A DNA stretch of 63,273 nucleotides, filler included, from Stramenopiles sp. TOSAG23-6 (GCA_900128565.1; 11 parts of 11 records of this genome joined end to end with filler, not necessarily neighbours in it), one strand, 5' to 3'; shown: positions 1 through 63,273, counted from the whole stretch's first letter. Notes: generated by a model not told the origin, from the letters alone. Translations and numbers: made by a program.

Positions 1-200
1 TAATTTTTTTTTCATACGAAATTTCGTACCTAACGAATTTTTTTTTGAAATATTTTTTTACAATACTTATATGAAGCTTTCCCTGGAGCATCCTTGCAAA
101 AACGAGAGGGGCAAAATAAGTTTCATATTGTCATGGAGTTTGCAAACGGTGGTAACTTATCCAACTATATTCGCCATCAAGTTATTTCTGAAGCAGATGT
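1..200. repeat. Inverted copy of 8167-8366 (kinase exon plus 3' half of a family intron); probable chimera
   Basis: Positions 1-200 are the exact reverse complement of 8167-8366. The ORF at 94-306 shares its first 36 aa with the kinase and then diverges. Confidence 0.9.
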
Positions 201-287
201 AGAGTCAACAATCTCTGAAGTTAAACGTTCAACTTCCGTCTCAGACTCGAGAGCTCTCCCTTGGAGTGTTCCTGCACCAGCTCCCAT
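196..287 (-). CDS. 5' fragment of a gene with a possible N-myristoylation start (MGAGAGTLQGRALESETEVERLTSEIVDSTS), cut by the chimeric junction
   Basis: ATG at 287 on the minus strand, MGxG-type N-terminus, divergent from the kinesin-14 gene. Confidence 0.35.
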
Positions 288-679
288 GCAGTCACTTTAT
301 TGTTAAATTCTATCTAAGCAAATTCATTAATAAATTAAACGGAGTAGTACGAATGATTCAAAAATCTCTCAATACGAACAAAAATAGTGGTTAGTCTTTA
401 CTCTTGTATTGTGTTGTGCGTATTTGTCTCCTTGTACTATAGGTACCCTAGCTAAGTATAGGTACTTCCCACGTAAGCTATGTACAGTACAGTAGTGTTT
501 TTGGAGGATTTCGGATTTCCGTTAAAAAACGTTACATCCGTGAAAACCCCCACGGTACTAGACTACTCGCGACCACCAAACACAGTACTGTAGTACGCAG
601 TGTGGGGTTCATACCACTGTACCATAGTATATATATTATATAGTTGCTAGTCATAGGAGGAGAGTAACCTAATAGTACA

Positions 680-3600
680 ATGGGTAATGTAGAGGGTCAC
701 CCTGGGACAATAATGCCATCTACAATGGCGGAAGCAAATATGAAATTTGAGTCAAGACTTCACGCAGCTCAAAAGAAGCATGATCCAAATTATGTTCCTC
801 CAAACCAAAGAACCCACGACGAGTGGATGAAAAGACATTCTGACACCAAAAACTGTGACTATTGGATAAATTCACGAACTGGAGAAACAGTATATAAAGA
901 CCCTACTGATGGAGCAAATACACGAATTCCACAGTTGAGTCCTGAATTAAAGGCGGAGGTATTGGATACAGCGGCAAACCAAATTGCAGTCGATATAGCA
1001 CTGGATAAAGCAGAAACAGAAGAAGCGACTCGTTTGTTATTTGATCTAGTGCCAGTATTAGATAAAAAGGAAAGTATAGATATGATGCTCAAAACGCTTC
1101 GCACAAAGCCAATTTCGCCGAATCTACAAGATAAAGAAGGCAATACGCTTTTGCTTTACGCAGCAGAATATAACCACTTTGATATGGCGTATCACCTGAT
1201 TAATACTTGTAATTGTGACGTCAATATTGTGAATATGCATGGTTGTAGTGCTCTACACTTTGCTTGTTCTAGTTATTCTGTAAGAATTGCAGAATTGCTG
1301 CTTCAGTGTGGTATAAATCATGAATTGATAGAATATGACCATGGAGCCACTGCTTTACACTATGCTGCTGGAAAGGATTCACCTGATCTTATTGCCACTT
1401 GCCTTAAATACGAGTGTAACCAAAATTGCCCCGACCACCAAGGCTATTATCCTGTAGATTATGCTAAACAGGCAGGATTGACCAAGAATGTCAAACTTTT
1501 AGAAGCAGGGGGAAACAAAAATCCACCGGCGGATGCTCAACTCTCAAATAGCTTTGAAAATTCCAACGTTGTTGATTTAGTATTCGATTGGGAGGAGTTT
1601 CAAGATGAGAATGGGGATATTTATTTTTATAATACAAAAACTCAAAAGAGTCAATGGGAACGTCCAAATGTTTCAAAAGAGAAAATACATAATAACTTGC
1701 ATCAAGATCAAAGTGATACGCCTGATAATCCAGTTGATGATCATAATGGGTCGGCGTCGAATGTTAGAATGCGTATGGAACATCCTGGTGGAACTAATGG
1801 GGGTTGTAAAAACATTCCATCTGATGGTTTTGGTGTTCAAGATTGGGAAACTTATTCTGATAATGGAAAGATATATTATTACAATAAAAAAACACGTGAG
1901 TCACAATGGGAAATGCCAGTTGCTTTAGCAGCCATATCCGGTAAAGCTCAAGAGGAACATTTAGAAAACGTTGGTACAAATTTAGTAGATAATGGGGATA
2001 CTTTAGCAGCTCTAAAAGCTAAATTTGCAAAGGAACGGAAAGTTCTTCAAGATCAGATTGCATCGTTAGAATCAGCAAATGAACTTTTAAAGCATGAAAA
2101 TGAACAAATTGCGGTACTACAGAAGCATATAGAGGAAGCGAATCAAAACACACAGAAAATGCAAGAAATAGCATCAAAAACAGCAGCAGAAAGTTCAAGC
2201 GCTGAAGAGAATACCCAAGCTCTCGAAGCAATGTCTGCAGTTCATGAACAATCTCTGGAATCACTAAAACAGCAATCAGCTCAAGCACTTTCACAGCTAC
2301 AAATGAAACTTGAATCTAAGGCAAAAGCAGATCTTATGGCAGAGGTGGAAAAAACAAAACAAGTGCAGAATGAGATGGATTTAGCTTTAGCAAAAGCCAA
2401 ATTAAATGAAGATGCTCATGTTGCAGCGTGTAAGAAAGATATGCAGCGTCATATTGATTTATTACAGCATAATTTGGATTTGAAAGAGAAAGAAATCGCC
2501 CAGGCAAAACAAGCACAGGAGGAAGTAGCCGCAGATAAACAGAAGGCTGTCAATGCTGCCATAGAACAATGTCATGCTAAAGCATTAGGAGATTTAATGG
2601 GTACCAAAATGATGGCGAAAATTGGTCATAAGCACGACGAAGCTGAAAAGAAAAAGTTAATGAATAACTTTTTGAAAGAGTCAAGTTTACGACGTAAAAT
2701 ATATAATGAGCTTGAAGATTTAAAAGGAGCTATTCGCGTTTATTGCCGGATGCGACCTGAAAGCCATGCAGAAAAAGAACGTGGTGCTAAAATGTGTATA
2801 ACACTGGCCACTGATGTGCCTTGTCCCCAAGATCTTAAGCTAAAGTTTAATGATGCGGATAAGCCTTTTACATTTGACAGAGTTTTCGGCCCACAAGACT
2901 CCCAAAAGGTTGTTTTCGAAGACACTAGATTATTAATCCAATCTGCTGTTGATGGTTTTAATGTTTGTCTCTTTTGTTATGGACAAACTGGCGCAGGAAA
3001 ATCTTATACAATGATAGGTGCCGAAGGCGAAGGTGTTCCACCAGAACTAAAAGGTATTACACCTCGCGCAGTTGATGAAATATGGGCTATTCAAGCAAGA
3101 TCGCATGGAAAATATGAAGTAAGTGTAGAACTTTCAATGCTTGAATTGTACGAAGATAACTTGTTTGACCTTCTACGACCAGATGACGCAAAAGCGGAAA
3201 TTCTTAAAATAAAAATCGACAAGAAGAACAATGTCGAAATCATGGGAGGCATTAGAGAACCTGTTGAGACCGGTGAAAAACTAATGGAAAGATGGGCTCA
3301 TGCTATGGGACGGAGGCACATTCGCGCAACTAAAATGAATTCAGTAAGTTCTCGTTCGCATTTAGTACAAATGATTTATCTTACAACAGTCCGGAAGAAT
3401 GGTAAGCGCACTGTTGGCAAGTTGACTCTTGTTGATTTAGCTGGTAGTGAACGTACAGAGCGTACAGGTACAACAGGAGAAGGTGCAAAAGAGGCATTAG
3501 CAATAAACAAAAGTTTGAGTGCACTTGGGAATGTAATTAATGCCATAACTACGAACCAGAAACACATACCATATCGGGATTCTAACTTGACCATGCTTAT

Positions 3601-3805
3601 GCGTGACTCAATTGGTGGTAATTCAAAAACTCTCATGTTTGTTAACATATCTCCAGCAGATGATAACTCTTCGGAAACATTTGGATCTCTAAATTTTGCG
3701 TTGAGATGTAAAAAGGTTTGTAATGAAGCCAAACCTGGGGTAAGTAGTAAAGAGTTAGAGGCTTTGAAGCGAGAAATCCAAGAATTGAAAGCACAAATAA
3801 GATAA
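680..3805 (+). CDS. Kinesin-14 (KCBP-like C-terminal motor) with N-terminal WW, ankyrin repeats, two further WW domains and a coiled coil; intronless
   Basis: Neck RKIYNELEDLKGAIRVYCRMRP, P-loop [22 protein letters not shown] and HIPYRDS. Ankyrin motifs GNTLLLYAA, GCSALHFAC and GATALHYAA. WW motifs WEEFQDENGDIYFYNTKTQKSQWERP and WETYSDNGKIYYYNKKTRESQWEMP. Confidence 0.93.
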   Translation: MGNVEGHPGTIMPSTMAEANMKFESRLHAAQKKHDPNYVPPNQRTHDEWMKRHSDTKNCDYWINSRTGETVYKDPTDGANTRIPQLSPELKAEVLDTAANQIAVDIALDKAETEEATRLLFDLVPVLDKKESIDMMLKTLRTKPISPNLQDKEGNTLLLYAAEYNHFDMAYHLINTCNCDVNIVNMHGCSALHFACSSYSVRIAELLLQCGINHELIEYDHGATALHYAAGKDSPDLIATCLKYECNQNCPDHQGYYPVDYAKQAGLTKNVKLLEAGGNKNPPADAQLSNSFENSNVVDLVFDWEEFQDENGDIYFYNTKTQKSQWERPNVSKEKIHNNLHQDQSDTPDNPVDDHNGSASNVRMRMEHPGGTNGGCKNIPSDGFGVQDWETYSDNGKIYYYNKKTRESQWEMPVALAAISGKAQEEHLENVGTNLVDNGDTLAALKAKFAKERKVLQDQIASLESANELLKHENEQIAVLQKHIEEANQNTQKMQEIASKTAAESSSAEENTQALEAMSAVHEQSLESLKQQSAQALSQLQMKLESKAKADLMAEVEKTKQVQNEMDLALAKAKLNEDAHVAACKKDMQRHIDLLQHNLDLKEKEIAQAKQAQEEVAADKQKAVNAAIEQCHAKALGDLMGTKMMAKIGHKHDEAEKKKLMNNFLKESSLRRKIYNELEDLKGAIRVYCRMRPESHAEKERGAKMCITLATDVPCPQDLKLKFNDADKPFTFDRVFGPQDSQKVVFEDTRLLIQSAVDGFNVCLFCYGQTGAGKSYTMIGAEGEGVPPELKGITPRAVDEIWAIQARSHGKYEVSVELSMLELYEDNLFDLLRPDDAKAEILKIKIDKKNNVEIMGGIREPVETGEKLMERWAHAMGRRHIRATKMNSVSSRSHLVQMIYLTTVRKNGKRTVGKLTLVDLAGSERTERTGTTGEGAKEALAINKSLSALGNVINAITTNQKHIPYRDSNLTMLMRDSIGGNSKTLMFVNISPADDNSSETFGSLNFALRCKKVCNEAKPGVSSKELEALKREIQELKAQIR

Positions 3806-4242
3806 GGAATGTATCAAAAGATAATTTATGTTGCCAAATAAAAAAATCGCTTAAGAAAATAATATTTGCTAATTAATGTTTATTCATTCCACCAAACTTT
3901 TGTACATCCATGCTAATTGAATCAATAATAATAATTACACCCAATTTAGAATCTGCCGGTATTTGTAAATTATTAAAATTAACATCACTCATTTGTAAAT
4001 AACCTATATTGATATCGACTGATACCAATAATGATCAACAAGTCTATTGTTTTTTNGTANTTTTATGGNTTTTTTTANAAAAGTCACATAAACATGACCG
4101 GGTAACCGTTTCAACAGAAAAGGCCACGTTTTTAAAAATTTAACGTTGAATTAAATCTAAATCTCATATCTCATCGTCTGCGCATCCGTTAAGATACGGT
4201 TTTCATAAAGAATTTTTGAGTAAACAAACCCAGCGAAAGAAA

Positions 4243-4719
4243 ATGAAGTATGAAACACAACAACAACCACTTGTGGCTACATCAAGTCGCGTATCTGGGA
4301 GCGATAATCCTCTTTTTTGCGTGAGTGTCACAAGTATTGTTCTGAGCATTCTGACGCTGATTGCTGCTGTTTCGGCTGAGACACATGCAGCAGGCATTGT
4401 TGCGGCTCTTACACTGTTGGCTGCTGGTTGTTTTGGACTTTCCGTTGATTGTGGAATGCAGGATTCCAAGAGTTGTATGTGGTTGACTGCAACCATTTTA
4501 TGGGGTGTATCATGTATTGCAACAGTTATTGATGCAATAGTGATGATTGCCTTTATTTCACATTTCGGCAAGTTTTCAGGCTTTCTGAAGATAATGTGTT
4601 ACATGGCCTTGGTAGTGGCCATCCTTGTGGGATTATTTGATGCGTATGCTACATACTCTGGATATAATGCATACAAATCATGCACTGATGGACAACAAGA
4701 GACGAAAAGTGCCGTGTAA
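4243..4719 (+). CDS. Small membrane protein with about 4 transmembrane segments, function unknown
   Basis: ATG at 4243 and four hydrophobic stretches. Confidence 0.6.
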   Translation: MKYETQQQPLVATSSRVSGSDNPLFCVSVTSIVLSILTLIAAVSAETHAAGIVAALTLLAAGCFGLSVDCGMQDSKSCMWLTATILWGVSCIATVIDAIVMIAFISHFGKFSGFLKIMCYMALVVAILVGLFDAYATYSGYNAYKSCTDGQQETKSAV

Positions 4720-5209
4720 CTCCAAGCGTTCCGAATGGCAACTTTTTGCGAATCGTGTATCCTACGAGGATAGCTATCGATATGCATCTTATCAATATTG
4801 TTTTTAATATTAAAATAAAGCTGAATGAGATAAAAATCATTGAAATTGTTTTTAGTATAATTCTAACATCTTAATCACAATATTTGAACTCCGCCTCAAC
4901 CTAAGTATGATTCTAACAACATTTCTAAAAGACTTAAGAAAGAATTGCAATAACGCATTAATTTCTCCATTCAAACACCGTCAAACACATCAATATCTGA
5001 AATAAAGTTCTTTATTTTTATTATTCTCAATATATTACGGAAAATGTTTCTTTCGCAATTAAGATCTCATGTCTCATAAAATATTTGAAGTTATATCACT
5101 TGTTGAATCATCAATAGTGAGAGTTTTCTTCGTTGTTCTACTTGAATAAATAAAGCCAAAAACACAAGATAGCAAAATCTGATGAGAAATCTATCACCTT
5201 TACCACACG

Positions 5210-6248
5210 CTAATAAAATCCACCATCTTCACCATCCCAACCATCCTCTCCATCTTCGCCATCTTCATCTGATTCCTCACTATTAGAACTGTCACCATTG
5301 TCTTCTAAATCTGTATCCTCTTCTGGATCTATTCTCAAACCAAATGAAGAATATTTATCCGGTGGAGAAATTTTTATCAGTTCAATATCAAATACTAGAG
5401 TTGCATTCGGTGGAATTTTGGGGGGTAGACCTATATCGCCATATCCTGACTCGGGTGGGCACGTCACAATGCAAACATTGTGAAAAATATGTCAAATCCG
5501 AGATTTGTCAGGTACGAAATTTAAAATTTGTAAAAAAAATTGAAAATAATGATCAAAACGTACAATGCTGACCTTTACTCATTCGAGGCAAGCATTCTTC
5601 AAACCCACGTATTACTTGTCCAACGCCCACTTTAAATTCCATTGCCTTCCTTTTCCATCGCGTATCAAAAATCATAGTCTTGTTTTCAAGCATACACTTA
5701 AAATGAACTCTAACCATGCTCCCTTTTTTAGGAAAATCTACATTATTTCCTTCAAATACAGTCTCCATCAATGATAGTAAAGGTAAAAGTTCTTCTTCTT
5801 CAGATTCTGTTTCGCTTAAGTAATCGCTATTGTCCTCGCCGTCTGAGAAATCATCCTCCCCTCCATCTTCGCCAACAGAGTCTTCACCTTCATCACCTGA
5901 CTCATAAAAATCGTCATAATCGTCAGCATTTAATTTGGAATCTAGGGTATCTGTTATAGGTAAACTTTTATCGTCGAGTAAAACTGTCTGGGTTGCCCCT
6001 GTATTTTCTATATTGTTATCTATTTCCGTTTGTATGTTCAGTGATTTAGGTTCTGGCAAATATTCACTGAATTCACCCGGCTTTGGTTCAATGTTATCTA
6101 TTTCCGTTTGTATATTCAGTGCTTTAGGTTCTGGCAAATATTCATTGACTACAGTTTCTGTGTTAGGATCTGGGGATATTGTACTTTGGTCCAATATCGT
6201 TGGCGGTGATAATTCAGTGGCAACTGAATTATTTGCTTCATCTCCCAT
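5210..6248 (-). CDS. FKBP-type peptidyl-prolyl isomerase with acidic flanks; exons 6248-5564 and 5472-5210
   Basis: [36 protein letters not shown] and [24 protein letters not shown]. The join MSKGQHCIVTCPP has the same length as FKBP12 MSVGQRAKLTISP. Confidence 0.9.
5473..5563 (-). other. Family non-canonical intron (GT..TT, 91 nt)
   Basis: catt|GTACGTTTT..TACCTGAC..CACAATGTTT|gcatt; removal restores the FKBP domain. Confidence 0.85.
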
Positions 6249-6491
6249 ATTAAATAAAACACACACAACTATACTACGAGTAGTCTTAGGCAATTATCAA
6301 TGATTTTACGGTTACATTTCGGATTTACAAATCAAATCAAATGTATACGTAGGCTAAGGATTTTTTTTTGTTAAAAGCGAAAGGTACATGACACATTATG
6401 ACAAATGAGTAATTTGACTAAATATAAGCACTGTTCACGAAAATTGTACATGAGAATCCTACATCGTGTTTTAGATTATAGTTTGTCATAA

Positions 6492-6617
6492 TTTGTTTAT
6501 TTAGTTATCATATTGAAAAAAGCATTTTATTATTTTGTTTATTTAGTTATCATATTGAAAAAGGCATTTTATTATTTTGTTTATTTAGTTATCATATTGA
6601 AAAAGGCATTTTATTAT
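6492..6617. repeat. Tandem repeat, 3 x 42 bp, downstream of the kinase stop codon
   Basis: Unit tttgtttatttagttatcatattgaaaaa(a/g)gcattttattat. Confidence 0.9.
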
Positions 6618-6644
6618 GCATGTGATTTGAACCATGGTTAAAAT

Positions 6645-8298
6645 TTATTCTTCTTTGCGATTCGTGATCTTGCCTATATTAGGATTAGATAAAGCAGCGC
6701 GTAGCTCCAAAAGTCCAATTCGTTTCTTCTTTTTTTGTACACGAAATGCAGAACTTTTAATATTTCCTCTGGATTTTATGAAGTTTTCCTCATTTTTTTC
6801 TCTTCTAATAATAATATATTTTGATTTTTTTGCAGTCTTTGAAGTGTTTGATGCTTTCTGGGGATTTATACAATGAACTTTTACCTTCCCTTCAGTAGGA
6901 GAATTTGTACTTTTCTGTATTTTGTTCCATATTTGCTGAGTGCTTTCTACATTTGCTTTAGTAATAGATTTTACTGGAACTTTTATTTTGTTTGCTGTTT
7001 TTGGAATATTCGATGCCAATATCGGATACTTTTTCAGTGAGATTCTGTGATCACTCTGCTTTTGAATGACTTTGTATTTATTTTGTACAGACTGCTTTGA
7101 TTCTTTTTCAGACAAAAAAATATGCTGCTGAAGGAAAGCGTTCTTCTCATTACTATTTATCTCGCGTTTTCTTTGGTTATTTTTGTCTTTGCAATTATTT
7201 TGATCAACTGCATAACCTACAATATTTTTCTCTGATCTATTTCTATCTTTTTTATTGTTTTCCTTTCGAACTGCTTTAAGTGCTAGGTAAAACGCAGCTG
7301 TCATAGCATTATGATGGCAATCTAAGAGGGATGAAATGACCAAATGACGATTAAAACCAAAACTTTCGACCATTTGTAGTACTTGAAGCGTAATAGATTT
7401 GCCAAACGTTTCAGAAATAGAAGATATTCCACCTGTTCTACTATTAAATGATTCGTTTGTAAATTTACTAGGAAGCCATCTAGGAGGTGAACTCGAACGA
7501 TTATCTCCCGGAAAGTTGTGAATTTCTAATTTTGATTTACGTGTAGCATTAGTATTGTTCTTCAAATTGCACAACAAAATAGATTTAGACTTTGAAGACT
7601 TTGAAGACTTTCCATACTCATGACCATATCGTGTTTGTTTGAACCACGAATGCGCTAAGCAATCTTGAAGTGTTGCGCGGCGTCGAGGATTAATTGTCAT
7701 CATACAATGAATAAGATTCTGCACAGATACGGAGAGATATCCGGGCATAGATACTCGACCTTGTAAGATTTTCTTGAAGAGAAGTTTTTCTGTCTTTTGT
7801 GCAAATGGTAGATGTCCTGTAAGCATTGTAAACAAAGCAACACCAAGAGACCAAACATCTGAGGGTATTGGTCTATACGGTCGTCTTTGAACAATTTCAG
7901 GTGACATATACGCTGGTGTTCCACAATGATCATTACACATGAATGTATTATTTTGTCTCGGAGGAGTTTTGATGGCTAATCCAAAGTCAGTAAGTTTTAT
8001 TACTATATTGGGACGCAAAGAAGAACATATTGATGCTGAGATGTTTTGTTGTTTTTGCATAGGTTGAATGTCTACAAGCATGTTTTCTAATTTTATATCT
8101 CTATGAGCAATGCCAAGCGAATGCATATATTCCACAGCTTCGAATAAGGGTTTTGCTAGTTGACGCACATCTGCTTCAGAAATAACTTGATGGCGAATAT
8201 AGTTGGATAAGTTACCACCGTTTGCAAACTCCATGACAATATGAAACTTATTTTGCCCCTCTCGTTTTTGCAAGGATGCTCCAGGGAAAGCTTCATAT
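6645..8298 (-). CDS. CAMK-group Ser/Thr kinase (MARK/AMPK-like, with a UBA-like segment), 5'-truncated
   Basis: HRDIKLEN, DFG, CGTPAYMSPE, DVWSLGV; UBA-like MVESFGFNRHLVISSLLDCHHNAMTAAFYL. The exon starts after a family intron (..AATACTT|a tat gaa, giving LYEAF). Confidence 0.9.
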
Positions 8299-8366
8299 AA
8301 GTATTGTAAAAAAATATTTCAAAAAAAAATTCGTTAGGTACGAAATTTCGTATGAAAAAAAAATTA
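8299..8366 (-). other. 3' half of a family intron at the contig end (ends TAC-TT)
   Basis: CATACGAAATTTCGTACCTAAC..GAAATATTTTTTTACAATACTT on the minus strand. Confidence 0.8.
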
Positions 8367-8466
8367 NNNNNNNNNNNNNNNNNNNNNNNNNNNNNNNNNN
8401 NNNNNNNNNNTTAATTAATTAANNNNNNNNNNNNNNNNNNNNNNNNNNNNNNNNNNNNNNNNNNNN
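8367..8466. other. Artificial contig linker (Ns plus TTAATTAATTAA); the same linker is at 16749, 25118, 33472, 41822, 50170, 58503, 59697, 60889 and 62082
   Basis: Identical 12-mer with stops in all six frames, embedded in N runs. Confidence 0.97.
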
Positions 8467-8524
8467 TTTCGTACGAAATTTTGTACCTAACGATTTTTTT
8501 TTCAAATATTTTTCCAAAATACTT

Positions 8525-10044
8525 ATCATGGGGGAGTTTTGAATAGACATGCCTATGATAGTTTAATGTCTAAACTAAATGTCAATGATGATGATTCTAA
8601 TGATTCTAATGATAATGATTATAATGATAATGATAATGATTATAATCATAATGATAATGATTATAATGATAATGATTATAATCATAATGATTATAATGAT
8701 AATGATGATGATTATAATCATAATGCTGATAATTCTAATGCTGATGATTCTAATGATAATGATTATAATCATAATGCTGATGATTATAATGATCATTCTG
8801 ATAATTCTAATGCTAATGATTATAATCATTATGCTCATGATTCTAATGCTGATGATTATAATCATAATGATAATGATTATAATGCTAATGATTATAATGA
8901 TCATTCTAATGATAATTTAACAATTACTAATAATTATCGAGATAATTCTAATGATGCTAGATTCTTGACCAAAAGAAAAACACATCGTCCATATTCAAGT
9001 AACGTAACGAATGAATATAATTCATTCCATAATAATAATAATAATGATAATAATAATGATAATAATAATAATAATAATAATAATGATAAACGGAGTTCGG
9101 AATTTTGTTCCGATTTCGTGTCGACGTGTGATAAGTTAGAAGGATTTAGAGATAATAATAATAGATTTGAACCTTCAACACAATTTCGTGATGATTTGGT
9201 TGATATATTTGAATCTCCTTCGGATAGTGTCAGTTATACCAAAAATACTGAGAAAAAAAATATGCAAGTCTCATATAGAAAAAATGTACATCTCCAACGA
9301 AGGGAAGAATGTTTTCATCATGAATTTCAAATTTACGTTTTTTTCATACGCTATTTTGTACCTAACGATTATTTTTTTGAAATATTTTTGGACATTACTT
9401 GAATGCGGTGGATTTATTTTTCAAGTAAGTGATAAAACAATGGAACGAACCTCGTATAATTTCAAAACATTTTCGTGTCCTTGCAGTGTGTACGGGTATG
9501 TTTTATTTTTTTTCAAATTCGAGTTTTTTTTTCGTACGAAATTTTGTACCTAACGAAGTTTTTTTGAAATATTTTTCCAAAATACGGGGTACAATACATT
9601 GAAAAGGGAACACCATTATTTGTATATAATGTACGCAAACGTTATATTTCAGGACCTTTTATAGCCAGTTCAGGACCTATTAGAGCCACCTTAGATTCAA
9701 AACAACGTGTAATTGTATGTTCTCATTATGAATTTCAAATTTATTTTTTTTTTCATACGAAATTTTGTACCTAACAAACTTTTTATTTTTGTTTTTTCAC
9801 AATAATACATGTAAAATGGGATGAATGTAATTGGTTTCCCCCAGTATATAAAGTAGTCGGATACAATGTGATTCAAACAGGAATTTTACGTTCGGAAGAT
9901 TTTGAGGAGTTATTTCATCATATTTATCAACATAAAAGAAAGTTGAAGAAAAAAAAACGAAAGCATAAAAAACAAAAAAAGAGGAGTAAAAAACGAGCAA
10001 AATTTACATCTCTTGGCTCAACAACTTTCGCTTGGGGCAGATAA
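8525..10044 (+). CDS. Asn/Asp-rich protein with a DCD (development and cell death)-like domain and basic tail; 5'-truncated; exons 8525-9306, 9401-9495, 9588-9714, 9811-10044
   Basis: The spliced product reads ECGGFIFQVSDKTMER..VYGVQYIEKGTPLFVYNVRKRYISGPFIASS, resembling the DCD pattern GG(Y/F)IF..T..E and LPLFLYN..L.G.FEA. Confidence 0.65.
8578..8915 (+). repeat. Degenerate trinucleotide (AAT/GAT/TAT/CAT) coding microsatellite
   Basis: Encodes an N/D/Y/H-rich tract. Confidence 0.9.
9307..9400 (+). other. Family non-canonical intron (GA..TT, 94 nt)
   Basis: gaa|GAATGTTTTCATCATG..TACCTAAC..CATTACTT|gaatgc; GAATG direct repeat; in-frame join. Confidence 0.75.
9496..9587 (+). other. Family non-canonical intron (GT..GG, 92 nt)
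   Basis: tacgg|GTATGTTTT..CCAAAATACGG|ggta; TACGGG direct repeat; join gives VYGVQYIEKG. Confidence 0.85.
9715..9810 (+). other. Family non-canonical intron (GT..AT, 96 nt)
   Basis: att|GTATGTTC..TACCTAAC..AATACAT|gta aaa tgg; the last exon is open to TAA at 10042-10044. Confidence 0.8.
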
Positions 10045-10218
10045 CAAAAGTCCTCGCTGAACTGTATTTTAACAGAGGCACTTTTCAATTAAAATAAAAT
10101 AAAATTGAATGTATAAAACGGTATAAAACGTGTTTCTTTCATTTTTCGATGTTTTATTATAAAAATTATACTGATAATAACTAATTCAGTTATACTACAT
10201 CATTAGTTATCAATATTA

Positions 10219-13200
10219 TTATCGAATTGTTTGTTTTTTTAATGCCTCTTTATATTGGAACTCGCGTGCATTCAGTGCTGGAGCTAATGTACGTACAAAC
10301 GTGGTTGACGTTGAACCCAATTTTCTTTTTGATTTTTTATCTTTTACTTCAGAATCGGCTGAATTTGGATTCTTCTTGAAGGTGTTATTTACTGCAATTG
10401 TTGTTCCAAACTTTCTTTTTGATGGAAGAAGAGGTTCTGATATTTTGTTGTTGACTAATTTTTTGGTACGATTTTTTTCTCTACGACGATGAAGCATAGC
10501 TTCCCGGACTGAGATCTTTGATTTATCTTTATCTTTGGTTTGAACAGAAGCTTCACTATTCTTTACGCAAATATTGACATCATCAGTTTTTAAATTTTCG
10601 ATTTCATTTACTTTCATACTTTCTTTTTCTTTTGCAAGTATATTTTCTAGACGGTGAATCAAATCATCTCTTCTACCACTGACAGTTCCACCTTTTTCTC
10701 GAAGTGCATCTTTCAACTTTGCACATGTATTGTAAAAAAAATTAAATTCGAAATTGGTTAGGTACAAATTTTCGTACGAAAAATAAATAAATTTGAAATT
10801 CATCATGAAAACGTACATGTCACAGATTTATCAGATTTATCAATACTTCCATCAGATAACCTTTTCAGATTTTGAATCCATTCATTAATACCATTACCAT
10901 CTTTCGTAGAAGGTATAGCTACGTGATTTCTAGTTTGATTATTATCGGAAAGAGATGATGTTCCTAATGAACTATGAAAATTTGATAGACCTTTTCTTTT
11001 TAAGCGACTTGCTAGATCGAGTGAGGTGTCGATATCAACATCCGATGAAGAAGAAAAGTCATCAGTGACATTTGCAGTGCTACCATATGCACCATGTGAA
11101 CTTCTTGTGCCCGCGCTTCCTCTTCTTCGTCTTCGAACTTTACCACCATCAAAGTCGCTGTCATCGTCACAAGCATCATCACCCGTTTCAGGATCATATT
11201 CACTTACATCACCTTCTATCTCACTCCAATCCATATCAGAACCAGAGTCATCCTCCAATTCTGAAAATGAATTTCTCTTTTCTTTTTGATCAGATGAACG
11301 ATTACGTACAGTAACTCTATTTGCGCGACCGAGAGAACCTGTAGATTTTGATGATAGCCTCGGTCTCTTACTAGGAATAGTGTCGTTTGATTGGCGGCGT
11401 TTTGATTGATTGGTTTTATCATCCTTATCAATATTTTCTAGATCCGATGTCTTACGTTTGTGCCCTCGTTTTCTTTTTTGTCTTATTTTGTAAATATTAC
11501 GCATTTTTCTCTGTAATATGAGCTTTGCTCTTTCCAATTTTCGTCTCTCGCGTTCGACGGCTCGTACTCGCGACGCTTCTTCTAGATCTGCACTTACTGC
11601 ATTAACTTGAGCTGAAACTGCAGTTTGAAACAAAAACTTTAATGCTTGCTGAGTGTGACGTACAGTGCGACTCACTGGTCCCCAACGGGAAGACAACATC
11701 GCATTACTTTTGCGGTCATCGAGTTCTAGGATTTGAGATTGAAGACTAGTAATCTTTATCTGTAGACCTTCTTTAGCATCCCGCAATTTTTGCAAGCGTT
11801 CTGTAGCTTTTTTCTTTTCCTCCTGAGCTTGAGTAAACAATGCAGCTTCATCAAATTCAGAAGAAACATTATCTTTATTTGCATTAGTAAGATCTCGCGC
11901 TTTGCTCAATTCGATGCGGCGTTTGCCTAATGATAATTCAGCACGCTGCAAAGCACCTTGTGCCGACGCTATTTGCAATGAAATTTCTTTGCGTCTTTCA
12001 GTCGCAGCATTTAGTCTTGGACGAAGTTGCTTTCCAGCAACTTCAGCAGATAGCATTTTGGATAAGTGTTCTTGTACGCCATTTGGTCCAGAAATATTAA
12101 TTTTTCGTTTTGTATTTGCTTGTCTTTGTCGGGCTTGCTTTGCATTAACTTGCATTTCATGAACCTTTCGGAGACGTTTTCTCGTTGCTGCAGCTTCCGC
12201 GGTCTTTTGACGCAATGCTGCAGTATTCTTACTTTGTTGGCGTTCCAACTTTGCTACTTTGTGACTTTGCTCTCGACCTTGTTTTTGTAATTGTTTCAGC
12301 CGAGTTTCACGAGCCTTAGATTCTTCTCGATGACGTCGAGCAATTTCTTTCTGTTTACGAATGAGTTGAACACGCTGACGTTTCAATGCTTCAATTTGCT
12401 CTCGTGATTTTAAGGCTGATGCTGCCTCTTTTTCTTTACGTCGTAATAATTTTTGTTGTGTCTCAGCTTTATTTTTTACTGTTGTTAACTTCTTTTCGAG
12501 AGCCGCTAGCTGTTGCTTGTAACGACAACGAAGTTGTTTTTGCTTAACTTCTTGTTTATCAGACAACTTTGTGAGTTTTTCATGTAATTTTTTTTTTTGT
12601 TCTGTCAAAGTTGATACATCTTTTTGTAGTGATTTCATAGACGCAACAAGCGCTGCTCGAGTACGTTTTTCTTCAGCAGTTTTTTTAGTTTTATTATCTA
12701 AAGTTTGTTTACCCTTTGATGTGTTGCTGATAAAACCGGAATTGTTTGTTTTATTAATCTTTGCTGCTTCTTTTTGTTTTAGAGCAAGAGTTTCAGTGAG
12801 AACTTTCAACTGTTCAGCTATTGTTTTTTGTTCTTTTTCGTGTAATTCATTTGCTTTCCGACGTTCTTCGCGAGCATTTTCACTTTCTTCATTTTCATCG
12901 TATATAATATCTTCACATTCGCCATTTCCTTCGTTGCTTTTCATTTGGCCGATAGAATCTGGACCATTAAAATCTCCTCTATCAGAGCAAAATGATAACT
13001 TCCAACGAAGTAATTCGAGTTCGGCCTGCATTTCATCGATTTGTGCGGCCGTTTTATTCGTTTTGAATGTACCATTATTTTGTAAAAGATGCTTCAGTTC
13101 TGTATTTTCACGTTTTGCATCAGATAAAAGTGATGCTAGATTTTTATTTTCTTCTAAAGCTTGTGATAGAATATGTATTTTGGAAAAATATTTCACAAAA

Positions 13201-14575
13201 AAAAATCGTTAGGTACAAAATTTCGTACGAAAAATAAATCCGAAATTGAAAAAAAATAAAACATACATAATCACTTTCATCAGACGTTGAAGATCCTGTG
13301 ATTCCTTCTTTATTTCGTGCTCTTGTTTTCACTAATAGCCGCTGTAAAGTTTGTACCTGTGTCCGTAGACGCATTACCTCTGCTGACTCAGCATCGCAGT
13401 TTTGAACTGTTTTATTTTGAATATTTCGGGCACGATTAGCATATCGTAAACAATTAATCGTTTCATCAAAGTTACTGTCCGCAGGTGATATACATGCAAT
13501 CATAAGGGTACGACTATTACCTCCGAGTGAGGACTGTAAAAGTCTAGTGAGTTTAGAGTCTCTATACGGTACATGTATTTTGGGAAAATATGGTCACAAA
13601 AAAAAATCGTTAAATTTTCATAGCAAAAAAAAAGTAAATTTGAAATTGAAGTGAATGTTGAAAACAAACATGAACAGATTGGCGTTTCTTTTCATCACCA
13701 AGTACTGAAATAACATTGCCAAGTGCAAGAAGTCCTGAATTTATAGCAATTCCTTCATGGAGTCTTTTACCCTCGGCCCCAGTGCGTTTAGAACGTTCAC
13801 TCCCAGCAAGATCGACAAGCCGTAATGTAGATCTGCGATAACCAGTATCTCCACTACTATTACTTTCAGTAGTAGCAGCACATTCAATAGTGATATTGAA
13901 TACGGAATGACTACGAGAAGACTGTGCATTCATTTTAGTTCCACCTGTGGCTCTTGCCGTCGCTCCTTGACGAAGGCACGCAGCCATGTCTTGAAGTGTT
14001 GCAACTTTTTCTTCATGCAGACCTGCCACAAAAACAGTTCCAGTGGCGTCTTCTCGAAGTGCTAAAGAATCCCCGGTTGATTTAAGTAAATCGCGTACTT
14101 CATCTCTATATAGTTCTAAGTAAGAGCATGTCATTGTTATCAAAGGTGGTGATGATTCATCTTGTTTAGCGTTTTCCTCAGCAGCTCGAGAGTATAGATA
14201 TTCCATAACTCGAGGAATTACTCCAGCATCTTTACCCAAGGTTGCAGAATCATTTCTACCAGAAGATTCAAATGAAGTTCCCATTGTATGCGTTTTACCG
14301 GAACCAGTTTGACCATATGCAAATACAGTGGCATTGAAACCATCGAAGCAACCTGCGAGAATGGGTTTTACACATTGATCAAACACAGTTGCTTGGGTAG
14401 ACGTTTCAGGTAGTAACACATGGTCGAAAGTAAACTTTTTTTTAGCGCCCAGTAACAGAGCTGGTTCATTTGGAACTCCCTCTACACACAATTGTGCCCC
14501 TTCGGTGAGCTCATGTTCAAGAAGCGGGCGCACGCGCACAGCTACACGAACAGAAGCTTGATCCGACATTGTCAT
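10219..14575 (-). CDS. Kinesin-4 (chromokinesin/KIF4-like) with a C-terminal SAP domain; exons 14575-13670, 13572-13267, 13172-10817, 10724-10219
   Basis: [32 protein letters not shown] and [16 protein letters not shown]. Splicing restores [39 protein letters not shown]. Long coiled coil; SAP-like [28 protein letters not shown]. Confidence 0.92.
10725..10816 (-). other. Family non-canonical intron (GT..AT, 92 nt)
   Basis: acat|GTACGTTTT..AATACAT|gtgca; ACATGT direct repeat; restores the SAP domain. Confidence 0.85.
13173..13266 (-). other. Family non-canonical intron (GT..AT, 94 nt)
   Basis: tat|GTATGTTTT..CCAAAATACAT|att cta; joins two kinesin ORFs in frame. Confidence 0.88.
13573..13669 (-). 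other. Family non-canonical intron (GT..AT, 97 nt) inside the kinesin motor
   Basis: cat|GTTTGTTTT..CCCAAAATACAT|gta ccg tat aga gac restores the conserved HVPYRDS. No AG-ending register keeps this motif. Confidence 0.93.
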
Positions 14576-14626
14576 GTTTGAAGATATTTTCTTTTTGAAA
14601 GAAAAGAGAGATCTCTCTGGACCTTG

Positions 14627-14655
14627 GCGCCAAAGTTGCGTTTGGAATTTCCCGC
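14627..14655. promoter_or_regulatory. Two E2F-like sites (TTTGGCGC on minus, TTTCCCGC on plus) in the divergent intergenic region
   Basis: Both match TTTSSCGC and lie 50-80 nt upstream of the kinesin-4 ATG. Confidence 0.35.
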
Positions 14656-14940
14656 TGAAAGCAAAAACACGAAATAAACTTATATATTATATCCGCGAAT
14701 CGAATAATATGATAGCAAAATTTTGTTTGTGTGTCTTTTGACCAGTCAATTATACCAAAGAGAGGAAGAAACACTGTCTCGCCACTAAAACAGAGATAGT
14801 CTTACTCTTGTTGAACATTTTCGCTTTTGAATAATCTAATAACTTAATTGGTTTGGTATTCATTGATTACTTTTCAGGATTTATACCGATCTGGGTGTAC
14901 TACTTCAAATCCAAAAAGTTTCTCGTTACCTAGCCTTGGT

Positions 14941-16673
14941 ATGACGGTGGAAGATAATCCATGTGTGGTGTATGGAGCCCGTTCAGCTATCGTGGCGTTT
15001 TGGATCACGTTAAATTCAGAAGCTTCCAAAATAGACACCACGAAACTTCTCGAATTACTCGAAACTGAGGATATTGCTCCGGTCTTTGAACATTCATTTA
15101 GTTTGAAGGAAGTTTCTTTTGAAAGAAATGGTAAACAATTCACAAAGGTTTCGGGTTTCATACATTTTCAAGCGTTCAACCGTCTACAAGTCTGCCAAAC
15201 TGCTTTAGATATATTACCAGGTTTAGCAACTCTAATACATGGATGCGAAAGATTTGAAGTAGAATCGGTTTTCCCCAGTCGATCAGGCACTCGTGATAAG
15301 GAACCAATTCATACTATGGTCAGAAATATTCCAAAGAATGATCGCGAGGCAATGAAGAAATTGAAAAAGAGTATGGTGAAGCAAATTTTTCAAGTAGTTT
15401 TTGGCCCTAATTCGAATTCAATTGGGTACATGCTGAAACTTGCGTCATATATTGCAACACTTAATAATGATGATGTTTCTCTCATGTTGAAGTTGTATGA
15501 AAAAAAAAATACCTCGACTCGAATCAACGGATCAACTGACGAAAGTACGTTTACCTTCTTTTTATACCTTTTTTTTGTAACTAACAAACATGATGAATTT
15601 TGAATTTATTTTTTGCTATTATTTTTATATTTGTACCATACCCAAGCTAACTATTGTTTTTACTAAAAAAAATATTTTTCTCAAATATATGTTGCTGGAG
15701 AGAATTTGTTGGTAATTTCCTCTCATCCAGAGGTAATCTATTATTAGAAAAGGCAAGACAAGTTGATAGAAATGACACAATTAATGCATGTTTAATTTTT
15801 TTCAAATTCCGTTTTTTTTTGTAAGAAATTTTGTACCTAACGATTTGGTTTTGAAATATTTTTCCAAAATACATGCATTAGTAGGCGAAATTGTCAAACC
15901 AGCTGGATGCTCTACAGTTCGCGAGCAGTATATTGCCGGAGTGTTTGATGAACATACAGCCCTGTCTCATTATGGTGTGATGGTGTCTTGGCCTTGTTTC
16001 TGTTGTGAAACAAAGCAAAACAGTTCTGTACAAAATGATACATTTGAAGAAGGTCCATCTGCCAAGCGTCAGAAAACTGATGAAACTGATGATACATCGA
16101 TCAAAAAAGATGATACATCCATCAAAAAAGATAAAGGTTCTGTTACTAATGATGAAAATGGTAAATGTGAGGTTTGCAATCTTGTAGATAGTTTCGATAA
16201 TTTTGGTGAAAATATTAAAAACTTTTTCGAAAAAAAATTCTCTGCGTATAGAGTCAAAGTGAAAAATATTACAATGTGTTACAATAGTATGACAGCCATG
16301 GTGTATTTTGAGGATTGTACGTTTTCATCATGAATGTATTAATTTAATTTTTTTTATAGTTGATTTGTACCTAACAAAAATTAAAAAAAATATATCTCCA
16401 AACAATTTATGTTGTCCAGCATTTCAAAGGTTGAAAATTCGTGGTACTCCTGAATTTATATACACTCCTTCAGTAACTGCTCAAGCTGTCAGTCGTTTAG
16501 TACTTGTCGATCCAGAGATTATAGAGGAAAAACTTCACGATTGTATTACAAATTCGATAAAAAACAAAAAAAAGCAACCTGACGATGATGATGATGATGA
16601 TGATGAGATGAAACAAACGAAGTCAATCGATGTTGATGACCTTGGAATTGAGTTTGACACTAGTCGAATAGAT
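14941..16673 (+). CDS. Hypothetical protein, 3'-truncated; exons 14941-15544, 15691-15785, 15875-16316, 16411-16673
   Basis: Four segments form one open frame after removing family introns; no recognised domain; start codon uncertain. Confidence 0.6.
15545..15690 (+). other. Degenerate family intron (GT..AT, 146 nt)
   Basis: a|GTACGTTT..GCTAAC..CTCAAATATAT|gt tgc; in-frame join. Confidence 0.7.
15786..15874 (+). other. Family non-canonical intron (GC..AT, 89 nt)
   Basis: aat|GCATGTTT..AAAATACAT|gcatta; ATGCAT direct repeat. Confidence 0.8.
16317..16410 (+). other. Family non-canonical intron (GT..AT, 94 nt)
   Basis: t|GTACGTTTTCATCATG..TACCTAAC..CAATTTAT|gt tgt; in-frame join. Confidence 0.75.
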
Positions 16674-16892
16674 GTATGTTTTATTTTTTTTTCAAATTTG
16701 AATTTTTTTTTCGTACGAAATTTTGTACCTAACAATTTTTTTTTGAAANNNNNNNNNNNNNNNNNNNNNNNNNNNNNNNNNNNNNNNNNNNNTTAATTAA
16801 TTAANNNNNNNNNNNNNNNNNNNNNNNNNNNNNNNNNNNNNNNNNNNNTGTCATTTTCTTCTGTCTATATACATCTCTAATGGTTCTGAATA

Positions 16893-19116
16893 CGCGTCAA
16901 CAAACTTGTTACAGTTAGACCTCTTAATAGTCGATATAGTGGGGAAATTGGCGACGTTGTCATTGGTCGTATATCAGAAGTTGGTGCTAAACGTTGGAAG
17001 GTTGATGTGAATAGTTATCAAGACGCTGTTTTGATGTTATCGTCTGTAATTCTTCCTGGTGGTCAGCAAAGAAGGCGCACATATGAAGATCAGCTTCAAA
17101 TGCGTGACGTTTTCGTCGAAGGTGAACTTTTATCTGTACGTTACATGATATACAAAAATAACTACATGTCTCTAACATACGCGGTTTCATTTGCCAGAAG
17201 ATTTCATGTGGCTTTTGGTTATTTATTCCCGCTACAATGCTATCACGGTGATACAGTTTGTAACACGTGTCTAGCGGCACTCGTATTGGATCAATCAACG
17301 CCTTCTTATTTTTTATTGCACATGTCATGAATATCAAATCAGGGCACGTGGGATTACATCCATTGCAAATATGCTATAGGACCATCTGTATTTGTGTTTT
17401 TATTATTTTTATTTGTTTTCTTCTGTATCGGGATTACACCCAGCCGTGTTGCGACTGATCCTGTGCCGTACACCAACTCCGTAATCCTAAAGTATTGTGG
17501 TTCTTGTTTATACGCGGTTATATATTTTGTCCCCTGCATTGCCCTTACATACTATGTACTGCTGGCGATTCTTGTGGATAAATTATTTTAATTGCAAAGT
17601 ATAACAACCCTTTATGAATAATAGAATTTCACCCGTCGAACGGTGGAGTAAAGTATTTCGTGTTAAATAGAATGGATGATCGTTTGTATGATATGTTATT
17701 ATTATTTCAGACTTGATCTCCATTATATTAATGGCACAAATAATGGATACTTTTTTTTCTGTTAAACTACATATCCTTTACATCATATACTTTCATGGGT
17801 TACTCTTAACGAAGTGTCTTCTATTGTTGTTATCTAATTATTTCTACACGAAATAACTGGTGATAATAATCATGAGAAGTTCACATGAGATCAAACATAA
17901 CCCTATAATATTAACATTACACTACGTAGATGCTTCGGCTCCGAATGTAATATAAGTTAGTTCACATTGTATAATAATATTAGGTTGAAGTCCTCTGTTC
18001 CCATGACTATTTTACCTTCAATTTTATTGTTCTAGAATACATATAAATATTAACACCCTTGTAAAAATAGCTGCCTTAAAAGTTGGCTTGAATGTTTTTC
18101 GTACTATCAAGTCCGTTCCCGGTAGCAAGAATAACCCGTGAGATTACTTCTTTGAACGGAAGTGCTCCGTTGTGGTGTACTCGGCTATGTCCTTATCTGC
18201 TTCACCAAGATAAGTGTACGAACGAATAAAACAGAACGGCAAATCATGAATGTATGTTTTATTTTTTTTCAATTTCGAATTTATTTTTCGTACGAAATTT
18301 TGTAAATTTTGTACCTAACAAAAATTAATTTTTTTTTTGAAATATTTTTTCACAGTACATTGGTATTAGCAGAAGATTGTTCAGCAATGTTTGGATTTGA
18401 TCACTGTTTTTGCTTTAAGTGGTTTGCTTAATATTTATCATATCTTTTGCAGAAGAGAGATTGTTTATTTTGTATTGAGGTTTTCTTTAACATTCCTCAA
18501 AAGTAATTTTACGCAAAATACTCACATTATATTCTAGTTTGTATAATCCATCTTAACAAAATAGGCTGAAGTACAGAACTTTTTTGCTGATGGTGCTATA
18601 TCTCTACACACAAGATCATTAAAATATGGTAAATTAGAAAATGGCCAATTATTAACTGTCCCGACGTCTCTTATTAAACGATTGAAAAAACATAATGTAA
18701 AGTTGCCGGGTATTGATGTTCAAGTTACCATCGGTTGCAATGGTTATATTTGGATTACAAAAGTTAACAAATTAGATGCTAGTGGTGATGGAGGTGCTGG
18801 TGGAGGCGCAGCACATAGACGTATATTCACTGCGGAGGATACTGAAGCAGCAAGGAAAGAACATTCTGAGCTGATTATAGACCCTGAATGCAGAGTACGA
18901 ATATCGCGTGTCGCAAATGCTGTTACTGTATTGAGTCGTGGAATGGCAGAAATAAACATTTCAAGCTTGATGTGTGTATATACTGCATCGTTGAAATTTA
19001 ATATGGAACCTAAGAAAATGCTAGAAGGTAAAAACGTGAAAAAACTTCTTTTGCATGTGCATAACAACAGAGACCTCTCGATAATTGAAACTGGCGATAA
19101 AATGAATATTACGTGA
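16893..19116 (+). CDS. RRP4: Exosome complex component RRP4, 5'-truncated; exons 16893-17135 and 18565-19116
   Basis: RVNKLVTVRPLNSRYSGEIGDVVIGRI..RWKVDVN..LSSVILPGG..RRR..EGELLS|AEVQNFFADGAISLHTRSLKYGKL..IGCNGYIWI. Confidence 0.93.
17136..18564 (+). other. Canonical GT-AG intron, 1429 nt
   Basis: tct|GTACGT...CATCTTAACAAAATAG|gct gaa; the phase-0 join restores LSAEVQ. Confidence 0.88.
18252..18360 (+). mobile_element. Family element nested inside the canonical RRP4 intron
   Basis: aat|GTATGTTTTATTTTTTTTC..TTCGTACGAAATTTTG..TACCTAAC..CACAGTACAT|tg; the flanks are non-coding. Confidence 0.85.
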
Positions 19117-19499
19117 ATATTAAAAAAAAAGATGCAGCACATTTATATATGAAAATGTGCGTTTATAATGCAATAAATTACTGATCAACTATTTTGTTTA
19201 TTTTGTTTATTTTTATTTTGTGTTTTTTTCATTATAGAATTAGAACTAGGGTTTTTAGAATCAGAATGTAGGATCTATACCCACTATTGTTTATTTTAAA
19301 TTTCAAAGCAAAATTATATCTCTAAATATCATTCGAATCTTCGAACCTCCTTTTTGTCATGGCAAATTAGATTCCCGATAAATTTTGTGATAAAGCGTTA
19401 TTCAAGGTGAGTCATTTAAAATATTTTATTTTATCTCTCCAGTGTACAACAAATCAATTGATGTAATATAATCTATACACTTTACTAGTAAAATTGATC

Positions 19500-22400
19500 A
19501 TTAACATTAGATGAAGAATGGGAATTATAAATTGCTCATTCCAAACTTGTCCTGCAGATTTGGATTTAGTTTTACTTCAAAGGATAGCACCAATGTAAGG
19601 AAAAATCCTACTTATTCAATTACTTCCTTGTCTACTCATTTTTTAATCATGCCAGTTCTAGTTTCTTTTCCATCAGATGTTGTAACAACACCTCGTAATA
19701 TAATTTCGATGGAAGGATCTGACTTTACATTTTCATCTGAACTTGGTATTCATTTGCCCTTCAACAAGTTTATCACTAGCATGAAGGAAAACATGCACTC
19801 ATTTGGTCATGAGTAAAAAATATATTTTTATTTTTAAAACTTTCAATGTTTATGCTTTTATAATATACATTTTTGAATCTATCGTTACTGAATACTTGAA
19901 CAGTCACTTTTGTCCCATTTATCTCTAGTATTTCTATTCCCAAATCGATCGATCTACGAAAACGCCGCATTTGTTGCATGAATTTGTGGAGCACAGAGAT
20001 TTCATTTTACTTTATGTCATTTTCTTCTGTCTATATACATCTCTAATGGTTCTGAATACGCGTCGCGCTTACACGTAGCCTTTTTCGGCGAGCCCGAACT
20101 CTACCTAATCGACCACGAAATAACGATTGTATATTTACTGCGGCTTTCTCCACTTCGTGTGGATATGTAATTGATGCTAGTGATAAATACCCGTTCGGGT
20201 GTTGTATTATCCTCAACGAAGAGAGTGTTAGTGCAGCTAATGACTTGCGGTTCTTCGGATGTAGAATCTTAAAGTTCAAATCTAAGCCTTTCGCGGCAGA
20301 TTTCTTTGTATTATTTAGATTAGTTATTACGTTAGCATTACTAAATTTACTAGATACACTAGAATTAACAAAATTATCAGTACTTTCAACTCTATTGCTA
20401 TAATATAAAAATCGTGTTGGACTAATATTTTTTGCCAATAAAATCAGTCGTTCAGGACTCATTGGTAGTTCCATTATGCTTCCCGATTTAGGTTCGACAA
20501 CTGTCGCAGCTAACCACGCACCTTCTTTGGTTTTCTTGGTGATATTTTCACTATTGTCACTAATAAGCACGATACAATACATGCCTGAAATCATTGTTGC
20601 CTGTCGCAATAGTATATTACTTGCACCAGATCGTCCGTGTGGTATATCATTAATCTTTTGCTCTTGCGAGTCAGTAGACCCAGAAATCTCATTGAGGGAT
20701 ATAGCTTGGTCAAAAGTTTCTTTTAACATCATTTTGTTTCGAGTTCGACCAAATAGACTTCTAGATGTATTCTTAATTTTCTTCGAAAATATTAATCTAC
20801 TACCACTTTGATTCCATGATAAATGTTTTACTAAATTCACAAGACTACCACAATGCCAAGTCGGTTACTTTTGGAATTTACATATTTTCTGGTGTATCCG
20901 TATAAAGACCAATCTGCCGTTCAAAATAATTTCTGTCACTAGATTTGTACTTAAGCAAATTCTTCTAGTCATTGGGTGAGTTATACACAAGGCACGAATT
21001 TTCCTATTTTTCACAATTTTCCAGTGTAAACCAATAGCACTAAATAAGGCCGAGCTAGTCCATTTTCCATGTCCTTGATGACCTCCTGGTGTTTCAGCAT
21101 ACAAATGTAAAGTAGCCCCAGTGATTGAAGAAACAGCTTGAATATTAAATGCACCGCCATCAAATTTTACTTCGTTAGCAGTGCAGGGAATAACTAAAGG
21201 GCCAAGGGTTATATATCCTTCCCAAACTCGCATGCAAAAAGGTACACTATTAACCATTAATCGCTGTGAATTTACAGGAAACCGTATATTGCTTTCCAAT
21301 GTGTTTCTTGTATTTCCGTTATAAATATCCTCAACTATGAATACTCTGGAAACTACAATATATTGCATATAGCTATTTAAATTCATTTGTAATAAAAGAC
21401 TTCCTAAACTTTTACTATTTATATTTGTTTTTCTTTGGGAGGGCGAGGATGATAATGATGATGAATTACTACTAATTATTTTGTTTTTTTGAAGTTTCAA
21501 TTGAGCTAATAATTCATTTTCGTCCCTACATTCGCATATTCTAATTGCACGTTTTCTTGGAATATACAATCTATACATACATTGAGTCCTTATATTTACT
21601 GCTGTCACTTGTATTCCATTCTGTTTTGCAACACTTGCACTGATTAAGTATCCATTGTTGGTGCATCGACGAGGCTTCAGACTTTGACGTTTGCTTTTAC
21701 TTACTACAAGATAATCTATCTGTGTTGAATTATCTGTTGTTGTGTTTGTTCCGTGCCAATCCGCAGTAATCTGCTTCGATTTCATATATTGTCGATAATG
21801 CCATGTTCTGACTTGTCCTCTAGCAATTTCTTCTCTTTGTTTCAATAATTGATCCCTTTTCTTTTGTGCTTCAATTTTCTGAGAAAACTTGGCCATTTTA
21901 AGCTCCCGGTATTTTTCTGTTTGTTGAAATCTTTTAAGTTGGTCACCACTAGTATTTTGTGTGATAGAATCCGTCTGAAGACGACGAGATATAACTTTAA
22001 TCATTTTGTTTCTTCGGATGATTTCTTTGCTTATATCTTGCTTTTCCATTGTGAGTGTATTTAGTTTGTATTCTAACATTCTCATCTTTTTCCTACAATT
22101 TAGTTTTGTTGTTTTTACCTTATGCATACGTTTATTGAAACACATTTTACGCCATTTGATGTCAGCCTCATTCAATTTTGGATAATTTATACCACCATCT
22201 TTATTCTTGTTATTTCCGTCACCCATTGTGTTTATAAATTCTATACTTAAATTTTTGAAATTACTTAAGTCTAATTTAGTAATTTGTTTTTCACATTTAA
22301 TTATTCTACGTTTAAGATTTTCCAATCTACGCTTTGTTTCTCTAATTTTATCACAAACCTTGTCAAAATCAAACTTCGGAAATTGTGAATACTTATGAAT

Positions 22401-23252
22401 ACATGAATTTGAAGTTTCGTCATTGCTATTTCCAATTTTACCAGTTGAAATGGAGGTACTATTATTCTTATTATATTCAATACTAAGGGTATCATCAGTA
22501 TTAACCGAGTCACTACGCTTAGCAGGATGTAAAAATTTGAGCAATTTAGCGATACAAATGTGACCTTTTCTATTACACACCCTAGATAATAACCACTCTA
22601 TTTCAATTGGTAACATTCTGCATTTTCTCCTCCGAAGTATTTGTCTAAATCTTTTTGTATAAATTATATTTAAATGACTTTTACAGCTTGTAGAAAATAA
22701 AGTATGTGAAATAGTACCTTGATTATTGTATAGTGCTGATATGAGTTTAAATCTTACAATAGATGTCATATTAGAAATATGTCTTCCATGCAATTTCTCT
22801 TCTTCTATAATCAATAAAACACATTTTTTAATTCGTTTTTGATCAACATTATTAGCTCCTCTTCTCCACTGCGTACTATTTTTATTATCTTCTTTCATTT
22901 GGTGATCTAACCCTACATTTTGTATGAATGGATTGCGTAATAAAGTGACACCTAACCACGCAGTCAAATTTTTATCATGCTTGTTTATATAATCAAGGTC
23001 AGTAGGTATGCGAGTCAAGTAGTTACTCCCTTCATAAATATAAGGCAGGCCGTTTCCCCGCCTCCATTCAATTATTGACTCAACAACCTCCACTGTAGAG
23101 AGGCGCAACAGGTCCATTAGTGCAACTATTTTTCGCCATCGATTCATTTTAGCTTTAGATAGTTCACCTTCATTGGGACAACATACAAGAAACTGCAAAC
23201 GCTCAAGATACTCTTCGCGTAGTTTAGTCTTATTTGTTACAATCGTAGACAT
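19500..23252 (-). pseudogene. Large IQ-motif protein gene interrupted by in-frame stops (probable pseudogene or sequence errors)
   Basis: ORFs 23252-20865, 20840-20043 and 19994-19776 share one frame and are separated by TAA/TAG. IQ motif AAVNIQSLFRGRLGR; ankyrin-like remnant PNLQDKFG near 19550. Confidence 0.5.
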
Positions 23253-23744
23253 AGCACTGGGTCAGGGTTAGGGTTTTGTTACAATTGTAGACATAGCACT
23301 GAGTATACCGTTGCGCTTTCCTATGAAAAGAAAGAAAAGCAAAGAAGTATATTACTATACACTTGGTTTGTCTTCATATCGACCATATTCTTATGTGTGA
23401 GATCGAGTTACTCGGAGTGTAGTAGACACCACTCGGAGTCTCTCTAGTCACAGAAAAAGAGAGGAAAGTAAGAACTTGAAGGTTCACCTGGCAGTTACAA
23501 TTTTTTCACGGCGCAAACCTGCTGCTTTTAAATTATCGTTATTAACTTAAGTTATATTTTGAAGAAATAATAACGAATAATAACTGATCTTCACACCACA
23601 GAAGAAGAAGTATAGGCTATTAGTGTATCGGAAAATGAAAGTCGTTCAGAATTAGAAATTAGATCCTTCCAACGAGAGAAGGTTGTTTCAAATTGAAATA
23701 TAGTCTGCTAAATAAGTTATATCTAGATTAGAAGTACGCATAAT

Positions 23745-25117
23745 ATGGTGGGGCCGTCAGCTGCAGAACCCTCGATGAGCAACAATAATCTAGCTCAAAC
23801 ATTTAGGAAGCGAGTTATGAATATGTATACAAATTCTAATCGTGAGACAGCGAAGCGAATTTTTCGTGGGTGTGGCCGATTTCCTAATTTATACATATTT
23901 GTATATTCATTACTAACATTGTCACTTTTAGTAACAGGTTTAATGACATTTAGTGTGATAGCATTTGTCGAATTGCTTTTTGGAATATATTATGCCTGTG
24001 GACTTCACAAAAATAGGTTCGGATATCTACCCAGTAAAGTGCCTTTCCGTATTAAAATATGTAGATATGTCATCATATTAAACCTTACCAAGCTCATCAT
24101 GAATGGTATTTATCAACTTTTGATCATGTCAAGTTCTGTAGAAAGTGTAGAACAATTCGGCGACATATCTTTGGCACTAGGATTTTCTACAACAATATCA
24201 AATGTTGTGCTTGAGATAACGTGTTTGGTAATTTCGCTGATATATTATTGTATGCTTAAAACAGTGAAAATAGTCGATAACGAAGATAAATGTCCCCAAA
24301 CGGTTACGAAGCTGAAAAATAGAGGTGTTACGTATATGATCATTCTATTAGTGCTTTCTCTTCTTACTGCAGCCATTTTCCCGACAGTATTGACGCTGCC
24401 ATTCTTCGTTTTCAGTTTGTTTCTTATGTTCTACGACAGTGTCGGTATATATACACCACGTGTATTACATATATTCTTAATTTATAGTTTATCTTACACA
24501 TTTGTGATGTATATGTATCAACTGAGATTTTTCGAAGAAAAAGAAATTCTATGTAATTTAGGATTTTTCAAAATCACTTTCTGGCCAGGTAAAGAATTTA
24601 TCTACGACGATGAGACATTTTCTGGAAAGAAATGCTTGGTATCACACAATGTCACTCAAATATTTAACGCGGTAGCATTTGCTTTTGCGTTAATTATTAT
24701 TCCAGTTACTTTTGTTTTTCGTTCAAAGATACTGAAACAACAAAAATTAATAATACGTAAGACGGGGGGCTCCCATGGATAAGCACATATATACACATCA
24801 TATGCCAATGGGCGGCCTTCCACATCAAGTAAGGAGATTTTATATGCGTTTCAAATACATAATGTTTTACTGTTGCATGATGCTGGTTTCATGCTCGTCA
24901 ATTTCTCTCATCAGTTTACTCTATTTCGTGTTGATATGTATGGTTACGATTTATCCTATGTTGGATAAATTCAAATATGTAAGAATTCTATTTATGCTCA
25001 ATTTAGGGATTTTAACTTTGCGTTTCTCCCTTTCTTGCTTTTACCCTTTTGAGGAACAAAAAACGTATAATGATGGTAATTTTGGGAGTACGACAATGAC
25101 TAATTATTTTGAAATGA
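23745..25117 (+). CDS. Multi-pass membrane protein, possibly a Piezo-like N-terminal region; frameshift near 24770; 3'-truncated
   Basis: Many transmembrane helices, including SISLISLLYFVL. The two overlapping ORFs meet near a G6 run. Confidence 0.45.
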
Positions 25118-25265
25118 NNNNNNNNNNNNNNNNNNNNNNNNNNNNNNNNNNNNNNNNNNNNTTAATTAATTAANNNNNNNNNNNNNNNNNNNNNNNNNNN
25201 NNNNNNNNNNNNNNNNNTTTTTCCAACATAAATATCACATTTTTATTTTTTTATGGAATAGTAGG

Positions 25266-26249
25266 ATGAGTTGGTGTACAATTGAATCTGATCCTGGAGT
25301 TTTTACGGAACTCATCCAAGACATGGGTGTGGAAGAAGTTCAAGTTGAAGAGTGTCAGATGGGTGTTGAAGATGCTTCTCTGTCACTTCTGGGTTCTCCG
25401 GAGGACGTTTATGGCTTTATCTTTTTATTCCGATATCGTCGCAAGGATTACGCGAGTGATTCACGCCTCCCGCAACAGGCATCGATGGATTCTAAATTAT
25501 GGTTTGCAAAGCAAATGATCAATGATGCGTGTGCAACTCAAGCTCTTTTAGGTATTCTACTTAATAGTGAAGAAGTTACTTTGGGTGATATGCTTCGAAA
25601 TTTTAAAGACTTCACTACTGCTATGCCACCAGATGTTCGCGGTGACCTAATTGGTCAAAACGAAGCAATTCGAAGTGCTCATAACAATTTTGCGCGACCA
25701 GAACCTTTTGTAAGTGACAACAAAAAAAAGGCCGAAGATGGTGATGACGTTTTCCACTTCATTTCGTATATTCCAAAAAATGGCAAAGTAGTCGAAATTG
25801 ATGGCTTACAAGAATCGGCAATTGTGCTCGGTGATATTCCTGATAAAACAGATAGCATTGGTTGGATGCGTGTTGCTCAAACTGCTTTAAAAGAACGATT
25901 TCGACAATGTGGCGATGGTGAAACTCATTTCAATCTGATGGCCGTAGTGAAGGATAAAGGCGCTGTAGCTAAATCTGCCTTGCTTAAAGAGACTGCAAAA
26001 TCTGACGGTGGCAATGAACACATCATGAGACAACTTCGTGAAACTATTGAAGCACAAGAAGCACAGTCGGAAAGATGGAAGAAGGAAAATCAAAGGCGTC
26101 GGCACAACTACATCCCTTTCATTGTTAAACTTTTTCAAGTTTTGGCGAAACAGAACAAACTCCAGAAAATTTTGGAAGATACTAAAACCAAAAGAAAGGA
26201 AGCAAAAGCTGCAAAGAGTGTGAAAACAAATGCTGCGTCTAGTGAATAA
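25266..26249 (+). CDS. UCHL5: Ubiquitin C-terminal hydrolase UCH37/UCHL5; intronless
   Basis: WCTIESDPGVFTELI, FAKQMINDACATQA, FHFISY, EIDGL, WKKENQRRRHNYIPFI. Confidence 0.93.
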   Translation: MSWCTIESDPGVFTELIQDMGVEEVQVEECQMGVEDASLSLLGSPEDVYGFIFLFRYRRKDYASDSRLPQQASMDSKLWFAKQMINDACATQALLGILLNSEEVTLGDMLRNFKDFTTAMPPDVRGDLIGQNEAIRSAHNNFARPEPFVSDNKKKAEDGDDVFHFISYIPKNGKVVEIDGLQESAIVLGDIPDKTDSIGWMRVAQTALKERFRQCGDGETHFNLMAVVKDKGAVAKSALLKETAKSDGGNEHIMRQLRETIEAQEAQSERWKKENQRRRHNYIPFIVKLFQVLAKQNKLQKILEDTKTKRKEAKAAKSVKTNAASSE

Positions 26250-26350
26250 ATCTATTTTGTTCTTTTAATAAAATGCGATGACTATAGTTTTTATTTGTCC
26301 AATAAAATGATAATTTGATTTATTTCAGGAATACAACTTCTGATGTCACA

Positions 26351-26413
26351 AATTAAAATGTAAACATATACCTATTACCACTAATTAAAATGTAAACATA
26401 TACCTATTACCAC
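26351..26413. repeat. Tandem duplication of about 31 bp covering the EF-hand gene stop codon
   Basis: aattaaaatgtaaacatatacctattaccac occurs twice. Confidence 0.85.
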
Positions 26414-29400
26414 AACCCCGGAGGTTTCCCCATGACATTTAGCTGATTTAGATTTCTAAGCTCACCTAGACTCTTTATCGTATATTTTTTTAATGTATTT
26501 AAGGTTGTTTCACTTTCGAATATTTCAGTTTGTAATTTCCGCAATTTCGCTGTTGCAAGAGACATTTCGCTATCATATCTAGCACTATCACGAGACCGAC
26601 GACNATCCGACTGTTGATGTTGACGTAAAAGCTCAACTGTTGATTGGACTACAGAATTTCGCAATGCTATCTCTTTCTTATACGATATTTCTTGCTCTAA
26701 AAGTTCCTTTTTCATTCGTAATATATAATTTCTCATGCGGTTCTCATTTTCTGTTTTTGTGCTGATTATTGGACCGCCATCATTTAAATCTACATTATAC
26801 GTTTCAACAGTTTTGAACGGGATACTCATATATACATCATAAATATCTGGACACTTCACATGAAGCCACTGAATCAAAGTATCTAATTTGATAANGTGTA
26901 GAAAATTGGGCATATTCCTGACTNCGACTCCAGTTGCCTTTCTAATTGACCTTAACAATGAGTAAGCGTCTTCTCTGTGGAGAAATCCTTCTTCCTCATT
27001 ATAGTTGTGTAAAAGATTAAAAAGAAAACGTATCTGTAATGCAAAATCTTCGTGTTGTTGAGGATGATGGATCCGATACCAAAACAAAAAATCTTCCAAA
27101 GAAACTCTCTTATTATTTGATCTATCCATTTCTTCAAATGTTGTAGTTTTACTGAAAAATGTTTTAACGGGCGAACCGAGAGTTTCAAGTTTCTTTTTGA
27201 GCTCTGGTATATTGGTCTTGGTTAGATATCCAACTGCTCCAGTATCAATCTGTGCAAAACATTTGCGTAATTTTTCTTCATGGATGATGACCGGGGTAAT
27301 TTCATCATCCGAATTAAAAATATCCGTTATATTATCTACTTCATGAAGTACTTTATCTTCTGCCTCCTCTGCTTTCTCAAAGACTTCATGTTTTATTCTA
27401 TTTGCTTCATGAACTATTGAATGCTCTACATTTTCTATTCCAATGACAACTTTATCTTTTACTTTCTTTGCTTCGTCGATAACTTCTTGGTTTATCTTCT
27501 TTGCTTCATCAACAACTTCTTGTTTTATCTTCTTTGCTTCATCAACAACTTCATCTCCTACATCACCTGCCCCATCAGCAACTTGATCTTTTATCTTTTT
27601 GGCTTCTTTTACAACTTCATCTTTTATCTTTTTTGCTTCTTTTACAACCTCATCCTTTATCTTTTCTACTTCATCCGCAACTTCAACTTTTATCTTTTTG
27701 GCTTCTTTTACAACTTTATCTTTAATTTTCTCTGCTTCATCGGTTACTTCGTCTTCTAGCTCCTCTACTTCATCGACAACTTCAACTTTTATCTTTCCTG
27801 CTTCTTTTACAACTTCATCTTTTATCTTTCCTGCTTCATCGACAATTTCATCTTTTATCATTCCTGCTTCATCGGTTACTTCGTCTTCTAGCTCCTCTAC
27901 TTCATCGACAACTTCAACTTTTATCTTTTTGGCTTCTTTTACAACTTCATCTTTTATCTTTTCTGATTCATCGACAATTTCATCTTTTATCTTATTTACT
28001 TCGTAGGCAACTTCATGTTTTATCTTCTTTATCTTCTGGAATAATTTCGATTTCCTCATTTTAAATAACTTCCCCCCGAAACTCTTTTTCCTTAATATTC
28101 TCCCAATCCGAAGTTTCTTATGTTTTTCGGGGTTTTCTTCAACATTTCCTGTGATTGTGTACAATTCGGGGTGTCGAGTTTTGTGCCATTTCATGAAGGA
28201 ATCTAGATCTACTCCTTCGGCTTTACCCCCTGTCATATCTTTGAAAGCCTTTTTTAAGTGTTTTTTTGCAAAACCGAAATGTCCTTTCAGTTTTTCACCC
28301 ATAAGCTCTGCGATTTCACCAACTTGGGTTTGATTCAAGTAGCCTTTCTTATCGCTATCGATGTGATCAAATAAAAAATGTATCTGCATCTCCATTTCCT
28401 CAGGCGTTTCCGGGTGATGAATACGATGCCAAAATAAAAAATCTTGAAAAGAAACTTCTCCAGTTCCTCTTCGATCCATTTCTTCAAATGTTCCTTGTAA
28501 TCCTTTTTTACCAAAAAACGAATCCACGTGTTCTCCAAGTTTCATCGCGAGCATTGCCATCTCAGGTTCTTCGAGATAACCAACTGAATCTTCGTCTATT
28601 TCATCAAACATTGCCTTCAAATTATCATTCGTTCTACCAGAGACAGAAACACTCGGATTTCTGACAATATTATTTTGGGTCAAATTAACAGATTCACCAT
28701 CCTTGGTATCCTTCGTTACTGGTTCCTTCGTATACCAAGATGTAAAAGTGCTCAAGTTGATTCTTCCATTTCCTACAGGATCCATAATCTTAATTGCCGA
28801 TTTTAAAACTTTATTTTTACTGCCGAAATGATTTTTCAAATTTTTTCCCATCATTTGTGATAGCTTGGAAATCCCACTGTGGTCTAATTCTCCATCATTA
28901 TCAGAGTCCATTTCCTCAAAAAGGTATTTAATTTTTAGTACAACATCAGCTGTGGTCTGCGGGTGATGGACTTTGTACCACCAGGAAAAATCACGAAACG
29001 AAATCTTTTTATTACCGCTATTTATTCGCATCTCGATACATGCTGCTTCAAGTGTCTTGCCATTAAAGTAAGAGGTTGGGCTCAAATTGAGTTTCTTTAG
29101 CAACCGTCCCACTTCCTCCTGAGTCAATTTCGCAGGATAATCATTGTTAACATAAGGACCTTGCAGTAAGTCGTTTATATTGTTTATTTTGTCTATATTT
29201 GACGTATCAATTTTAGTTGAATCATCTATCGTATTACCATTCCCTAGCAATGGCTCAGAAATAATGTTTAAGGAGCTTTTTGGCTCACCACTGTCAACCT
29301 TTATCTCTTTCGAAGGTTCAACTTTCTTAGTTAATTCAGTCAAAGAACTTCCCAATGGGTTTTTTTTTATCGGTGGAGTTCTGTCATCGTCTTCAGACTC

Positions 29401-29505
29401 AGAGTCCGTAAAGTAAGGTGGAGGAGGCATATCTTCATCACTATCAACATATTTGGGTGGTTGATTGTGCTTGTCTAATATTTGGTGTTGAATTTTGGTG
29501 TCCAT
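26407..29505 (-). CDS. Multi-EF-hand protein with a central 11-aa repeat region and a C-terminal coiled coil; intronless
   Basis: EF loops DSDNDGELD, DRRGTGEVSFQDF, DSDKKGYLN and DRSNNKRVSLEDF; repeats of VKEAKKIKDEV. Confidence 0.8.
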   Translation of the reverse strand: MDTKIQHQILDKHNQPPKYVDSDEDMPPPPYFTDSESEDDDRTPPIKKNPLGSSLTELTKKVEPSKEIKVDSGEPKSSLNIISEPLLGNGNTIDDSTKIDTSNIDKINNINDLLQGPYVNNDYPAKLTQEEVGRLLKKLNLSPTSYFNGKTLEAACIEMRINSGNKKISFRDFSWWYKVHHPQTTADVVLKIKYLFEEMDSDNDGELDHSGISKLSQMMGKNLKNHFGSKNKVLKSAIKIMDPVGNGRINLSTFTSWYTKEPVTKDTKDGESVNLTQNNIVRNPSVSVSGRTNDNLKAMFDEIDEDSVGYLEEPEMAMLAMKLGEHVDSFFGKKGLQGTFEEMDRRGTGEVSFQDFLFWHRIHHPETPEEMEMQIHFLFDHIDSDKKGYLNQTQVGEIAELMGEKLKGHFGFAKKHLKKAFKDMTGGKAEGVDLDSFMKWHKTRHPELYTITGNVEENPEKHKKLRIGRILRKKSFGGKLFKMRKSKLFQKIKKIKHEVAYEVNKIKDEIVDESEKIKDEVVKEAKKIKVEVVDEVEELEDEVTDEAGMIKDEIVDEAGKIKDEVVKEAGKIKVEVVDEVEELEDEVTDEAEKIKDKVVKEAKKIKVEVADEVEKIKDEVVKEAKKIKDEVVKEAKKIKDQVADGAGDVGDEVVDEAKKIKQEVVDEAKKINQEVIDEAKKVKDKVVIGIENVEHSIVHEANRIKHEVFEKAEEAEDKVLHEVDNITDIFNSDDEITPVIIHEEKLRKCFAQIDTGAVGYLTKTNIPELKKKLETLGSPVKTFFSKTTTFEEMDRSNNKRVSLEDFLFWYRIHHPQQHEDFALQIRFLFNLLHNYNEEEGFLHREDAYSLLRSIRKATGVXVRNMPNFLHXIKLDTLIQWLHVKCPDIYDVYMSIPFKTVETYNVDLNDGGPIISTKTENENRMRNYILRMKKELLEQEISYKKEIALRNSVVQSTVELLRQHQQSDXRRSRDSARYDSEMSLATAKLRKLQTEIFESETTLNTLKKYTIKSLGELRNLNQLNVMGKPPGLW
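27440..28030 (-). repeat. 33-bp coding tandem repeat (11-aa amphipathic unit)
   Basis: More than 15 degenerate copies of (V/D)(K/D)EA(K/G/E)KIK(D/V)EV. Confidence 0.85.
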
Positions 29506-29834
29506 TTTTCACAATATTAAAAGACTTTAATAATAAAAAAGTAGCTTTCACTATATTTTGTAACGTCATGGGCGTTAATCGACGGTTAATCACATGCTTT
29601 TNGNAAAAAANCACGAANTNGGNTCGAATGAAATGGAAAAATGAAAAATCGAAATCTCAAGAAGACGTCGTCGTGAACAACACGACGTGAGAAAATCCAG
29701 AAAACATTTGAACATTTTATTAATTTTTCTCCCTCGGAATCAAAAGTGTACAGAACCTATTGCGTGTCATAGGTACCTTTGAATCGTTACTACACGATAT
29801 CAATAATATATTTGTTGCATAGACTAAAAATAAT

Positions 29835-32800
29835 ATGGCTTCCGTGCCAAAAAAAGCGTCAAAGCTTGCAAAGATCACTGCGTTGGATGTAAGTTTTGGT
29901 ACAGCGTTGGCTCAAAAAGCTCGAACAAAGCTGCATAAAAATGTCAATAGACTTGCAGATGTTCCCACATATGTTTGGATTCATCATGGTACAACTGCAA
30001 ATGGTGTAACTGATATCCGAATCTTGATGGGTGATTCTGCAACGCCTTCAGGGTTTGTCAAGATCCCTCGTGACCTCAGCCAGGGTTCAGAACCAAAAAC
30101 TTTCCTGTGCTATAAAACTTGTCCACAATCTGAAGCTGATCCTATTACTGGTATAGAGATTGTATATGACGATGAAGCTCCTCCTCCAGGATATGAAAAG
30201 ATTTCTGATTCTCTTGCTGGAGATAATGATAGGGTATATTTGTGTTATACTCGGCAGGAAGCTGGGGGAGCAGAAGATGTTTGTTTTCATCATGAATTTT
30301 TCAACTTTACGGTTTTGTACCAAATCTAAGTATCTCACAAATTTCAAAGTTTAGACATATTTTTTCACTACCAGGATTGTTGGTCGGCGCATGATCTTGT
30401 TATTGGTGATTTTGTAGATTGTACCGACACCGTAGGCAAGTGGTGCAGTGCACAGGTGATTCAGGTAATTAGCGAATCCCAGGAAATTAGAATTCATTAT
30501 CAGGGTTGGAGCGCCAAATGGGACGAGGTAATCCCAATGAGTTCCAGCCGTCTTGCTCGCAGTGGTCGACATGTAAAGGGTTCCACTGGGCAGACACAGC
30601 AAATTGGATTTGATTGGTCAACTCAGCACGATGAAGAAGAATTAGATATTAGAATAGAACAAGTGAATCAACTCATTGAAGGAAAACTTCCTGGTGGTGA
30701 GGAGTCTACTGCTTGGCAAATGGAAATCGATTTCTTTACACAGAATTGTCTCAAAGGAAATTTACCTCCAGGTTTAGATAAGAAGGTAGGAATATTCTTA
30801 CAAGCTATAATAAGGCTAGTAGCCCAACGGTTGAAATGCATAGATGAACCGCTCAGTGAACGCATGTGCAGTGCGATGAAACTATCTCTGGGTGCAGACC
30901 CCCAGCACGTATATTTCTTTAATACATATGGTAGAATGAGTACCAGTTCTCGAATGGGAGACTTATTTGGAATCACTCAGCCGTGTGACGGAGAATATGC
31001 CGTACAAGATGCTCGATCATCCATGTATTTAGTTGCAAATATAAATTTATTTGGGAAATTAGGTGGTTTTCAAGCAATTATGGATCGAATTTTACAAAGA
31101 GGTTCAGACGATGATAGTATTTCATCGAAGGGTTTGCATCTATCCAAAGAAAGCCTTAATGGTACGTTTTCATCATGATGAATTTCGAATTTTGTTTTTG
31201 TAGTAAATTTTGTACCTAACAAAAACATTTTTAAACATTTTTTTTTCAATACATGTGTTGATCATCATGTTCCGTCACTTCCTACTCCAACTCATGAGAT
31301 GATTGGTAATGAGAATCATGTTACTGATGAAGTTCAAAAAAATGAAACACCCAATACAAATAAAGAAGATCCTAACCCTAACGGTAACATTATTGTTACT
31401 GAAGATGATACAGAGGAAACTCTGCTAGTACATATATGTGTTATGTTTTTTCAAATTCGATTTTTTTTCGTACGAAATTTTGTACCTAACAATTTTTTAA
31501 ATATTTTTTTTTAAATATATTTCCGAAATACATTCTTCAATAGGAAAAGTGAATGGTTGTGGTACTACCGGTAAAAAAATATCTCTACAGGAGTTAAGTT
31601 GTATCATTTTGTCTTTAAGATTTGGCTGTGATACTTTTTCTGCCAAATTTAAAAAATTATATTTCGAAAAATTTTCTGATGCTGTTGTTACCAGGCTGTT
31701 GTCATTGACCGAAGCAGAACTTCGTGGCCTTGAAGAAAATACTCTCCATGACACTGTTCGAACACTTGGTGACCTTTTGACTACTGTTTTGAAAGGCAAT
31801 GTATGTTTATAGGATCAATTTTAAATTCATTTATTTTTTTATAGAAAATTTTATACCTAACAAAAAAATTGAAAATATTTTCCTAAAGTACATGCTGTAG
31901 ATAAAATGACTGAGACATTTGCGCTTGCCTTTGCTCTTCGTTTAATGAGATCAACTCAGTTAGCTAAAAGAAATCGCGGACTTGACCAGTTATTGGAAAT
32001 GGTTGATAGAGTTTTACGTAAGGAACGTAGAGATGCTTGTACTTTTTTTTTACAAAGAAAATTCATTTAATTTATTTTTTACAAAGAATTTTTTTTCTCT
32101 AACACATTTCGAATTTGACATATTTTTCACAATATGTTCTCGGCACATGGTGGAAGTATTGCAATGGCTGGTGATAGTAATTTTGGTTCAATAAATCAAG
32201 GTGTCAATGGTAGTCATGGCATTGGTGGGGTGTATGCTCGAAGACAAGTTGGCCGTTGGGATGCTCCACAAAAAAAAACCAAATGGGTAACTGTGGCTTG
32301 GCTTTCAAAATGGATCGCACAAAATCGTGTTTTGGAAACGCATGTATGTTTTATTTTTTTTCAAATTCCAAATTTTTTTTTTTATAAAAATTTTGTACCT
32401 AACAAAAAAACATTTGAAATATTTTTCCAAAATACATGTCTCAGGTCACGACTCCGAATTACGTCGTTGCGATAATTTACTTCAATTCCAGGCTGCTGAG
32501 GGCAATCTATCTGGAGAAGTTCTGTCTATTTTATGGAAACAAGTACACGAAGCTGTTCCTGCTCGCGTGGAGGCCGTCCATGTCATTGTGGAACACTTAC
32601 TCGAGCTATTGGATGTTTCTCAGATGCGTGAATTATTTGCATTGGTAAAGAAAACTGTTCTAACTACGGAAGCATGTACTATTTTAAGAAGATTTACGAG
32701 GTATGGAGTAGCAAAGGAGTCTGAAATGTATGGCAATGATCCCAGTAAGCAAAGTGAACGTTGTTGGTACGCTCTTCCGTTATTTTGGGACGTTCTTCAA

Positions 32801-33419
32801 GATACTATCCCACTTACACCAAAATTAGATAATACTACATCAGTTATAGTATCGAATGAAAACACTGATAATGGAGATGTATCTCATGGAGAAGATGATG
32901 ATACAAATAATTCAAATCACGGGTCTGAGCTTCGACATCTTGTTTTAGTTTCACTTGCTCGATTGCTTACAGAGGATGTATGTGCGTCCTTCATGTTTGG
33001 TCACTATGTATCTCTCATTACAAACAATATTAAACAAGGTCGGTCTGTTCCTGCTTCTTTGGGGTTACTTCAAGAAATGCTAGAAGGTTTAGATGTAATG
33101 ATTAGTAATAGAGGGGGGGATTTCAAGTGGAATAGAGGTAATGCTGATATGCAGCTGAGAAATCTAATAGAGGAGCAAGATTTTATACAACTGTTGGTAC
33201 AAGACCTCATAAAATATCGTGATATCGCCCGGCTGGATCTCGAAAAACGTTTCGAGACTGTAAAATGTGAAGTTACGAATGAAAATGTTTCTAAAGAAAA
33301 TAATGATATTGATGACGTACCGGATGTTATAAGTGTTCCGGATGTTATAAGTTGGCCTATGCCAGTATCTAGTGAAGTATACGGGGTATCAAATGAATCA
33401 CAAAAATCTAGCCATGCGT
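29835..33419 (+). CDS. MABP-like plus Tudor/Agenet-like plus USP9/24/34-like helical N-terminal region; 3'-truncated; six family introns plus one partial
   Basis: MABP-like PSGFVKIPRDLSQG..TFLCYK..PITGIEI..PPPGYEKI..VYLCY; Tudor-like GDFVDCTDTVGKW..IHYQGWSAKWDEVI; USP-like NINLFGKLGGFQAIMDRI and LAFALRLMRSTQLAKRNRGL. Confidence 0.65.
30279..30374 (+). other. Degenerate family intron, probably GT..AG (96 nt; an alternative AT end at 30377 is also in frame)
   Basis: gat|GTTTGTTTTCATCATG..CACTACCAG|gat tgt tgg. Confidence 0.65.
31162..31254 (+). other. Family non-canonical intron (GT..AT, 93 nt, contains stops)
   Basis: g|GTACGTTTTCATCATG..CAATACAT|gt gtt; in-frame join. Confidence 0.8.
31434..31533 (+). 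other. Family non-canonical intron (AT..AT, 100 nt; an alternative in-phase GT lies at 31428)
   Basis: cat|ATATGTGTTATG..GAAATACAT|tct tca; TACAT direct repeat. Confidence 0.7.
31801..31893 (+). other. Family non-canonical intron (GT..AT, 93 nt)
   Basis: aat|GTATGTTT..AAAGTACAT|gct gta; in-frame join. Confidence 0.8.
32039..32137 (+). other. Degenerate family intron (GT..GT, 99 nt)
   Basis: t|GTACTTTT..CTCTAAC..CACAATATGT|tc tcg; in-frame join. Confidence 0.6.
32344..32437 (+). other. Family non-canonical intron (GT..AT, 94 nt)
   Basis: cat|GTATGTTTT..CCAAAATACAT|gtc tca; CATGT direct repeat. Confidence 0.85.
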
Positions 33420-33806
33420 GTATGTTTTATATGAATTTCTAATTTAATTTTTTTTTCATACGAAATTTCGTNNNNNNNNNNNNNNNNNNNNNNNNNNNNN
33501 NNNNNNNNNNNNNNNTTAATTAATTAANNNNNNNNNNNNNNNNNNNNNNNNNNNNNNNNNNNNNNNNNNNNTTTTTATAGGAAATTTTGTACCTAACAAA
33601 TTTTTTTAGATTTTTTTTGAAATATTATTCCAAAATACATCAAACATGATTCAATTTGGTAAGCCAAAATTTTTACCTCTTGAATGTTCAGAAGATTTGG
33701 AAGCCAGAGGCAGATGGTACCCCGCAACTAAAACTGAATGGATACTCAAAGGTGTTAAAAGTTACGCGTGGGTTACGCCTGCTGAAAAATTAGGTAGTAG
33801 GGTAAT

Positions 33807-33907
33807 GTATGTTTTATTTTTTTTCAAATTTGAATTTATTTTTTCGTACGAAATTTTGTACCTAACAATTTTTTTTTTTTTTTTTGAAATATTTTTCCAA
33901 AATACAT
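33807..33907 (+). other. Family intron whose two flanks appear to come from different genes
   Basis: at|GTATGTTTT..AATACAT|aca tat gaa; the upstream exon has stops in the GCDH frame. Confidence 0.75.
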
Positions 33908-33982
33908 ACATATGAAGGAACTCATGATGTTCATGCCCTCATTTTAGGTCGTGCAATCACTGGTTTGCAGTCATTCTTTTAA
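33908..33982 (+). CDS. GCDH: Last exon of glutaryl-CoA dehydrogenase
   Basis: [24 protein letters not shown] matches the GCDH C-terminus [23 protein letters not shown]. Confidence 0.85.
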
Positions 33983-34308
33983 CTTTCTCTTTTATTAATT
34001 AAAAAAAACTTGTAAATAAAAAAAATTAAAAAAACTCAGTATAACAATAGTATAAATGCACTCATGGATTATTTGATTAGGCCTCCATGTTTAACTTTCT
34101 ATAGTGCATTTTCGAAATTTTCTTAAAATCCTCTTGCAATAGATCATCTTTTTTATCTGAGATTCTAGCCTAAAAAAAATTAACTCCGTCGGAACTTTTT
34201 TGAACTTTTTTTTTTTTTACTCGCGCGGCTGAAAAAAAACCCATCCGAATTTAGAGATCCGCTTTGAATGTATTACTGGATGTTCTCGTCCATAATTACC
34301 TCTCATTG

Positions 34309-35659
34309 ATGTCACTCATTAGATCAACAGAAATAGAAGATTCAAGTCCCAATCTTGTGAATCTTTCTAAGAACAAGACGACCACTTTCGGCAGGGTCAA
34401 CGCTACTGTAATACTCCATGATCCAAGAGCTTTTTATGTCTCGCGGCTCCACGCGAAAATCGTTCTTGAGACGGAAACCAATACCAAAGGGAAGCAATAT
34501 AAATTAATAGATTTAAATAGTACAAATGGAACATTCTTGAATAGTATTCGAATAAAACCCTCGCCTGAATCATATACACTCAAAAAAAACGATATCATTG
34601 TATTCGGCGGTGGTGGGAGATTACCAGTTGGTGCAAAACTAGATCAACCAAATAGCAGTTATCGCTACACTTTTAGTAGTGATACTCTGTCGAATGAAAC
34701 ACCCGATCCATTAATAGATAGAACAAATACAAACGAAATGATGGACTTACTCGGATCGTGTCCCCCGCGAAAACGTTCCAGGCTAATGACAACGAAGATT
34801 TCAAACTCAATAACACCGATAATCTGCACTAGTAGTAGTAGTGTAACATCGAAAATAAATAAAGTGGATATAGACAAAGATGTAGTAGCTTCCAAAATGC
34901 GCTTTGAATTAGAACAACTTAAAAAGATTTCGTCAGAAAAGCAAAAAAAGCATCTTCAAGAGATTGCTGAAAAAAATGAAAAATTAAGAGATATGGAAGC
35001 AAAACAGAAAATTATGTTGTCCAAATCGTCAAAACTAGAAGACACTTATGAATGTGAACAATGTTACAATGTATTTGTATATGCTCTTCAACTTCCATGT
35101 TGTGGTAATGCAATTTGCTTTTCATGTTGGAATACTTGGTGTGATGTTTGTGAGAAGGGAAAAAAACAAAAAACATGTATAAAATGCAGAGCTGAAAATT
35201 CTAGATTTCTTCCACGAGCTTTGGTCATTGATAAAGCAATTGAAGTCTTATACGACTCATGGGATTCTGATACCAAACAAGAGTTTGATGAACGAAAGAG
35301 ATTATCTAAAGAAGATATGCATAACCGAGAACGTGCTAAGAAAGAGAAGAATAATATTGCTACTGCTTGTGAAAATGAAGGTATGTTTTTTTTTTTTTCA
35401 AATTCGAAATTTGTTTCGTACGAAATTTTGTACCTAACGATTTTTTTTTGAAATATTTTTCTAAAATACAGTTATCATCGTTGATTCTGATGATGAATTA
35501 AGAAGAAATAGAAATAGTCTTCGAAGTAGATCATTAAATCAAGGAGGTAGTATTGCTTTATTTTTTCATCCATTTCGTAGTGATAACAATGGTAACCCTA
35601 ACCCTAATGAAGAACCTCTGTCTCGAATAGATGATAAAGGCGTTATTGAAATTCTGTAG
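34309..35659 (+). CDS. FHA plus RING E3 ligase (RNF8/CHFR-like) with SIM-like motifs; exons 34309-35380 and 35472-35659
   Basis: FHA motifs FGR, VSRLHA and DLNSTNGTFLN; RING CEQC..LPCCGNAICFSC..CIKC; exon 2 begins VIIVDSDDE. Confidence 0.8.
35381..35471 (+). other. Family intron ending in AG, matching the AG at the end of the upstream exon (GT..AG, 91 nt)
   Basis: gaag|GTATGTTTT..CTAAAATACAG|ttatc. Confidence 0.9.
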
Positions 35660-35717
35660 GTTAATAAGACATAAAATTAAAACTTTTCAACATTTTTTTT
35701 AGATAATCTTTCTTTCA

Positions 35718-36104
35718 TCAGTATGTCGCTATATTAGTACTATTTTCCTGTAAAGTAAACGTTCCCCAAGGACGAGGCGGACCAAAGGGACCTACACAGC
35801 TGTTCAACGGAAGAGTAAAATGATCTGTTTCAATTGTACAGTTTCCAGTATTTGAAAGATAAAATGTGCGTCTAAAAAAGGTTTCATTAATTCTGCTGTC
35901 TAAAACATCGCTATCACCCCATTGTGTGTCGTTAGGAAACATGAGGGGTGGGCTAAAACATCCTTCAAATGGTACATAGTATGCTTTGCAGTTTTCAGAA
36001 CACTTGTCTTCGCATACTGTCATTTTTTCAATTTCATATGCTTTTGCTTTTGCATTAAGTAAAGAGAATGCTATGGTAATATATATTATCATAGGAATAT
36101 ACAT
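35718..36104 (-). CDS. Small secreted Cys-containing protein
   Basis: Signal-peptide-like N-terminus; six cysteines. Confidence 0.6.
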   Translation of the reverse strand: MYIPMIIYITIAFSLLNAKAKAYEIEKMTVCEDKCSENCKAYYVPFEGCFSPPLMFPNDTQWGDSDVLDSRINETFFRRTFYLSNTGNCTIETDHFTLPLNSCVGPFGPPRPWGTFTLQENSTNIATY

Positions 36105-36426
36105 ACTAATAAATAAATAAATATGCCTGAATAAATGACACGAACAAAATTTAATGAATCTTTAGTCTCGAGAAGAAAGAAGAAGAAGAGTCTAAACTTT
36201 AAAGGCGATTCTGAATGCATACTATGCATTCTGAATAGCAAAACAGCTGACATCGATGACATGTCATCAAATAAATTCGAAATTGGAAATTTTTGAAAAA
36301 TTCAAATCCTCTCCGACGCAATATTATTGTTTTTCAATTTTCAAACCTGGTTTGAGAGCAAAAACTAAAAAGGACAAAGAGCAAGGAGAAGGGGTGCGTC
36401 CAGCATTCTAGATTTACTCTCTCGTC

Positions 36427-37491
36427 ATGGCACGAAGTAAACGCGGAAAATCTAACAAAGGTAATATAAAGTTTGAGAAGCTTTCCAAGAGTAAAGCGAC
36501 ACCAAGAAAGGATAAGTGTGATTTTGCCGAACTTGAAGCAGGATTTTCCCCCGGCCTTATTGTAAACCGGTCACGTAAAACGGAACCGTCGTTAAAGAAA
36601 AAGCTAGATCAAAAAAAGAAGAAAAGCACAAAGGTATCAGTAGATGCTTCAACCGTGAAAAAGGTGCGAGATATTCCGCGATGTGACCCTTCGAGCCAGA
36701 GCAGTACATCCCACGATAAAAAACGATCTTCCTCCTCCTCTGATTTTTCATCGGAACCTCTTTCCTCCCAAAAGCGCCGCAAAGTTACACCAAAGATTAG
36801 GAAACAGCCTACTTTGCCTAGCACGGTGAAGCGTTCTTCTAATCAGCAGAATTTGACCAATTCTGCTCCAGAAACACCAAGCCATACAGTAGAAAAATCT
36901 ATGCGACAAGTATTAGAAGAAATTATTGAAACAGAAATGCACAATCTCAAAGGCCCTCCTGAAACTGTTGCAGCTCTCAAAGCTGCTGGCGAAGACATAA
37001 TCCAAATTTTGCCAACAATATTTGCTCGGGGTCTTGACGAAGAATATAAACGAATTGAAAAAGAACAGTTAAAAAGGGTTGCTTTGGAATCGAATTCAAA
37101 TACTCAAAAAGGAATTAGAAATCAAAGACTTCTTCTCAAAGAACAAAGGCTTCAAGAGTTGTTGAATGAATTTACAAAAGAAGAGCAAGAGTGGGAACGT
37201 GTGATAGAAACCTGGAGAAATACTATTGTCTCAAAAGTAGAAGCAGATAATTTATCCGACACTGAAGGCGATGCCATGCCAACACCAAAAGTGTCTAATA
37301 CCACACAACTCACGGGAAAGATGCTTATGCAAGTGGACACTTTGCAAAGAACTCTATGTGCTGCTGATTCTTGTATGATGGAGCTTAAACGGAATAAAGA
37401 TCAACTCACAGAAAAATTCAGGGATCATACTGCAGAAAAGTTTCAGCAAAATAAGACTCCAAGAAGACTCATCAGAGGAATGCTTGGTTGA
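36427..37491 (+). CDS. Protein with a basic N-terminus and C-terminal coiled coil; possibly kinetochore Dsn1/Mis13-like
   Basis: NQRLLLKEQRLQELLNEFTKEEQEWERVI, MLMQVDTL and terminal TPRRLIR resemble the Dsn1/Mis13 C-terminal pattern. Confidence 0.45.
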   Translation: MARSKRGKSNKGNIKFEKLSKSKATPRKDKCDFAELEAGFSPGLIVNRSRKTEPSLKKKLDQKKKKSTKVSVDASTVKKVRDIPRCDPSSQSSTSHDKKRSSSSSDFSSEPLSSQKRRKVTPKIRKQPTLPSTVKRSSNQQNLTNSAPETPSHTVEKSMRQVLEEIIETEMHNLKGPPETVAALKAAGEDIIQILPTIFARGLDEEYKRIEKEQLKRVALESNSNTQKGIRNQRLLLKEQRLQELLNEFTKEEQEWERVIETWRNTIVSKVEADNLSDTEGDAMPTPKVSNTTQLTGKMLMQVDTLQRTLCAADSCMMELKRNKDQLTEKFRDHTAEKFQQNKTPRRLIRGMLG

Positions 37492-37688
37492 AACGATGTC
37501 ACATTTGACACATTTCTTACCTCGACTACGCAATCAAACTTCTGAGAAAATGACGTATTCCTATTTCTTATATATATAATTATACAACAGTATTCATAAT
37601 ATGCTATAGACGAAAAAAATAAATGAAATCTGTTGTTCATTTTCAATAGTTTATATTTAATATATTATGCCCTAACCCTAGTACTGTA

Positions 37689-38729
37689 TTATCTTCTCAA
37701 AGGTTTCAACCCTAATTTTTCCCGTTCTAAATTCCAATACTCCACACTATCCTTTATCACTCCCTGTTTTTGGGATAAAGCACTGTTCTTGTTATTTGTT
37801 GAGGTTTTTACATCACGTGGTACTAACCCCTTTCGTGTACGTTTTTTTTCTTTTTTTTCTGCTTTTTTTATTGCTTTTTTTAACTTTTTGGCAGCACGTT
37901 TTTCTTTTTTTTTCTCTTTCTTTTGTTTCTTCTTTTCTCTCTTAGATTTTTTACTAGTGCTAACACTAGGGATGCTATCGCTGCTATCTTCTCGATTTCT
38001 CTTTAGAGGTCTCTTTGAAGGTCCTTGAATAGAAGTGGAAACTGCTTTAGTTTCATTGAGTTCGGAAATTTCCATGGCGTCATCTTGAACCGACATAACG
38101 TCTGCATCATTTGGTACTTCACTATCTTCGTCAGTTTCATCGTCACTATCTGGTTCAACGATACTTTTATATGGCTCAAGAACCCCTTGATCTACTAAAA
38201 GATGGCGCTGAGGGAGATGTGGAAGGCCAATCTCACAACTGACATTTTCAGTGAGCATTTGTTCTATAAATTGGTCGACTGTTGTGACCTCCCAACCAGT
38301 CATAGTTCGCACCCGTAAATTTCTATAATCGTTATATAATGGCTCAAGATATTTGTAGATATCGAGTATTTTCCCCGTTAAGCGCAGGTACAAAGCACCT
38401 AGGACTCTCACGTACTTATTTTCGTCGTTTTTCACAAACTCACGTACAATTTCCAGCTCTGGTTGTATCTGAAGCATTTTGAGTAGAAGACACATGAATG
38501 GTGTGGGCTTTACATTTGCAGAATATGAACCTCCTACAAACTCTAATTCCATGGCCTTATCTACTACAGTCTCTGCTGTTAGCGCAAAACAATGCTCTTT
38601 CCAATATACATTCTCGTAAATTCTAAAACGTAGAATTTTCTCTATTAAATTTTGGGGATCTCCACCATGCACTTTCTGTGCCGATGGATCCGTACTTACT
38701 GATGTCATCTGACGTGATGAAATCGACAT
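37689..38729 (-). CDS. PRP38: Pre-mRNA splicing factor PRP38 (PRPF38A-like); intronless
   Basis: TDPSAQKVHGGDPQNLIEKILRFRIYENVYWKEHCFALTAE, KPTPFMCLLLKMLQIQP, KYVRVLGALYLRL, LEPLYNDYR; C-terminal NLEREKLGLKPL. Confidence 0.93.
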   Translation of the reverse strand: MSISSRQMTSVSTDPSAQKVHGGDPQNLIEKILRFRIYENVYWKEHCFALTAETVVDKAMELEFVGGSYSANVKPTPFMCLLLKMLQIQPELEIVREFVKNDENKYVRVLGALYLRLTGKILDIYKYLEPLYNDYRNLRVRTMTGWEVTTVDQFIEQMLTENVSCEIGLPHLPQRHLLVDQGVLEPYKSIVEPDSDDETDEDSEVPNDADVMSVQDDAMEISELNETKAVSTSIQGPSKRPLKRNREDSSDSIPSVSTSKKSKREKKKQKKEKKKEKRAAKKLKKAIKKAEKKEKKRTRKGLVPRDVKTSTNNKNSALSQKQGVIKDSVEYWNLEREKLGLKPLRR

Positions 38730-39031
38730 GACTACTCTATTGTAAGAAACGTGCTCAAATGAATAGATGCAATGACTCCTCCAGTTAGACCTGGGATGGA
38801 ATAGTTTTCTGTGTGGGTCGCGACGAAAAAACAAATGAAAACGAATGCATTTTTGTAGAAGCCTAAAGCAGGCAGGTTTGCGCATCGATTTATTTGATTG
38901 ACTTTTGTTTGTTTTTGTTGGCCGTTGTTGGCACCGAAAACACGACGCAAAAGGTATTATTATTAAAATTAAATAGTCTTTCTCTTAATAGATTCTAAAA
39001 TTTACTTTTTATCCTAACTCCGTTAATCAAA

Positions 39032-41004
39032 ATGACACGGAATGAAACTTGGAAGAACAAAGTTAGTAATGGGATATTGTCGCTAAAAGAGAAAGGCGCT
39101 ATTCTTATTGAGAAGTTTAACCAACAGATACACGTTTCAGATCCTCTATTGAAAAAAAACGGTGTTTTAGGTGCCGGTACAGAATTTCCATATAATGCTG
39201 GTGCTGAAGAGCTTGCACTACACCAGTTAATTGTTCGCCGCAAAAACCTCATGCTTAATAGAGACAAAAACATTAGTCCAGATGCCGTTACATTGTCACC
39301 TCCAACTGAAATTTGTATTGCTGGTCATCATATAGAAGGTTCTACTGCTTTTTTCCATCTCGCAGTTCGTTATGGAAAGCGTATCAATGGTATTGGTGAA
39401 TTACCGTATCCCTTTGATATGCCTCAGAAAGTACTCCGCCGTTATTCTGACTTTTCATTTTTCTTTCGTCGTCACCATTTGCTCAATACCACTAATCAAG
39501 TACGAGATAAAAACACAGTGTTGCCTCCAATTCCAAAACTTCCCGTCGATTTAGATGGAAATTATTTCGAAAAAATAACTAACGATACAATCTCTCGCCG
39601 TATTGAGGGTCTACAAAATTATGTCAATTGTCTCTTGCACCAGGCGAACCATCCAAAAACACCTGATAAAACGCTTCAAAAGCTTCTCTTGGAGTTCCTG
39701 GGGACAATTATTTCTGACAATAGAGACAAAAGTGGAAATTTCTTACGAGGGACAAACACTATGAAAGATTCTCGTTTTCTTCGAATTCGGGAGCGTCGTA
39801 TGAGTGATGCAATGAATAGCACACAAGTGCCCATAAATATCTATTGGCTTCGTCATGGAATGTCGTGTGCAAATGTGTGTATGTGATCTTAGTGATTGGA
39901 AACTTCACGATACACGAAATCATGAAAAAACATTTTTTTTTTCATAGTAAATTTCGTACCTAACGTGTTTTCATGATTTTTTATTGTACTATGTGATCTA
40001 TGATCATCTATCATTGATTTGATTTGATTTGAATTAAATTCTTTTTACTATGAAAATTTTATACCTAACGAATTTCGAATTTGACATATATTTGAAAAAC
40101 CATTGCAATATCTTGGGAAATCTTGGCATGCTTTTCCACCGGGTGACTACCGAAATTCTTTAGTTCCAGATGCTCAGTTGAGTGATATTGGTGTACAACA
40201 ATGTTTATTTTGTAAAGAAAAGACGGAAACTTTATATGTTTTCACAATTCATTTCAAATTTAATTTTTTTTTTTTGAAAATTTTGTACCTAACGATTTTT
40301 TTACAAAAAAATATTTTTCACAATACATATTCTCAGATTCAATTCATATATATTGCAGTTCCCAGCTTACACGTGCTATTGAAACTGCAATATTTGCATT
40401 TCCTGATGATGTGATTATGTATGTTTTATTTTTTTTCAATTTCGATTTTTTTTCGTACGAAATTTTGTACCTAACGGGGTTTTTTTTTTGAAATATTTTT
40501 CCAAAATACATTCATGTAATTCCTGGCGTATGTGAGAAAAGAAGACCTTTAGGGTATGACCTTGATAATCAACCAAGGGATGCAGAGACATTGTTACGCT
40601 ATTTTTCTGGTATAGAAAAAGAGGAGACAAATGAATCAAAAACTAATGAATCAAAAACTAATGAATCAAAAACTAATGAATTTAAAACTAATGAATCAAA
40701 AACTAATAAAATAATTCCCCAAATGCCTTGCTCAATGAAGCAATCTAAAGTAAGTGCTGGTGGTTATTTTAAAGTTCCTAAAGAAGCCCAGCCTGTTAAT
40801 AAACAACTAAACTGGGAATTTTTTGATGCACCTCGAAGTGCTGATAAAACTGACCCAGAGCACTTTTATCAAGTTGTTCTGCCAAAACTAGTATATAAAG
40901 TATTACAGGCAGATCCGACAGTACCAGTAGTTAATATTGCAATTGCAAGTCATCAACATTTTATTATGGATGTTTTAAAAACATCTGTTGGAGAATCGGA
41001 TAAT
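39032..41004 (+). CDS. PX domain plus histidine phosphatase (phosphoglycerate-mutase superfamily); exons 39032-39878, 40104-40233, 40329-40418, 40512-41004
   Basis: PX motifs VLRRYSDF, PKLP and RRIEGLQNYV; phosphatase motifs WLRHG, DAQLSDIGVQQ, SSQLTRAIETA and IASHQHF join in frame after intron removal. Confidence 0.8.
39879..40103 (+). other. Long family intron (GT..AT, 225 nt) with two TACCTAAC motifs
   Basis: t|GTATGTG..AAAAACCAT|tg caa; in-frame join. Confidence 0.7.
40234..40328 (+). other. Family non-canonical intron (AT..AT, 95 nt)
   Basis: tt|ATATGTTTTCA..CAATACAT|a ttc; gives normal spacing between DxxLSxxG and SSxLxRA. Confidence 0.75.
40419..40511 (+). other. Family non-canonical intron (GT..AT, 93 nt)
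   Basis: at|GTATGTTTT..CCAAAATACAT|t cat gta. Confidence 0.85.
40630..40707 (+). repeat. 15-bp coding tandem repeat (NESKT about 5 times)
   Basis: aatgaatcaaaaact units. Confidence 0.85.
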
Positions 41005-41096
41005 GTACGTTTTATTTTTTTTCAATTTCGAATTTATTTTTCGTACGAAAATTTGTACCTAACGATTTTTTTTTTTAATATTTTTTCACAATACAT
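41005..41096 (+). other. Family intron joining the histidine-phosphatase exon to a phospholipase C exon
   Basis: aat|GTACGTTTT..CACAATACAT|cct att gga. Confidence 0.75.
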
Positions 41097-41756
41097 CCTA
41101 TTGGACTTGGTTGGCGTGTACCAATGTTTTTAATATCACCGTGGTCACGTGGAGATTATGTATTTTCCGAAGTTGCTGATCATACCAGTGTAATTCAGTT
41201 TATTGAGAAAAGATTTAATGTACATTGCCCAAATATTTCACCATGGCGACGTGCAGTGACGTCTGATTTAATTGCAGCTTTTGATTTTACACATCCTGAT
41301 TTTTCTTGGCCGAAATTGCCTTCAACAAAAGGAAATGTCGAAGCATCAAAAGAACAATGCAGTAATGATCCGCCTCCTACTATACCTTCTATTCAAAGTA
41401 TTCCAAAACAAGAACCAGGAACAAAGCTGCTCAGACCCATACCTTCGTATGTATTTGATATAAAAGAATCTGTTGATTATAATGGAGAAAAGATATCTTT
41501 AACTATATCTCATCGTGGAGAGGATAATGCAACTGCTGGACATTTTAATGTGTATGTTTTATTTTTTTTCAATTTTTTTTTCGTACGAAATTTTGTACCT
41601 AACGAATTTTTTTTCAATTTAGAATTTATTTTTCCAAAATACATGTATAATCATATAAACAACAATGTGAGAAAGTATACAGTTGAAGGGACAAAACAAT
41701 TAACGGGTACCTGGTCTACTGAAAACCCATTAGGAGAATATTCTCTTTATCTTCAT
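41097..41756 (+). CDS. C-terminal part of a bacterial-type phospholipase C (phosphoesterase family plus DUF756-like domain); exons 41097-41551 and 41645-41756
   Basis: PIGLGWRVPMFLISPWSRG..SEVADHTSVIQFIEKRF..PNISPWRRAVTSDL..AFDF; HFNVY..RKYTVE..W..GEYSLYLH. Confidence 0.85.
41552..41644 (+). other. Family intron (GT..AT, 93 nt, in frame and stop-free)
   Basis: gt|GTATGTTTT..AAAATACAT|gtat; the ORF reads through it, but removal restores the DUF756-like spacing. Confidence 0.75.
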
Positions 41757-41921
41757 GTACATTAATTATCATTCATTTCAATTTCGGATTTTTTTTTGTA
41801 CCAAATTTCGTACCTAACAAANNNNNNNNNNNNNNNNNNNNNNNNNNNNNNNNNNNNNNNNNNNNTTAATTAATTAANNNNNNNNNNNNNNNNNNNNNNN
41901 NNNNNNNNNNNNNNNNNNNNN

Positions 41922-43198
41922 TTTTATGTGTATTCTGTTGATGATCACTAAATAGTTGAATTTCAATTTTTCTAGGATTAGGGCTAGAATTGAATGACAA
42001 ATTATCAGATGTATTAGATGTATTATTATTACTATTATTATTACTATTATTATTATTATTATTATTGTTTATGTGAATATCTTCATACCAACCTGTTAGA
42101 TCGTCAAAAGAATTTTGATGTTTTACATTGAGTGATGTGCTAGGATTATTTTTTACATTTCGTGTTTTTTGTGTTTTTTGTTGATTTCCATCTTCATAAA
42201 AAAAAATATTCATTTCTGTTTCGTCATTAATACAATTTTCCTTATGATCATTCCATTGAAACGTTTTATTTTTTTTATTTTTTTTAATATTCGTACGAAT
42301 ATTGATACCTAAAGATTTCTTTGGAAGCTGAAGCATAAAAATACGACTACCTGAAAAAATATTTCTACCTATTTTTGTACCTAATGAATACAAAATAGTA
42401 TTACNAAAAAGTANAATANGTAACATGACAAATATAGTCATCATATGTATTCGGTATATTCAAAATAGCTAATGTTTTACAAGTTTTGTCTTTTTCATAT
42501 TTTTTATGATTTTTGTGTTTTTCAGAATTTTGAGACATCTGATTTTGATTTGTACAAAGTAATTCAAGTAAATATATCCTATGGTGATAGCCTATGCTTA
42601 TATAACACATTGTTGTATCATTTTCATGAAGGGAAAGAATGAAATTGGGTACATAATTCTTCAAATTCGTCTTTTTTGTAAACAAATTAGGGTTAGGATT
42701 CATCCAAGTTTGCTTGTTGTTGTTGTTGTTGTCCCCAAAAACTGGTTTGTTACTACATTTATGCATCCATGTTTCATCATGAATTTTATCTTTGTATAAT
42801 GGATAAGACAAGGGATATGCATATATAGATATGCTATCGTATGGTATGTTATCTAGAGGACCACGCCAATTTGAATAGACACAAATATAGAACTCATTGT
42901 TTCTGCTTTCTAGAGGCATTGGACGGTCCATCTGGAATTGAGTACAACTTTCTACAGTAATAATGCAATCATATACTTTTGCATATTCGACACAATATAA
43001 ATATCTAAACTGAGTCTTTATGTCATGTATCTTCATCCCAGTTGTAGCAGAAAATACATGAATTCCATTATCCAGAGACCCAATTAAAAAAACACCGTCG
43101 TTTATATCCTGATTCGTGTCACAGACTATGGAAAAATACTGGCGTGACTTTACGTGAGGAAGTGAAAAACTGAACGAACTGTCCAATATAGATGGCAT
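41922..43198 (-). CDS. HPS3 (BLOC-2) N-terminal-like protein; frameshifted at ambiguous bases and 3'-truncated (mirror copy 48893-50169 on plus)
   Basis: VEYAKVYDCIITVE and ICVYSNWR resemble HPS3 LAYSEAGDYLVAIE and LRAYVNWR. Confidence 0.45.
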
Positions 43199-43591
43199 GT
43201 CTTACTTCCATATATAATCTACACAAAACCGTCAAATATCCAACCTTGTGTATGCACTTTTAGATGCTGGACTTTATTATTAAAGGTGGTTAAGGCGTAC
43301 TAGTCAAAAAAAAAGAGATCAAAAAAGCTAAAAAAATATTCCAATTTACAATTTAAAAATTGGTCGCAAAATCTCATCAAGGGGTGAAATTGGTCAGAGA
43401 TTCGATTGTAAAATTTTTGTTTTGACGTTTTTCATTTTGTTTTTTCATTTTGTACGAAAATTTTATACTTAAAGCGACACACGACAGTTTGTTTGACTCG
43501 GGAGGAAGAGAAGAAAATCTTTTCTTGGAGAGAGAGAATACAATACTGATCTTTTGTTTTAAACTTTTAGTCCTCTCTCTACATGTAAACA

Positions 43592-45858
43592 ATGTTATCC
43601 TATGTATTGCAAATACTATGGAAAACCGTACTATACTTGATGTGTATTCCGTTATTCTTTTTTATTATTGGAGTAGCAAAGGATCTGCTAAGTTCTTCAA
43701 AACAGCTGAAACCAAATTTTTTCAATGAGAATTCACCGCGTTCAGACTCTGACGAAAAAAAACAAACGAAAGAAAACTTCGGCTTTCAAATAAAAAAACA
43801 ACACAAAGGTGAAGAAGACTCTGTAAGTAGTAATGATGAAGCATTCTTCGATAGCGATGAAAATCTTTTAAATTGGAGAAATACTCAACAGCAACAGGAG
43901 AATAAGTCTTTCCGTCCCATTCAAAAACAGCCAAAACTACACCTACAAAAATCTGAAACAAAACGTGCAACATCTGCATCTACTTTACGTGATCCATCCG
44001 ACAGGTTCAAGAAGAGTAAATTCTCAGAGACTTCATCAAGTGCATCTAATATTCACGCTAGTTATAACTCTTTTATTTCGTCGGGTCAATCAAATATTTC
44101 AAATTCTTCAAAAAATCAAGTGAGTACCCTCCGTCAACGTAACACTCAAAAATACAATACAAAATCAAAACAACGGCCAAGTATAAACAATGGTCGATAT
44201 TTCACGTCTACAATAAATACTATTCAAAAAGGGAAAAATAATGGAATGAGTAATCCTACCTCTACAACAGCAACGGTAAAAGATGATTCACAAATCCGCA
44301 CTAACGTTAAAAAAAATATTGGTACAAGTCATGCTAGGGTTAAGGGCATAAAAAAAAGCAAAAGTTATCGTCGATTATTTTTCTGTACACAACTTACTCT
44401 TGTCATAATGGTTATTAGTCATCTATTACTGTACAATAATGATAATAATGATAATAATGATGAAAAATTAGAAAAAACTGTTTTTTTTGATGAAGAGAAC
44501 ACTAATCACGAAATCAAGAACAATTCATTTTTTTTTCCTGAACATTCGACACAGTTTTATAATGCATATAGAGGTAATATTATATCTTTTTTTGCTTATA
44601 ATTTGAATCTTGTCTATAACATTCAGTACATTAATATTATCTCTCATCCATTTGAAAATGTTGTGAAAATATTTCAGAAAAGTAAATTCGAAATTCAAAA
44701 TATCTCAAAGAAATTTTATGTTACCCCTAACCCTAATCGAAAAAAAAATGATGAACAAGAAAAATACACGAAATATTTCATTTTGATGAGTAAAAAAATG
44801 ACGTCATCAACACCAAATATATTACAAACAACACGTTTCAGTTTTTTATGGCCACCGCACGTATGTCATTTCGAATTTCGAATTTAAAATACAATGTTTT
44901 TTTTTTTTTTTTTTNGTTTTCATACGAAATTTCATACCTAACAAAACAATATTAAAAAAAAAAAAAAAAAAAAATATTTTTCACAATATATATACTTGGT
45001 GCTAGTATACTATTAGTAACCGATTTACGTTGGGAAGCATGTATATTATTATGCATTCTGTTATTTGTTCTTTTTGATATTTTTTTTCTAAACAATAGAA
45101 TATTAAAGTGTCACAACAGAAATATGAATCGAATGAATAAAAAAATGTCAACAATTTCGAACTTTAACCCTAACCCTAGTGTGCTCCACACGAAATCATG
45201 TAGATTATATGATACAAGAAACAATTTTCAAAACAAAGATGAAACAAAATATAACGAAAAACAAAAACGTGAAATGTTCAATGAAAAAAATATAAGAAAC
45301 CCTAACCCTAATGAAGTCAGAGAAATAAAAGAAACAAAAGAAACAAAAGAAACAAAAAATATTCAAAACCCTAACCCTAATAAAATTGAAACAAATGATG
45401 ACACAAAAAATGTAACTCCTTTTCCTACTATTCCGCATCAACAAGGGGAATTAAATGAATTAGGTGAAGATTTACATAATGTATGTTAGATTGTATCATT
45501 GAATATCCAAAAAAAAATTAAATTTTTTTTTTCATACGAAATTTCATACCTAACAAATTTTCAAAAAAAAAAAATCAATTTTTTTTTTTTTTTTTTTTTT
45601 TTGGTAGAGAATTCTATACCTAACAAAATTTCAAAATTATTTTGACATATGTATCAAAAATAAATGTTGTTGAAGATTCCTTTGAGGCATTTCAAGGATT
45701 TATTGATGAAGATAATGAAAATTCAATTACCAGCGGGTTTAAATTGAAAGATGACGTCACTGAATTTTTTTCTGATTTATATTACGATATATCCACATAT
45801 ATATTTGGCGAAAAAATAATTGAACATTCTGAAAATGATGATAGTACTAGTACTAGTT
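43592..45858 (+). CDS. Hypothetical low-complexity membrane protein; exons 43592-44860, 44992-45480, 45651-45858 (mirror copy on minus at 46233-48499)
   Basis: Forms one open frame after removing family introns 44861-44991 and 45481-45650. Confidence 0.55.
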
Positions 45859-45909
45859 GTATGTTTTTTTTGACTATGAAAAATTTTGTACCCAACAAAA
45901 AATCAAAAA

Positions 45910-45940
<31 letters not shown>

Positions 45941-46150
45941 CTTTGTTTTTTTTTTTCTATGAAATTTTTTGCCTAACAAATTTTTTTTTTTAAATATTTT
46001 NNNNNNNNNNNNNNNNNNNNNNNNNNNNNNNNNNNNNNNNNNNNNNNNNNNNNNNNNNNNNNNNNNNNNNNNNNNNNNNNNNNNNNNNNNAAAATATTTA
46101 AAAAAAAAAATTTGTTAGGCAAAAAATTTCATAGAAAAAAAAAAACAAAG

Positions 46151-46181
<31 letters not shown>

Positions 46182-49100
46182 TTTTTGATTTTTTGTTGGG
46201 TACAAAATTTTTCATAGTCAAAAAAAACATACAACTAGTACTAGTACTATCATCATTTTCAGAATGTTCAATTATTTTTTCGCCAAATATATATGTGGAT
46301 ATATCGTAATATAAATCAGAAAAAAATTCAGTGACGTCATCTTTCAATTTAAACCCGCTGGTAATTGAATTTTCATTATCTTCATCAATAAATCCTTGAA
46401 ATGCCTCAAAGGAATCTTCAACAACATTTATTTTTGATACATATGTCAAAATAATTTTGAAATTTTGTTAGGTATAGAATTCTCTACCAAAAAAAAAAAA
46501 AAAAAAAAAAAATTGATTTTTTTTTTTTGAAAATTTGTTAGGTATGAAATTTCGTATGAAAAAAAAAATTTAATTTTTTTTTGGATATTCAATGATACAA
46601 TCTAACATACATTATGTAAATCTTCACCTAATTCATTTAATTCCCCTTGTTGATGCGGAATAGTAGGAAAAGGAGTTACATTTTTTGTGTCATCATTTGT
46701 TTCAATTTTATTAGGGTTAGGGTTTTGAATATTTTTTGTTTCTTTTGTTTCTTTTGTTTCTTTTATTTCTCTGACTTCATTAGGGTTAGGGTTTCTTATA
46801 TTTTTTTCATTGAACATTTCACGTTTTTGTTTTTCGTTATATTTTGTTTCATCTTTGTTTTGAAAATTGTTTCTTGTATCATATAATCTACATGATTTCG
46901 TGTGGAGCACACTAGGGTTAGGGTTAAAGTTCGAAATTGTTGACATTTTTTTATTCATTCGATTCATATTTCTGTTGTGACACTTTAATATTCTATTGTT
47001 TAGAAAAAAAATATCAAAAAGAACAAATAACAGAATGCATAATAATATACATGCTTCCCAACGTAAATCGGTTACTAATAGTATACTAGCACCAAGTATA
47101 TATATTGTGAAAAATATTTTTTTTTTTTTTTTTTTTTAATATTGTTTTGTTAGGTATGAAATTTCGTATGAAAACNAAAAAAAAAAAAAAAAAACATTGT
47201 ATTTTAAATTCGAAATTCGAAATGACATACGTGCGGTGGCCATAAAAAACTGAAACGTGTTGTTTGTAATATATTTGGTGTTGATGACGTCATTTTTTTA
47301 CTCATCAAAATGAAATATTTCGTGTATTTTTCTTGTTCATCATTTTTTTTTCGATTAGGGTTAGGGGTAACATAAAATTTCTTTGAGATATTTTGAATTT
47401 CGAATTTACTTTTCTGAAATATTTTCACAACATTTTCAAATGGATGAGAGATAATATTAATGTACTGAATGTTATAGACAAGATTCAAATTATAAGCAAA
47501 AAAAGATATAATATTACCTCTATATGCATTATAAAACTGTGTCGAATGTTCAGGAAAAAAAAATGAATTGTTCTTGATTTCGTGATTAGTGTTCTCTTCA
47601 TCAAAAAAAACAGTTTTTTCTAATTTTTCATCATTATTATCATTATTATCATTATTGTACAGTAATAGATGACTAATAACCATTATGACAAGAGTAAGTT
47701 GTGTACAGAAAAATAATCGACGATAACTTTTGCTTTTTTTTATGCCCTTAACCCTAGCATGACTTGTACCAATATTTTTTTTAACGTTAGTGCGGATTTG
47801 TGAATCATCTTTTACCGTTGCTGTTGTAGAGGTAGGATTACTCATTCCATTATTTTTCCCTTTTTGAATAGTATTTATTGTAGACGTGAAATATCGACCA
47901 TTGTTTATACTTGGCCGTTGTTTTGATTTTGTATTGTATTTTTGAGTGTTACGTTGACGGAGGGTACTCACTTGATTTTTTGAAGAATTTGAAATATTTG
48001 ATTGACCCGACGAAATAAAAGAGTTATAACTAGCGTGAATATTAGATGCACTTGATGAAGTCTCTGAGAATTTACTCTTCTTGAACCTGTCGGATGGATC
48101 ACGTAAAGTAGATGCAGATGTTGCACGTTTTGTTTCAGATTTTTGTAGGTGTAGTTTTGGCTGTTTTTGAATGGGACGGAAAGACTTATTCTCCTGTTGC
48201 TGTTGAGTATTTCTCCAATTTAAAAGATTTTCATCGCTATCGAAGAATGCTTCATCATTACTACTTACAGAGTCTTCTTCACCTTTGTGTTGTTTTTTTA
48301 TTTGAAAGCCGAAGTTTTCTTTCGTTTGTTTTTTTTCGTCAGAGTCTGAACGCGGTGAATTCTCATTGAAAAAATTTGGTTTCAGCTGTTTTGAAGAACT
48401 TAGCAGATCCTTTGCTACTCCAATAATAAAAAAGAATAACGGAATACACATCAAGTATAGTACGGTTTTCCATAGTATTTGCAATACATAGGATAACATT
48501 GTTTACATGTAGAGAGAGGACTAAAAGTTTAAAACAAAAGATCAGTATTGTATTCTCTCTCTCCAAGAAAAGATTTTCTTCTCTTCCTCCCGAGTCAAAC
48601 AAACTGTCGTGTGTCGCTTTAAGTATAAAATTTTCGTACAAAATGAAAAAACAAAATGAAAAACGTCAAAACAAAAATTTTACAATCGAATCTCTGACCA
48701 ATTTCACCCCTTGATGAGATTTTGCGACCAATTTTTAAATTGTAAATTGGAATATTTTTTTAGCTTTTTTGATCTCTTTTTTTTTGACTAGTACGCCTTA
48801 ACCACCTTTAATAATAAAGTCCAGCATCTAAAAGTGCATACACAAGGTTGGATATTTGACGGTTTTGTGTAGATTATATATGGAAGTAAGACATGCCATC
48901 TATATTGGACAGTTCGTTCAGTTTTTCACTTCCTCACGTAAAGTCACGCCAGTATTTTTCCATAGTCTGTGACACGAATCAGGATATAAACGACGGTGTT
49001 TTTTTAATTGGGTCTCTGGATAATGGAATTCATGTATTTTCTGCTACAACTGGGATGAAGATACATGACATAAAGACTCAGTTTAGATATTTATATTGTG

Positions 49101-50269
49101 TCGAATATGCAAAAGTATATGATTGCATTATTACTGTAGAAAGTTGTACTCAATTCCAGATGGACCGTCCAATGCCTCTAGAAAGCAGAAACAATGAGTT
49201 CTATATTTGTGTCTATTCAAATTGGCGTGGTCCTCTAGATAACATACCATACGATAGCATATCTATATATGCATATCCCTTGTCTTATCCATTATACAAA
49301 GATAAAATTCATGATGAAACATGGATGCATAAATGTAGTAACAAACCAGTTTTTGGGGACAACAACAACAACAACAAGCAAACTTGGATGAATCCTAACC
49401 CTAATTTGTTTACAAAAAAGACGAATTTGAAGAATTATGTACCCAATTTCATTCTTTCCCTTCATGAAAATGATACAACAATGTGTTATATAAGCATAGG
49501 CTATCACCATAGGATATATTTACTTGAATTACTTTGTACAAATCAAAATCAGATGTCTCAAAATTCTGAAAAACACAAAAATCATAAAAAATATGAAAAA
49601 GACAAAACTTGTAAAACATTAGCTATTTTGAATATACCGAATACATATGATGACTATATTTGTCATGTTACNTATTNTACTTTTTNGTAATACTATTTTG
49701 TATTCATTAGGTACAAAAATAGGTAGAAATATTTTTTCAGGTAGTCGTATTTTTATGCTTCAGCTTCCAAAGAAATCTTTAGGTATCAATATTCGTACGA
49801 ATATTAAAAAAAATAAAAAAAATAAAACGTTTCAATGGAATGATCATAAGGAAAATTGTATTAATGACGAAACAGAAATGAATATTTTTTTTTATGAAGA
49901 TGGAAATCAACAAAAAACACAAAAAACACGAAATGTAAAAAATAATCCTAGCACATCACTCAATGTAAAACATCAAAATTCTTTTGACGATCTAACAGGT
50001 TGGTATGAAGATATTCACATAAACAATAATAATAATAATAATAATAGTAATAATAATAGTAATAATAATACATCTAATACATCTGATAATTTGTCATTCA
50101 ATTCTAGCCCTAATCCTAGAAAAATTGAAATTCAACTATTTAGTGATCATCAACAGAATACACATAAAANNNNNNNNNNNNNNNNNNNNNNNNNNNNNNN
50201 NNNNNNNNNNNNNTTAATTAATTAANNNNNNNNNNNNNNNNNNNNNNNNNNNNNNNNNNNNNNNNNNNN

Positions 50270-51818
50270 ACCTCTACAGTCCTCACCACGTAAATATAAT
50301 AGTTACAGTAGTAGTGACATACTACATCATGTATCTAAGAAGTCATCACCTTCTGCTATGAAGCAAAATCACATGTTTCATTCTGAAAGTGAAATTATCG
50401 AATTAAATGTGAATTCAATGAAAGAAATATTTTTAAATGAACCTGATGTTTTTCGACGTTATCAAGAAACTGTTCCTGACATCGAAACAGAAACTTCTTT
50501 CTGGAAAAGATATTTTCAACAAAAAAAGGATAATGAAATTATTGATATGACAGATACTATGACGAATATTCAGGGAAATAAAAGTAATAAAAAAATAGAC
50601 AAAAAAAACCTTTTACGGAAATTAAAAAACGAACGCAAAAAAATGGCACAATCTGGATCAATAGCCTTGACGCTGTCGGATAAATTAGGACCGTATCGAC
50701 CAAATACTGGTACTTTACTAGGATTCAATGAAAATATATCTGAAGATATNGATGGTGATTTTTCATTGGCAGGTTTACCGACAATTAAAAAAAAGGGCGA
50801 AAATATTGTTGAAAAATGGAATAAAGGTGGCCAACAAATTTTAGATTATACGGAACTTCGTTCTTTTGATAAATTACAGCAACAACAAAAACAAAATAAT
50901 GATACCAATGATAGTAAATGTAAAGTAAACAATTTTGGACCAAGTCATGGGTCTAATAGTACTTCTGATGTTGCCAAGGAGTTAAGTAAAGAAAAAAGTA
51001 ATAATTTTGTACATTTTAGTTGTGATATTAAAAATAATCCTAAGAAAATGAAGAAAATAAAAACTGTTCAAATACAGAACAATAAAANTACAATTGGAAG
51101 TACAATTGTTAATAGTAATAATGATGATAGTAATAATGATGATAGTAATAATGATAATAATAATGATGATAAAAGTAATAGTAGTAATAATGATGATAAT
51201 GATATTATAAGTNAACAACAACAAGAATATTTCTATAATGAAATCTCAACGTTATCTCCTCCCAAAACAAATGAAACTGATCATATGAACAAGACAATCA
51301 AATTAAAAAATATGTGGAATTTTTTACCAGTTGAAGTAAAATTCTTTCGAAATAAATCACGAAATCTTCAACAGCAATCTGAGTTATATTCATCACTAAA
51401 AGATTTGACGATATCAACACAAGAAATATTAAAACATTTATGGAGTGTTATCACTCAGCTTTCTATAGTAAAGGGTAGGAGAAAGAATGGAAGTGATAAT
51501 TTATGGTTATGGACAAAGGGTAATAGACTTGCAGTCCAATTATTGGCGCGAAAAAAACAATGTGAAATGCAATACACATTTTGGATGTCAGCTTTTGATG
51601 TTGTGGTACCGGGTAATGCGAAGATACCTAGAAAATCGGAATCTATGTTGCAAAATAATTCAGCAGCTTATGCTTTCAGAAATTTAATGTCCCAAATGGA
51701 TTGTGCTCTAACAGCGTTGAATACTATAGGGATTACTAGAAGATGGAATAAAAAACAAACAGGAAAATCTACAAAGAAAAGAAAACATGATTTTTCAGAT
51801 ATTATTGTTGTGGAATAA
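50270..51818 (+). CDS. TFIIH p62 (TFB1/GTF2H1)-like BSD-domain protein, probably 5'-truncated
   Basis: LNVNSMKEIFLNEPDVFRRYQETVP..ETSFWKRYFQ (second BSD domain); C-terminal TQEILKHLWS. Confidence 0.65.
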
Positions 51819-52163
51819 AATTGAATAAAATTGATTTTGAACCAATGCTTACCTTTTTCTAGATTTTATTGCTTGCTAATGGAAAGGTAAAAGTTTATTA
51901 TCGTATATGATGTCAACATAGTACCCTACTAAAATATATATTATAATAATTATTTAAGTCCAAAAAAAATGATTTTTGTGAACCAACACGAAATATCCCA
52001 AATCGGGCGTATGATTAAAAAAATCAATCTAAATCGCGACATCGACTCCGGTCAATAATGACATTTTCACATGAAATAATTAATTCATGACCTTTTATTA
52101 TTTAGTATATACGTAACAGATCTGATCATCTTTCATTCAGTATTAGATATTAGTTATACTGTA

Positions 52164-55100
52164 ATGTCGGGTTCGAGTCTGGTCGAAATCACAGAATTTG
52201 ATCTCATATGGAGTAGTAAGGGTTTGACTGGTTACTCAAGTGCCTCTATATGGCGACCAAAGCTCCCAAGAGCACCATCTGCAGCTTTTGCATTTTGTCG
52301 ACTTGGGGATGTCGTGGTCGAAGGTTTTGAACCACCTCGTAAAACTGTCGTTGTGTTGAGTGATCTTTCAGATGGCGTCGTTCGCAAACCATCAGATTAT
52401 GAATTAATATCAGTAATACGTGACAAAGATAGCACTGAACATGACAGTAGCTTCTGGCGACCAATAGCCCCCCCAGGATATGTCGCACTTGGTGATATTG
52501 CTTCTCCCACTAGGGAAAAGCCTCCAAGTGATGCCGTTGCATGTGTGCTGCGACAATGTGTGCTTGTTGCACCCCTTGGCGATCAACTCTGGACATCTAA
52601 TGATGATATTTCAGGCTGTGCAGTTTGGAATATTGATAATGGTTTTTCGACATTTCTAGCAACAAATAGTTCCACAAAAAGTCCAGATCATGTACCTGCT
52701 CGCTTAAACCCTGACACCCCTCCTGTTTGTGCATTAGACTTTATCGAAGCAACATTTACAAGTCCCCGTTTAGGTATCACCGTGAAAGATGGTATTGTCA
52801 TCGCAATTGCGGCTACCTGCGTTGCGCGTAATATTTATGTAGGAGATCGCATTACAGAAGTTGGCGGACTTTCTGTGGCTGGAGGCTCTGACTCAGTGGT
52901 CGTTGGAGCAATAAAATCTCATCCAGATCGACCTTTAGTTGTTACATTTTGTCGAAATGTAACCAGTAGCAATCAAATAAAAAGCAAAACAGCTGATACA
53001 AAATCACGGGCAATTTCATCACAATCTGCAAATTCGGATGGTTTTATCGATTTGAAGCCAAATGAGTCACTTAAAAAAAAAAATAGAACTCTTTCGAAAG
53101 ATATTACTCCACAAAAACAACCACCTAAAGTGCCACCAAGACGTGTGAGTTCTAATACTATTCCACAGAATATTACTATACAAAAGAAACGGTCTACTGT
53201 CAAATCTGAAGAAATGAATACGACAGAAAGTCAAACAAGTAACCCTAACCCTACTTCAAATCAAAGTAATAATGATGATAACAATCCTTCCTCTATAAAG
53301 AATAATAGTAATAAGAATAAAGAAGGTGGTGGCCCTCGGCAAATTCAAAATCCTTCAGGTACAAAATTAATTACGGAAAATAATTCAAATTCAGATTCTT
53401 TAGAAAAGTTGGAAGATATTGAAGCAGAAGAACTTGCACAGATGTTGCTCGCTTCAACTGTGGTTGATGAAGCTAAAATAAATGGTATAGAAGAAGATTT
53501 GGCTGCACAAGCTCTGGCCGAAAGATTTAATGGTAAAGTTAATAACAATAGAATACAAAATGAAGCATTTTTTTTAGATGGGCCTCCAGGTTTGCCGAAA
53601 TCTTCATTAAGTGGTTCAACATCATCTGATAATACAAATGATGCTGTACTTGAATCTAAAAACACAAAATCAGATAGTAATGAAGCTACTGAAGCATCTT
53701 CCAATGCAGCTAAGGCTGTGCAACTTTCAGCTCAGTTATCGTGTACTAATTCATCTGATGATGATTCTGATGATTGGGAAAATGTAGAAAATAGTGATGT
53801 AACGACAAAGAATAATGAAAATTTAAATCTTCAAAAGTTATATGATATGTTATGCTTCAAAGATTTGAATAAAAAACTCGGTGAAAATTTTTCAGAGCAA
53901 ATGATGCAACCAAACGCAAATAGGCGACTGCTCTTTCAAGGCTTGCTTACAAAGAAAGGGACTAGGTCGCTTTTTAGAGGAAATCGGAAGAGAATTGTCT
54001 ATTTGTTTAATGATGTGATTGTAGTTGCTGAAGATAAGCTTAACCGAAAAGGACTTCGTGTGGTCCATGGAACTGTACAAGTTAATTCTGATTCTTTGGT
54101 TACAGTATATGATTTAGCATCAAATGAAGAAGAGGCTCCATTCAGTTTTAAAATTTCTGATCCNAAAACAAGAGAATATATTTTTATTGCTGATAGTAAT
54201 GATGAAAAACTTTTTTGGTTGGACCAATTAATGGTTGTATTTTGTTCAGTTTTATCTGATAATGATCCTCGTAAATTGATGGTAGGATTCAAACATACAA
54301 TTATACAGGGAACTCTTCACTCTGCTTGCGTACAAGGTCGTGCTGATCTTCTCAAAACTTTAATTGATGCGAAATTATCTAAAGAATATTCGGATGAGGA
54401 CAATGAGATGGAGAATAATCTGCGTAATATTTTAGTTGATGTAAATGATTTCGACGATCAAGGATACACGCCATTACACTACACAATTCTTTACAAACAT
54501 ACGAAATGTCTCAAACTTTTACTAGATAATAACAAAAATAGTCCTAGATTTGAGTTAGTTGTTGATATAGTGAGTAATCGTACACCAAAGGGAAGGACGC
54601 CTCTATGCATTGCTGCATCTGTTGTACATGTACCCTCTGTGATTGAATTGTTAAAATCTGGTGCTGCTGTTGGATTCCGTGATGTGGATCAATTAACTCC
54701 TCTTCATATCAGCGTAAATATTGCTATTGATGAAGAAGACAACTCATCAGATGCTCATCGATGTGTCGGACATCTCCTTCATTATGGAGTGGTGGTACAA
54801 AGTGGAAATAGTTTCCGTGACTCCGTTACTGGTGATACTTTGTTATCTACAGTNACAGGTCAAGCGACTCGCTCAGGTGCAGGTCATATAGTGAAACTTT
54901 TAATGGACTTTGGTGCAGATCCAAATAAAATACGAAAATCTGACGGAAATACACCTTTAATCACTGCATGTTCTCTTGGTGGAAGTGTAAATGTTGATGT
55001 GGTTAAACATTTGTTAGCTGCGGGTGCGCAACCTAACCTTCGAAACAAAATTGGTAGAACTGCACTTCATACACTACTCCAAGCAGGTAAAACCGAAAAA

Positions 55101-55955
55101 ACTGAAGGTAAAACTGTGAATACTGCTGGAGAGTATGCAGTTTTAATGACACTACTCTCGTATGGTGCTCGATTAGATGTAGAGGATGATATTGGTGTTC
55201 CTGCAACTCAATTGTGTTCATCAAGCTCTCTCTCTGGTTTACAAAATATAGAAAAATCATCATGGGGGTGTAAAAAGGCTCCTAAAGTCTCGTATGAATT
55301 AACTAGAATGTTATCAAAAGATGCTCTTCACTTGTTACAGGCAGATCCTCGTTGGATTCAAGACAATTCNTCAGATGTCTGTCTTTTATGTAACAATCGG
55401 TTTGGTTTAAGACGAAGAAGACATCATTGTAAAAATTGTGGTTTATTAGTTTGTTATTATTGTTGTACTAAAGAGTTTCCATTAGCTCTAATGGACATGA
55501 CTAATCCTCCGCCCAGTGGTGAATCTGTTGTTGTGGATGTTCGAGATACTAAAGTTTGTGATGGTTGTTTCAATTCTTTGTGTAGCCGGGCTGTCAAATT
55601 ACAACTTAATTGGAAAAAAGAAAGTAAACAAAGAATAGAAAAAGAGAGAAAACATTCTGCGAGAGTTGCAGCTGCTGCGGCTGCTCGAAAACGCCTTGGC
55701 TTAGCACCTGATAATGGTATGAACAATGATCTTTCCACAGGAGGTAGAAGAACACAAACTGGTGCCGTAAAGTCCTCTGCACGGTCAGCTAATAGTTCTT
55801 TGTTTCGCGCTAGGGATGCGGCAAATAAAAGGGGGGAAGCATTGAGTGAGCTTGGCGACCGTAGTTCGAAGATGGCTTCTACTGCAAGTGAATTTCATGA
55901 TTTGTGTAAAGCTCTTAATGCGAAGCAAGAAAAAAAAATATTTGGAATTTGGTAA
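52164..55955 (+). CDS. Vps62-like, PDZ, PH, ankyrin, FYVE and C-terminal R-SNARE-like domain protein; intronless
   Basis: SIWRP..RLGDVV..GFEPP and FWRPIAPPGYVALGD; GDRITEVGG; RIVYLFNDVIVV..EKLFWL; GYTPLH, GRTPL and GRTALH; WIQD..CLLC..RRRHHCKNCGLLVCYYC..KVCDGC; KRGEALSELGDRSSKMASTASEF. Confidence 0.85.
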   Translation: MSGSSLVEITEFDLIWSSKGLTGYSSASIWRPKLPRAPSAAFAFCRLGDVVVEGFEPPRKTVVVLSDLSDGVVRKPSDYELISVIRDKDSTEHDSSFWRPIAPPGYVALGDIASPTREKPPSDAVACVLRQCVLVAPLGDQLWTSNDDISGCAVWNIDNGFSTFLATNSSTKSPDHVPARLNPDTPPVCALDFIEATFTSPRLGITVKDGIVIAIAATCVARNIYVGDRITEVGGLSVAGGSDSVVVGAIKSHPDRPLVVTFCRNVTSSNQIKSKTADTKSRAISSQSANSDGFIDLKPNESLKKKNRTLSKDITPQKQPPKVPPRRVSSNTIPQNITIQKKRSTVKSEEMNTTESQTSNPNPTSNQSNNDDNNPSSIKNNSNKNKEGGGPRQIQNPSGTKLITENNSNSDSLEKLEDIEAEELAQMLLASTVVDEAKINGIEEDLAAQALAERFNGKVNNNRIQNEAFFLDGPPGLPKSSLSGSTSSDNTNDAVLESKNTKSDSNEATEASSNAAKAVQLSAQLSCTNSSDDDSDDWENVENSDVTTKNNENLNLQKLYDMLCFKDLNKKLGENFSEQMMQPNANRRLLFQGLLTKKGTRSLFRGNRKRIVYLFNDVIVVAEDKLNRKGLRVVHGTVQVNSDSLVTVYDLASNEEEAPFSFKISDXKTREYIFIADSNDEKLFWLDQLMVVFCSVLSDNDPRKLMVGFKHTIIQGTLHSACVQGRADLLKTLIDAKLSKEYSDEDNEMENNLRNILVDVNDFDDQGYTPLHYTILYKHTKCLKLLLDNNKNSPRFELVVDIVSNRTPKGRTPLCIAASVVHVPSVIELLKSGAAVGFRDVDQLTPLHISVNIAIDEEDNSSDAHRCVGHLLHYGVVVQSGNSFRDSVTGDTLLSTXTGQATRSGAGHIVKLLMDFGADPNKIRKSDGNTPLITACSLGGSVNVDVVKHLLAAGAQPNLRNKIGRTALHTLLQAGKTEKTEGKTVNTAGEYAVLMTLLSYGARLDVEDDIGVPATQLCSSSSLSGLQNIEKSSWGCKKAPKVSYELTRMLSKDALHLLQADPRWIQDNXSDVCLLCNNRFGLRRRRHHCKNCGLLVCYYCCTKEFPLALMDMTNPPPSGESVVVDVRDTKVCDGCFNSLCSRAVKLQLNWKKESKQRIEKERKHSARVAAAAAARKRLGLAPDNGMNNDLSTGGRRTQTGAVKSSARSANSSLFRARDAANKRGEALSELGDRSSKMASTASEFHDLCKALNAKQEKKIFGIW

Positions 55956-56027
55956 AAACACTTATAAAATCCACGATTGTTGAATGACTATATACCTTTC
56001 TTATTTTATAGAAGCAAATTTATTTAT

Positions 56028-58502
56028 TTAGAATTTATAATGAGTAATTTCAGATTCTTTTGCAATTGCTTCATTTGCTTCAATATATAAATCTTCAAAT
56101 GTTTGGTTCTTTGAAGTCAAGTTATTCAATATTTTCCCTTTTGTTGGAATCATACTCCGATCAAAGTGTGCTATTTTCTTTTTGAAGACCAGTCCATATT
56201 TTTCTTGAACTTCCCTTGCTTTTGGTAGATAAGTACTTTTGTATAAATTTTCGCTTAATGTAATCAATGGTATCTTTTCATCTTTTTCAGCGACAAGCTG
56301 CACGTCTAATAATCTAACTAATACGGAACTATGCTCTTTTGTCAACTTTATTTTACCTTTACGGAGCAATTTGTCAATGCTTCTTTTCGGTGTATCTTCC
56401 TGTGATAGTTCATCCACTATTTCCTCTGTAAGTTGTCCTTGATACAAAGGAAGTATATACGAATCACTCATCACATATTCATGCTCATTAAATATAGGTA
56501 AAGCTGTCCAACCGACAGTCTTTAAGCAACGCTTACCTTTATGAACTGCTCCTAAATCAACACGGCGTACATCAATCAAAAGACAAGTCTCATCATCATA
56601 AGGAGTGTCGGTAAATGTTTTAAATCCATCTTCAAATTGTGGTGATTTCTGTAAAGAATCTTTTTTCACTTTGTGCAGGAATTCAACTTCATCTGTGAGT
56701 GCAGGATCTTGATAAAATGCAGCAGGAGGATTGAGACAATAAATTGCAGTATGAAGGCCAGATGAAAATACGACCGAACCCTTCAAATTGTGCATAGCAT
56801 CAATGGATACTTTGAAACCCATTTTTTCTTGATATTTCACAAGAAAACGAGAGTCAATCATACCGTCTGGATTTTTTTGTTTTTTAAACCACAATTCCAA
56901 CTTATCAGGGTCTCGAAGATCTTGTTGTATGTCCTCATCTTCGACAACTTTATCAAGAATTTCTTCAACAATTACACCAGGTCCTTTTTCCTTACGAATC
57001 TTGTACAACTCTCTTTCTGATTTGGATGGTTGACACAAAGATGAATCATACACGCGCTCATTATAGTGAGGTACATCTTCAATAATCCCCTCTGATAAAG
57101 CTTCTGCAAAAGTCATTCCTTCTGTGCTTACAAGATCTCCTAATTGATTAGTTATTGATTGTTTAATGCGAATTAGAATACTCGCACATGGAAGACGTAC
57201 AAGTTTTTGAAGTGCGTTGATAGAAAGAGCTTTCTTTGATTTAGGTGGTGATTGAAATAAGGGTAACTGAAATAAACCAGCATTAAGTGAAAAAGATTTT
57301 ACGTTATCATCTTTAGGCTGTGTCTTCATATCACTTTGATTACAAAAGACATTATGGACGGCATAACCAATACATTTATACTTCATTGTAACTTCTTCAA
57401 TCGTGTCTATTCGAAATAATAAAGTTGAAGTTGGTTTATAATCTCCAGAATGAAATTCACAACGGGCTCTCATGATAGGATTTGCAACTGGAGAGTTTAG
57501 ATGTGCATTGTAGAAACTCGGTTTATCTTGAGTAGTCCAATCAGATGTATGAAGACTGACTTTCACTCTACATAAAGTAGTGCTATCTGGAAGCCAACGA
57601 CAACCATCGATATATAGTTCAAATCCATCAGAAGACGTGAACTTTTCCTTTGGTGGATCAGTTCGTTTGACATTTAAGAATCCAACTAGTTCATTAATAT
57701 CAATATTTTCTGGTTCGTCGTCTTCGGCTACATCTTCAATTGTATCATCTTTCTTTTCAACTGTTTTCTTATTCTTTTCTTTTTTATCTTTTCCTTTCTT
57801 TGTTTTTTCTTTTTTTTCTTGTTTGGCGGCTATTTCCTCTTCTTCTTTCGCATTTGCTTCTTTCTGTTTCCTTTCCTCCAATGTGTCTTCCTGTGTCAGC
57901 GACACACTCAAGACAGCTTTGTCTGAAGATTCTTTTCTTTTTGAATACTTCCTTTTAAAAGGTTTCGATACTGGTGTATCATACATCTTTACTTTGCAAA
58001 TTTTCTTACCCAAAGCAGCTTTTATATCAAACAAAGATCCCCACATTATTGGATCATTCGGATATCCCTTCGCTTTATGTACTGTTAATACAATAGACGG
58101 TGGTTGACCCATTGTAAGATGAGTTAAATTCCAATCATCTGGGTCATCCTCATTCCAAATATATTCTAATTTCTTTTTCATAAATGAACCGTTATTTTCA
58201 CATTTTGCTTCACCAGTTTCAAATAAATATCCACCAACTCCTTCAACAGCAGACTTCCAAATATTCTTACCACCCCAAATCTCAGCTTTTACAATTAAAA
58301 GTCCTTGATCTTTTAAAGTAGACATATTTAGAACTTTCAGACTTACAGGCCCAGCACCAAAATTACCATCATCGGGACCAATTCCCAGTCCACCATCTGG
58401 TGTACTTTTAGCAGCCTTAAGCTCGGCTTCAACTTCTAACTTTGCAGCTGCCCTATCGGCCTCTTCATCTTGACCACTTTCTTTCTTCTTACGCATTTCT
58501 TG
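56028..58502 (-). CDS. Hypothetical protein with C2-like segments, 5'-truncated; intronless in this window
   Basis: 822-aa open frame; GFELYIDGCRWLPD, FQLPLFQ and VGWTALPIF..LPLYQG. Confidence 0.65.
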   Translation of the reverse strand, partial: QEMRKKKESGQDEEADRAAAKLEVEAELKAAKSTPDGGLGIGPDDGNFGAGPVSLKVLNMSTLKDQGLLIVKAEIWGGKNIWKSAVEGVGGYLFETGEAKCENNGSFMKKKLEYIWNEDDPDDWNLTHLTMGQPPSIVLTVHKAKGYPNDPIMWGSLFDIKAALGKKICKVKMYDTPVSKPFKRKYSKRKESSDKAVLSVSLTQEDTLEERKQKEANAKEEEEIAAKQEKKEKTKKGKDKKEKNKKTVEKKDDTIEDVAEDDEPENIDINELVGFLNVKRTDPPKEKFTSSDGFELYIDGCRWLPDSTTLCRVKVSLHTSDWTTQDKPSFYNAHLNSPVANPIMRARCEFHSGDYKPTSTLLFRIDTIEEVTMKYKCIGYAVHNVFCNQSDMKTQPKDDNVKSFSLNAGLFQLPLFQSPPKSKKALSINALQKLVRLPCASILIRIKQSITNQLGDLVSTEGMTFAEALSEGIIEDVPHYNERVYDSSLCQPSKSERELYKIRKEKGPGVIVEEILDKVVEDEDIQQDLRDPDKLELWFKKQKNPDGMIDSRFLVKYQEKMGFKVSIDAMHNLKGSVVFSSGLHTAIYCLNPPAAFYQDPALTDEVEFLHKVKKDSLQKSPQFEDGFKTFTDTPYDDETCLLIDVRRVDLGAVHKGKRCLKTVGWTALPIFNEHEYVMSDSYILPLYQGQLTEEIVDELSQEDTPKRSIDKLLRKGKIKLTKEHSSVLVRLLDVQLVAEKDEKIPLITLSENLYKSTYLPKAREVQEKYGLVFKKKIAHFDRSMIPTKGKILNNLTSKNQTFEDLYIEANEAIAKESEITHYKF

Positions 58503-59825
58503 NNNNNNNNNNNNNNNNNNNNNNNNNNNNNNNNNNNNNNNNNNNNTTAATTAATTAANNNNNNNNNNNNNNNNNNNNNNNNNNNNNNNNNNNNNNNNNN
58601 NNTTTTCATCATGGTGGTGGAGGAGGGGGAGAGGAGGATGATGATGATTACCACTATCCTCCTCTGCAAGAACAGTGTCACACCATCTACAGTATAAAAT
58701 ACAAATTATTTTATACCTGGTGGTTTCAGGTAGTAATAAAGCTATTTTAGTATATTATAATAATAAAAAAACAAAGAAGAAGAAGAAACTCTTCTTTAAA
58801 AAAAAATAACAAACAACAGCAGGGGGAATGATAAATTCACGCAAGATTTTTTCGAATTATTTTTTTAATTATTTATTATTACATACGAGGACTGTAGTAT
58901 TTATTTATTAAAAAAAGTAATCAGACCTATTATTATACGACTAGTAATATATCATAGTCTAATAATAGATACGTCATTTTTTGTTTTCATTGTTCTGTGT
59001 TCTGTGTACTCCACTCCTTCTTCTTTCTTTCCTTCTTTCTTTCCTTCTTTCTGTAGTGGAGTATGATCATTACTCGTATTTGACTTAAAGTTGCATCTAC
59101 ACAGGTAGTAACTTTCTTTTAACTAGTCCTATAATTATTAAAAATTATAATACATAGGCGTAGTCTAGGAAGTGCGGTCAAGAACTGTAGTCTTTTATGT
59201 CATAGTCCTCCTTGAAAAAAACTAATAAATAAAAAGAGGAGTTTAAATTGATTTGACTTTGTGCCTTCTTATTTTGACTCTACCGGTACGTACCGTAAAT
59301 AGACTAATATAAGTGGACTAAGTATTTGAAGAGGAGAGAAAGAGAGGTGTACAGAGGATATTATACAATGTTTATACATATTATACGACGTACTGGTGGA
59401 GAGATAGATGGTGGGGATTGTATTATATTATTTAGACTACTAATAAATAATGATTCATCACACACAACCAAGCAAGACCGCATCATCGATCACATCTCAA
59501 CAACGAACAACAACAACAACAAACGAAATAAAAAAAATGATTTATTTCTTTTTTTTTTTTTATTATAGATCCTCGTATACTGTACCATATTGGTAGAAGT
59601 CTAGAGAAGAAGAAGACGATTAATAATAATTATATAATTTTTTTATTATTTAATTTTATTATTAATTATATACAGTATACTGTATTATTTTTTTANNNNN
59701 NNNNNNNNNNNNNNNNNNNNNNNNNNNNNNNNNNNNNNNTTAATTAATTAANNNNNNNNNNNNNNNNNNNNNNNNNNNNNNNNNNNNNNNNNNNNTTTTT
59801 TTTGAAAAAAAAAAAAAAAACATAC

Positions 59826-60803
59826 ATTTGGAACTCTACTTTAAAAGTATAATCACCTCGTCGAAATCTCTTGTCTGTTCCAGTAACTTTAATTAAAGCG
59901 ATATAGTCATATTGTTTGTCTATACTAGAATGAAACATTTCGTTCATTGTTTTAGTCCTGAAATTAGGATAAAGTGGTTCATTACCGATTTCTGGGTACA
60001 CGCGATTAAATTTACTTTGATAACTTTTGACGGCATGTATTTTGGAAAAATAATTTGAAAAAAAAATTTTAAAAAAATTGTTAGGTACAAAATTTACTAT
60101 AAAAAAAAATTCGATTTTTTTTTTACCGGAAAAAAAAAAAAAATAAAACATACATCTCTAAACTCTTCCAAGCCCCTTTTAAAAATTGGATTTTGGATAG
60201 TTCTTTGAAGAAATTCTTTCATCTCGTGTGGAGAGTGGATAATCCTTTGAAGATATACTTTCATTTTGTGTGGTGAATCGATTAAGATTATGTATTGTAA
60301 AACATATTTTACATTTGAAATATGTTAATAAAAAATTGTAATGCATGAAATTTGACACAAAGAAAATAAATTCGAAATTGAATTTTGGAATGAATGATGA
60401 AAACGTATTTAAAAGACGATGTCACAGTTTTCGCACTCACAATGTAAGGGTTATCATCTGCATTAAAGACCAAAACAAAATCTTCTCGAAGTCCATTTTC
60501 GACAGCGGCAAAACTCTGTACCACATCAAAGTAAACAACTTCTTCACTTTCAGCCTCAGGAGACACATTTATTTTGGGAAAATATTGTTAGGTACAAAAT
60601 TTCGTATGAAAAATAAATTCGATTTTTGTGTTAAAAAAAAAATAAAACATACATGGGGCCAAGTCTTAGTTAGTTGCACTCGCTTCCCAGCAGTTACTGA
60701 TAACTGCGATATCGGGTTTTCCAGAAAATTGTGATGCGGGTACATTGATCTGAGTTGCGACATAGGAATGTCGTGTCTTTTAACAGCGCCCCTGTACGGG
60801 TGA
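59826..60803 (-). CDS. Internal exons of a hypothetical gene (60803-60653, 60566-60409, 60289-60154, 60034-59826) separated by family introns
   Basis: Introns 60567-60652 (GT..AT), 60290-60408 (AT..AT) and 60035-60153 (GT..AT) give one open frame; partial copies sit at both contig ends. Confidence 0.7.
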
Positions 60804-61058
60804 ATGTATTTTGGAAAAATATTTTGGAAAAATATTCGTTAGGTACAAAATTTTTATAAAAAAATAAATTCGATTTTTTTGTAAAAAANNNNNNNNNNNN
60901 NNNNNNNNNNNNNNNNNNNNNNNNNNNNNNNNTTAATTAATTAANNNNNNNNNNNNNNNNNNNNNNNNNNNNNNNNNNNNNNNNNNNNTTCGTAATATCT
61001 GAATTTTTTCCTGCGAAAATTTGTTTATCAATCAATTGTTGAAAATATAAATGCAGGT

Positions 61059-61475
61059 TTGTATGATAAAGATTTTATGACGAGAACGAAAAGTACAACT
61101 GTAAAATTTGACACTAATGATGTGTTTGAAGGCTTATGTGACAAACGTGGTGATGTCGAATGTATGTTTTTTTTTTTTTTTTTTTTTTTTTTTTTNNNNN
61201 NNNNNNNNNNNNNNNNNNNNNNNNNNNNNNNNNNNNNNNNNNNNNNNNNTTTGTACCTAACAACTTATTTTTTTTTTTTGAAAAAAAATTTTGAAATATT
61301 TTTCCAAAATACATGTAGAAAAATTTTAGAGTTAATTTTACATGATGATTTTCAAATTCAAATTCAAAAAAAAACTGAAAAAATAAGATATATGTCGTTA
61401 GATGACAAAATATTTTGGATATGTAATTCAAGATTTATTCGAGATTTTCGTTATTTATGCACAAATTGTATGTAT

Positions 61476-61523
<48 letters not shown>

Positions 61524-61992
61524 GAAAATTTTTTTCCCAAAAAAAAAAAAAAAAAAAAAAAAATATTTTTTACATTTTATGTAATAAATGTAAACTATTG
61601 ATATTAGCAGCATCACAACTGGGTTGTAAAATTATTGAGCATTCAAAAACGATTGCAATTTTTACCGAATTTAGTCAATTTCTTACACTACATAATTGTA
61701 ATATGATTCGCCATGTATGTTTTCAGAATCAATTGTAAAAAAATGTAAAAAAATGTAAAAAAATGAAAATATTTTTACATCAATTTTAAATTTTAAAAAT
61801 TTTTTTTAAAAAATATTTCAAAAAAAAAAAAAAAAATTGTAGTAAATTTTGTACCTAACAAAAAAAAAATGAAAATATTGTCCAACAATTCTTTGGATGG
61901 TTCGTAATTTATTATCAGAGGATATTGTGGCTTATATTATCAAATGCATTGGTTGTTTCTCTAAAGAATCACAATTTGCTGAATTACGAAAT
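61059..61992 (+). CDS. Internal exons of a hypothetical gene separated by family introns 61162-61314, 61468-61580 and 61715-61893
   Basis: All three joins are in frame; the homopolymer tracts are expanded and one intron has an internal N gap. Confidence 0.55.
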
Positions 61993-62181
61993 GTACGTTT
62001 TTTTTTTTTGAATTTCAAAATTTTTTTTTTTTTTTTCATACGAAATTTTGTACCTAACAAATTTTTTTTAGATTTTTTTTTNNNNNNNNNNNNNNNNNNN
62101 NNNNNNNNNNNNNNNNNNNNNNNNNTTAATTAATTAANNNNNNNNNNNNNNNNNNNNNNNNNNNNNNNNNNNNNNNNNNNN

Positions 62182-63273
62182 CAATCAGCTGATTTTTTGG
62201 AAGAATCATTACTAGAATTAGCTCTACGACGTCATTTCATGCCAGCTATTTGTAATGCTTTACCGAGATTATCGAACCCTCGTGTTATTGCAGTATGGGC
62301 AAAGAGGCGTAGTGAAGAAGAGTATATTGTATTAAAGCAAATAGCGGTAAACGAAAACCAGGTAGAAGATGAAATGATGGATGATGTAGCAACTCGATGT
62401 CGAAGAGCTTCTGAATTAGAAAAATGTACTCAAAGAATTGGTGCATTATTTATGTTAGCAGCCGCACTCGTACGTCGAAGTCATTCGCGAGATCCAGAGT
62501 TTGGTCTCAATGTGAACTCTGAATCATGTAGTGCAATTGAATCTCGTATGAATATTGCTTATGTTAAGCGACAACAAGCGACTGCATTGAAGTGTTTTGT
62601 TTTGCCCTTTACATCGTATGACACAAATATATTAAGAAATCATTGTGATGCGAGACGTGAAAACTTAAAGCAGTATGAAGTGACCAAGTTAGAAGAGCAG
62701 AAGCAGTGGCATCATATGGCAAACATAGCTGGTATTTATTTCGATGGTATATATGATTCAAAAAATAGTACACATTCACGATCAAAAAGTCGTTGTCGTT
62801 CTACAAGTAATGGAAGTGTAGAGACTGTAGAAATGAAGAATGTAACATCTATAGAAGCATTAAATCTAAATGTTGGACATTTTGGTTCGGATTTGGAATC
62901 TGAAGATTCTAGTAAACTTTTTATTGATCGAATTATTTCACTTATCAATAATCGGATTGGAGAAATTGCCGAAAATAAGGAAACGACAAACATGATTCAA
63001 TATCCACCAAATTCTTTATGGGAACTTTTAGAAATGTATGAACGAGTATCGAATGTCGCAGAGATTACACAAACAGTTCATTCTGTAATATTATATACTG
63101 TTATTGACATGGCAATTTCTCGTGATCCTCATGCATGCCCAACTTCTATCGCATTTGAAGTTGCATCTACTCTCAAACTACCAGCTGTACTCCGTGATGT
63201 TCTCTTAAGCTTATGGCGACTTGATTCTGGCCACGAGCCAGAAAAGTCTGCATCTTTATTATCGTCCCCTTTA
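62182..63273 (+). CDS. ELYS/HOS1-like nucleoporin domain protein, partial at both ends (absent from the ORF track)
   Basis: Open frame from 62182: LFIDRII..YPPNSLWELL..SVILYTVID..LKLP..LSLWRLD..KSASLLSSP, matching the ELYS helical-domain pattern. Confidence 0.6.

What the first reader, a model, noticed from the sequence alone, without database searches (positions are those of the whole stretch)
5473..62081. Large family of AG-independent non-canonical introns (mostly GT..AT)
Seen: about 40 related inserts, mostly 86-100 nt (32 complete non-redundant copies by manual count). They share a GTA(T/C)GTTTT start, a U-tract, TTTCGTACGAAATTTTGTACCTAAC and an ATATTTTTCCAAAATAC-NN end. All intact copies are sense to the host gene. 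Exact removal restores kinesin HVPYRDS (13573-13669), FKBP MSKGQHCIVTCPP (5473-5563), the SAP domain and the histidine-phosphatase motifs. About 25 end in AT, 3 in TT, 1 in GG, 1 in GT and only 2 in AG. Established: U2 introns require a YAG acceptor, and GTATGT and CTAAC are U2-type donor and branch signals. Inference: a major-type spliceosome is choosing 3' ends without AG. Most long contigs break inside a copy, which implies high copy number genome-wide. I do not recognise this consensus from described systems, but I cannot search the literature or databases.
Basis: partly seen in the sequence, partly recalled or inferred. Interest (0 to 1): 0.97.

Follow-up and report, generated by a model that had tools for sequence, protein, structure and literature searches.

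The report
Mobile intron family lacking AG ends
A marine protist's genes are peppered with near-identical ~90-base mobile inserts that look like introns but mostly do not end in the usual AG, and they must be cut out exactly for the proteins to make sense, although that cutting has not yet been seen in RNA.

Summary
The window is 11 contigs of an AT-rich eukaryote. An identical EukProt CDS carries a label suggesting a MAST-3-type stramenopile.

It holds about 40 copies of an 86-119 nt element: GTATGTTTT, a T-run, TTTCGTACGAAATTTTGTACCTAAC, a T-run, then CCAAAATAC plus two bases.
- Copies lie in sense in unrelated genes.
- Removing the element plus the next two bases keeps the frame in 17 of 19 well-delimited copies.
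- It restores gapless matches to a kinesin relative, to the FKBP Pfam profile and to a USP9X-like relative.
- Only 2-3 copies end in AG; most end in AT.

- The two bases after ...ATAC usually repeat the two bases before GT (AT/AT, GG/GG, AG/AG). This is a target-site duplication, so the family is introner-like (MITE-type).
- The cut register is therefore ambiguous. GT..AT and AT..AC give the same mRNA in most copies.
- I favour GT..NN: +5G and +6T are invariant, and mismatched flanks vary on the 5' side only.

No spliced transcript was seen. Two metatranscriptome contigs retain two degenerate copies. The public gene model forces GT-AG and destroys conserved motifs.

Verdict: a new variant of a known kind, with splicing inferred rather than shown.

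The parts
13573..13669 (-). Diverged copy in the kinesin motor domain (GTTTGT...AAAATAC+AT, 97 nt). A CATGT repeat at both junctions gives six equivalent registers, none ending in AG.
   Evidence: Removal gives ...[16 protein letters not shown]..., gapless against relative P0242.
13173..13266 (-). Consensus-like copy in the kinesin gene (AT|GTATGT...CCAAAATAC|AT, 94 nt).
   Evidence: Removal keeps ...ALEEN..., which is shared with P0242. The public model P0241 loses it.
10725..10816 (-). Copy in the SAP region of the kinesin gene (AT|GTACGT...CAATAC|AT, 92 nt).
   Evidence: [16 protein letters not shown] against KSVTCAQLKACLRARG in P0242. P0241 reads into the element and stops.
5473..5563 (-). 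Diverged copy in the FKBP gene (GTACGT...CACAATGTTTGCATT, 91 nt, GT..TT), flanked by a GCATT repeat.
   Evidence: FKBP_C profile positions 5-59 lie in exon 1 and 63-94 in exon 2, with exactly three residues between them.
9496..9587 (+). Copy with GG|GTATGT...AAAATAC|GG (GT..GG). The duplicated dinucleotide is GG.
35381..35471 (+). Copy with AG|GTATGT...AAAATAC|AG (canonical GT..AG) in the FHA-domain gene. The duplicated dinucleotide is AG.
9715..9810 (+). Copy with unequal flanks (TT before GT, AT after AC).
31162..31254 (+). Copy with unequal flanks (TG before GT, AT after AC) in the USP9X-like gene.
   Evidence: The region is not conserved in P0243, so the register cannot be told.
41552..41644 (+). 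Copy with unequal flanks (GT before GT, AT after AC). It is 93 nt with no stop in the host frame, the only copy that could be read through.
31434..31533 (+). Copy starting ATATGT (A at the position of G+1). It is frame-consistent at the same geometry (AT..AT), or from an in-frame GTTATG 6 nt downstream.
40234..40328 (+). Second copy starting ATATGT, with the same geometry (AT..AT). No in-frame GT alternative is available.
31801..31893 (+). Copy in the USP9X-like gene (AT|GTATGT...AAAGTAC|AT).
   Evidence: LKGN|AVDKMTE against LKGDIADRVSE in P0243, with no gap. Also.
32344..32437 (+). Copy in the USP9X-like gene (AT|GTATGT...AAAATAC|AT).
   Evidence: LETH|VSGHDSELRR against IETHVEGHESSLRR in P0243. 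Also.
30267..30362 (+). Old, diverged copy ending ...CACTACCAG (GT..AG, 96 nt). Coordinates are approximate to within a few nt.
40419..40511 (+). Consensus-like copy in the phosphoesterase-family gene.
41005..41096 (+). Copy just upstream of the C-terminal part of the Phosphoesterase domain.
15786..15874 (+). Copy with a GCATGT donor (GC..AT), flanked by a 6-nt ATGCAT repeat.
33807..33907 (+). Consensus-like copy near the end of a gene. The frame test is undetermined because the downstream ORF is short.
18252..18360 (+). Copy with an internal 16-nt duplication. The host frame is undetermined and the copy may lie in a UTR.
59796..60888 (-). A 1.09-kb contig holding five copies on one strand: two cut by the contig ends, plus 60035-60153, a copy starting ATACGT near 60316-60408, and 60567-60652.
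   Evidence: The exons between them are open in matched phases (read by eye).
8466..8524 (+). 3' half of a copy at a contig start, ending ...AAAATAC|TT.
16674..16748 (+). 5' part of a copy at a contig end.

Best explanation
This is a high-copy, non-autonomous mobile element of introner (MITE) type that makes new spliceosomal introns in a marine stramenopile-like protist.

The element is GTATGT...ATAC. It carries its own 5' splice site (GTATGT or GTACGT), a branch motif (GTACCTAAC) about 35 nt from its end, and a U-tract. It inserts with a 2-nt target-site duplication, usually AT.

For the host protein to be made, the RNA must lose the element plus one copy of the duplicated dinucleotide. This exactly restores the pre-insertion sequence. 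The 5' cut is most likely at the G of GTATGT. The 3' cut is then 2 nt past ...ATAC, inside the duplicated target. The intron therefore ends in whatever was duplicated (AT mostly, also TT, GG, AG, GT). The 3' site is set by position, not by AG.

Shown: the family, its copy number, sense bias, duplicated flanks, and frame and homology restoration.
Inferred: removal at the RNA level, the cut register, and use of the major spliceosome.

Odds: about 0.85 that these are introner-derived introns removed exactly. About 0.65 of that for the GT..NN register. About 0.8 for the major spliceosome. About 0.5 for the whole statement.
For: Family and copy number
- establish the family.
- In DNA run X1, 11,638 of 119,919 contigs lay on this 8.3-kb stretch. 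Element bins reach 56,000-644,000 summed depth against 42-180 in unique bins.
- In an independent seawater DNA run, X3, the figures are 2,948-24,158 against 1.2-13.
- X3 contigs run through the elements at 13573-13669 and through 10811-13199 (table 8). One further copy lies in an unrelated metagenome contig, L001. The elements are therefore real DNA, not an assembly artefact.

Behaviour as introns
- Sense bias: 28 of 30 decidable copies.
- Frame: 17 of 19 copies are open for >=39 codons on both sides in the matched phase after removing element + 2 nt, where one third is expected by chance. 18 of 19 would stop or shift the frame if retained.
- Homology: the in-silico spliced kinesin is one 1394-codon ORF. 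It is gapless against P0242 at junctions 1 and 3, with a 2-residue gap near junction 2.
- The FKBP_C profile is colinear across its junction.
- Three USP9X-like junctions match P0243 in length.

Target-site duplication
- 14 of 19 flank pairs are identical. Both copies whose 3' dinucleotide is GG or AG have the same dinucleotide before GT.

Register
- +5G and +6T of GTATGT are invariant in 19 copies.
- One donor variant is GC.
- In the three pairs where one flank is AT and the other is not, the 5' flank differs (TT, TG, GT) and the 3' flank stays AT.

Other
- No conserved RNA structure: 0 pairs, fold z-scores +0.28 to -1.8.
- PRP38, a spliceosome protein, is encoded in the window.
Against: - No spliced transcript was seen. 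In two seawater metatranscriptome runs, the only two elements unique enough to be assembled through are retained. These are an X6 contig at 13567-13800 (depth 3.25) and an X8 contig at 9240-9398 (depth 2.7). Their depth is like that of neighbouring exons, 2.5-6.2.
- No splice joints across elements were among those listed, but 632 joints were not shown and the list was filled by repeat-induced joints.
- Both retained copies have degenerate 5' sites (GTTTGT, GAATGT). DNA carry-over in the RNA libraries cannot be excluded.
- A 3' U or G chosen without AG has no known mechanism in a standard U2 spliceosome.
- Three copies have A instead of G at +1 (31434, 40234, and one in contig 9). In yeast-type U2 splicing this blocks the second step (recalled).
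- ...AC is more constant than the following AT (24 of 26 against 20 of 26), which fits an AT..AC register.
- No empty site was found, so the duplication is inferred from the flanks only.
- The terminal inverted repeats are short and imperfect, and no transposase was identified.
Confidence: 0.5

Rival explanations
1. Same mobile introns, but cut two bases to the left. The intron is NN+GTATG...ATAC, so most copies are AT..AC introns. AT-AC is a terminal pair that both spliceosomes are known to accept.
For: - In 12 AT/AT copies the two registers give the same mRNA.
- ...AC is present in 24 of 26 3' ends, against AT in 20 of 26.
- U2-type and U12-type AT-AC introns are documented (PMC1557818, passages).
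- An A(+1)/C(-1) pair is a known compensating combination (same paper; partly recalled).
Against: - The intron start would then vary (AT 14, TT 2, GT 2, AA, GG, TG and AG 1 each, of 22).
- The invariant G and T would sit at +7 and +8, where no role is known.
- /ATGTATGT is unlike the /ATAAGT or /ATATCC consensus (recalled).
- In the three pairs where one flank is AT and the other is not, it is the would-be intron start that has changed.
- The GG and AG copies would be GG..AC and AG..AC introns.
Confidence: 0.22
2. The inserts are minor-spliceosome (U12-like) introns spread by a transposon. The minor system picks its 3' site with little regard to the last two bases, which would explain the AT, GG, TT and AG ends and the tolerance of A or G at +1.
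For: - GT-AT (7), GT-GG (8) and AT-AT (12) are listed as non-canonical U12-type classes, and GT-AT and AT-AN are reported competent for U12 splicing (PMC1557818, passages and Table 2).
- The family shows GT..AT, GT..GG and AT..AT.
- RTATGTTTT matches RTATCCTTT at 7 of 9 positions, and TTTTCC lies near the 3' end (my comparison with a recalled consensus).
Against: - The CC at +5/+6 and the TCCTTAAC branch box that define U12 introns are absent.
- The conserved branch motif is about 35 nt from the 3' end, against about 10-15 nt in U12 introns (recalled).
- GTATGT plus CTAAC is the classical U2/U6 pattern.
- No snRNA of either kind is in the window, and no genome is held, so the machinery could not be checked.
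Confidence: 0.1
3. The inserts are removed from RNA by a non-spliceosomal, structure-guided route, like the nonconventional introns of euglenids and some diplonemids. In those, paired intron ends bring the junctions together.
For: - The ends can pair: (AU)GUAU with AUAC(AU) in the single-sequence folds.
- Borders are non-canonical, with short direct repeats, as described for euglenid, diplonemid and Amoebophrya introns (PMC6221363, PMC12621601, PMC7789003; passages).
Against: - RNAalifold finds 0 conserved pairs in 19 copies.
- Fold energies are no better than shuffles (z +0.28 to -1.8).
- Copies starting GTACGT keep ...ATAC, a C-A mismatch, so there is no covariation.
- A strong U1-type 5' site and a branch motif are conserved, and nonconventional introns lack these.
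Confidence: 0.05
4. The inserts are not removed from RNA. Either they are recent insertions that have broken the genes, or they are cut out of DNA in another nuclear form (IES-like). The RNA contigs that retain them would then show the true state.
For: - Two of two assessable elements are retained in RNA-library contigs, at exon-like depth.
- One database ORF (P0244) reads through an element in frame.
- One copy (41552) has no stop and is 93 nt long.
Against: - About 40 insertions in otherwise intact, conserved genes, 28 of 30 of them in sense. That bias makes sense only for an RNA-level process.
- 18 of 19 copies would truncate or shift the protein.
- The splice signals are conserved even in old, diverged copies.
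- Bulk seawater DNA (X3) carries the inserts, so insert-free DNA is not the dominant form.
Confidence: 0.07

Closest known systems
Introners / introner elements (Micromonas, Aureococcus, dinoflagellates, fungi and others; PMC9860276 / bioRxiv 2022.06.06.494994 and PMC12130899)
   Same: A multi-copy, near-identical intron family in unrelated genes. The elements are short and non-autonomous, with flanking duplications. Excision of the element plus one duplication copy restores the gene.
   Different: Described introners are reported with canonical sites. The 2025 survey discarded families with mainly non-canonical sites unless RNA-seq supported them (PMC12130899, passages). Here only 2-3 of about 28 3' ends are AG, and the duplication is 2 nt, mostly AT.
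Non-canonical introner elements of Amoebophrya (PMC7789003)
   Same: Repeated introns with inverted repeats at the ends. Direct repeats of a few nt overlap the exon/intron borders. Terminal dinucleotides are non-GT/AG. A MITE-like origin has been proposed (passages).
   Different: Amoebophrya elements show no clear terminal signature and have 8-20 nt inverted repeats that form hairpins. This family keeps a yeast-like GTATGT 5' site and a CTAAC branch motif, has no conserved structure, and deviates only at the 3' end.
Non-canonical introns of Fritillaria borealis, processed by a U2 spliceosome with diverged U2AF (PMC13326754; Henriet 2019, cited there and not read)
   Same: A major-type spliceosome handles introns ending 3'AC or 3'AT. 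A link to introner transposons with weak sites is discussed (passages).
   Different: Fritillaria is an animal in which fewer than 10% of introns obey GT/AG, and its 5' ends also deviate. Here the 5' end is canonical and the family is a single young repeat. U2AF of this organism could not be examined.
U12-type introns with non-canonical ends, and U2-type AT-AC introns (PMC1557818)
   Same: The terminal pairs GT-AT, GT-GG, AT-AT and AT-AC occur there, and some are shown to splice (passages).
   Different: Those are rare single introns with ATCC 5' boxes and a branch site close to the 3' end. Here it is a repeat family of thousands, with GTATGT and a branch motif about 35 nt upstream.
Nonconventional and 'intermediate' introns of euglenids and diplonemids (PMC6221363, PMC4770533 listing only, PMC12621601)
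   Same: Variable non-AG borders, a suspected MITE origin, and frequent gain at new positions.
   Different: Those introns are defined by stable end-pairing and by lack of a U1-complementary 5' site. Neither applies here.

Membership tests
Introner (transposon-derived spliceosomal intron family) | Many near-identical copies at intron-like positions in unrelated genes | tested here: met
   33 non-redundant profile hits at E<=1e-3 in 63 kb. They lie in kinesin, FKBP, USP9X-like, FHA, phosphoesterase-family and other genes. Depth is 1000-fold or more over flanks in two DNA runs.
Introner (transposon-derived spliceosomal intron family) | Copies are spliced out of transcripts | tested here: inconclusive
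   No spliced junction was seen. Two RNA-library contigs retain two degenerate copies. The joint table was truncated. Splicing is inferred from frames and homology.
Introner (transposon-derived spliceosomal intron family) | Transposon hallmarks: target-site duplication and terminal inverted repeats | tested here: met
   There is a 2-nt direct repeat in 14 of 19 flank pairs, including GG/GG and AG/AG. The termini GTAT(G)TTTT / AAAATAC are only a short, imperfect inverted repeat. No empty site and no transposase were found.
Introner (transposon-derived spliceosomal intron family) | Canonical GT-AG (or GC-AG) borders | tested here: not met
   The 3' dinucleotide is AT in 20 of 26 ends, TT in 3, GG in 1 and AG in 1. 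One more diverged copy ends AG.
U2-type (major) spliceosomal intron | 5' site GTRWGT-like with G at +5, and a CTRAY branch motif followed by a pyrimidine tract | tested here: met
   The first six bases are GTATGT in 13 and GTACGT in 5 of 22 copies. +5G and +6T are invariant in 19. ACCTAAC occurs 31 times on the + strand and 9 on the - strand. A T-run follows it.
U2-type (major) spliceosomal intron | YAG at the 3' end | tested here: not met
   No in-frame AG lies within -8..+24 nt in 13 of 19 copies.
U12-type (minor) intron | RTATCCTT 5' box, and a TCCTTAAC branch box 10-15 nt from the 3' end | tested here: not met
   The 5' box is RTATGTTT and the branch motif ACCTAAC lies about 35 nt upstream. 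The consensus used for comparison is recalled.
U12-type (minor) intron | The organism has U11, U12, U4atac and U6atac | not testable with these tools
   No genome is held. The window has no Rfam match.
Euglenid-type nonconventional intron | Stable, conserved pairing of the intron ends, and no U1-type 5' site | tested here: not met
   0 consensus pairs. Fold z-scores are +0.28 to -1.8. The 5' site is U1-type.
Ciliate-type internal eliminated sequence (DNA-level excision) | Inserts are absent from the expressed DNA, and orientation is irrelevant | tested here: not met
   Inserts are present in bulk seawater DNA contigs (X3). There is a strong sense bias.

The most novel reading that the evidence does not exclude
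A major-type spliceosome in an abundant uncultured marine stramenopile routinely completes splicing at a non-AG 3' site, and that site is fixed by position. It lies 2 nt past the element's ...ATAC, in the duplicated target dinucleotide. The last intron base is almost always U or G. It would pair with G or A at +1 (G-U, A-U or G-G), instead of the usual AG recognition. A transposon has exploited this to seed thousands of introns that need no AG.
Probability: 0.4. Interest if true: 0.85.

Novelty: new variant of a known kind. Interest (0 to 1): 0.74.

Why it matters
If the inferred splicing is real, this is a natural system with thousands of near-identical introns that keep a textbook 5' site and branch point but dispense with the 3' AG. 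That isolates the question of how the second catalytic step finds its 3' site, and the natural variants (AT, TT, GG, GT, AG ends; G or A at +1) already form an allelic series.

It would also extend introners to a non-AG form. The large annotation-based surveys would miss or discard such a family.

There is a practical consequence as well. The public gene model of the kinesin (P0241) forces GT-AG. It loses PYRD of the [10 protein letters not shown] motif and DLAGSE, and it truncates before the SAP domain. Protein catalogues for this lineage are therefore probably wrong wherever an element sits.

Tried and rejected
- **Whole genome.** None is held, so genome-wide counts and searches for snRNAs and U2AF were impossible.
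- **RNA evidence.** The one read-laying run was swamped by repeat-induced joints, with 632 joints not shown. It cannot show or exclude spliced forms. Parts of the stretch without RNA cover say nothing.
- **Search for transcript-derived ORFs across the kinesin junctions** (102-aa exon, proteins of 56-179 aa). There were no near-identical hits; the best were 72-76% identical.
- **Metagenome scan with the core motif.** It found only one contig, too few for flank statistics.
- **Rfam and tRNA scans of the window.** Nothing found.
- **Diplonemid origin.** I considered that the window might be a diplonemid single-cell genome, where non-canonical introns have been predicted. I dropped this when the PRP38 ORF proved 100% identical to a EukProt CDS labelled GSMAST32....
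- **Canonical GTAAGT introns.** All 22 GTAAGT sites lie in open coding frames or non-intronic context. The candidate at 9425 is inside an open exon frame.
- **Register from homology at the unequal-flank copies.** 31162 lies in a region not conserved in P0243. I had no protein searches left for 41552, 9715 or 40234.
- **Gawryluk 2016.** The paper is not held.
- **Literature.** Searches for introner + non-canonical + target site duplication + splice site, GT-AT + introner + non-canonical introns + MITE, and MAST-3 + introns + splice sites found no description of this family. 'Find' look-ups in three papers on MAST genomes gave the following. PMC5778133 has 'intron' twice in the methods and never 'splice' or 'non-canonical'. 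PMC12614181 has none of the terms. PMC8163842 never has 'intron'. Their supplements could not be seen and might bear on this.

Full report
**What the window is**

The window is 11 contigs joined by N44-TTAATTAATTAA-N44 spacers. Seven are about 8.3 kb and four are about 1.09 kb. GC content is 33%. It is eukaryotic and gene-dense, with long single-exon ORFs. These include two kinesins, a protein kinase, an FKBP, PRP38, a UCH peptidase, an EF-hand protein, and FYVE/ankyrin, FHA and PX proteins.

The PRP38 ORF is 100% identical to a EukProt CDS labelled GSMAST32.ASY1.ANO1.2720.1. The label suggests a MAST-3-type marine stramenopile. That reading of the label is mine. No whole genome is held. The window holds no Rfam family and no tRNA gene.

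**The observation**

The core TTTCGTACGAAATTTTGTACCTAAC occurs 25 times at <=3 mismatches, against 0 expected. A profile built from full copies finds 49 hits at E<=0.05. Of these, 33 are non-redundant at E<=1e-3. Further diverged copies turned up only through homologue alignment or by eye.

The consensus is GTATGTTTTATTTTTTTTCAAATTCGAATTTATTTTTCGTACGAAATTTTGTACCTAACGA-T(n)-GAAATATTTTTCCAAAATAC, followed by two bases. A second subfamily starts GTACGTTTTCATCATGAATTTCAAATT. Median pairwise identity of 21 copies is 0.75, with a range of 0.55-0.96. Two of those 21 had slightly wrong coordinates.

The number of complete copies I can delimit is nearer 25 than 32.

**These are real, high-copy DNA**

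In DNA run X1, 11,638 of 119,919 contigs lay on the 8.3-kb contig 2, and 5,170 of them fit two places. Summed depth over element bins is three or more orders of magnitude above unique bins. An independent seawater DNA run (X3) shows the same pattern. Its contigs also run straight through the unique, diverged element at 13573-13669. A scan of JGI metagenome contigs found one more copy, in L001. It has AT|GTATGT...CACAATAC|AT and matching frames. Thousands of copies per genome is a fair reading. An exact number cannot be given.

**They must be removed, and removed exactly**

- Of 19 copies with secure coordinates, 17 have at least 39 open codons on both sides, in the matching phase, once the element and the next two bases are taken out.
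- Copies 18252 and 33807 are undetermined, because their flanking ORFs are short.
- 18 of 19 would introduce a stop or a frameshift if kept. Only 41552 (93 nt, no stop) could be read through.
- Thirteen of 19 have no in-frame AG acceptor between -8 and +24 nt of the element end.

Homology gives the exact junctions.
- **Kinesin.** Joined by coordinates, the four kinesin exons form one ORF of 1394 codons. It aligns to a 43%-identical relative (P0242) without a gap at ...[12 protein letters not shown]... and at [16 protein letters not shown] in the SAP region. There is a 2-residue gap in a variable stretch next to ...ALEEN....
- **FKBP.** The FKBP_C profile runs 5-59 in exon 1 and 63-94 in exon 2, with exactly three residues between.
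- **USP9X-like gene.** Against P0243, the junctions read LKGN|AVDKMTE and LETH|VSGHDSELRR. A diverged copy reads RRDA|F... Each matches the relative in length.

The public CDS for the kinesin (P0241) was built with forced GT-AG sites. It gives SVHVYSKLT, drops the segment containing DLAGSE, skips ALEEN, and reads into the third element to a stop. The nearby canonical alternative is therefore demonstrably worse.

The two bases after ...ATAC usually repeat the two bases before GT. There are 12 AT/AT pairs, one GG/GG and one AG/AG among 19 pairs. Whenever the 3' pair is GG or AG, the 5' pair is the same. That is the signature of a 2-nt target-site duplication. Together with short, imperfect inverted termini (GTAT(G)TTTT / AAAATAC), it makes this an introner-like MITE family.

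It also explains the odd ends. To restore the gene, the cell must remove the element plus one copy of the duplication. The 'last two intron bases' are therefore simply whatever the target was.

Two further points follow. GT follows the 3' AT in 9 of 25 copies (my count). This suggests a preferred target around AT|GT. It also widens the ambiguity in those copies.

**Which register?**

In AT/AT copies, three registers give the same mRNA: AT..AC, TG..CA and GT..AT. None ends in AG.

I favour GT..NN, for four reasons.
- +5G and +6T of GTATGT are invariant in all 19 aligned copies. This is as expected for U1/U6 pairing in that register.
- One donor variant is GC.
- Under the other register the intron start would be highly variable.
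- In the three pairs where one flank is AT and the other is not, it is the 5' flank that differs (TT, TG, GT), while the 3' AT is kept. With n=3 this is weak.

Against this reading:
- ...AC is more constant than AT.
- AT-AC is a known workable pair.

Three copies have A in place of G at +1, with unchanged geometry (31434, 40234, and one in contig 9). This is awkward for a standard U2 mechanism. It is reminiscent of U12-type flexibility, where GT-AT, GT-GG and AT-AT classes are listed in PMC1557818. However, the U12 boxes are absent and the branch motif lies about 35 nt upstream.

One pattern may matter. The last base is U or G in every copy (AT, TT, GT, GG, AG) and never A or C. U could pair with either G or A at +1. 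This is speculation.

**Structure**

RNAalifold finds no conserved pair in 19 copies. Single folds are no better than shuffles. Copies starting GTACGT do not change ...ATAC in compensation. A euglenid-like, structure-guided excision is therefore unlikely.

**RNA evidence**

This is the weak point. Only contigs, not reads, were available. The element cores are too repetitive to assemble through.

The two elements that can be traversed are the two most degenerate ones, and both are retained in seawater metatranscriptome contigs. X6 covers 13567-13800 at depth 3.25, and X8 covers 9240-9398 at depth 2.7. Neighbouring exon contigs have depths of 2.5-6.2. No element-skipping joint was among those shown, but 632 joints were not listed.

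This could be pre-mRNA, DNA carry-over, or poor splicing of copies with weak 5' sites (GTTTGT, GAATGT). It does not show splicing, and it counts mildly against it.

**Literature**

Introners are well known, and the large surveys depend on annotated, mostly canonical introns. Non-canonical precedents are:
- Amoebophrya introner elements.
- Fritillaria borealis, where a U2 spliceosome with diverged U2AF deals with 3'AC and 3'AT ends.
- Euglenid and diplonemid nonconventional introns.

My searches and look-ups in three papers on MAST genomes found no description of this family. Supplements were closed.

**Verdict**

The best reading is a young, very abundant introner family whose excision restores the target site. 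It therefore ends in the duplicated dinucleotide rather than AG. This is a new variant of a known kind. Splicing, register and spliceosome type are still to be shown.

Noticed in passing
window 41922-50169: Contig 6 is a perfect palindrome: 8248 of 8248 positions equal their reverse complement, around an N-run at 46001-46090. This is most likely a chimera from whole-genome amplification or assembly. Every feature in it is counted twice unless one arm is dropped.
   Followed up: partly
window 1-200 and 8167-8366: Contig 1 carries a 200-nt terminal inverted duplication. It includes the 3' half of an element and the start of the protein-kinase exon. This is probably the same kind of artefact.
   Followed up: partly
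window 10806-14575 (-), protein P0241: The public CDS for this kinesin (EukProt label GSMAST32.ASY1.ANO1.439.1, 1061 aa) is mis-spliced. It lacks PYRD, the segment with DLAGSE, ALEEN and the SAP domain, because canonical GT-AG sites were forced or the model ran into an element.
   Followed up: yes
protein P0244 (82 aa): This database ORF starts [32 protein letters not shown], which is an element read in frame from the ATG formed by AT+G. Protein catalogues therefore contain element-derived pseudo-peptides from this lineage.
   Followed up: no
window 39932-40093: Two fragments holding only the core and branch part of the element lie in the gap between the PX-domain ORF and the phosphoesterase-family gene. 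They may be decayed copies, or UTR introns.
   Followed up: no
window 44867-45000, 45509-45660, 61440-61560, 61700-61890: These are longer or degenerate variants with very long T- or A-runs. One may end in ...GGTAG. The family is more heterogeneous than the 86-100 nt class suggests.
   Followed up: partly
window 8523-9308: The host gene of four elements encodes an Asn/Asp-rich low-complexity protein made of repeated 'NDN/DSN' units. It has no Pfam match.
   Followed up: no
window 37689-38984 (-): This is an intron-less PRP38 gene, a spliceosomal B-complex protein. It is the only splicing factor in the window.
   Followed up: partly
L001 2380-2440 (-): In the metagenome contig, ...CAAG|GTAAGTTTAGC... 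lies downstream of the element. It looks like a conventional 5' splice site. I did not check whether this relative also has ordinary GT-AG introns.
   Followed up: no
window, all genes: Apart from members of this family, I found no convincing conventional intron. All 22 GTAAGT sites lie in open coding or non-intronic context. Nearly all introns in these 63 kb may derive from this one element.
   Followed up: partly

What the first reader, a model, noticed from the sequence alone, without database searches (positions are those of the whole stretch)
9307..60408. The donor dinucleotide also varies (GT, GC, GA, AT) and often mirrors the start of the next exon
Seen: GAATGT at 9307 (next exon gaatg), GCATGT at 15786 (next exon gcat), ATATGT at 40234 (next exon at) and at 31434, and ATACGT at 60408 on minus. 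Positions +3 to +9 (A(T/C)GTTTT) stay conserved. Established: +1G is close to invariant in U2 introns. Inference: neither terminal dinucleotide is fixed, and internal motifs set both ends.
Basis: partly seen in the sequence, partly recalled or inferred. Interest (0 to 1): 0.75.

Follow-up and report, generated by a model that had tools for sequence, protein, structure and literature searches.

The report
Repeated transposon-like introns with odd ends
The five odd "donors" are worn copies of one short repeated element that sits inside genes of an AT-rich marine eukaryote and is removed as an intron ending in AT instead of AG; whether their cut really starts at a non-GT letter is still open.

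Summary
All five hexamers are at the stated coordinates. They are not independent oddities. Each is the 5' end of a copy of one ~90-120 nt repeat family (core TTTGTACCTAAC[GA]A: 37 hits against 0.66 expected; 40 profile hits).

In 22 full-length copies, removing the family-homologous segment joins the longest flanking reading frames in 20 of 22. That segment reads XY|GTAYGTTTT..CCTAAC..ATAC-XY|.

Seawater RNA contigs from three runs skip one copy (41551-41643) in exactly that register class. No AG or AC end is possible there.

The two letters before the intron equal its last two in 15 of 22 copies, including AG/AG and GG/GG. This looks like a 2-nt target-site duplication, as in introner or MITE-derived introns.

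The first dinucleotide is GT in 17 of 22 copies. The five exceptions are one-base variants.
- At 9307 and 15786, a mirrored 4-5 nt makes a GT donor 4 nt downstream give the same mRNA, so cDNA cannot decide.
- At 31434, 40234 and 60408, an in-frame GT..AC alternative exists and I could not obtain RNA.

This is a known kind of system.

The parts
9307..9400 (+). Site 1. Family copy at homologous boundaries, GA..TT, 94 nt. Equivalent registers include 9311..9404 (aat|GT..AAT|). An in-frame alternative is 9311..9398 (GT..AC).
   Evidence: profile 3-90, E 4e-10; links ORFs of 816 and 150 nt.
15786..15874 (+). Site 2. Family copy, GC..AT, 89 nt. Flanked by AT/AT. The repeat ATGCAT allows registers from AT..AC to GT..AT (cat|GT..CAT|).
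   Evidence: (profile 2-92, E 5e-14).
31434..31533 (+). Site 4. Family copy, AT..AT, 100 nt. There is no GT register. In-frame alternatives are 31438..31531 (tat|GT..TAC|, +2 codons) and 31428..31533 (cta|GT..CAT|, -2 codons).
   Evidence: (E 1e-11).
40234..40328 (+). Site 3. Family copy, AT..AT, 95 nt. There is no GT register. In-frame alternatives are 40238..40326 (tat|GT..TAC|) and the canonical 40212..40336 (GT..AG).
   Evidence: (E 5e-7).
60290..60408 (-). Site 5. Diverged family copy, AT..AT at homologous boundaries, 119 nt. The alternative 60404..60292 (tac|GT..TAC|, 113 nt) is the register class that carries the AATAC repeat.
   Evidence: (alignment). The profile hit is only weak (E 1.3).
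41552..41644 (+). Reference copy with RNA evidence, GT..AT, 93 nt. Contigs join 41550 to 41644. The equivalent registers are TG-CA, GT-AT, TA-TG, AT-GT, TG-TA and GT-AT; none ends in AG or AC. An internal TAG is not used.
   Evidence: table 8, records 14 (X2), 22 (X3) and 29 (X4).
13573..13669 (-). Family copy inside a kinesin motor domain, GT..AT, 97 nt. The join gives ..SVH|VPYRDS.., colinear with the Pfam profile (H at 276, V at 277).
35381..35471 (+). Family copy whose last two letters are AG and whose preceding exon also ends in AG (GT..AG). It is informative for the 2-nt duplication.
9496..9587 (+). Family copy ending ..ATACGG after an exon ending in GG (GT..GG at homologous boundaries). 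An in-frame alternative 3' end ACAT| lies at 9599.
10725..10816 (-). Standard copy GT..AT in the chromokinesin-like gene. It links ORFs of 2392 and 503 nt.
13173..13266 (-). Standard copy GT..AT, flanks AT/AT.
32344..32437 (+). Standard copy GT..AT, flanks AT/AT, repeat CATGT.
40419..40511 (+). Standard copy GT..AT, 91 nt downstream of site 3 in the same gene.
41005..41096 (+). Standard copy GT..AT. Its two flanks probably do not belong together (assembly join through the repeat).

Best explanation
The five sites are diverged copies of one short (about 86-119 nt) transposon-like intron family, an 'introner' or MITE-derived intron. The family is scattered through the coding exons of an AT-rich (about 33% G+C) marine eukaryote.

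The element carries its own 5' signal (GTAYGTTTT), a branch-point-like CCTAAC 34-47 nt from its 3' end, a T-rich tract and a terminal ATAC. Insertion duplicates two target letters, mostly AT.

Splicing removes the element plus one copy of the duplicated pair. The intron therefore begins with the element's GT and ends with the duplicated pair (AT, once AG), not with AG.

The non-GT 'donors' are single-base changes (G to A three times, T to C once, T to A once) at the element's first two letters in older copies. The 'mirroring' comes from the duplicated pair plus resemblance between the insertion site and the element end.

Shown:
- family membership
- frame-restoring removal at homologous boundaries
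- the non-AG end in one copy, by RNA
- the 2-nt duplication

Inferred:
- that a spliceosome does the removal
- where the cut falls in the five sites

My reading of the five sites:
- 9307 is as well read as an ordinary GT..AT intron shifted by 4 nt.
- 15786 is most simply a GC donor.
- The three A-first copies are cut at the homologous A (AT..AT) with about 50% probability, use the GT 4 nt downstream with an AC end with about 35%, and do something else with about 15%.
For: Family:
- The core motif gives 37 hits against 0.66 expected.
- A profile built from 14 copies finds 40 hits at E<1e-3 in 63 kb.
- The window is a chain of unlinked contigs, so the copies sample the genome widely.
- RNA-contig depth over copies reaches thousands in runs X1 and X3.

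Removal:
- Homologous boundaries link the longest upstream and downstream ORFs in 20 of 22 full copies, where chance would give one third.
- Three RNA contigs from three runs (two studies) skip 41551-41643, which is 93 nt. This fits the homologous register class and not the 87-nt GT..AC form.
- The Pfam kinesin profile is joined without gap at 13669..13573.

Duplication:
- The last 2 nt of the upstream exon equal the last 2 nt of the intron in 15 of 22 copies. These include the only complete copies ending in AG and GG. In 20000 permutations the share reaching 15 was 0.005.

Splice signals:
- GTAYGT is present in 17 of 22 copies.
- CTAAC or TTAAC is present in 20 of 22, and 16 of 22 have no AG between it and the 3' end.

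Against: - No RNA was obtained for any of the five sites. The single read-laying run covered 40234, but no shown record spans it.
- Only one copy has direct RNA support.
- 7 of 22 copies lack a matching 2-nt flank.
- The GG end has an in-frame standard alternative 12 nt downstream, so the variety at the 3' end is thin: AT 19, AG 1, GG 1 and TT 1.
- The perfect 4-nt mirror in both G[A/C] copies (3 of 22 copies overall, permutation share 0.01) is not explained by a 2-nt duplication. It hints that the downstream GT matters there.
- The assembly is poor: it contains palindromic contigs and one probably chimeric join at a repeat copy. Some flanks may therefore be mispaired.
- No transposase, autonomous partner or empty site was seen.
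Confidence: 0.7

Rival explanations
1. All five sites use GT donors. The apparent GA/GC/AT starts are exon letters, and the real intron starts at the invariant GT four letters downstream (family positions +5 and +6). It would be paired with an ..AAT| or ..CAT| end at 9307 and 15786 (same mRNA), and with an ..ATAC| end at 31434, 40234 and 60408 (mRNA longer by 2 codons).
For: - A GT register exists at 9307, 15786 and 60408.
- The 2nd-GT..AC form is in frame and free of stops at all five sites.
- G5 and T6 are nearly invariant in the family, whereas G1 and T2 are not.
- Both G[A/C] copies have a perfect 4-nt mirror that makes the shift silent.
Against: - The downstream GT lacks the +5 G of the family's own 5' motif.
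- An ..AC| end is not seen where it can be tested. The RNA-supported copy excludes it, and the kinesin join would gain two residues between profile positions 276 and 277.
- A simultaneous shift of both ends has to be assumed.
Confidence: 0.3
2. The family is processed by a minor-spliceosome-like (U12-type-like) system. Such systems naturally accept A or G at +1 and a range of 3' ends (GT-AT, AT-AT, GT-AG), as in the expanded Physarum system.
For: - The 5' consensus [AG]TAYGTTTT resembles [AG]TATC[CT]TTT in 6-7 of 9 places.
- The Physarum preprint 10.1101/2020.10.12.336362 (passages read) gives that U12-type motif. It lists AT-AG, AT-AA, GT-AT and AT-AT as the main non-canonical U12-type boundary pairs.
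Against: - Positions +5 and +6 are G and T, not C and C/T, which makes the site a perfect GTATGT major-type 5' site.
- The CCTAAC motif lies 34-47 nt from the 3' end in 19 of 22 copies, not about 10-26 nt.
- The majority termini are GT-AT, not GT-AG or AT-AC.
- No snRNA could be looked for, because no genome is held and no Rfam family matched in the window.
Confidence: 0.08
3. The ends are set by pairing of the intron termini (inverted repeats bring the two cut sites together), as in euglenid nonconventional introns or the hairpin model for Amoebophrya introners. Terminal dinucleotides would then be free to vary as long as they pair (G1-U, A1-U; U2-A, A2-U).
For: - In the consensus, 8 of the first 9 letters can pair with the last 9.
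- The three G-to-A changes keep a pair with the last U.
- Site 1 has a double change, U-A to A-U.
Against: - RNAalifold predicts no consensus structure.
- Eight single copies fold no better than shuffles, with z-scores from -1.19 to +0.76.
- The covariation score is reached by 48 of 500 shuffles, and there is only 1 double change.
- The copies ending AG and GG break the first pair.
Confidence: 0.05
4. The five odd copies are not functional introns. They would be sequence or assembly errors in a poor draft, or dead genes, and the frame continuity would be accidental.
For: The assembly contains an exact palindromic contig, inverted contig ends and a probably chimeric join at a repeat copy.
Against: - All five link the longest flanking ORFs (5 of 5).
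- The changes lie next to unique exon sequence.
- Three independent copies share the same G-to-A change.
Confidence: 0.05

Closest known systems
Introner elements / MITE-derived introns of Micromonas pusilla and Aureococcus anophagefferens (Huff et al. 2016, as summarised in the review PMC11282704, passages read)
   Same: - Many near-identical short introns at unrelated gene positions.
- Short direct repeats at the borders.
- One splice site carried by the element and the other lying in the duplicated target.
- Removal restores the coding sequence.
   Different: - There the duplication is 3 or 8 nt and supplies a canonical AG. Here it is 2 nt, mostly AT, so the intron ends in AT.
- No transposase or empty site was seen here.
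Non-canonical introns of the larvacean Fritillaria borealis and relatives (NAR 2026, PMC13326754, sections 4 and 21 read; review PMC11282704)
   Same: - Transposon-derived introns with non-AG 3' ends (AC, AT).
- A pyrimidine-A-pyrimidine triplet as the last three letters (here CAT in 18 of 22).
- A repeat of that triplet before the 5' site (here YAY in 7 of 22, NAT in 14 of 22).
- Border ambiguity that those authors resolve with consensus rules.
   Different: - The main classes there start with AG (AG/AC, AG/AT). Here the start is GT with a full GTAYGT motif.
- The organism here looks like a protist rather than a tunicate. This rests on leads only: a phosphoesterase-family gene and PRP38 nearest to apicomplexan and diatom clusters.
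Introner elements of Amoebophrya A25/A120 (BMC Biol 2021, PMC7789003, passages read)
   Same: - A marine protist.
- Repeated non-canonical introns with 3-5 nt direct repeats overlapping the borders.
- Terminal inverted repeats.
- Border position left ambiguous by the repeats.
   Different: - There no splice signature stands out and U1 was not found. Here there is a strong GTAYGT and a CTAAC branch-like motif.
- The genome there is G+C-rich (passage gives about 54-58% for some genes); here G+C is about 33%.
- The hairpin is not supported here.
Introner-like elements of dinoflagellates (Symbiodinium, Polarella; preprint 10.1101/2020.10.14.339549, passages read)
   Same: - The donor dinucleotide varies (GT, GC, GA).
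- The first 4 intron letters equal the first 4 letters of the next exon, because the 5' site is one copy of a 4-nt duplication.
   Different: - There the mirror is the rule and the 3' end is AG inside the element.
- Here the full 4-nt mirror is found in only 3 of 22 copies.
- Here GTAY belongs to the element, since it is kept where the next exon starts CCTA, ATTC or TGGT.
U12-type introns, including the expanded Physarum set (preprint 10.1101/2020.10.12.336362, passages read)
   Same: A or G at +1, an extended T-rich 5' motif, and tolerated ends such as GT-AT and AT-AT.
   Different: The 5' motif differs at +5/+6. The branch-like motif lies too far from the 3' end. The majority termini differ.

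Membership tests
Introner / transposon-derived intron | Many similar copies serving as introns at unrelated positions in different genes | tested here: met
   40 profile hits at E<1e-3. 22 full copies lie in at least 10 genes on unlinked contigs.
Introner / transposon-derived intron | Target-site duplication at the borders | tested here: met
   2-nt match in 15 of 22 copies, including AG/AG and GG/GG. The permutation share is 0.005. 7 of 22 copies do not match.
Introner / transposon-derived intron | Terminal inverted repeats | tested here: inconclusive
   In the consensus, 8 of 9 terminal letters are complementary. The letters are A/T-rich and there is no support beyond the consensus.
Introner / transposon-derived intron | Precise removal from mRNA | tested here: met
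   RNA contigs from 3 runs skip 41551-41643. Frames are linked in 20 of 22 copies. Direct RNA exists for 1 of 22 copies only.
Introner / transposon-derived intron | Mobility: autonomous partner, empty sites or presence/absence polymorphism | not testable with these tools
   No genome is held. Two scans of metagenome contigs found nothing.
Major (U2-type) spliceosomal intron | GT..AG termini | tested here: not met
   GT at the 5' end in 17 of 22 copies, but AG at the 3' end in only 1 of 22. The RNA-supported copy has no AG register.
Major (U2-type) spliceosomal intron | Extended 5' motif and branch-point motif fit for U1/U6 and U2 | tested here: met
   GTAYGT in 17 of 22 copies, with +3, +5 and +6 nearly invariant. 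CTAAC or TTAAC in 20 of 22, 22-47 nt from the 3' end. That these letters fit the snRNAs is from general knowledge; the snRNAs were not seen.
Minor (U12-type) intron | 5' motif [AG]TATCCTT | tested here: not met
   The consensus is [AG]TAYGTTTT, with G and T at +5 and +6.
Minor (U12-type) intron | Branch motif TCCTTAAC close to the 3' end | tested here: not met
   CCTAAC lies 34-47 nt from the end in 19 of 22 copies.
Minor (U12-type) intron | Presence of U11, U12, U4atac and U6atac | not testable with these tools
   No genome is held. Nothing from Rfam matched in the window.
Euglenid-type nonconventional intron | Stable pairing of the intron ends that juxtaposes the cut sites | tested here: not met
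   no consensus structure; z-scores -1.19 to +0.76; 48 of 500 shuffles reach the covariation score.
Fritillaria-type non-canonical intron | YAY triplet before the 5' site and as the last three letters; AG/AC or AG/AT termini | tested here: inconclusive
   The last three letters are CAT in 18 of 22 copies. YAY precedes the intron in 7 of 22. The 5' start is GT, not AG.
Dinoflagellate ILE with donor taken from a 4-nt duplication | First 4 intron letters equal the first 4 letters of the next exon | tested here: inconclusive
   A full match occurs in 3 of 22 copies (9307, 15786, 41552), with permutation share 0.01. In the other 19 copies the match is 0-3 of 4.

The most novel reading that the evidence does not exclude
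In this organism both cut sites of the family would be placed by internal intron motifs: the 5' block at +3 to +9, and a 3' cut two letters past ATAC. The terminal dinucleotides themselves would be irrelevant. A spliceosome would then remove AT..AT, GC..AT and GA..TT introns as readily as GT..AT ones, and any 2-nt target duplication could serve as a 3' splice site.
Probability: 0.3. Interest if true: 0.7.

Novelty: new member of a known kind. Interest (0 to 1): 0.45.

Why it matters
Transposon-derived introns with non-canonical borders are known from only a few lineages: Fritillaria, Amoebophrya, dinoflagellates and euglenids. They are the best living models for how introns spread and how far a spliceosome can relax the GT/AG rule.

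This window adds a family with a clean, yeast-like 5' site and branch motif but an AT 3' end that appears to be the duplicated target. It comes from an unidentified AT-rich marine eukaryote whose transcripts occur in seawater metatranscriptomes.

If the three A-first copies are really cut at the A, the organism tolerates changes at the most conserved intron position. That would make it a useful natural experiment.

For annotation the practical point is immediate. Gene finders that insist on GT/AG will break most genes of this genome.

Tried and rejected
RNA for the five sites:
That range covers 40234, but no shown record spans that site. Parts without cover say nothing.

Spliced forms from protein collections:
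- The exon after 31434 found no protein (48-156 aa only).
- The exon before 40234 found none (47-153 aa only).
- A 29-aa query was too short.

Other copies or transcripts in public contigs:
- A protein scan and a 22-nt element scan of metagenome contigs both found nothing.

Other dead ends:
- There are no Rfam families and no tRNAs in the window.
- ORF continuity alone is a weak guide to exact borders, because thousands of in-frame pairs exist per copy.
- A hairpin or terminal-stem mechanism was tested and not supported.
- I rejected the idea that the element is GTTTT..ATAC with a 6-nt duplication. GTAY is kept where the next exon starts with unrelated letters, and the RNA-supported copy excludes the GT..AC form.
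- A 14-letter loose end from run X2 has no match in the window.

Taxon: two Atlas look-ups gave only leads. UCH37 was nearest chordate and diatom clusters. PRP38 was nearest apicomplexan and diatom clusters.

Literature: no paper in the library holds both 'introner' and 'GT-AT'.
Full report
**1. What the window is**

The window has about 33% G+C. It is not one stretch of chromosome. It is a chain of contigs joined by N44-TTAATTAATTAA-N44 linkers at 8367, 16749, 25118, 33472, 41822, 50170, 58503, 59696, 60889 and 62082.

One contig is an exact palindrome: 41922-46000 is the reverse complement of 46091-50169, 4079 of 4079 letters. The first contig's first 200 letters are the reverse complement of its last 200. 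The assembly is therefore a rough draft, and the copies described below sample unlinked parts of the genome.

The genes are eukaryotic and densely packed. They include two kinesins, a protein kinase, FKBP, RRP4, PRP38, an FHA protein, a PX-domain protein and a FYVE/ankyrin/PH protein, and a UCH-type hydrolase. No tRNA gene or Rfam family is present.

**2. The observation**

The five are not separate curiosities. Each is the start of a copy of one repeat.

- The core TTTGTACCTAACGA occurs 37 times at up to 2 mismatches, against 0.66 expected.
- A profile built from 14 clear copies finds 40 places at E<1e-3, a few of them duplicates from the palindromic contig.
- That profile aligns 15786, 31434, 9307 and 40234 from model position 2-3 to 90-92.
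- 60408 is a very diverged member. The profile hit is weak (E 1.3), but the ends align.

**3. Anatomy of the family**

The consensus of 22 full-length copies is GTATGTTTTATTTTTTTTC..AATTTCGAATTTATTTTTCGTACGAAATTTTGTACCTAAC[GA]A..T-rich..AAATATTTTTCCAAAATACAT. A second subfamily starts GTACGTTTTCATCATGAATTTC.

Positions +3, +5, +6, +7 and +8 are at least 90% conserved. Position +1 is G in all but three copies, and +2 is T in all but two.

A CTAAC or TTAAC motif is present in 20 of 22 copies. Its adenosine lies 34-47 nt from the 3' end in 19 copies and 22 nt in one. In 16 of 22 copies there is no AG at all between it and the end.

**4. Are they removed, and where?**

Frames. I took the longest open frame upstream and, independently, the longest one downstream. 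Removing exactly the homologous segment makes them continuous in 20 of 22 copies. Chance would give one in three. The two misses have very short flanking exons. All five sites of the finding are among the 20.

RNA. The look-up of sequencing runs returned seawater metatranscriptomes. In the one read-laying run allowed (33572-41821, runs X1-X4), three contigs from three runs (two studies) run 41382/41408/41448..41550 and continue at 41644 without extra letters. They skip 93 nt (table 8, records 14, 22 and 29).
- The equivalent registers are TG-CA, GT-AT, TA-TG, AT-GT, TG-TA and GT-AT. None ends in AG or AC.
- An internal TAG is passed over.
- Only the family-homologous class fits. The 87-nt form 'second GT to ATAC' does not.

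Protein colinearity. In the chromokinesin-like gene, the exon before the copy at 13669..13573 ends at the histidine that Pfam aligns to kinesin profile position 276. The next exon starts at the valine aligned to 277. The join gives ..SVH|VPYRDS... The 'second GT..AC' form would insert two residues there.

Together these make GT..(AC)AT the working description of the standard copies.

**5. Why the borders mirror each other**

The two letters before the intron equal the last two letters of the intron in 15 of 22 copies. Most are AT/AT. The only complete copies that end otherwise match too: AG/AG at 35381..35471 and GG/GG at 9496..9587. Site 1 (AA/TT) does not match.

Shuffling the partners among copies reaches 15 full matches in 0.5% of 20000 trials. 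This is the signature of a 2-nt target-site duplication. The excised segment is the element (GT..AC) plus one copy of the duplicated pair, which restores the gene as it was before insertion. The '3' splice-site dinucleotide' is then simply the target, usually AT.

Two caveats apply. The GG case has an in-frame alternative end at a standard ACAT 12 nt further on. Seven copies lack a match.

A second, weaker signal exists. The first four intron letters equal the first four letters of the next exon in 3 of 22 copies: 9307, 15786 and the RNA-supported 41552 (permutation share 0.01). Several others have 3 of 4. GTAY is kept in copies whose next exon starts CCTA, ATTC or TGGT. It therefore belongs to the element, and the extra matches look like a preference for targets that resemble ..AT|GT...

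**6. The five sites**

At the homologous boundaries they read GA..TT (9307..9400), GC..AT (15786..15874), AT..AT (31434..31533), AT..AT (40234..40328) and AT..AT (60408..60290, minus strand).

- 9307 and 15786. The mirrored GAAT(G) and GCAT allow the cut to be slid 4 nt to aat|GT..AAT| and cat|GT..CAT| with the same mRNA. For 9307 the shifted reading also has the usual AT/AT flanks, so it is as good as an ordinary GT..AT intron. For 15786 the homologous reading has the usual AT/AT flanks and a GC donor, the commonest tolerated variant of GT (general knowledge).
- 31434 and 40234. No GT register exists for the homologous mRNA.
- 60408. The GT register (tac|GT..TAC|) belongs to a different mRNA, 6 nt longer.

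In every copy the form 'second GT..ATAC|' differs from the homologous form by 4+2 = 6 nt. It is therefore always in frame, and it is free of stops at all five sites.

I could not obtain RNA for any of these. The laid region contains 40234, but no shown record spans it. Two searches of the protein collection for spliced products found nothing.

Arguments for A-first cuts at the homologous place:
- The 3' cut after ACAT is the only one with evidence.
- The downstream GT lacks the +5 G.
- Three independent copies carry the same change and still join frames.

Arguments for the downstream GT:
- G5 and T6 are invariant.
- The two G[A/C] copies both have the rare perfect mirror.

I put about 50% on AT..AT, 35% on GT..AC and 15% on something else.

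**7. Mechanisms considered**

- Major-type spliceosome with a relaxed 3' end. The perfect GTAYGT and the CTAAC motif point this way, and this is my preferred reading.
- Minor-type (U12-like) system. It would explain A or G at +1 and ends such as GT-AT and AT-AT, which are the commonest non-canonical U12-type pairs in Physarum (passages of 10.1101/2020.10.12.336362). Against it, +5/+6 are GT rather than CC/CT, and the branch-like motif lies too far from the end.
- Pairing of the intron ends. In the consensus, 8 of the first 9 letters can pair with the last 9. RNAalifold finds no structure, single copies fold no better than shuffles, and covariation is not beyond shuffles.
- DNA-level excision. 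This is not excluded by contigs alone but is unlikely given the splice-like motifs.

**8. Comparison with what is known**

The system belongs with transposon-derived introns. The closest described cases are:
- Micromonas and Aureococcus introners, where one splice site lies in the element and the other in the duplication (review PMC11282704, passages).
- Dinoflagellate introner-like elements. Their donor (GT, GC or GA) is one copy of a 4-nt duplication and therefore mirrors the next exon (preprint 10.1101/2020.10.14.339549, passages).
- Amoebophrya introners, with 3-5 nt direct repeats over ambiguous borders (PMC7789003, passages).
- Fritillaria borealis and relatives, with AC/AT 3' ends derived from a repeated exonic triplet, where ambiguous borders had to be fixed by consensus rules (PMC13326754, sections 4 and 21 and passages).

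What is particular here is the combination of a strong canonical-looking 5' site and branch motif with an AT end that is the 2-nt duplication.

No paper in the library holds both 'introner' and 'GT-AT'. That does not show the organism is undescribed, because I could not name it. The Atlas gave only leads.

**9. Verdict**

The non-AG end is real. Variable donors are possible at three or four sites, but at two sites they may be an artefact of where the border is drawn within a repeat.
- The thing itself is a new member of a known kind.

Noticed in passing
window 41922-50169: One contig is an exact palindrome. 41922-46000 is the reverse complement of 46091-50169 (4079 of 4079 letters) around a 90-N gap. 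It looks like an assembly or whole-genome-amplification chimera, and every feature in it is counted twice.
   Followed up: yes
window 1-200 and 8167-8366: The first contig's first 200 letters are the reverse complement of its last 200. The stretch includes a family copy and its exon flank.
   Followed up: yes
window 8367, 16749, 25118, 33472, 41822, 50170, 58503, 59696, 60889, 62082: N44-TTAATTAATTAA-N44 linkers join contigs of about 8.25 kb and then 1.09 kb, apparently sorted by size. Neighbouring contigs are therefore not physically linked. Many contig ends fall inside family copies (for example 8466, 16748, 33571, 41821, 62081), so the repeat breaks the assembly.
   Followed up: partly
window 41005-41096 and flanks: The exon after this copy is only the last 42 positions of a Pfam Phosphoesterase domain (profile 314-355). 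The exons before it belong to a PX-domain gene. One RNA contig (run X2) that matches 41095-41333 carries 14 other letters upstream, and these are found nowhere in the window. The two flanks were probably joined wrongly through the repeat.
   Followed up: partly
window 33572-33846, 35222-35496, 40447-40721, 41547-41821: Summed RNA-contig depth over family copies reaches about 1200-7600 in runs X1 and X3, against about 0-10 over exons. The family, or its relatives, is very abundant in seawater metatranscriptome assemblies, as unspliced RNA, excised introns or DNA carry-over.
   Followed up: no
window 41552-41644: The RNA-supported intron contains a TAG 22 nt before its real end, and the three contigs do not use it. 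It would be out of frame.
   Followed up: partly
window 8491-9306: A long asparagine/aspartate-rich low-complexity coding stretch (NDNDYNHN.. repeats) precedes site 1. This is typical of A+T-rich protist genomes.
   Followed up: no
window 40620-40710: Five tandem copies of a 15-nt unit encode (E/F)(S)KTN repeats in the exon after 40511.
   Followed up: no
window 30283-30368, 33420-33471, 59825, 61162, 61472, 61715: Further probable family starts (GTGTGTTTTCATCATGAA.. or GTATGTTTT) fall below the profile threshold or are cut by contig ends. The true density is higher than the 40 hits counted.
   Followed up: no

Follow-up and report, generated by a model that had tools for sequence, protein, structure and literature searches.

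A complete transposon-like intron nested in a GT-AG intron of RRP4 in a marine protist

Almost every eukaryotic intron ends in AG; in the genome studied here, however, the members of a large intron family are removed as a unit with AT at its 3′ end. How such a unit is cut out when it lies within another intron, away from any coding sequence, is the question raised by the RRP4 locus of this marine protist. The locus lies in a stretch of AT-rich eukaryotic DNA (63,273 nucleotides, filler included; hereafter the window; G+C 0.23-0.38). Having both intron types in one transcript, it is a compact, naturally occurring test of how a non-AG 3′ site is chosen. Use of the nested copy is beyond the influence of reading frame or exon signals, and a CAG five bases before the AT serves as a built-in control.

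The outer intron was delimited from the protein that the gene encodes. Residues 65-145 and 146-212 of human RRP4 (6d6q_H) align back to back on the two exons, with zero residues between them, and in a protein search the conceptual splice 17135->18565 was gapless over the junction (ELLS|AEVQ) in all three full-length homologues. Since the two exons align gaplessly to human RRP4 and to protist homologues, nucleotides 17136-18564 must be removed, and their removal is both needed and sufficient for an intact RRP4 protein. The open frame of the upstream exon continues for 64 codons into this intron, and the 5′ exons of RRP4 are absent from the window. In its signals the intron fits the U2-type GT-AG class, having GT and AG ends, a consensus donor and a branch motif ahead of the first AG. 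A first-pass annotation of this DNA had proposed a 1429-nt GTACGT..TAG intron with a likely branch motif, TCTTAAC, about 8 nt from the AG. The coordinates, read directly, and the spacing both held (Table 1).

Within the last 120 nt of the outer intron, AG dinucleotides end at 18452, 18455, 18457, 18459, 18479, 18503, 18537 and 18564, and TCTTAAC is the sole YTNAY motif with 18563-18564 as the first AG downstream. As a separate observation, the AGs ending at 18503 and 18537 lie 5′ of TCTTAAC, and the acceptor is a 'first AG' for this motif only. The GTACGT hexamer of the outer donor is also present in some family copies. We considered whether the outer intron might itself be an expanded family copy, its donor (GTACGTTACATGAT) resembling one subfamily and its end, AAAATAG, resembling AAAATAC; this idea was rejected, with no match to the family HMM at either end. 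Across 17000-18700 the HMM found no family similarity in the outer intron except the nested copy (other matches, E ≥ 0.47). Open-frame scans of the window gave no reliable set of other canonical introns (1468 loose candidates and, under stricter settings, 66 that were mostly chance and missed the RRP4 intron itself on account of its 64 open codons), and a protein query with RRP4 exon 3 against metagenome contigs returned 141 pattern matches, none of which was confirmed.

Table 1. Positions of the RRP4 exons, the two nested introns and their signals, counted from the first letter of the window
Feature	Position	Strand	Basis or remark
Last 43 nt of upstream RRP4 intron	16849..16891	+	Without AG, ends AT, not family-like
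RRP4 exon, S1 domain	16892..17135	+	Pfam RRP4_S1 (PF21266) E 3.1e-31 on 16890-17135; human RRP4 residues 65-145
Outer intron, 1429 nt, GTACGT..TAG, phase 0	17136..18564	+	Removal needed for gapless RRP4
Outer donor GTACGT	17136..17141	+	Sequence reading
Interior block, largely exon-like G+C	17222..17774	.	G+C mostly 0.35-0.41, about 0.29 at 3′ end; fold z-score -2.0
Interior block	18084..18251	.	G+C 0.38-0.42; X2 contig without nested unit; fold z-score -0.05
Left AT of 2-nt direct repeat, stays in RNA	18250..18251	+	Sequence reading, parser
Nested family intron, 109 nt, GTATGT..GTAC+AT	18252..18360	+, as RRP4	HMM; X2 contig joins 18251 to 18361
Family palindrome TTTCGTACGAAA	18286..18297	+	Core match, 0 mismatches, 18287-18304
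9-nt tandem duplication AAATTTTGT, 2.1 copies	18295..18313	+	Private to nested copy (family alignment)
Family branch motif TACCTAAC, branch A 18318	18312..18319	+	42 nt to cut
CAG within the element's 3′ end, 5 nt before cut	18353..18355	+	Passed over in X2, which resumes at 18361, not 18356
Right AT of direct repeat, last two removed bases	18359..18360	+	X2 contig, parser
Outer branch-like motif TCTTAAC, branch A 18556	18551..18557	+	8 nt to last intron base
Outer acceptor AG	18563..18564	+	Exon frame begins at 18565
RRP4 last exon, KH domain, stop codon included	18565..19116	+	Pfam KH_6 (PF15985) E 2.4e-11; human RRP4 residues 146-212

The family to which the nested copy belongs is abundant in the window. 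Its 18-nt core (TTCGTACGAAATTTTGTA) has 30 matches at no more than three mismatches, against 0.28 expected, and an HMM built from 17 copies finds 45 matches at E ≤ 0.01. A typical copy consists of a 2-nt direct repeat (mostly AT), GTATGT, a T-rich stretch, the palindrome TTCGTACGAA, the motif TACCTAAC, a 3′ tail of 21-54 nt (mostly 33-46) that ends AAATAC or CAATAC, and the second repeat; the distance from branch A to cut likewise ranges over 21-54 nt and is mostly 33-46. The copies sit in unrelated open reading frames, among them genes for a kinesin, an FKBP and a phosphoesterase. When the GT through the second repeat is cut out, at least 39 codons are open on each side in 16 of the 19 parsed copies, so that the host reading frame is regained when the unit is removed exactly. 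Three copies depart from this: the RRP4 copy, which has no frame around it, a copy beside an assembly gap, and a copy whose donor was misplaced by the parser. Continuity of Pfam domains places two more introns in the window, in FKBP_C (5-62|61-94) and in kinesin (1-282|275-327), and both gaps are family matches; of the three introns located by such continuity, only the outer one of RRP4 lies outside the family.

The 2-nt direct repeats agree in 12 of the 19 copies as parsed and in three more when the donor is set at GTAYGT. The cut falls two bases past TAC whatever the dinucleotide, which may be AT, GG or AG among the parsed copies. This points to a 3′ end that is defined by the element itself and not by a scan for AG. 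The family also carries marks of transposition, namely a 2-nt target-site duplication and the termini GTA..TAC. With its many copies, frame-restoring removal, target-site duplication and inverted termini, it is a transposon-like introner.

The first-pass annotation had described a complete, sense-oriented copy with AT repeats within the RRP4 intron, and this description was borne out. The HMM gave a single significant match in 17000-18700 (18252-18359, E 2.1e-15; the next had E 0.47), which spans HMM positions 1-90 and so represents a full-length copy. Its sequence is AT|GTATGT..TACCTAAC..42 nt..CACAGTAC-AT|, and its end at 18360 is exact. Its 3′ end is CACAGTAC in place of the usual CACAATAC or CCAAAATAC, which puts a CAG five bases ahead of the family cut. 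Folding predictions base-pair the two ends of the unit with each other (z-score -2.65). The first 55 nt of the nested copy share 98% identity with the copy at 13268-13214, and its overall identity to 15 others is 61-82%; from this comparison it looks young.

The setting of the nested copy is non-coding, again as annotated at first. The best open frames across its cut are 7 and 22 codons long, with no Pfam, codon-usage or Rfam signal, and among the 19 parsed copies it shares the absence of open frames on either side only with the one beside an assembly gap. The proposal that the element inserts independently of coding context is borne out by this one case insofar as the element can lie in non-coding DNA. 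A U12-type intron should have a donor like ATATCCTT and its branch motif near the 3′ end. A U12-type AT-AC intron in the register 18250-18358 was rejected: it would start with ATGTATGT, with the branch A about 40 nt from its end.

Part of the window is contained in 24 marine metatranscriptome runs from 13 studies, and Logan contigs of four runs, one per study, were aligned to it. Evidence on the inner junction comes from one contig, of library X2, with 13 letters past the joint. Of its 181 nt, 168 letters equal 18084-18251 without differences, and the remaining 13 (TGGTATTAGCAGA) equal 18361-18373. The contig thus lacks exactly 18252-18360 and keeps outer-intron sequence on both sides, 168 nt upstream and 13 nt downstream. 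Use of the CAG would have continued as TACATTGG; the contig passes over it. Given the AT repeat, the cut in this contig could also be read in the registers 18250-18358 (AT..AC) and 18251-18359. Library X2 supplied two records only, neither of which has family sequence or RRP4 exons. The insert at the RRP4 site is seen only in the window's own assembly. The element-entering contigs of libraries X1 and X5 carry other flanks and come from other family copies. A 25-nt stretch just upstream of the insert had no match in metagenome contigs.

These contigs must be read with some care. They carry no strand or ends, an RNA library can hold DNA, and depth or holes in the coverage prove nothing. The joint 17135|18565 was not found among the contigs of the four runs, and contigs can miss joints. 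The stretches 17081-17221, 17775-18083 and 18374-19034 are free of contigs in these runs and give no evidence either way.

We consider it probable that an old, ordinary GT..AG intron of RRP4 later received, in sense orientation, a self-contained family copy that is separately removable. The nested copy would bring its own donor and branch site, and its 3′ cut would fall two bases past the terminal TAC, at AT. It could function in splicing as a unit complete in itself, even where exons do not adjoin it, and could be removed alone from RNA still holding the outer intron, the CAG five bases upstream being ignored. The nested copy splits none of the outer intron's signals, so the order of the two splices is not obligatory. 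The order would be free, and the outer splice alone would also discard the nested copy. Since the nested 3′ end is transcribed 204 nt ahead of the outer acceptor, inner removal can come first. The first-pass annotation had suggested that this may be the order, and the X2 contig has the form predicted for such an intermediate. In both introns the donor is GTAYGT and the branch core (C/T)TAAC; what separates the nested from the outer intron is the branch-to-cut distance (42 versus 8 nt) and the last dinucleotide (AT versus AG).

The X2 contig allows another reading. When the unit is taken out along with one of its two AT repeats, the pre-insertion sequence is regained, and the contig would therefore be identical whether it represents spliced RNA or an allele in which the site is empty. 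Between library X2 and the window there are 4 differences in the 346 nt of 17429-17774, so that the library holds another strain or haplotype, and the close similarity to the copy at 13268-13214 is what would be expected of a young insert. It is possible, although we think it unlikely, that the contig is the empty site of another strain and that the nested copy leaves with the outer intron, its own splicing here being unproven. Against this, the coding copies of the family need removal at the same GT..AT ends for their frames to be open, and the nested copy has all family signals intact. If the contig is spliced RNA, the 3′ cut of the family is set by the element's end and not by an AG search, and the element supplies all that its removal requires. 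An empty site would instead mean that the sea holds alleles with and without the insert, a sign of recent mobility and of a family that is still moving. Either outcome bears on the origin of new introns and on the failure of gene finders in such genomes.

A further alternative concerns the interior of the outer intron. The nested copy could belong, as an intron, to a stable non-coding RNA distinct from the RRP4 message: a transcript made from within the outer intron, or that intron itself, kept after excision. Contigs of all four RNA libraries, from four studies, cover 17222-17774 in parts, and one library covers 18084-18251. These two G+C-richer blocks coincide with the parts covered in the libraries; their G+C (0.35-0.42) is largely exon-like, compared with 0.26-0.31 for most of the remaining intron. 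The fold z-score is only -2.0 for the first block, which counts for the alternative, and -0.05 for the second, which counts against it. Excised introns that persist in yeast are reported to be defined by a short distance from branch to 3′ site (10.1101/426049, 10.64898/2026.01.21.700889). The outer RRP4 intron is similar, with 8 nt from branch to AG and with its interior in RNA libraries, a likeness that we treat as a lead only.

Searches of the interior speak against a stable RNA of a known kind. The first-pass annotation had suggested a scan for snoRNAs, which came out empty: Rfam gave no matches at E ≤ 1 in 16000-19500, a search that uncurated RNAs may escape, and ARAGORN found no tRNA in the interior. 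Among 22 interior stop-to-stop ORFs of at least 30 aa, none reached the Pfam cut-off (best E 0.028), and the longest, of 86 aa (17331-17588), had no homologue among 14 candidates. Codon-usage log-odds, for which 13 long ORFs from the window served as training set, were 0.35-0.61 for the RRP4 exons and no higher than 0.05 in segments inside 17192-18541, in any frame and on both strands. The interior showed only short, chance-like repeat pairs and, except for the family unit, had no copies elsewhere in the window. A 25-nt interior stretch gave no matches in viral contigs or in prokaryote genome contigs. A telomerase-template-like sequence (TAACCCTA) near 17893 was rejected as within chance. We also rejected the notion that interior RNA is commoner than mRNA; contig depth and holes cannot rank the parts of a gene, and the filter drops some records.

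Cover by RNA libraries does not prove transcription, and the contigs give neither strand nor ends. We regard it as doubtful that the nested copy is the intron of such a separate RNA. We are equally doubtful of the broader possibility that the outer intron, with its branch point 8 nt from the AG, persists or is transcribed on its own as a stable non-coding RNA, from which the GT..AT intron is spliced by the element-end rule, past the CAG five bases upstream. If it were so, a transposon-derived non-AG intron would be spliced without a surrounding exon or reading frame.

It is very improbable that the arrangement is an assembly artefact, with a family copy or foreign sequence misplaced between the RRP4 exons. 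The scaffold does consist of contigs joined by 44N-TTAATTAATTAA-44N linkers, at least 6 of 10 of which abut family copies, and the 5′ exons of RRP4 are missing. In addition, 16849-16898, the first 50 nt of the contig, are identical to 20015-20064, which makes the assembly there uncertain. On the other hand, 16849-25117 is without N, so that a single contig spans the insert, the outer intron and both exons; independent contigs match 16892-17080, 17222-17774 and 18084-18251 at 99-100%, and in a relative the frame is broken at this very codon. Hardly credible, too, is a true twintron, whose inner splice would have to come first to rebuild an outer signal: one intron does lie within the other, but the outer donor, branch motif and AG are intact, 1116 nt separate the insert from the donor and 191 nt from the branch motif, and the twintron-like label given at first, taken strictly, fails, with no outer signal split and no need for the removal.

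In short, the arrangement is an introner copy nested in a probably older intron, and related arrangements have been described elsewhere. The introner elements of Micromonas form a multi-copy intron family, remnants of which occur inside conserved canonical introns, with nested elements as well (Verhelst et al. 2013, PMC3879977). There the buried copies are described as degenerate remnants whose splice sites are gone, and the ends of the family are canonical. In contrast, the nested copy in RRP4 is complete, ends in AT and is exactly missing from one RNA-library contig. For Chrysochromulina, Gozashti et al. (2022, PMC9860276) describe introners that bring a 5′ site with them and depend on the target-site duplication for the 3′ site. 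The family described here is similar in that the element gives the GT, the last removed bases are the second direct repeat and the length of the message is unchanged; it differs in that the repeat is 2 nt and usually AT, and the removed unit ends in AT, not AG. Our literature search found no account of introners with GT-AT or non-AG ends.

In fungal stwintrons (PMC8469720, PMC12403724) the inner intron sits within a signal of the outer one, whether donor, branch or acceptor, which forces the splices into one order. The RRP4 arrangement resembles them in that one U2-type intron lies inside another and that copies of similar sequence spread, but its outer signals are unsplit. Non-AG introns with border repeats are known from Fritillaria, where they are reported to be read by diverged U2AF paralogues (PMC13326754), and non-AG intron ends with border repeats from Amoebophrya (PMC7789003). 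The present family shares with both the transposon-like introns, short border repeats, paired ends and non-AG 3′ ends beside canonical introns. Whereas those organisms are described as having many border dinucleotides, here a single family combines an ordinary GTATGT donor with a strict TACCTAAC branch site and an end mostly fixed as AT. What is new at RRP4 is a complete copy in a non-coding setting, beside a canonical intron, together with an RNA-library contig that is exactly without the copy and passes over an AG.

A check of the intron position in RRP4 orthologues had been proposed, and two relatives agree with that position. Their gene calls open with unrelated residues and then continue with AEVQ, in P0002 (61% identical) as LHLFINAQ|AEVQ and in P0089 as LLYVSQ|AEVQ. 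The change to homology at AEVQ in both indicates that the RRP4 frames break at the same codon. The outer intron thus looks old, its position in the relatives being taken from the start of their protein calls, not from their DNA. Introns of Trichomonas and Giardia have a fused branch-site and acceptor motif, with the branch A within about 7-8 nt of the AG. Those organisms belong to another lineage, and the feature is seen here in one intron, perhaps also in the P0002 orthologue by back-translation. When back-translated, the ..INAQ of P0002 permits ..ATTAAC GCN CAG, a branch-like motif near an AG; the protein is compatible with this motif, nothing more.

The first-pass annotation had also proposed two classes of intron with different 3′ geometry. 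This stands insofar as both kinds occur in one gene, at 8 and 42 nt from branch to cut, and is blurred by the upstream RRP4 intron, which ends in AT and has no AG in its last 43 nt, yet is not family-like. The intron classes are therefore less clean than proposed. A contig of library X1 covers 16892-17080 and is joined upstream to exon sequence (..GCAGTTCA) that is absent from the window. This joint means that the RRP4 message is spliced at 16891|16892, with the cut after AT. The last 43 nt of this upstream intron also contain a CTAAT branch-like motif, the A of which lies 11 nt from the intron end.

The start of the RRP4 exon at 16892 was set by an RNA contig from X1, a marine metatranscriptome library. 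The tail of the intron upstream of it carries a CTAAT motif that places the branch A 11 nt before the intron end, and comparison with the HMM of the introner-like family revealed no family likeness in this tail. Since this tail, which is not family-like, terminates in AT at an exon border placed by an RNA contig, AT ends may not be limited to the family. Among the family's own copies, those at 31801-31893 and 41552-41644 each contain an AG downstream of the branch site but ahead of the removed unit's 3′ end, and their open frames survive only with a cut at the terminal AT. This indicates that the internal AG is passed over, as is probably also the case in the copy nested in the outer RRP4 intron. 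Two divergent copies were also detected, and their positions coincide exactly with the breaks in the FKBP_C and kinesin profiles, respectively.

Features located in the window, with examples of linkers and mirrored pairs
Feature	Position	Strand	Remarks
Upstream RRP4 intron, tail	16849-16891	+	no AG in last 43 nt; terminal dinucleotide AT
Divergent family copy	5478-5563	-	HMM E 0.00059; at split of Pfam FKBP_C profile between neighbouring ORFs
Divergent family copy	13574-13651	-	HMM E 9.5e-06; at split of Pfam kinesin profile between neighbouring ORFs
PRP38 splicing-factor gene	37692-38984	-	PF03371, E 6e-58
Linker	8367-8466
Linker	16749-16848
Linker	33472-33571
Linker	41822-41921
Linker	60889-60988
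Linker	62082-62181
Mirrored pair	44919/47172	+/-
Mirrored pair	45531/46560	+/-
Mirrored pair	42377/49714	+/-

The contigs of the window are joined by ten linkers of the form 44N-TTAATTAATTAA-44N. A family copy adjoins the join in at least six of them, and the repeat seems to be a breakpoint of the assembly. A tblastn search at E up to 10 gave no match to RRP4's N-terminal ~50 residues anywhere in the window, which also lacks the upstream exon known from RNA; therefore, the join at 16749-16848, before 16849, either represents no true neighbourhood or has lost sequence. The first 50 nt past this linker (16849-16898), comprising the upstream intron tail and 7 nt of exon start, are 100% identical to 20015-20064 and diverge beyond, which could mean that the repeat is genuine or that two paths of the assembly graph overlap by 50. 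From about 42377 to 49714, family-like matches and ORFs form a mirror image, with strands exchanged, about the 90 N at 46001-46090; in this very AT-rich stretch, the pattern stems either from a long duplication in inverted orientation or from faulty assembly.

Given the unusual splicing of this genome, the PRP38 gene is a candidate for comparison with its orthologues. Odd joints were also seen in contigs of two further metatranscriptome libraries. Shortly downstream of RRP4, an X5 contig connects 19211 to 19998, leaving out 786 nt (19212-19997). Read on either strand, the missing stretch lacks GT..AG borders, and the joint may stem from a variant carrying a deletion or from unusual splicing. 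In the interior of the outer RRP4 intron, an X2 contig covers 17429-17774, and its last 11 letters match 17635-17645, going back 140. Another strain with a tandem duplication at this place, a circular RNA or an artefact of the cDNA could each account for this backward joint (17774 to 17635).
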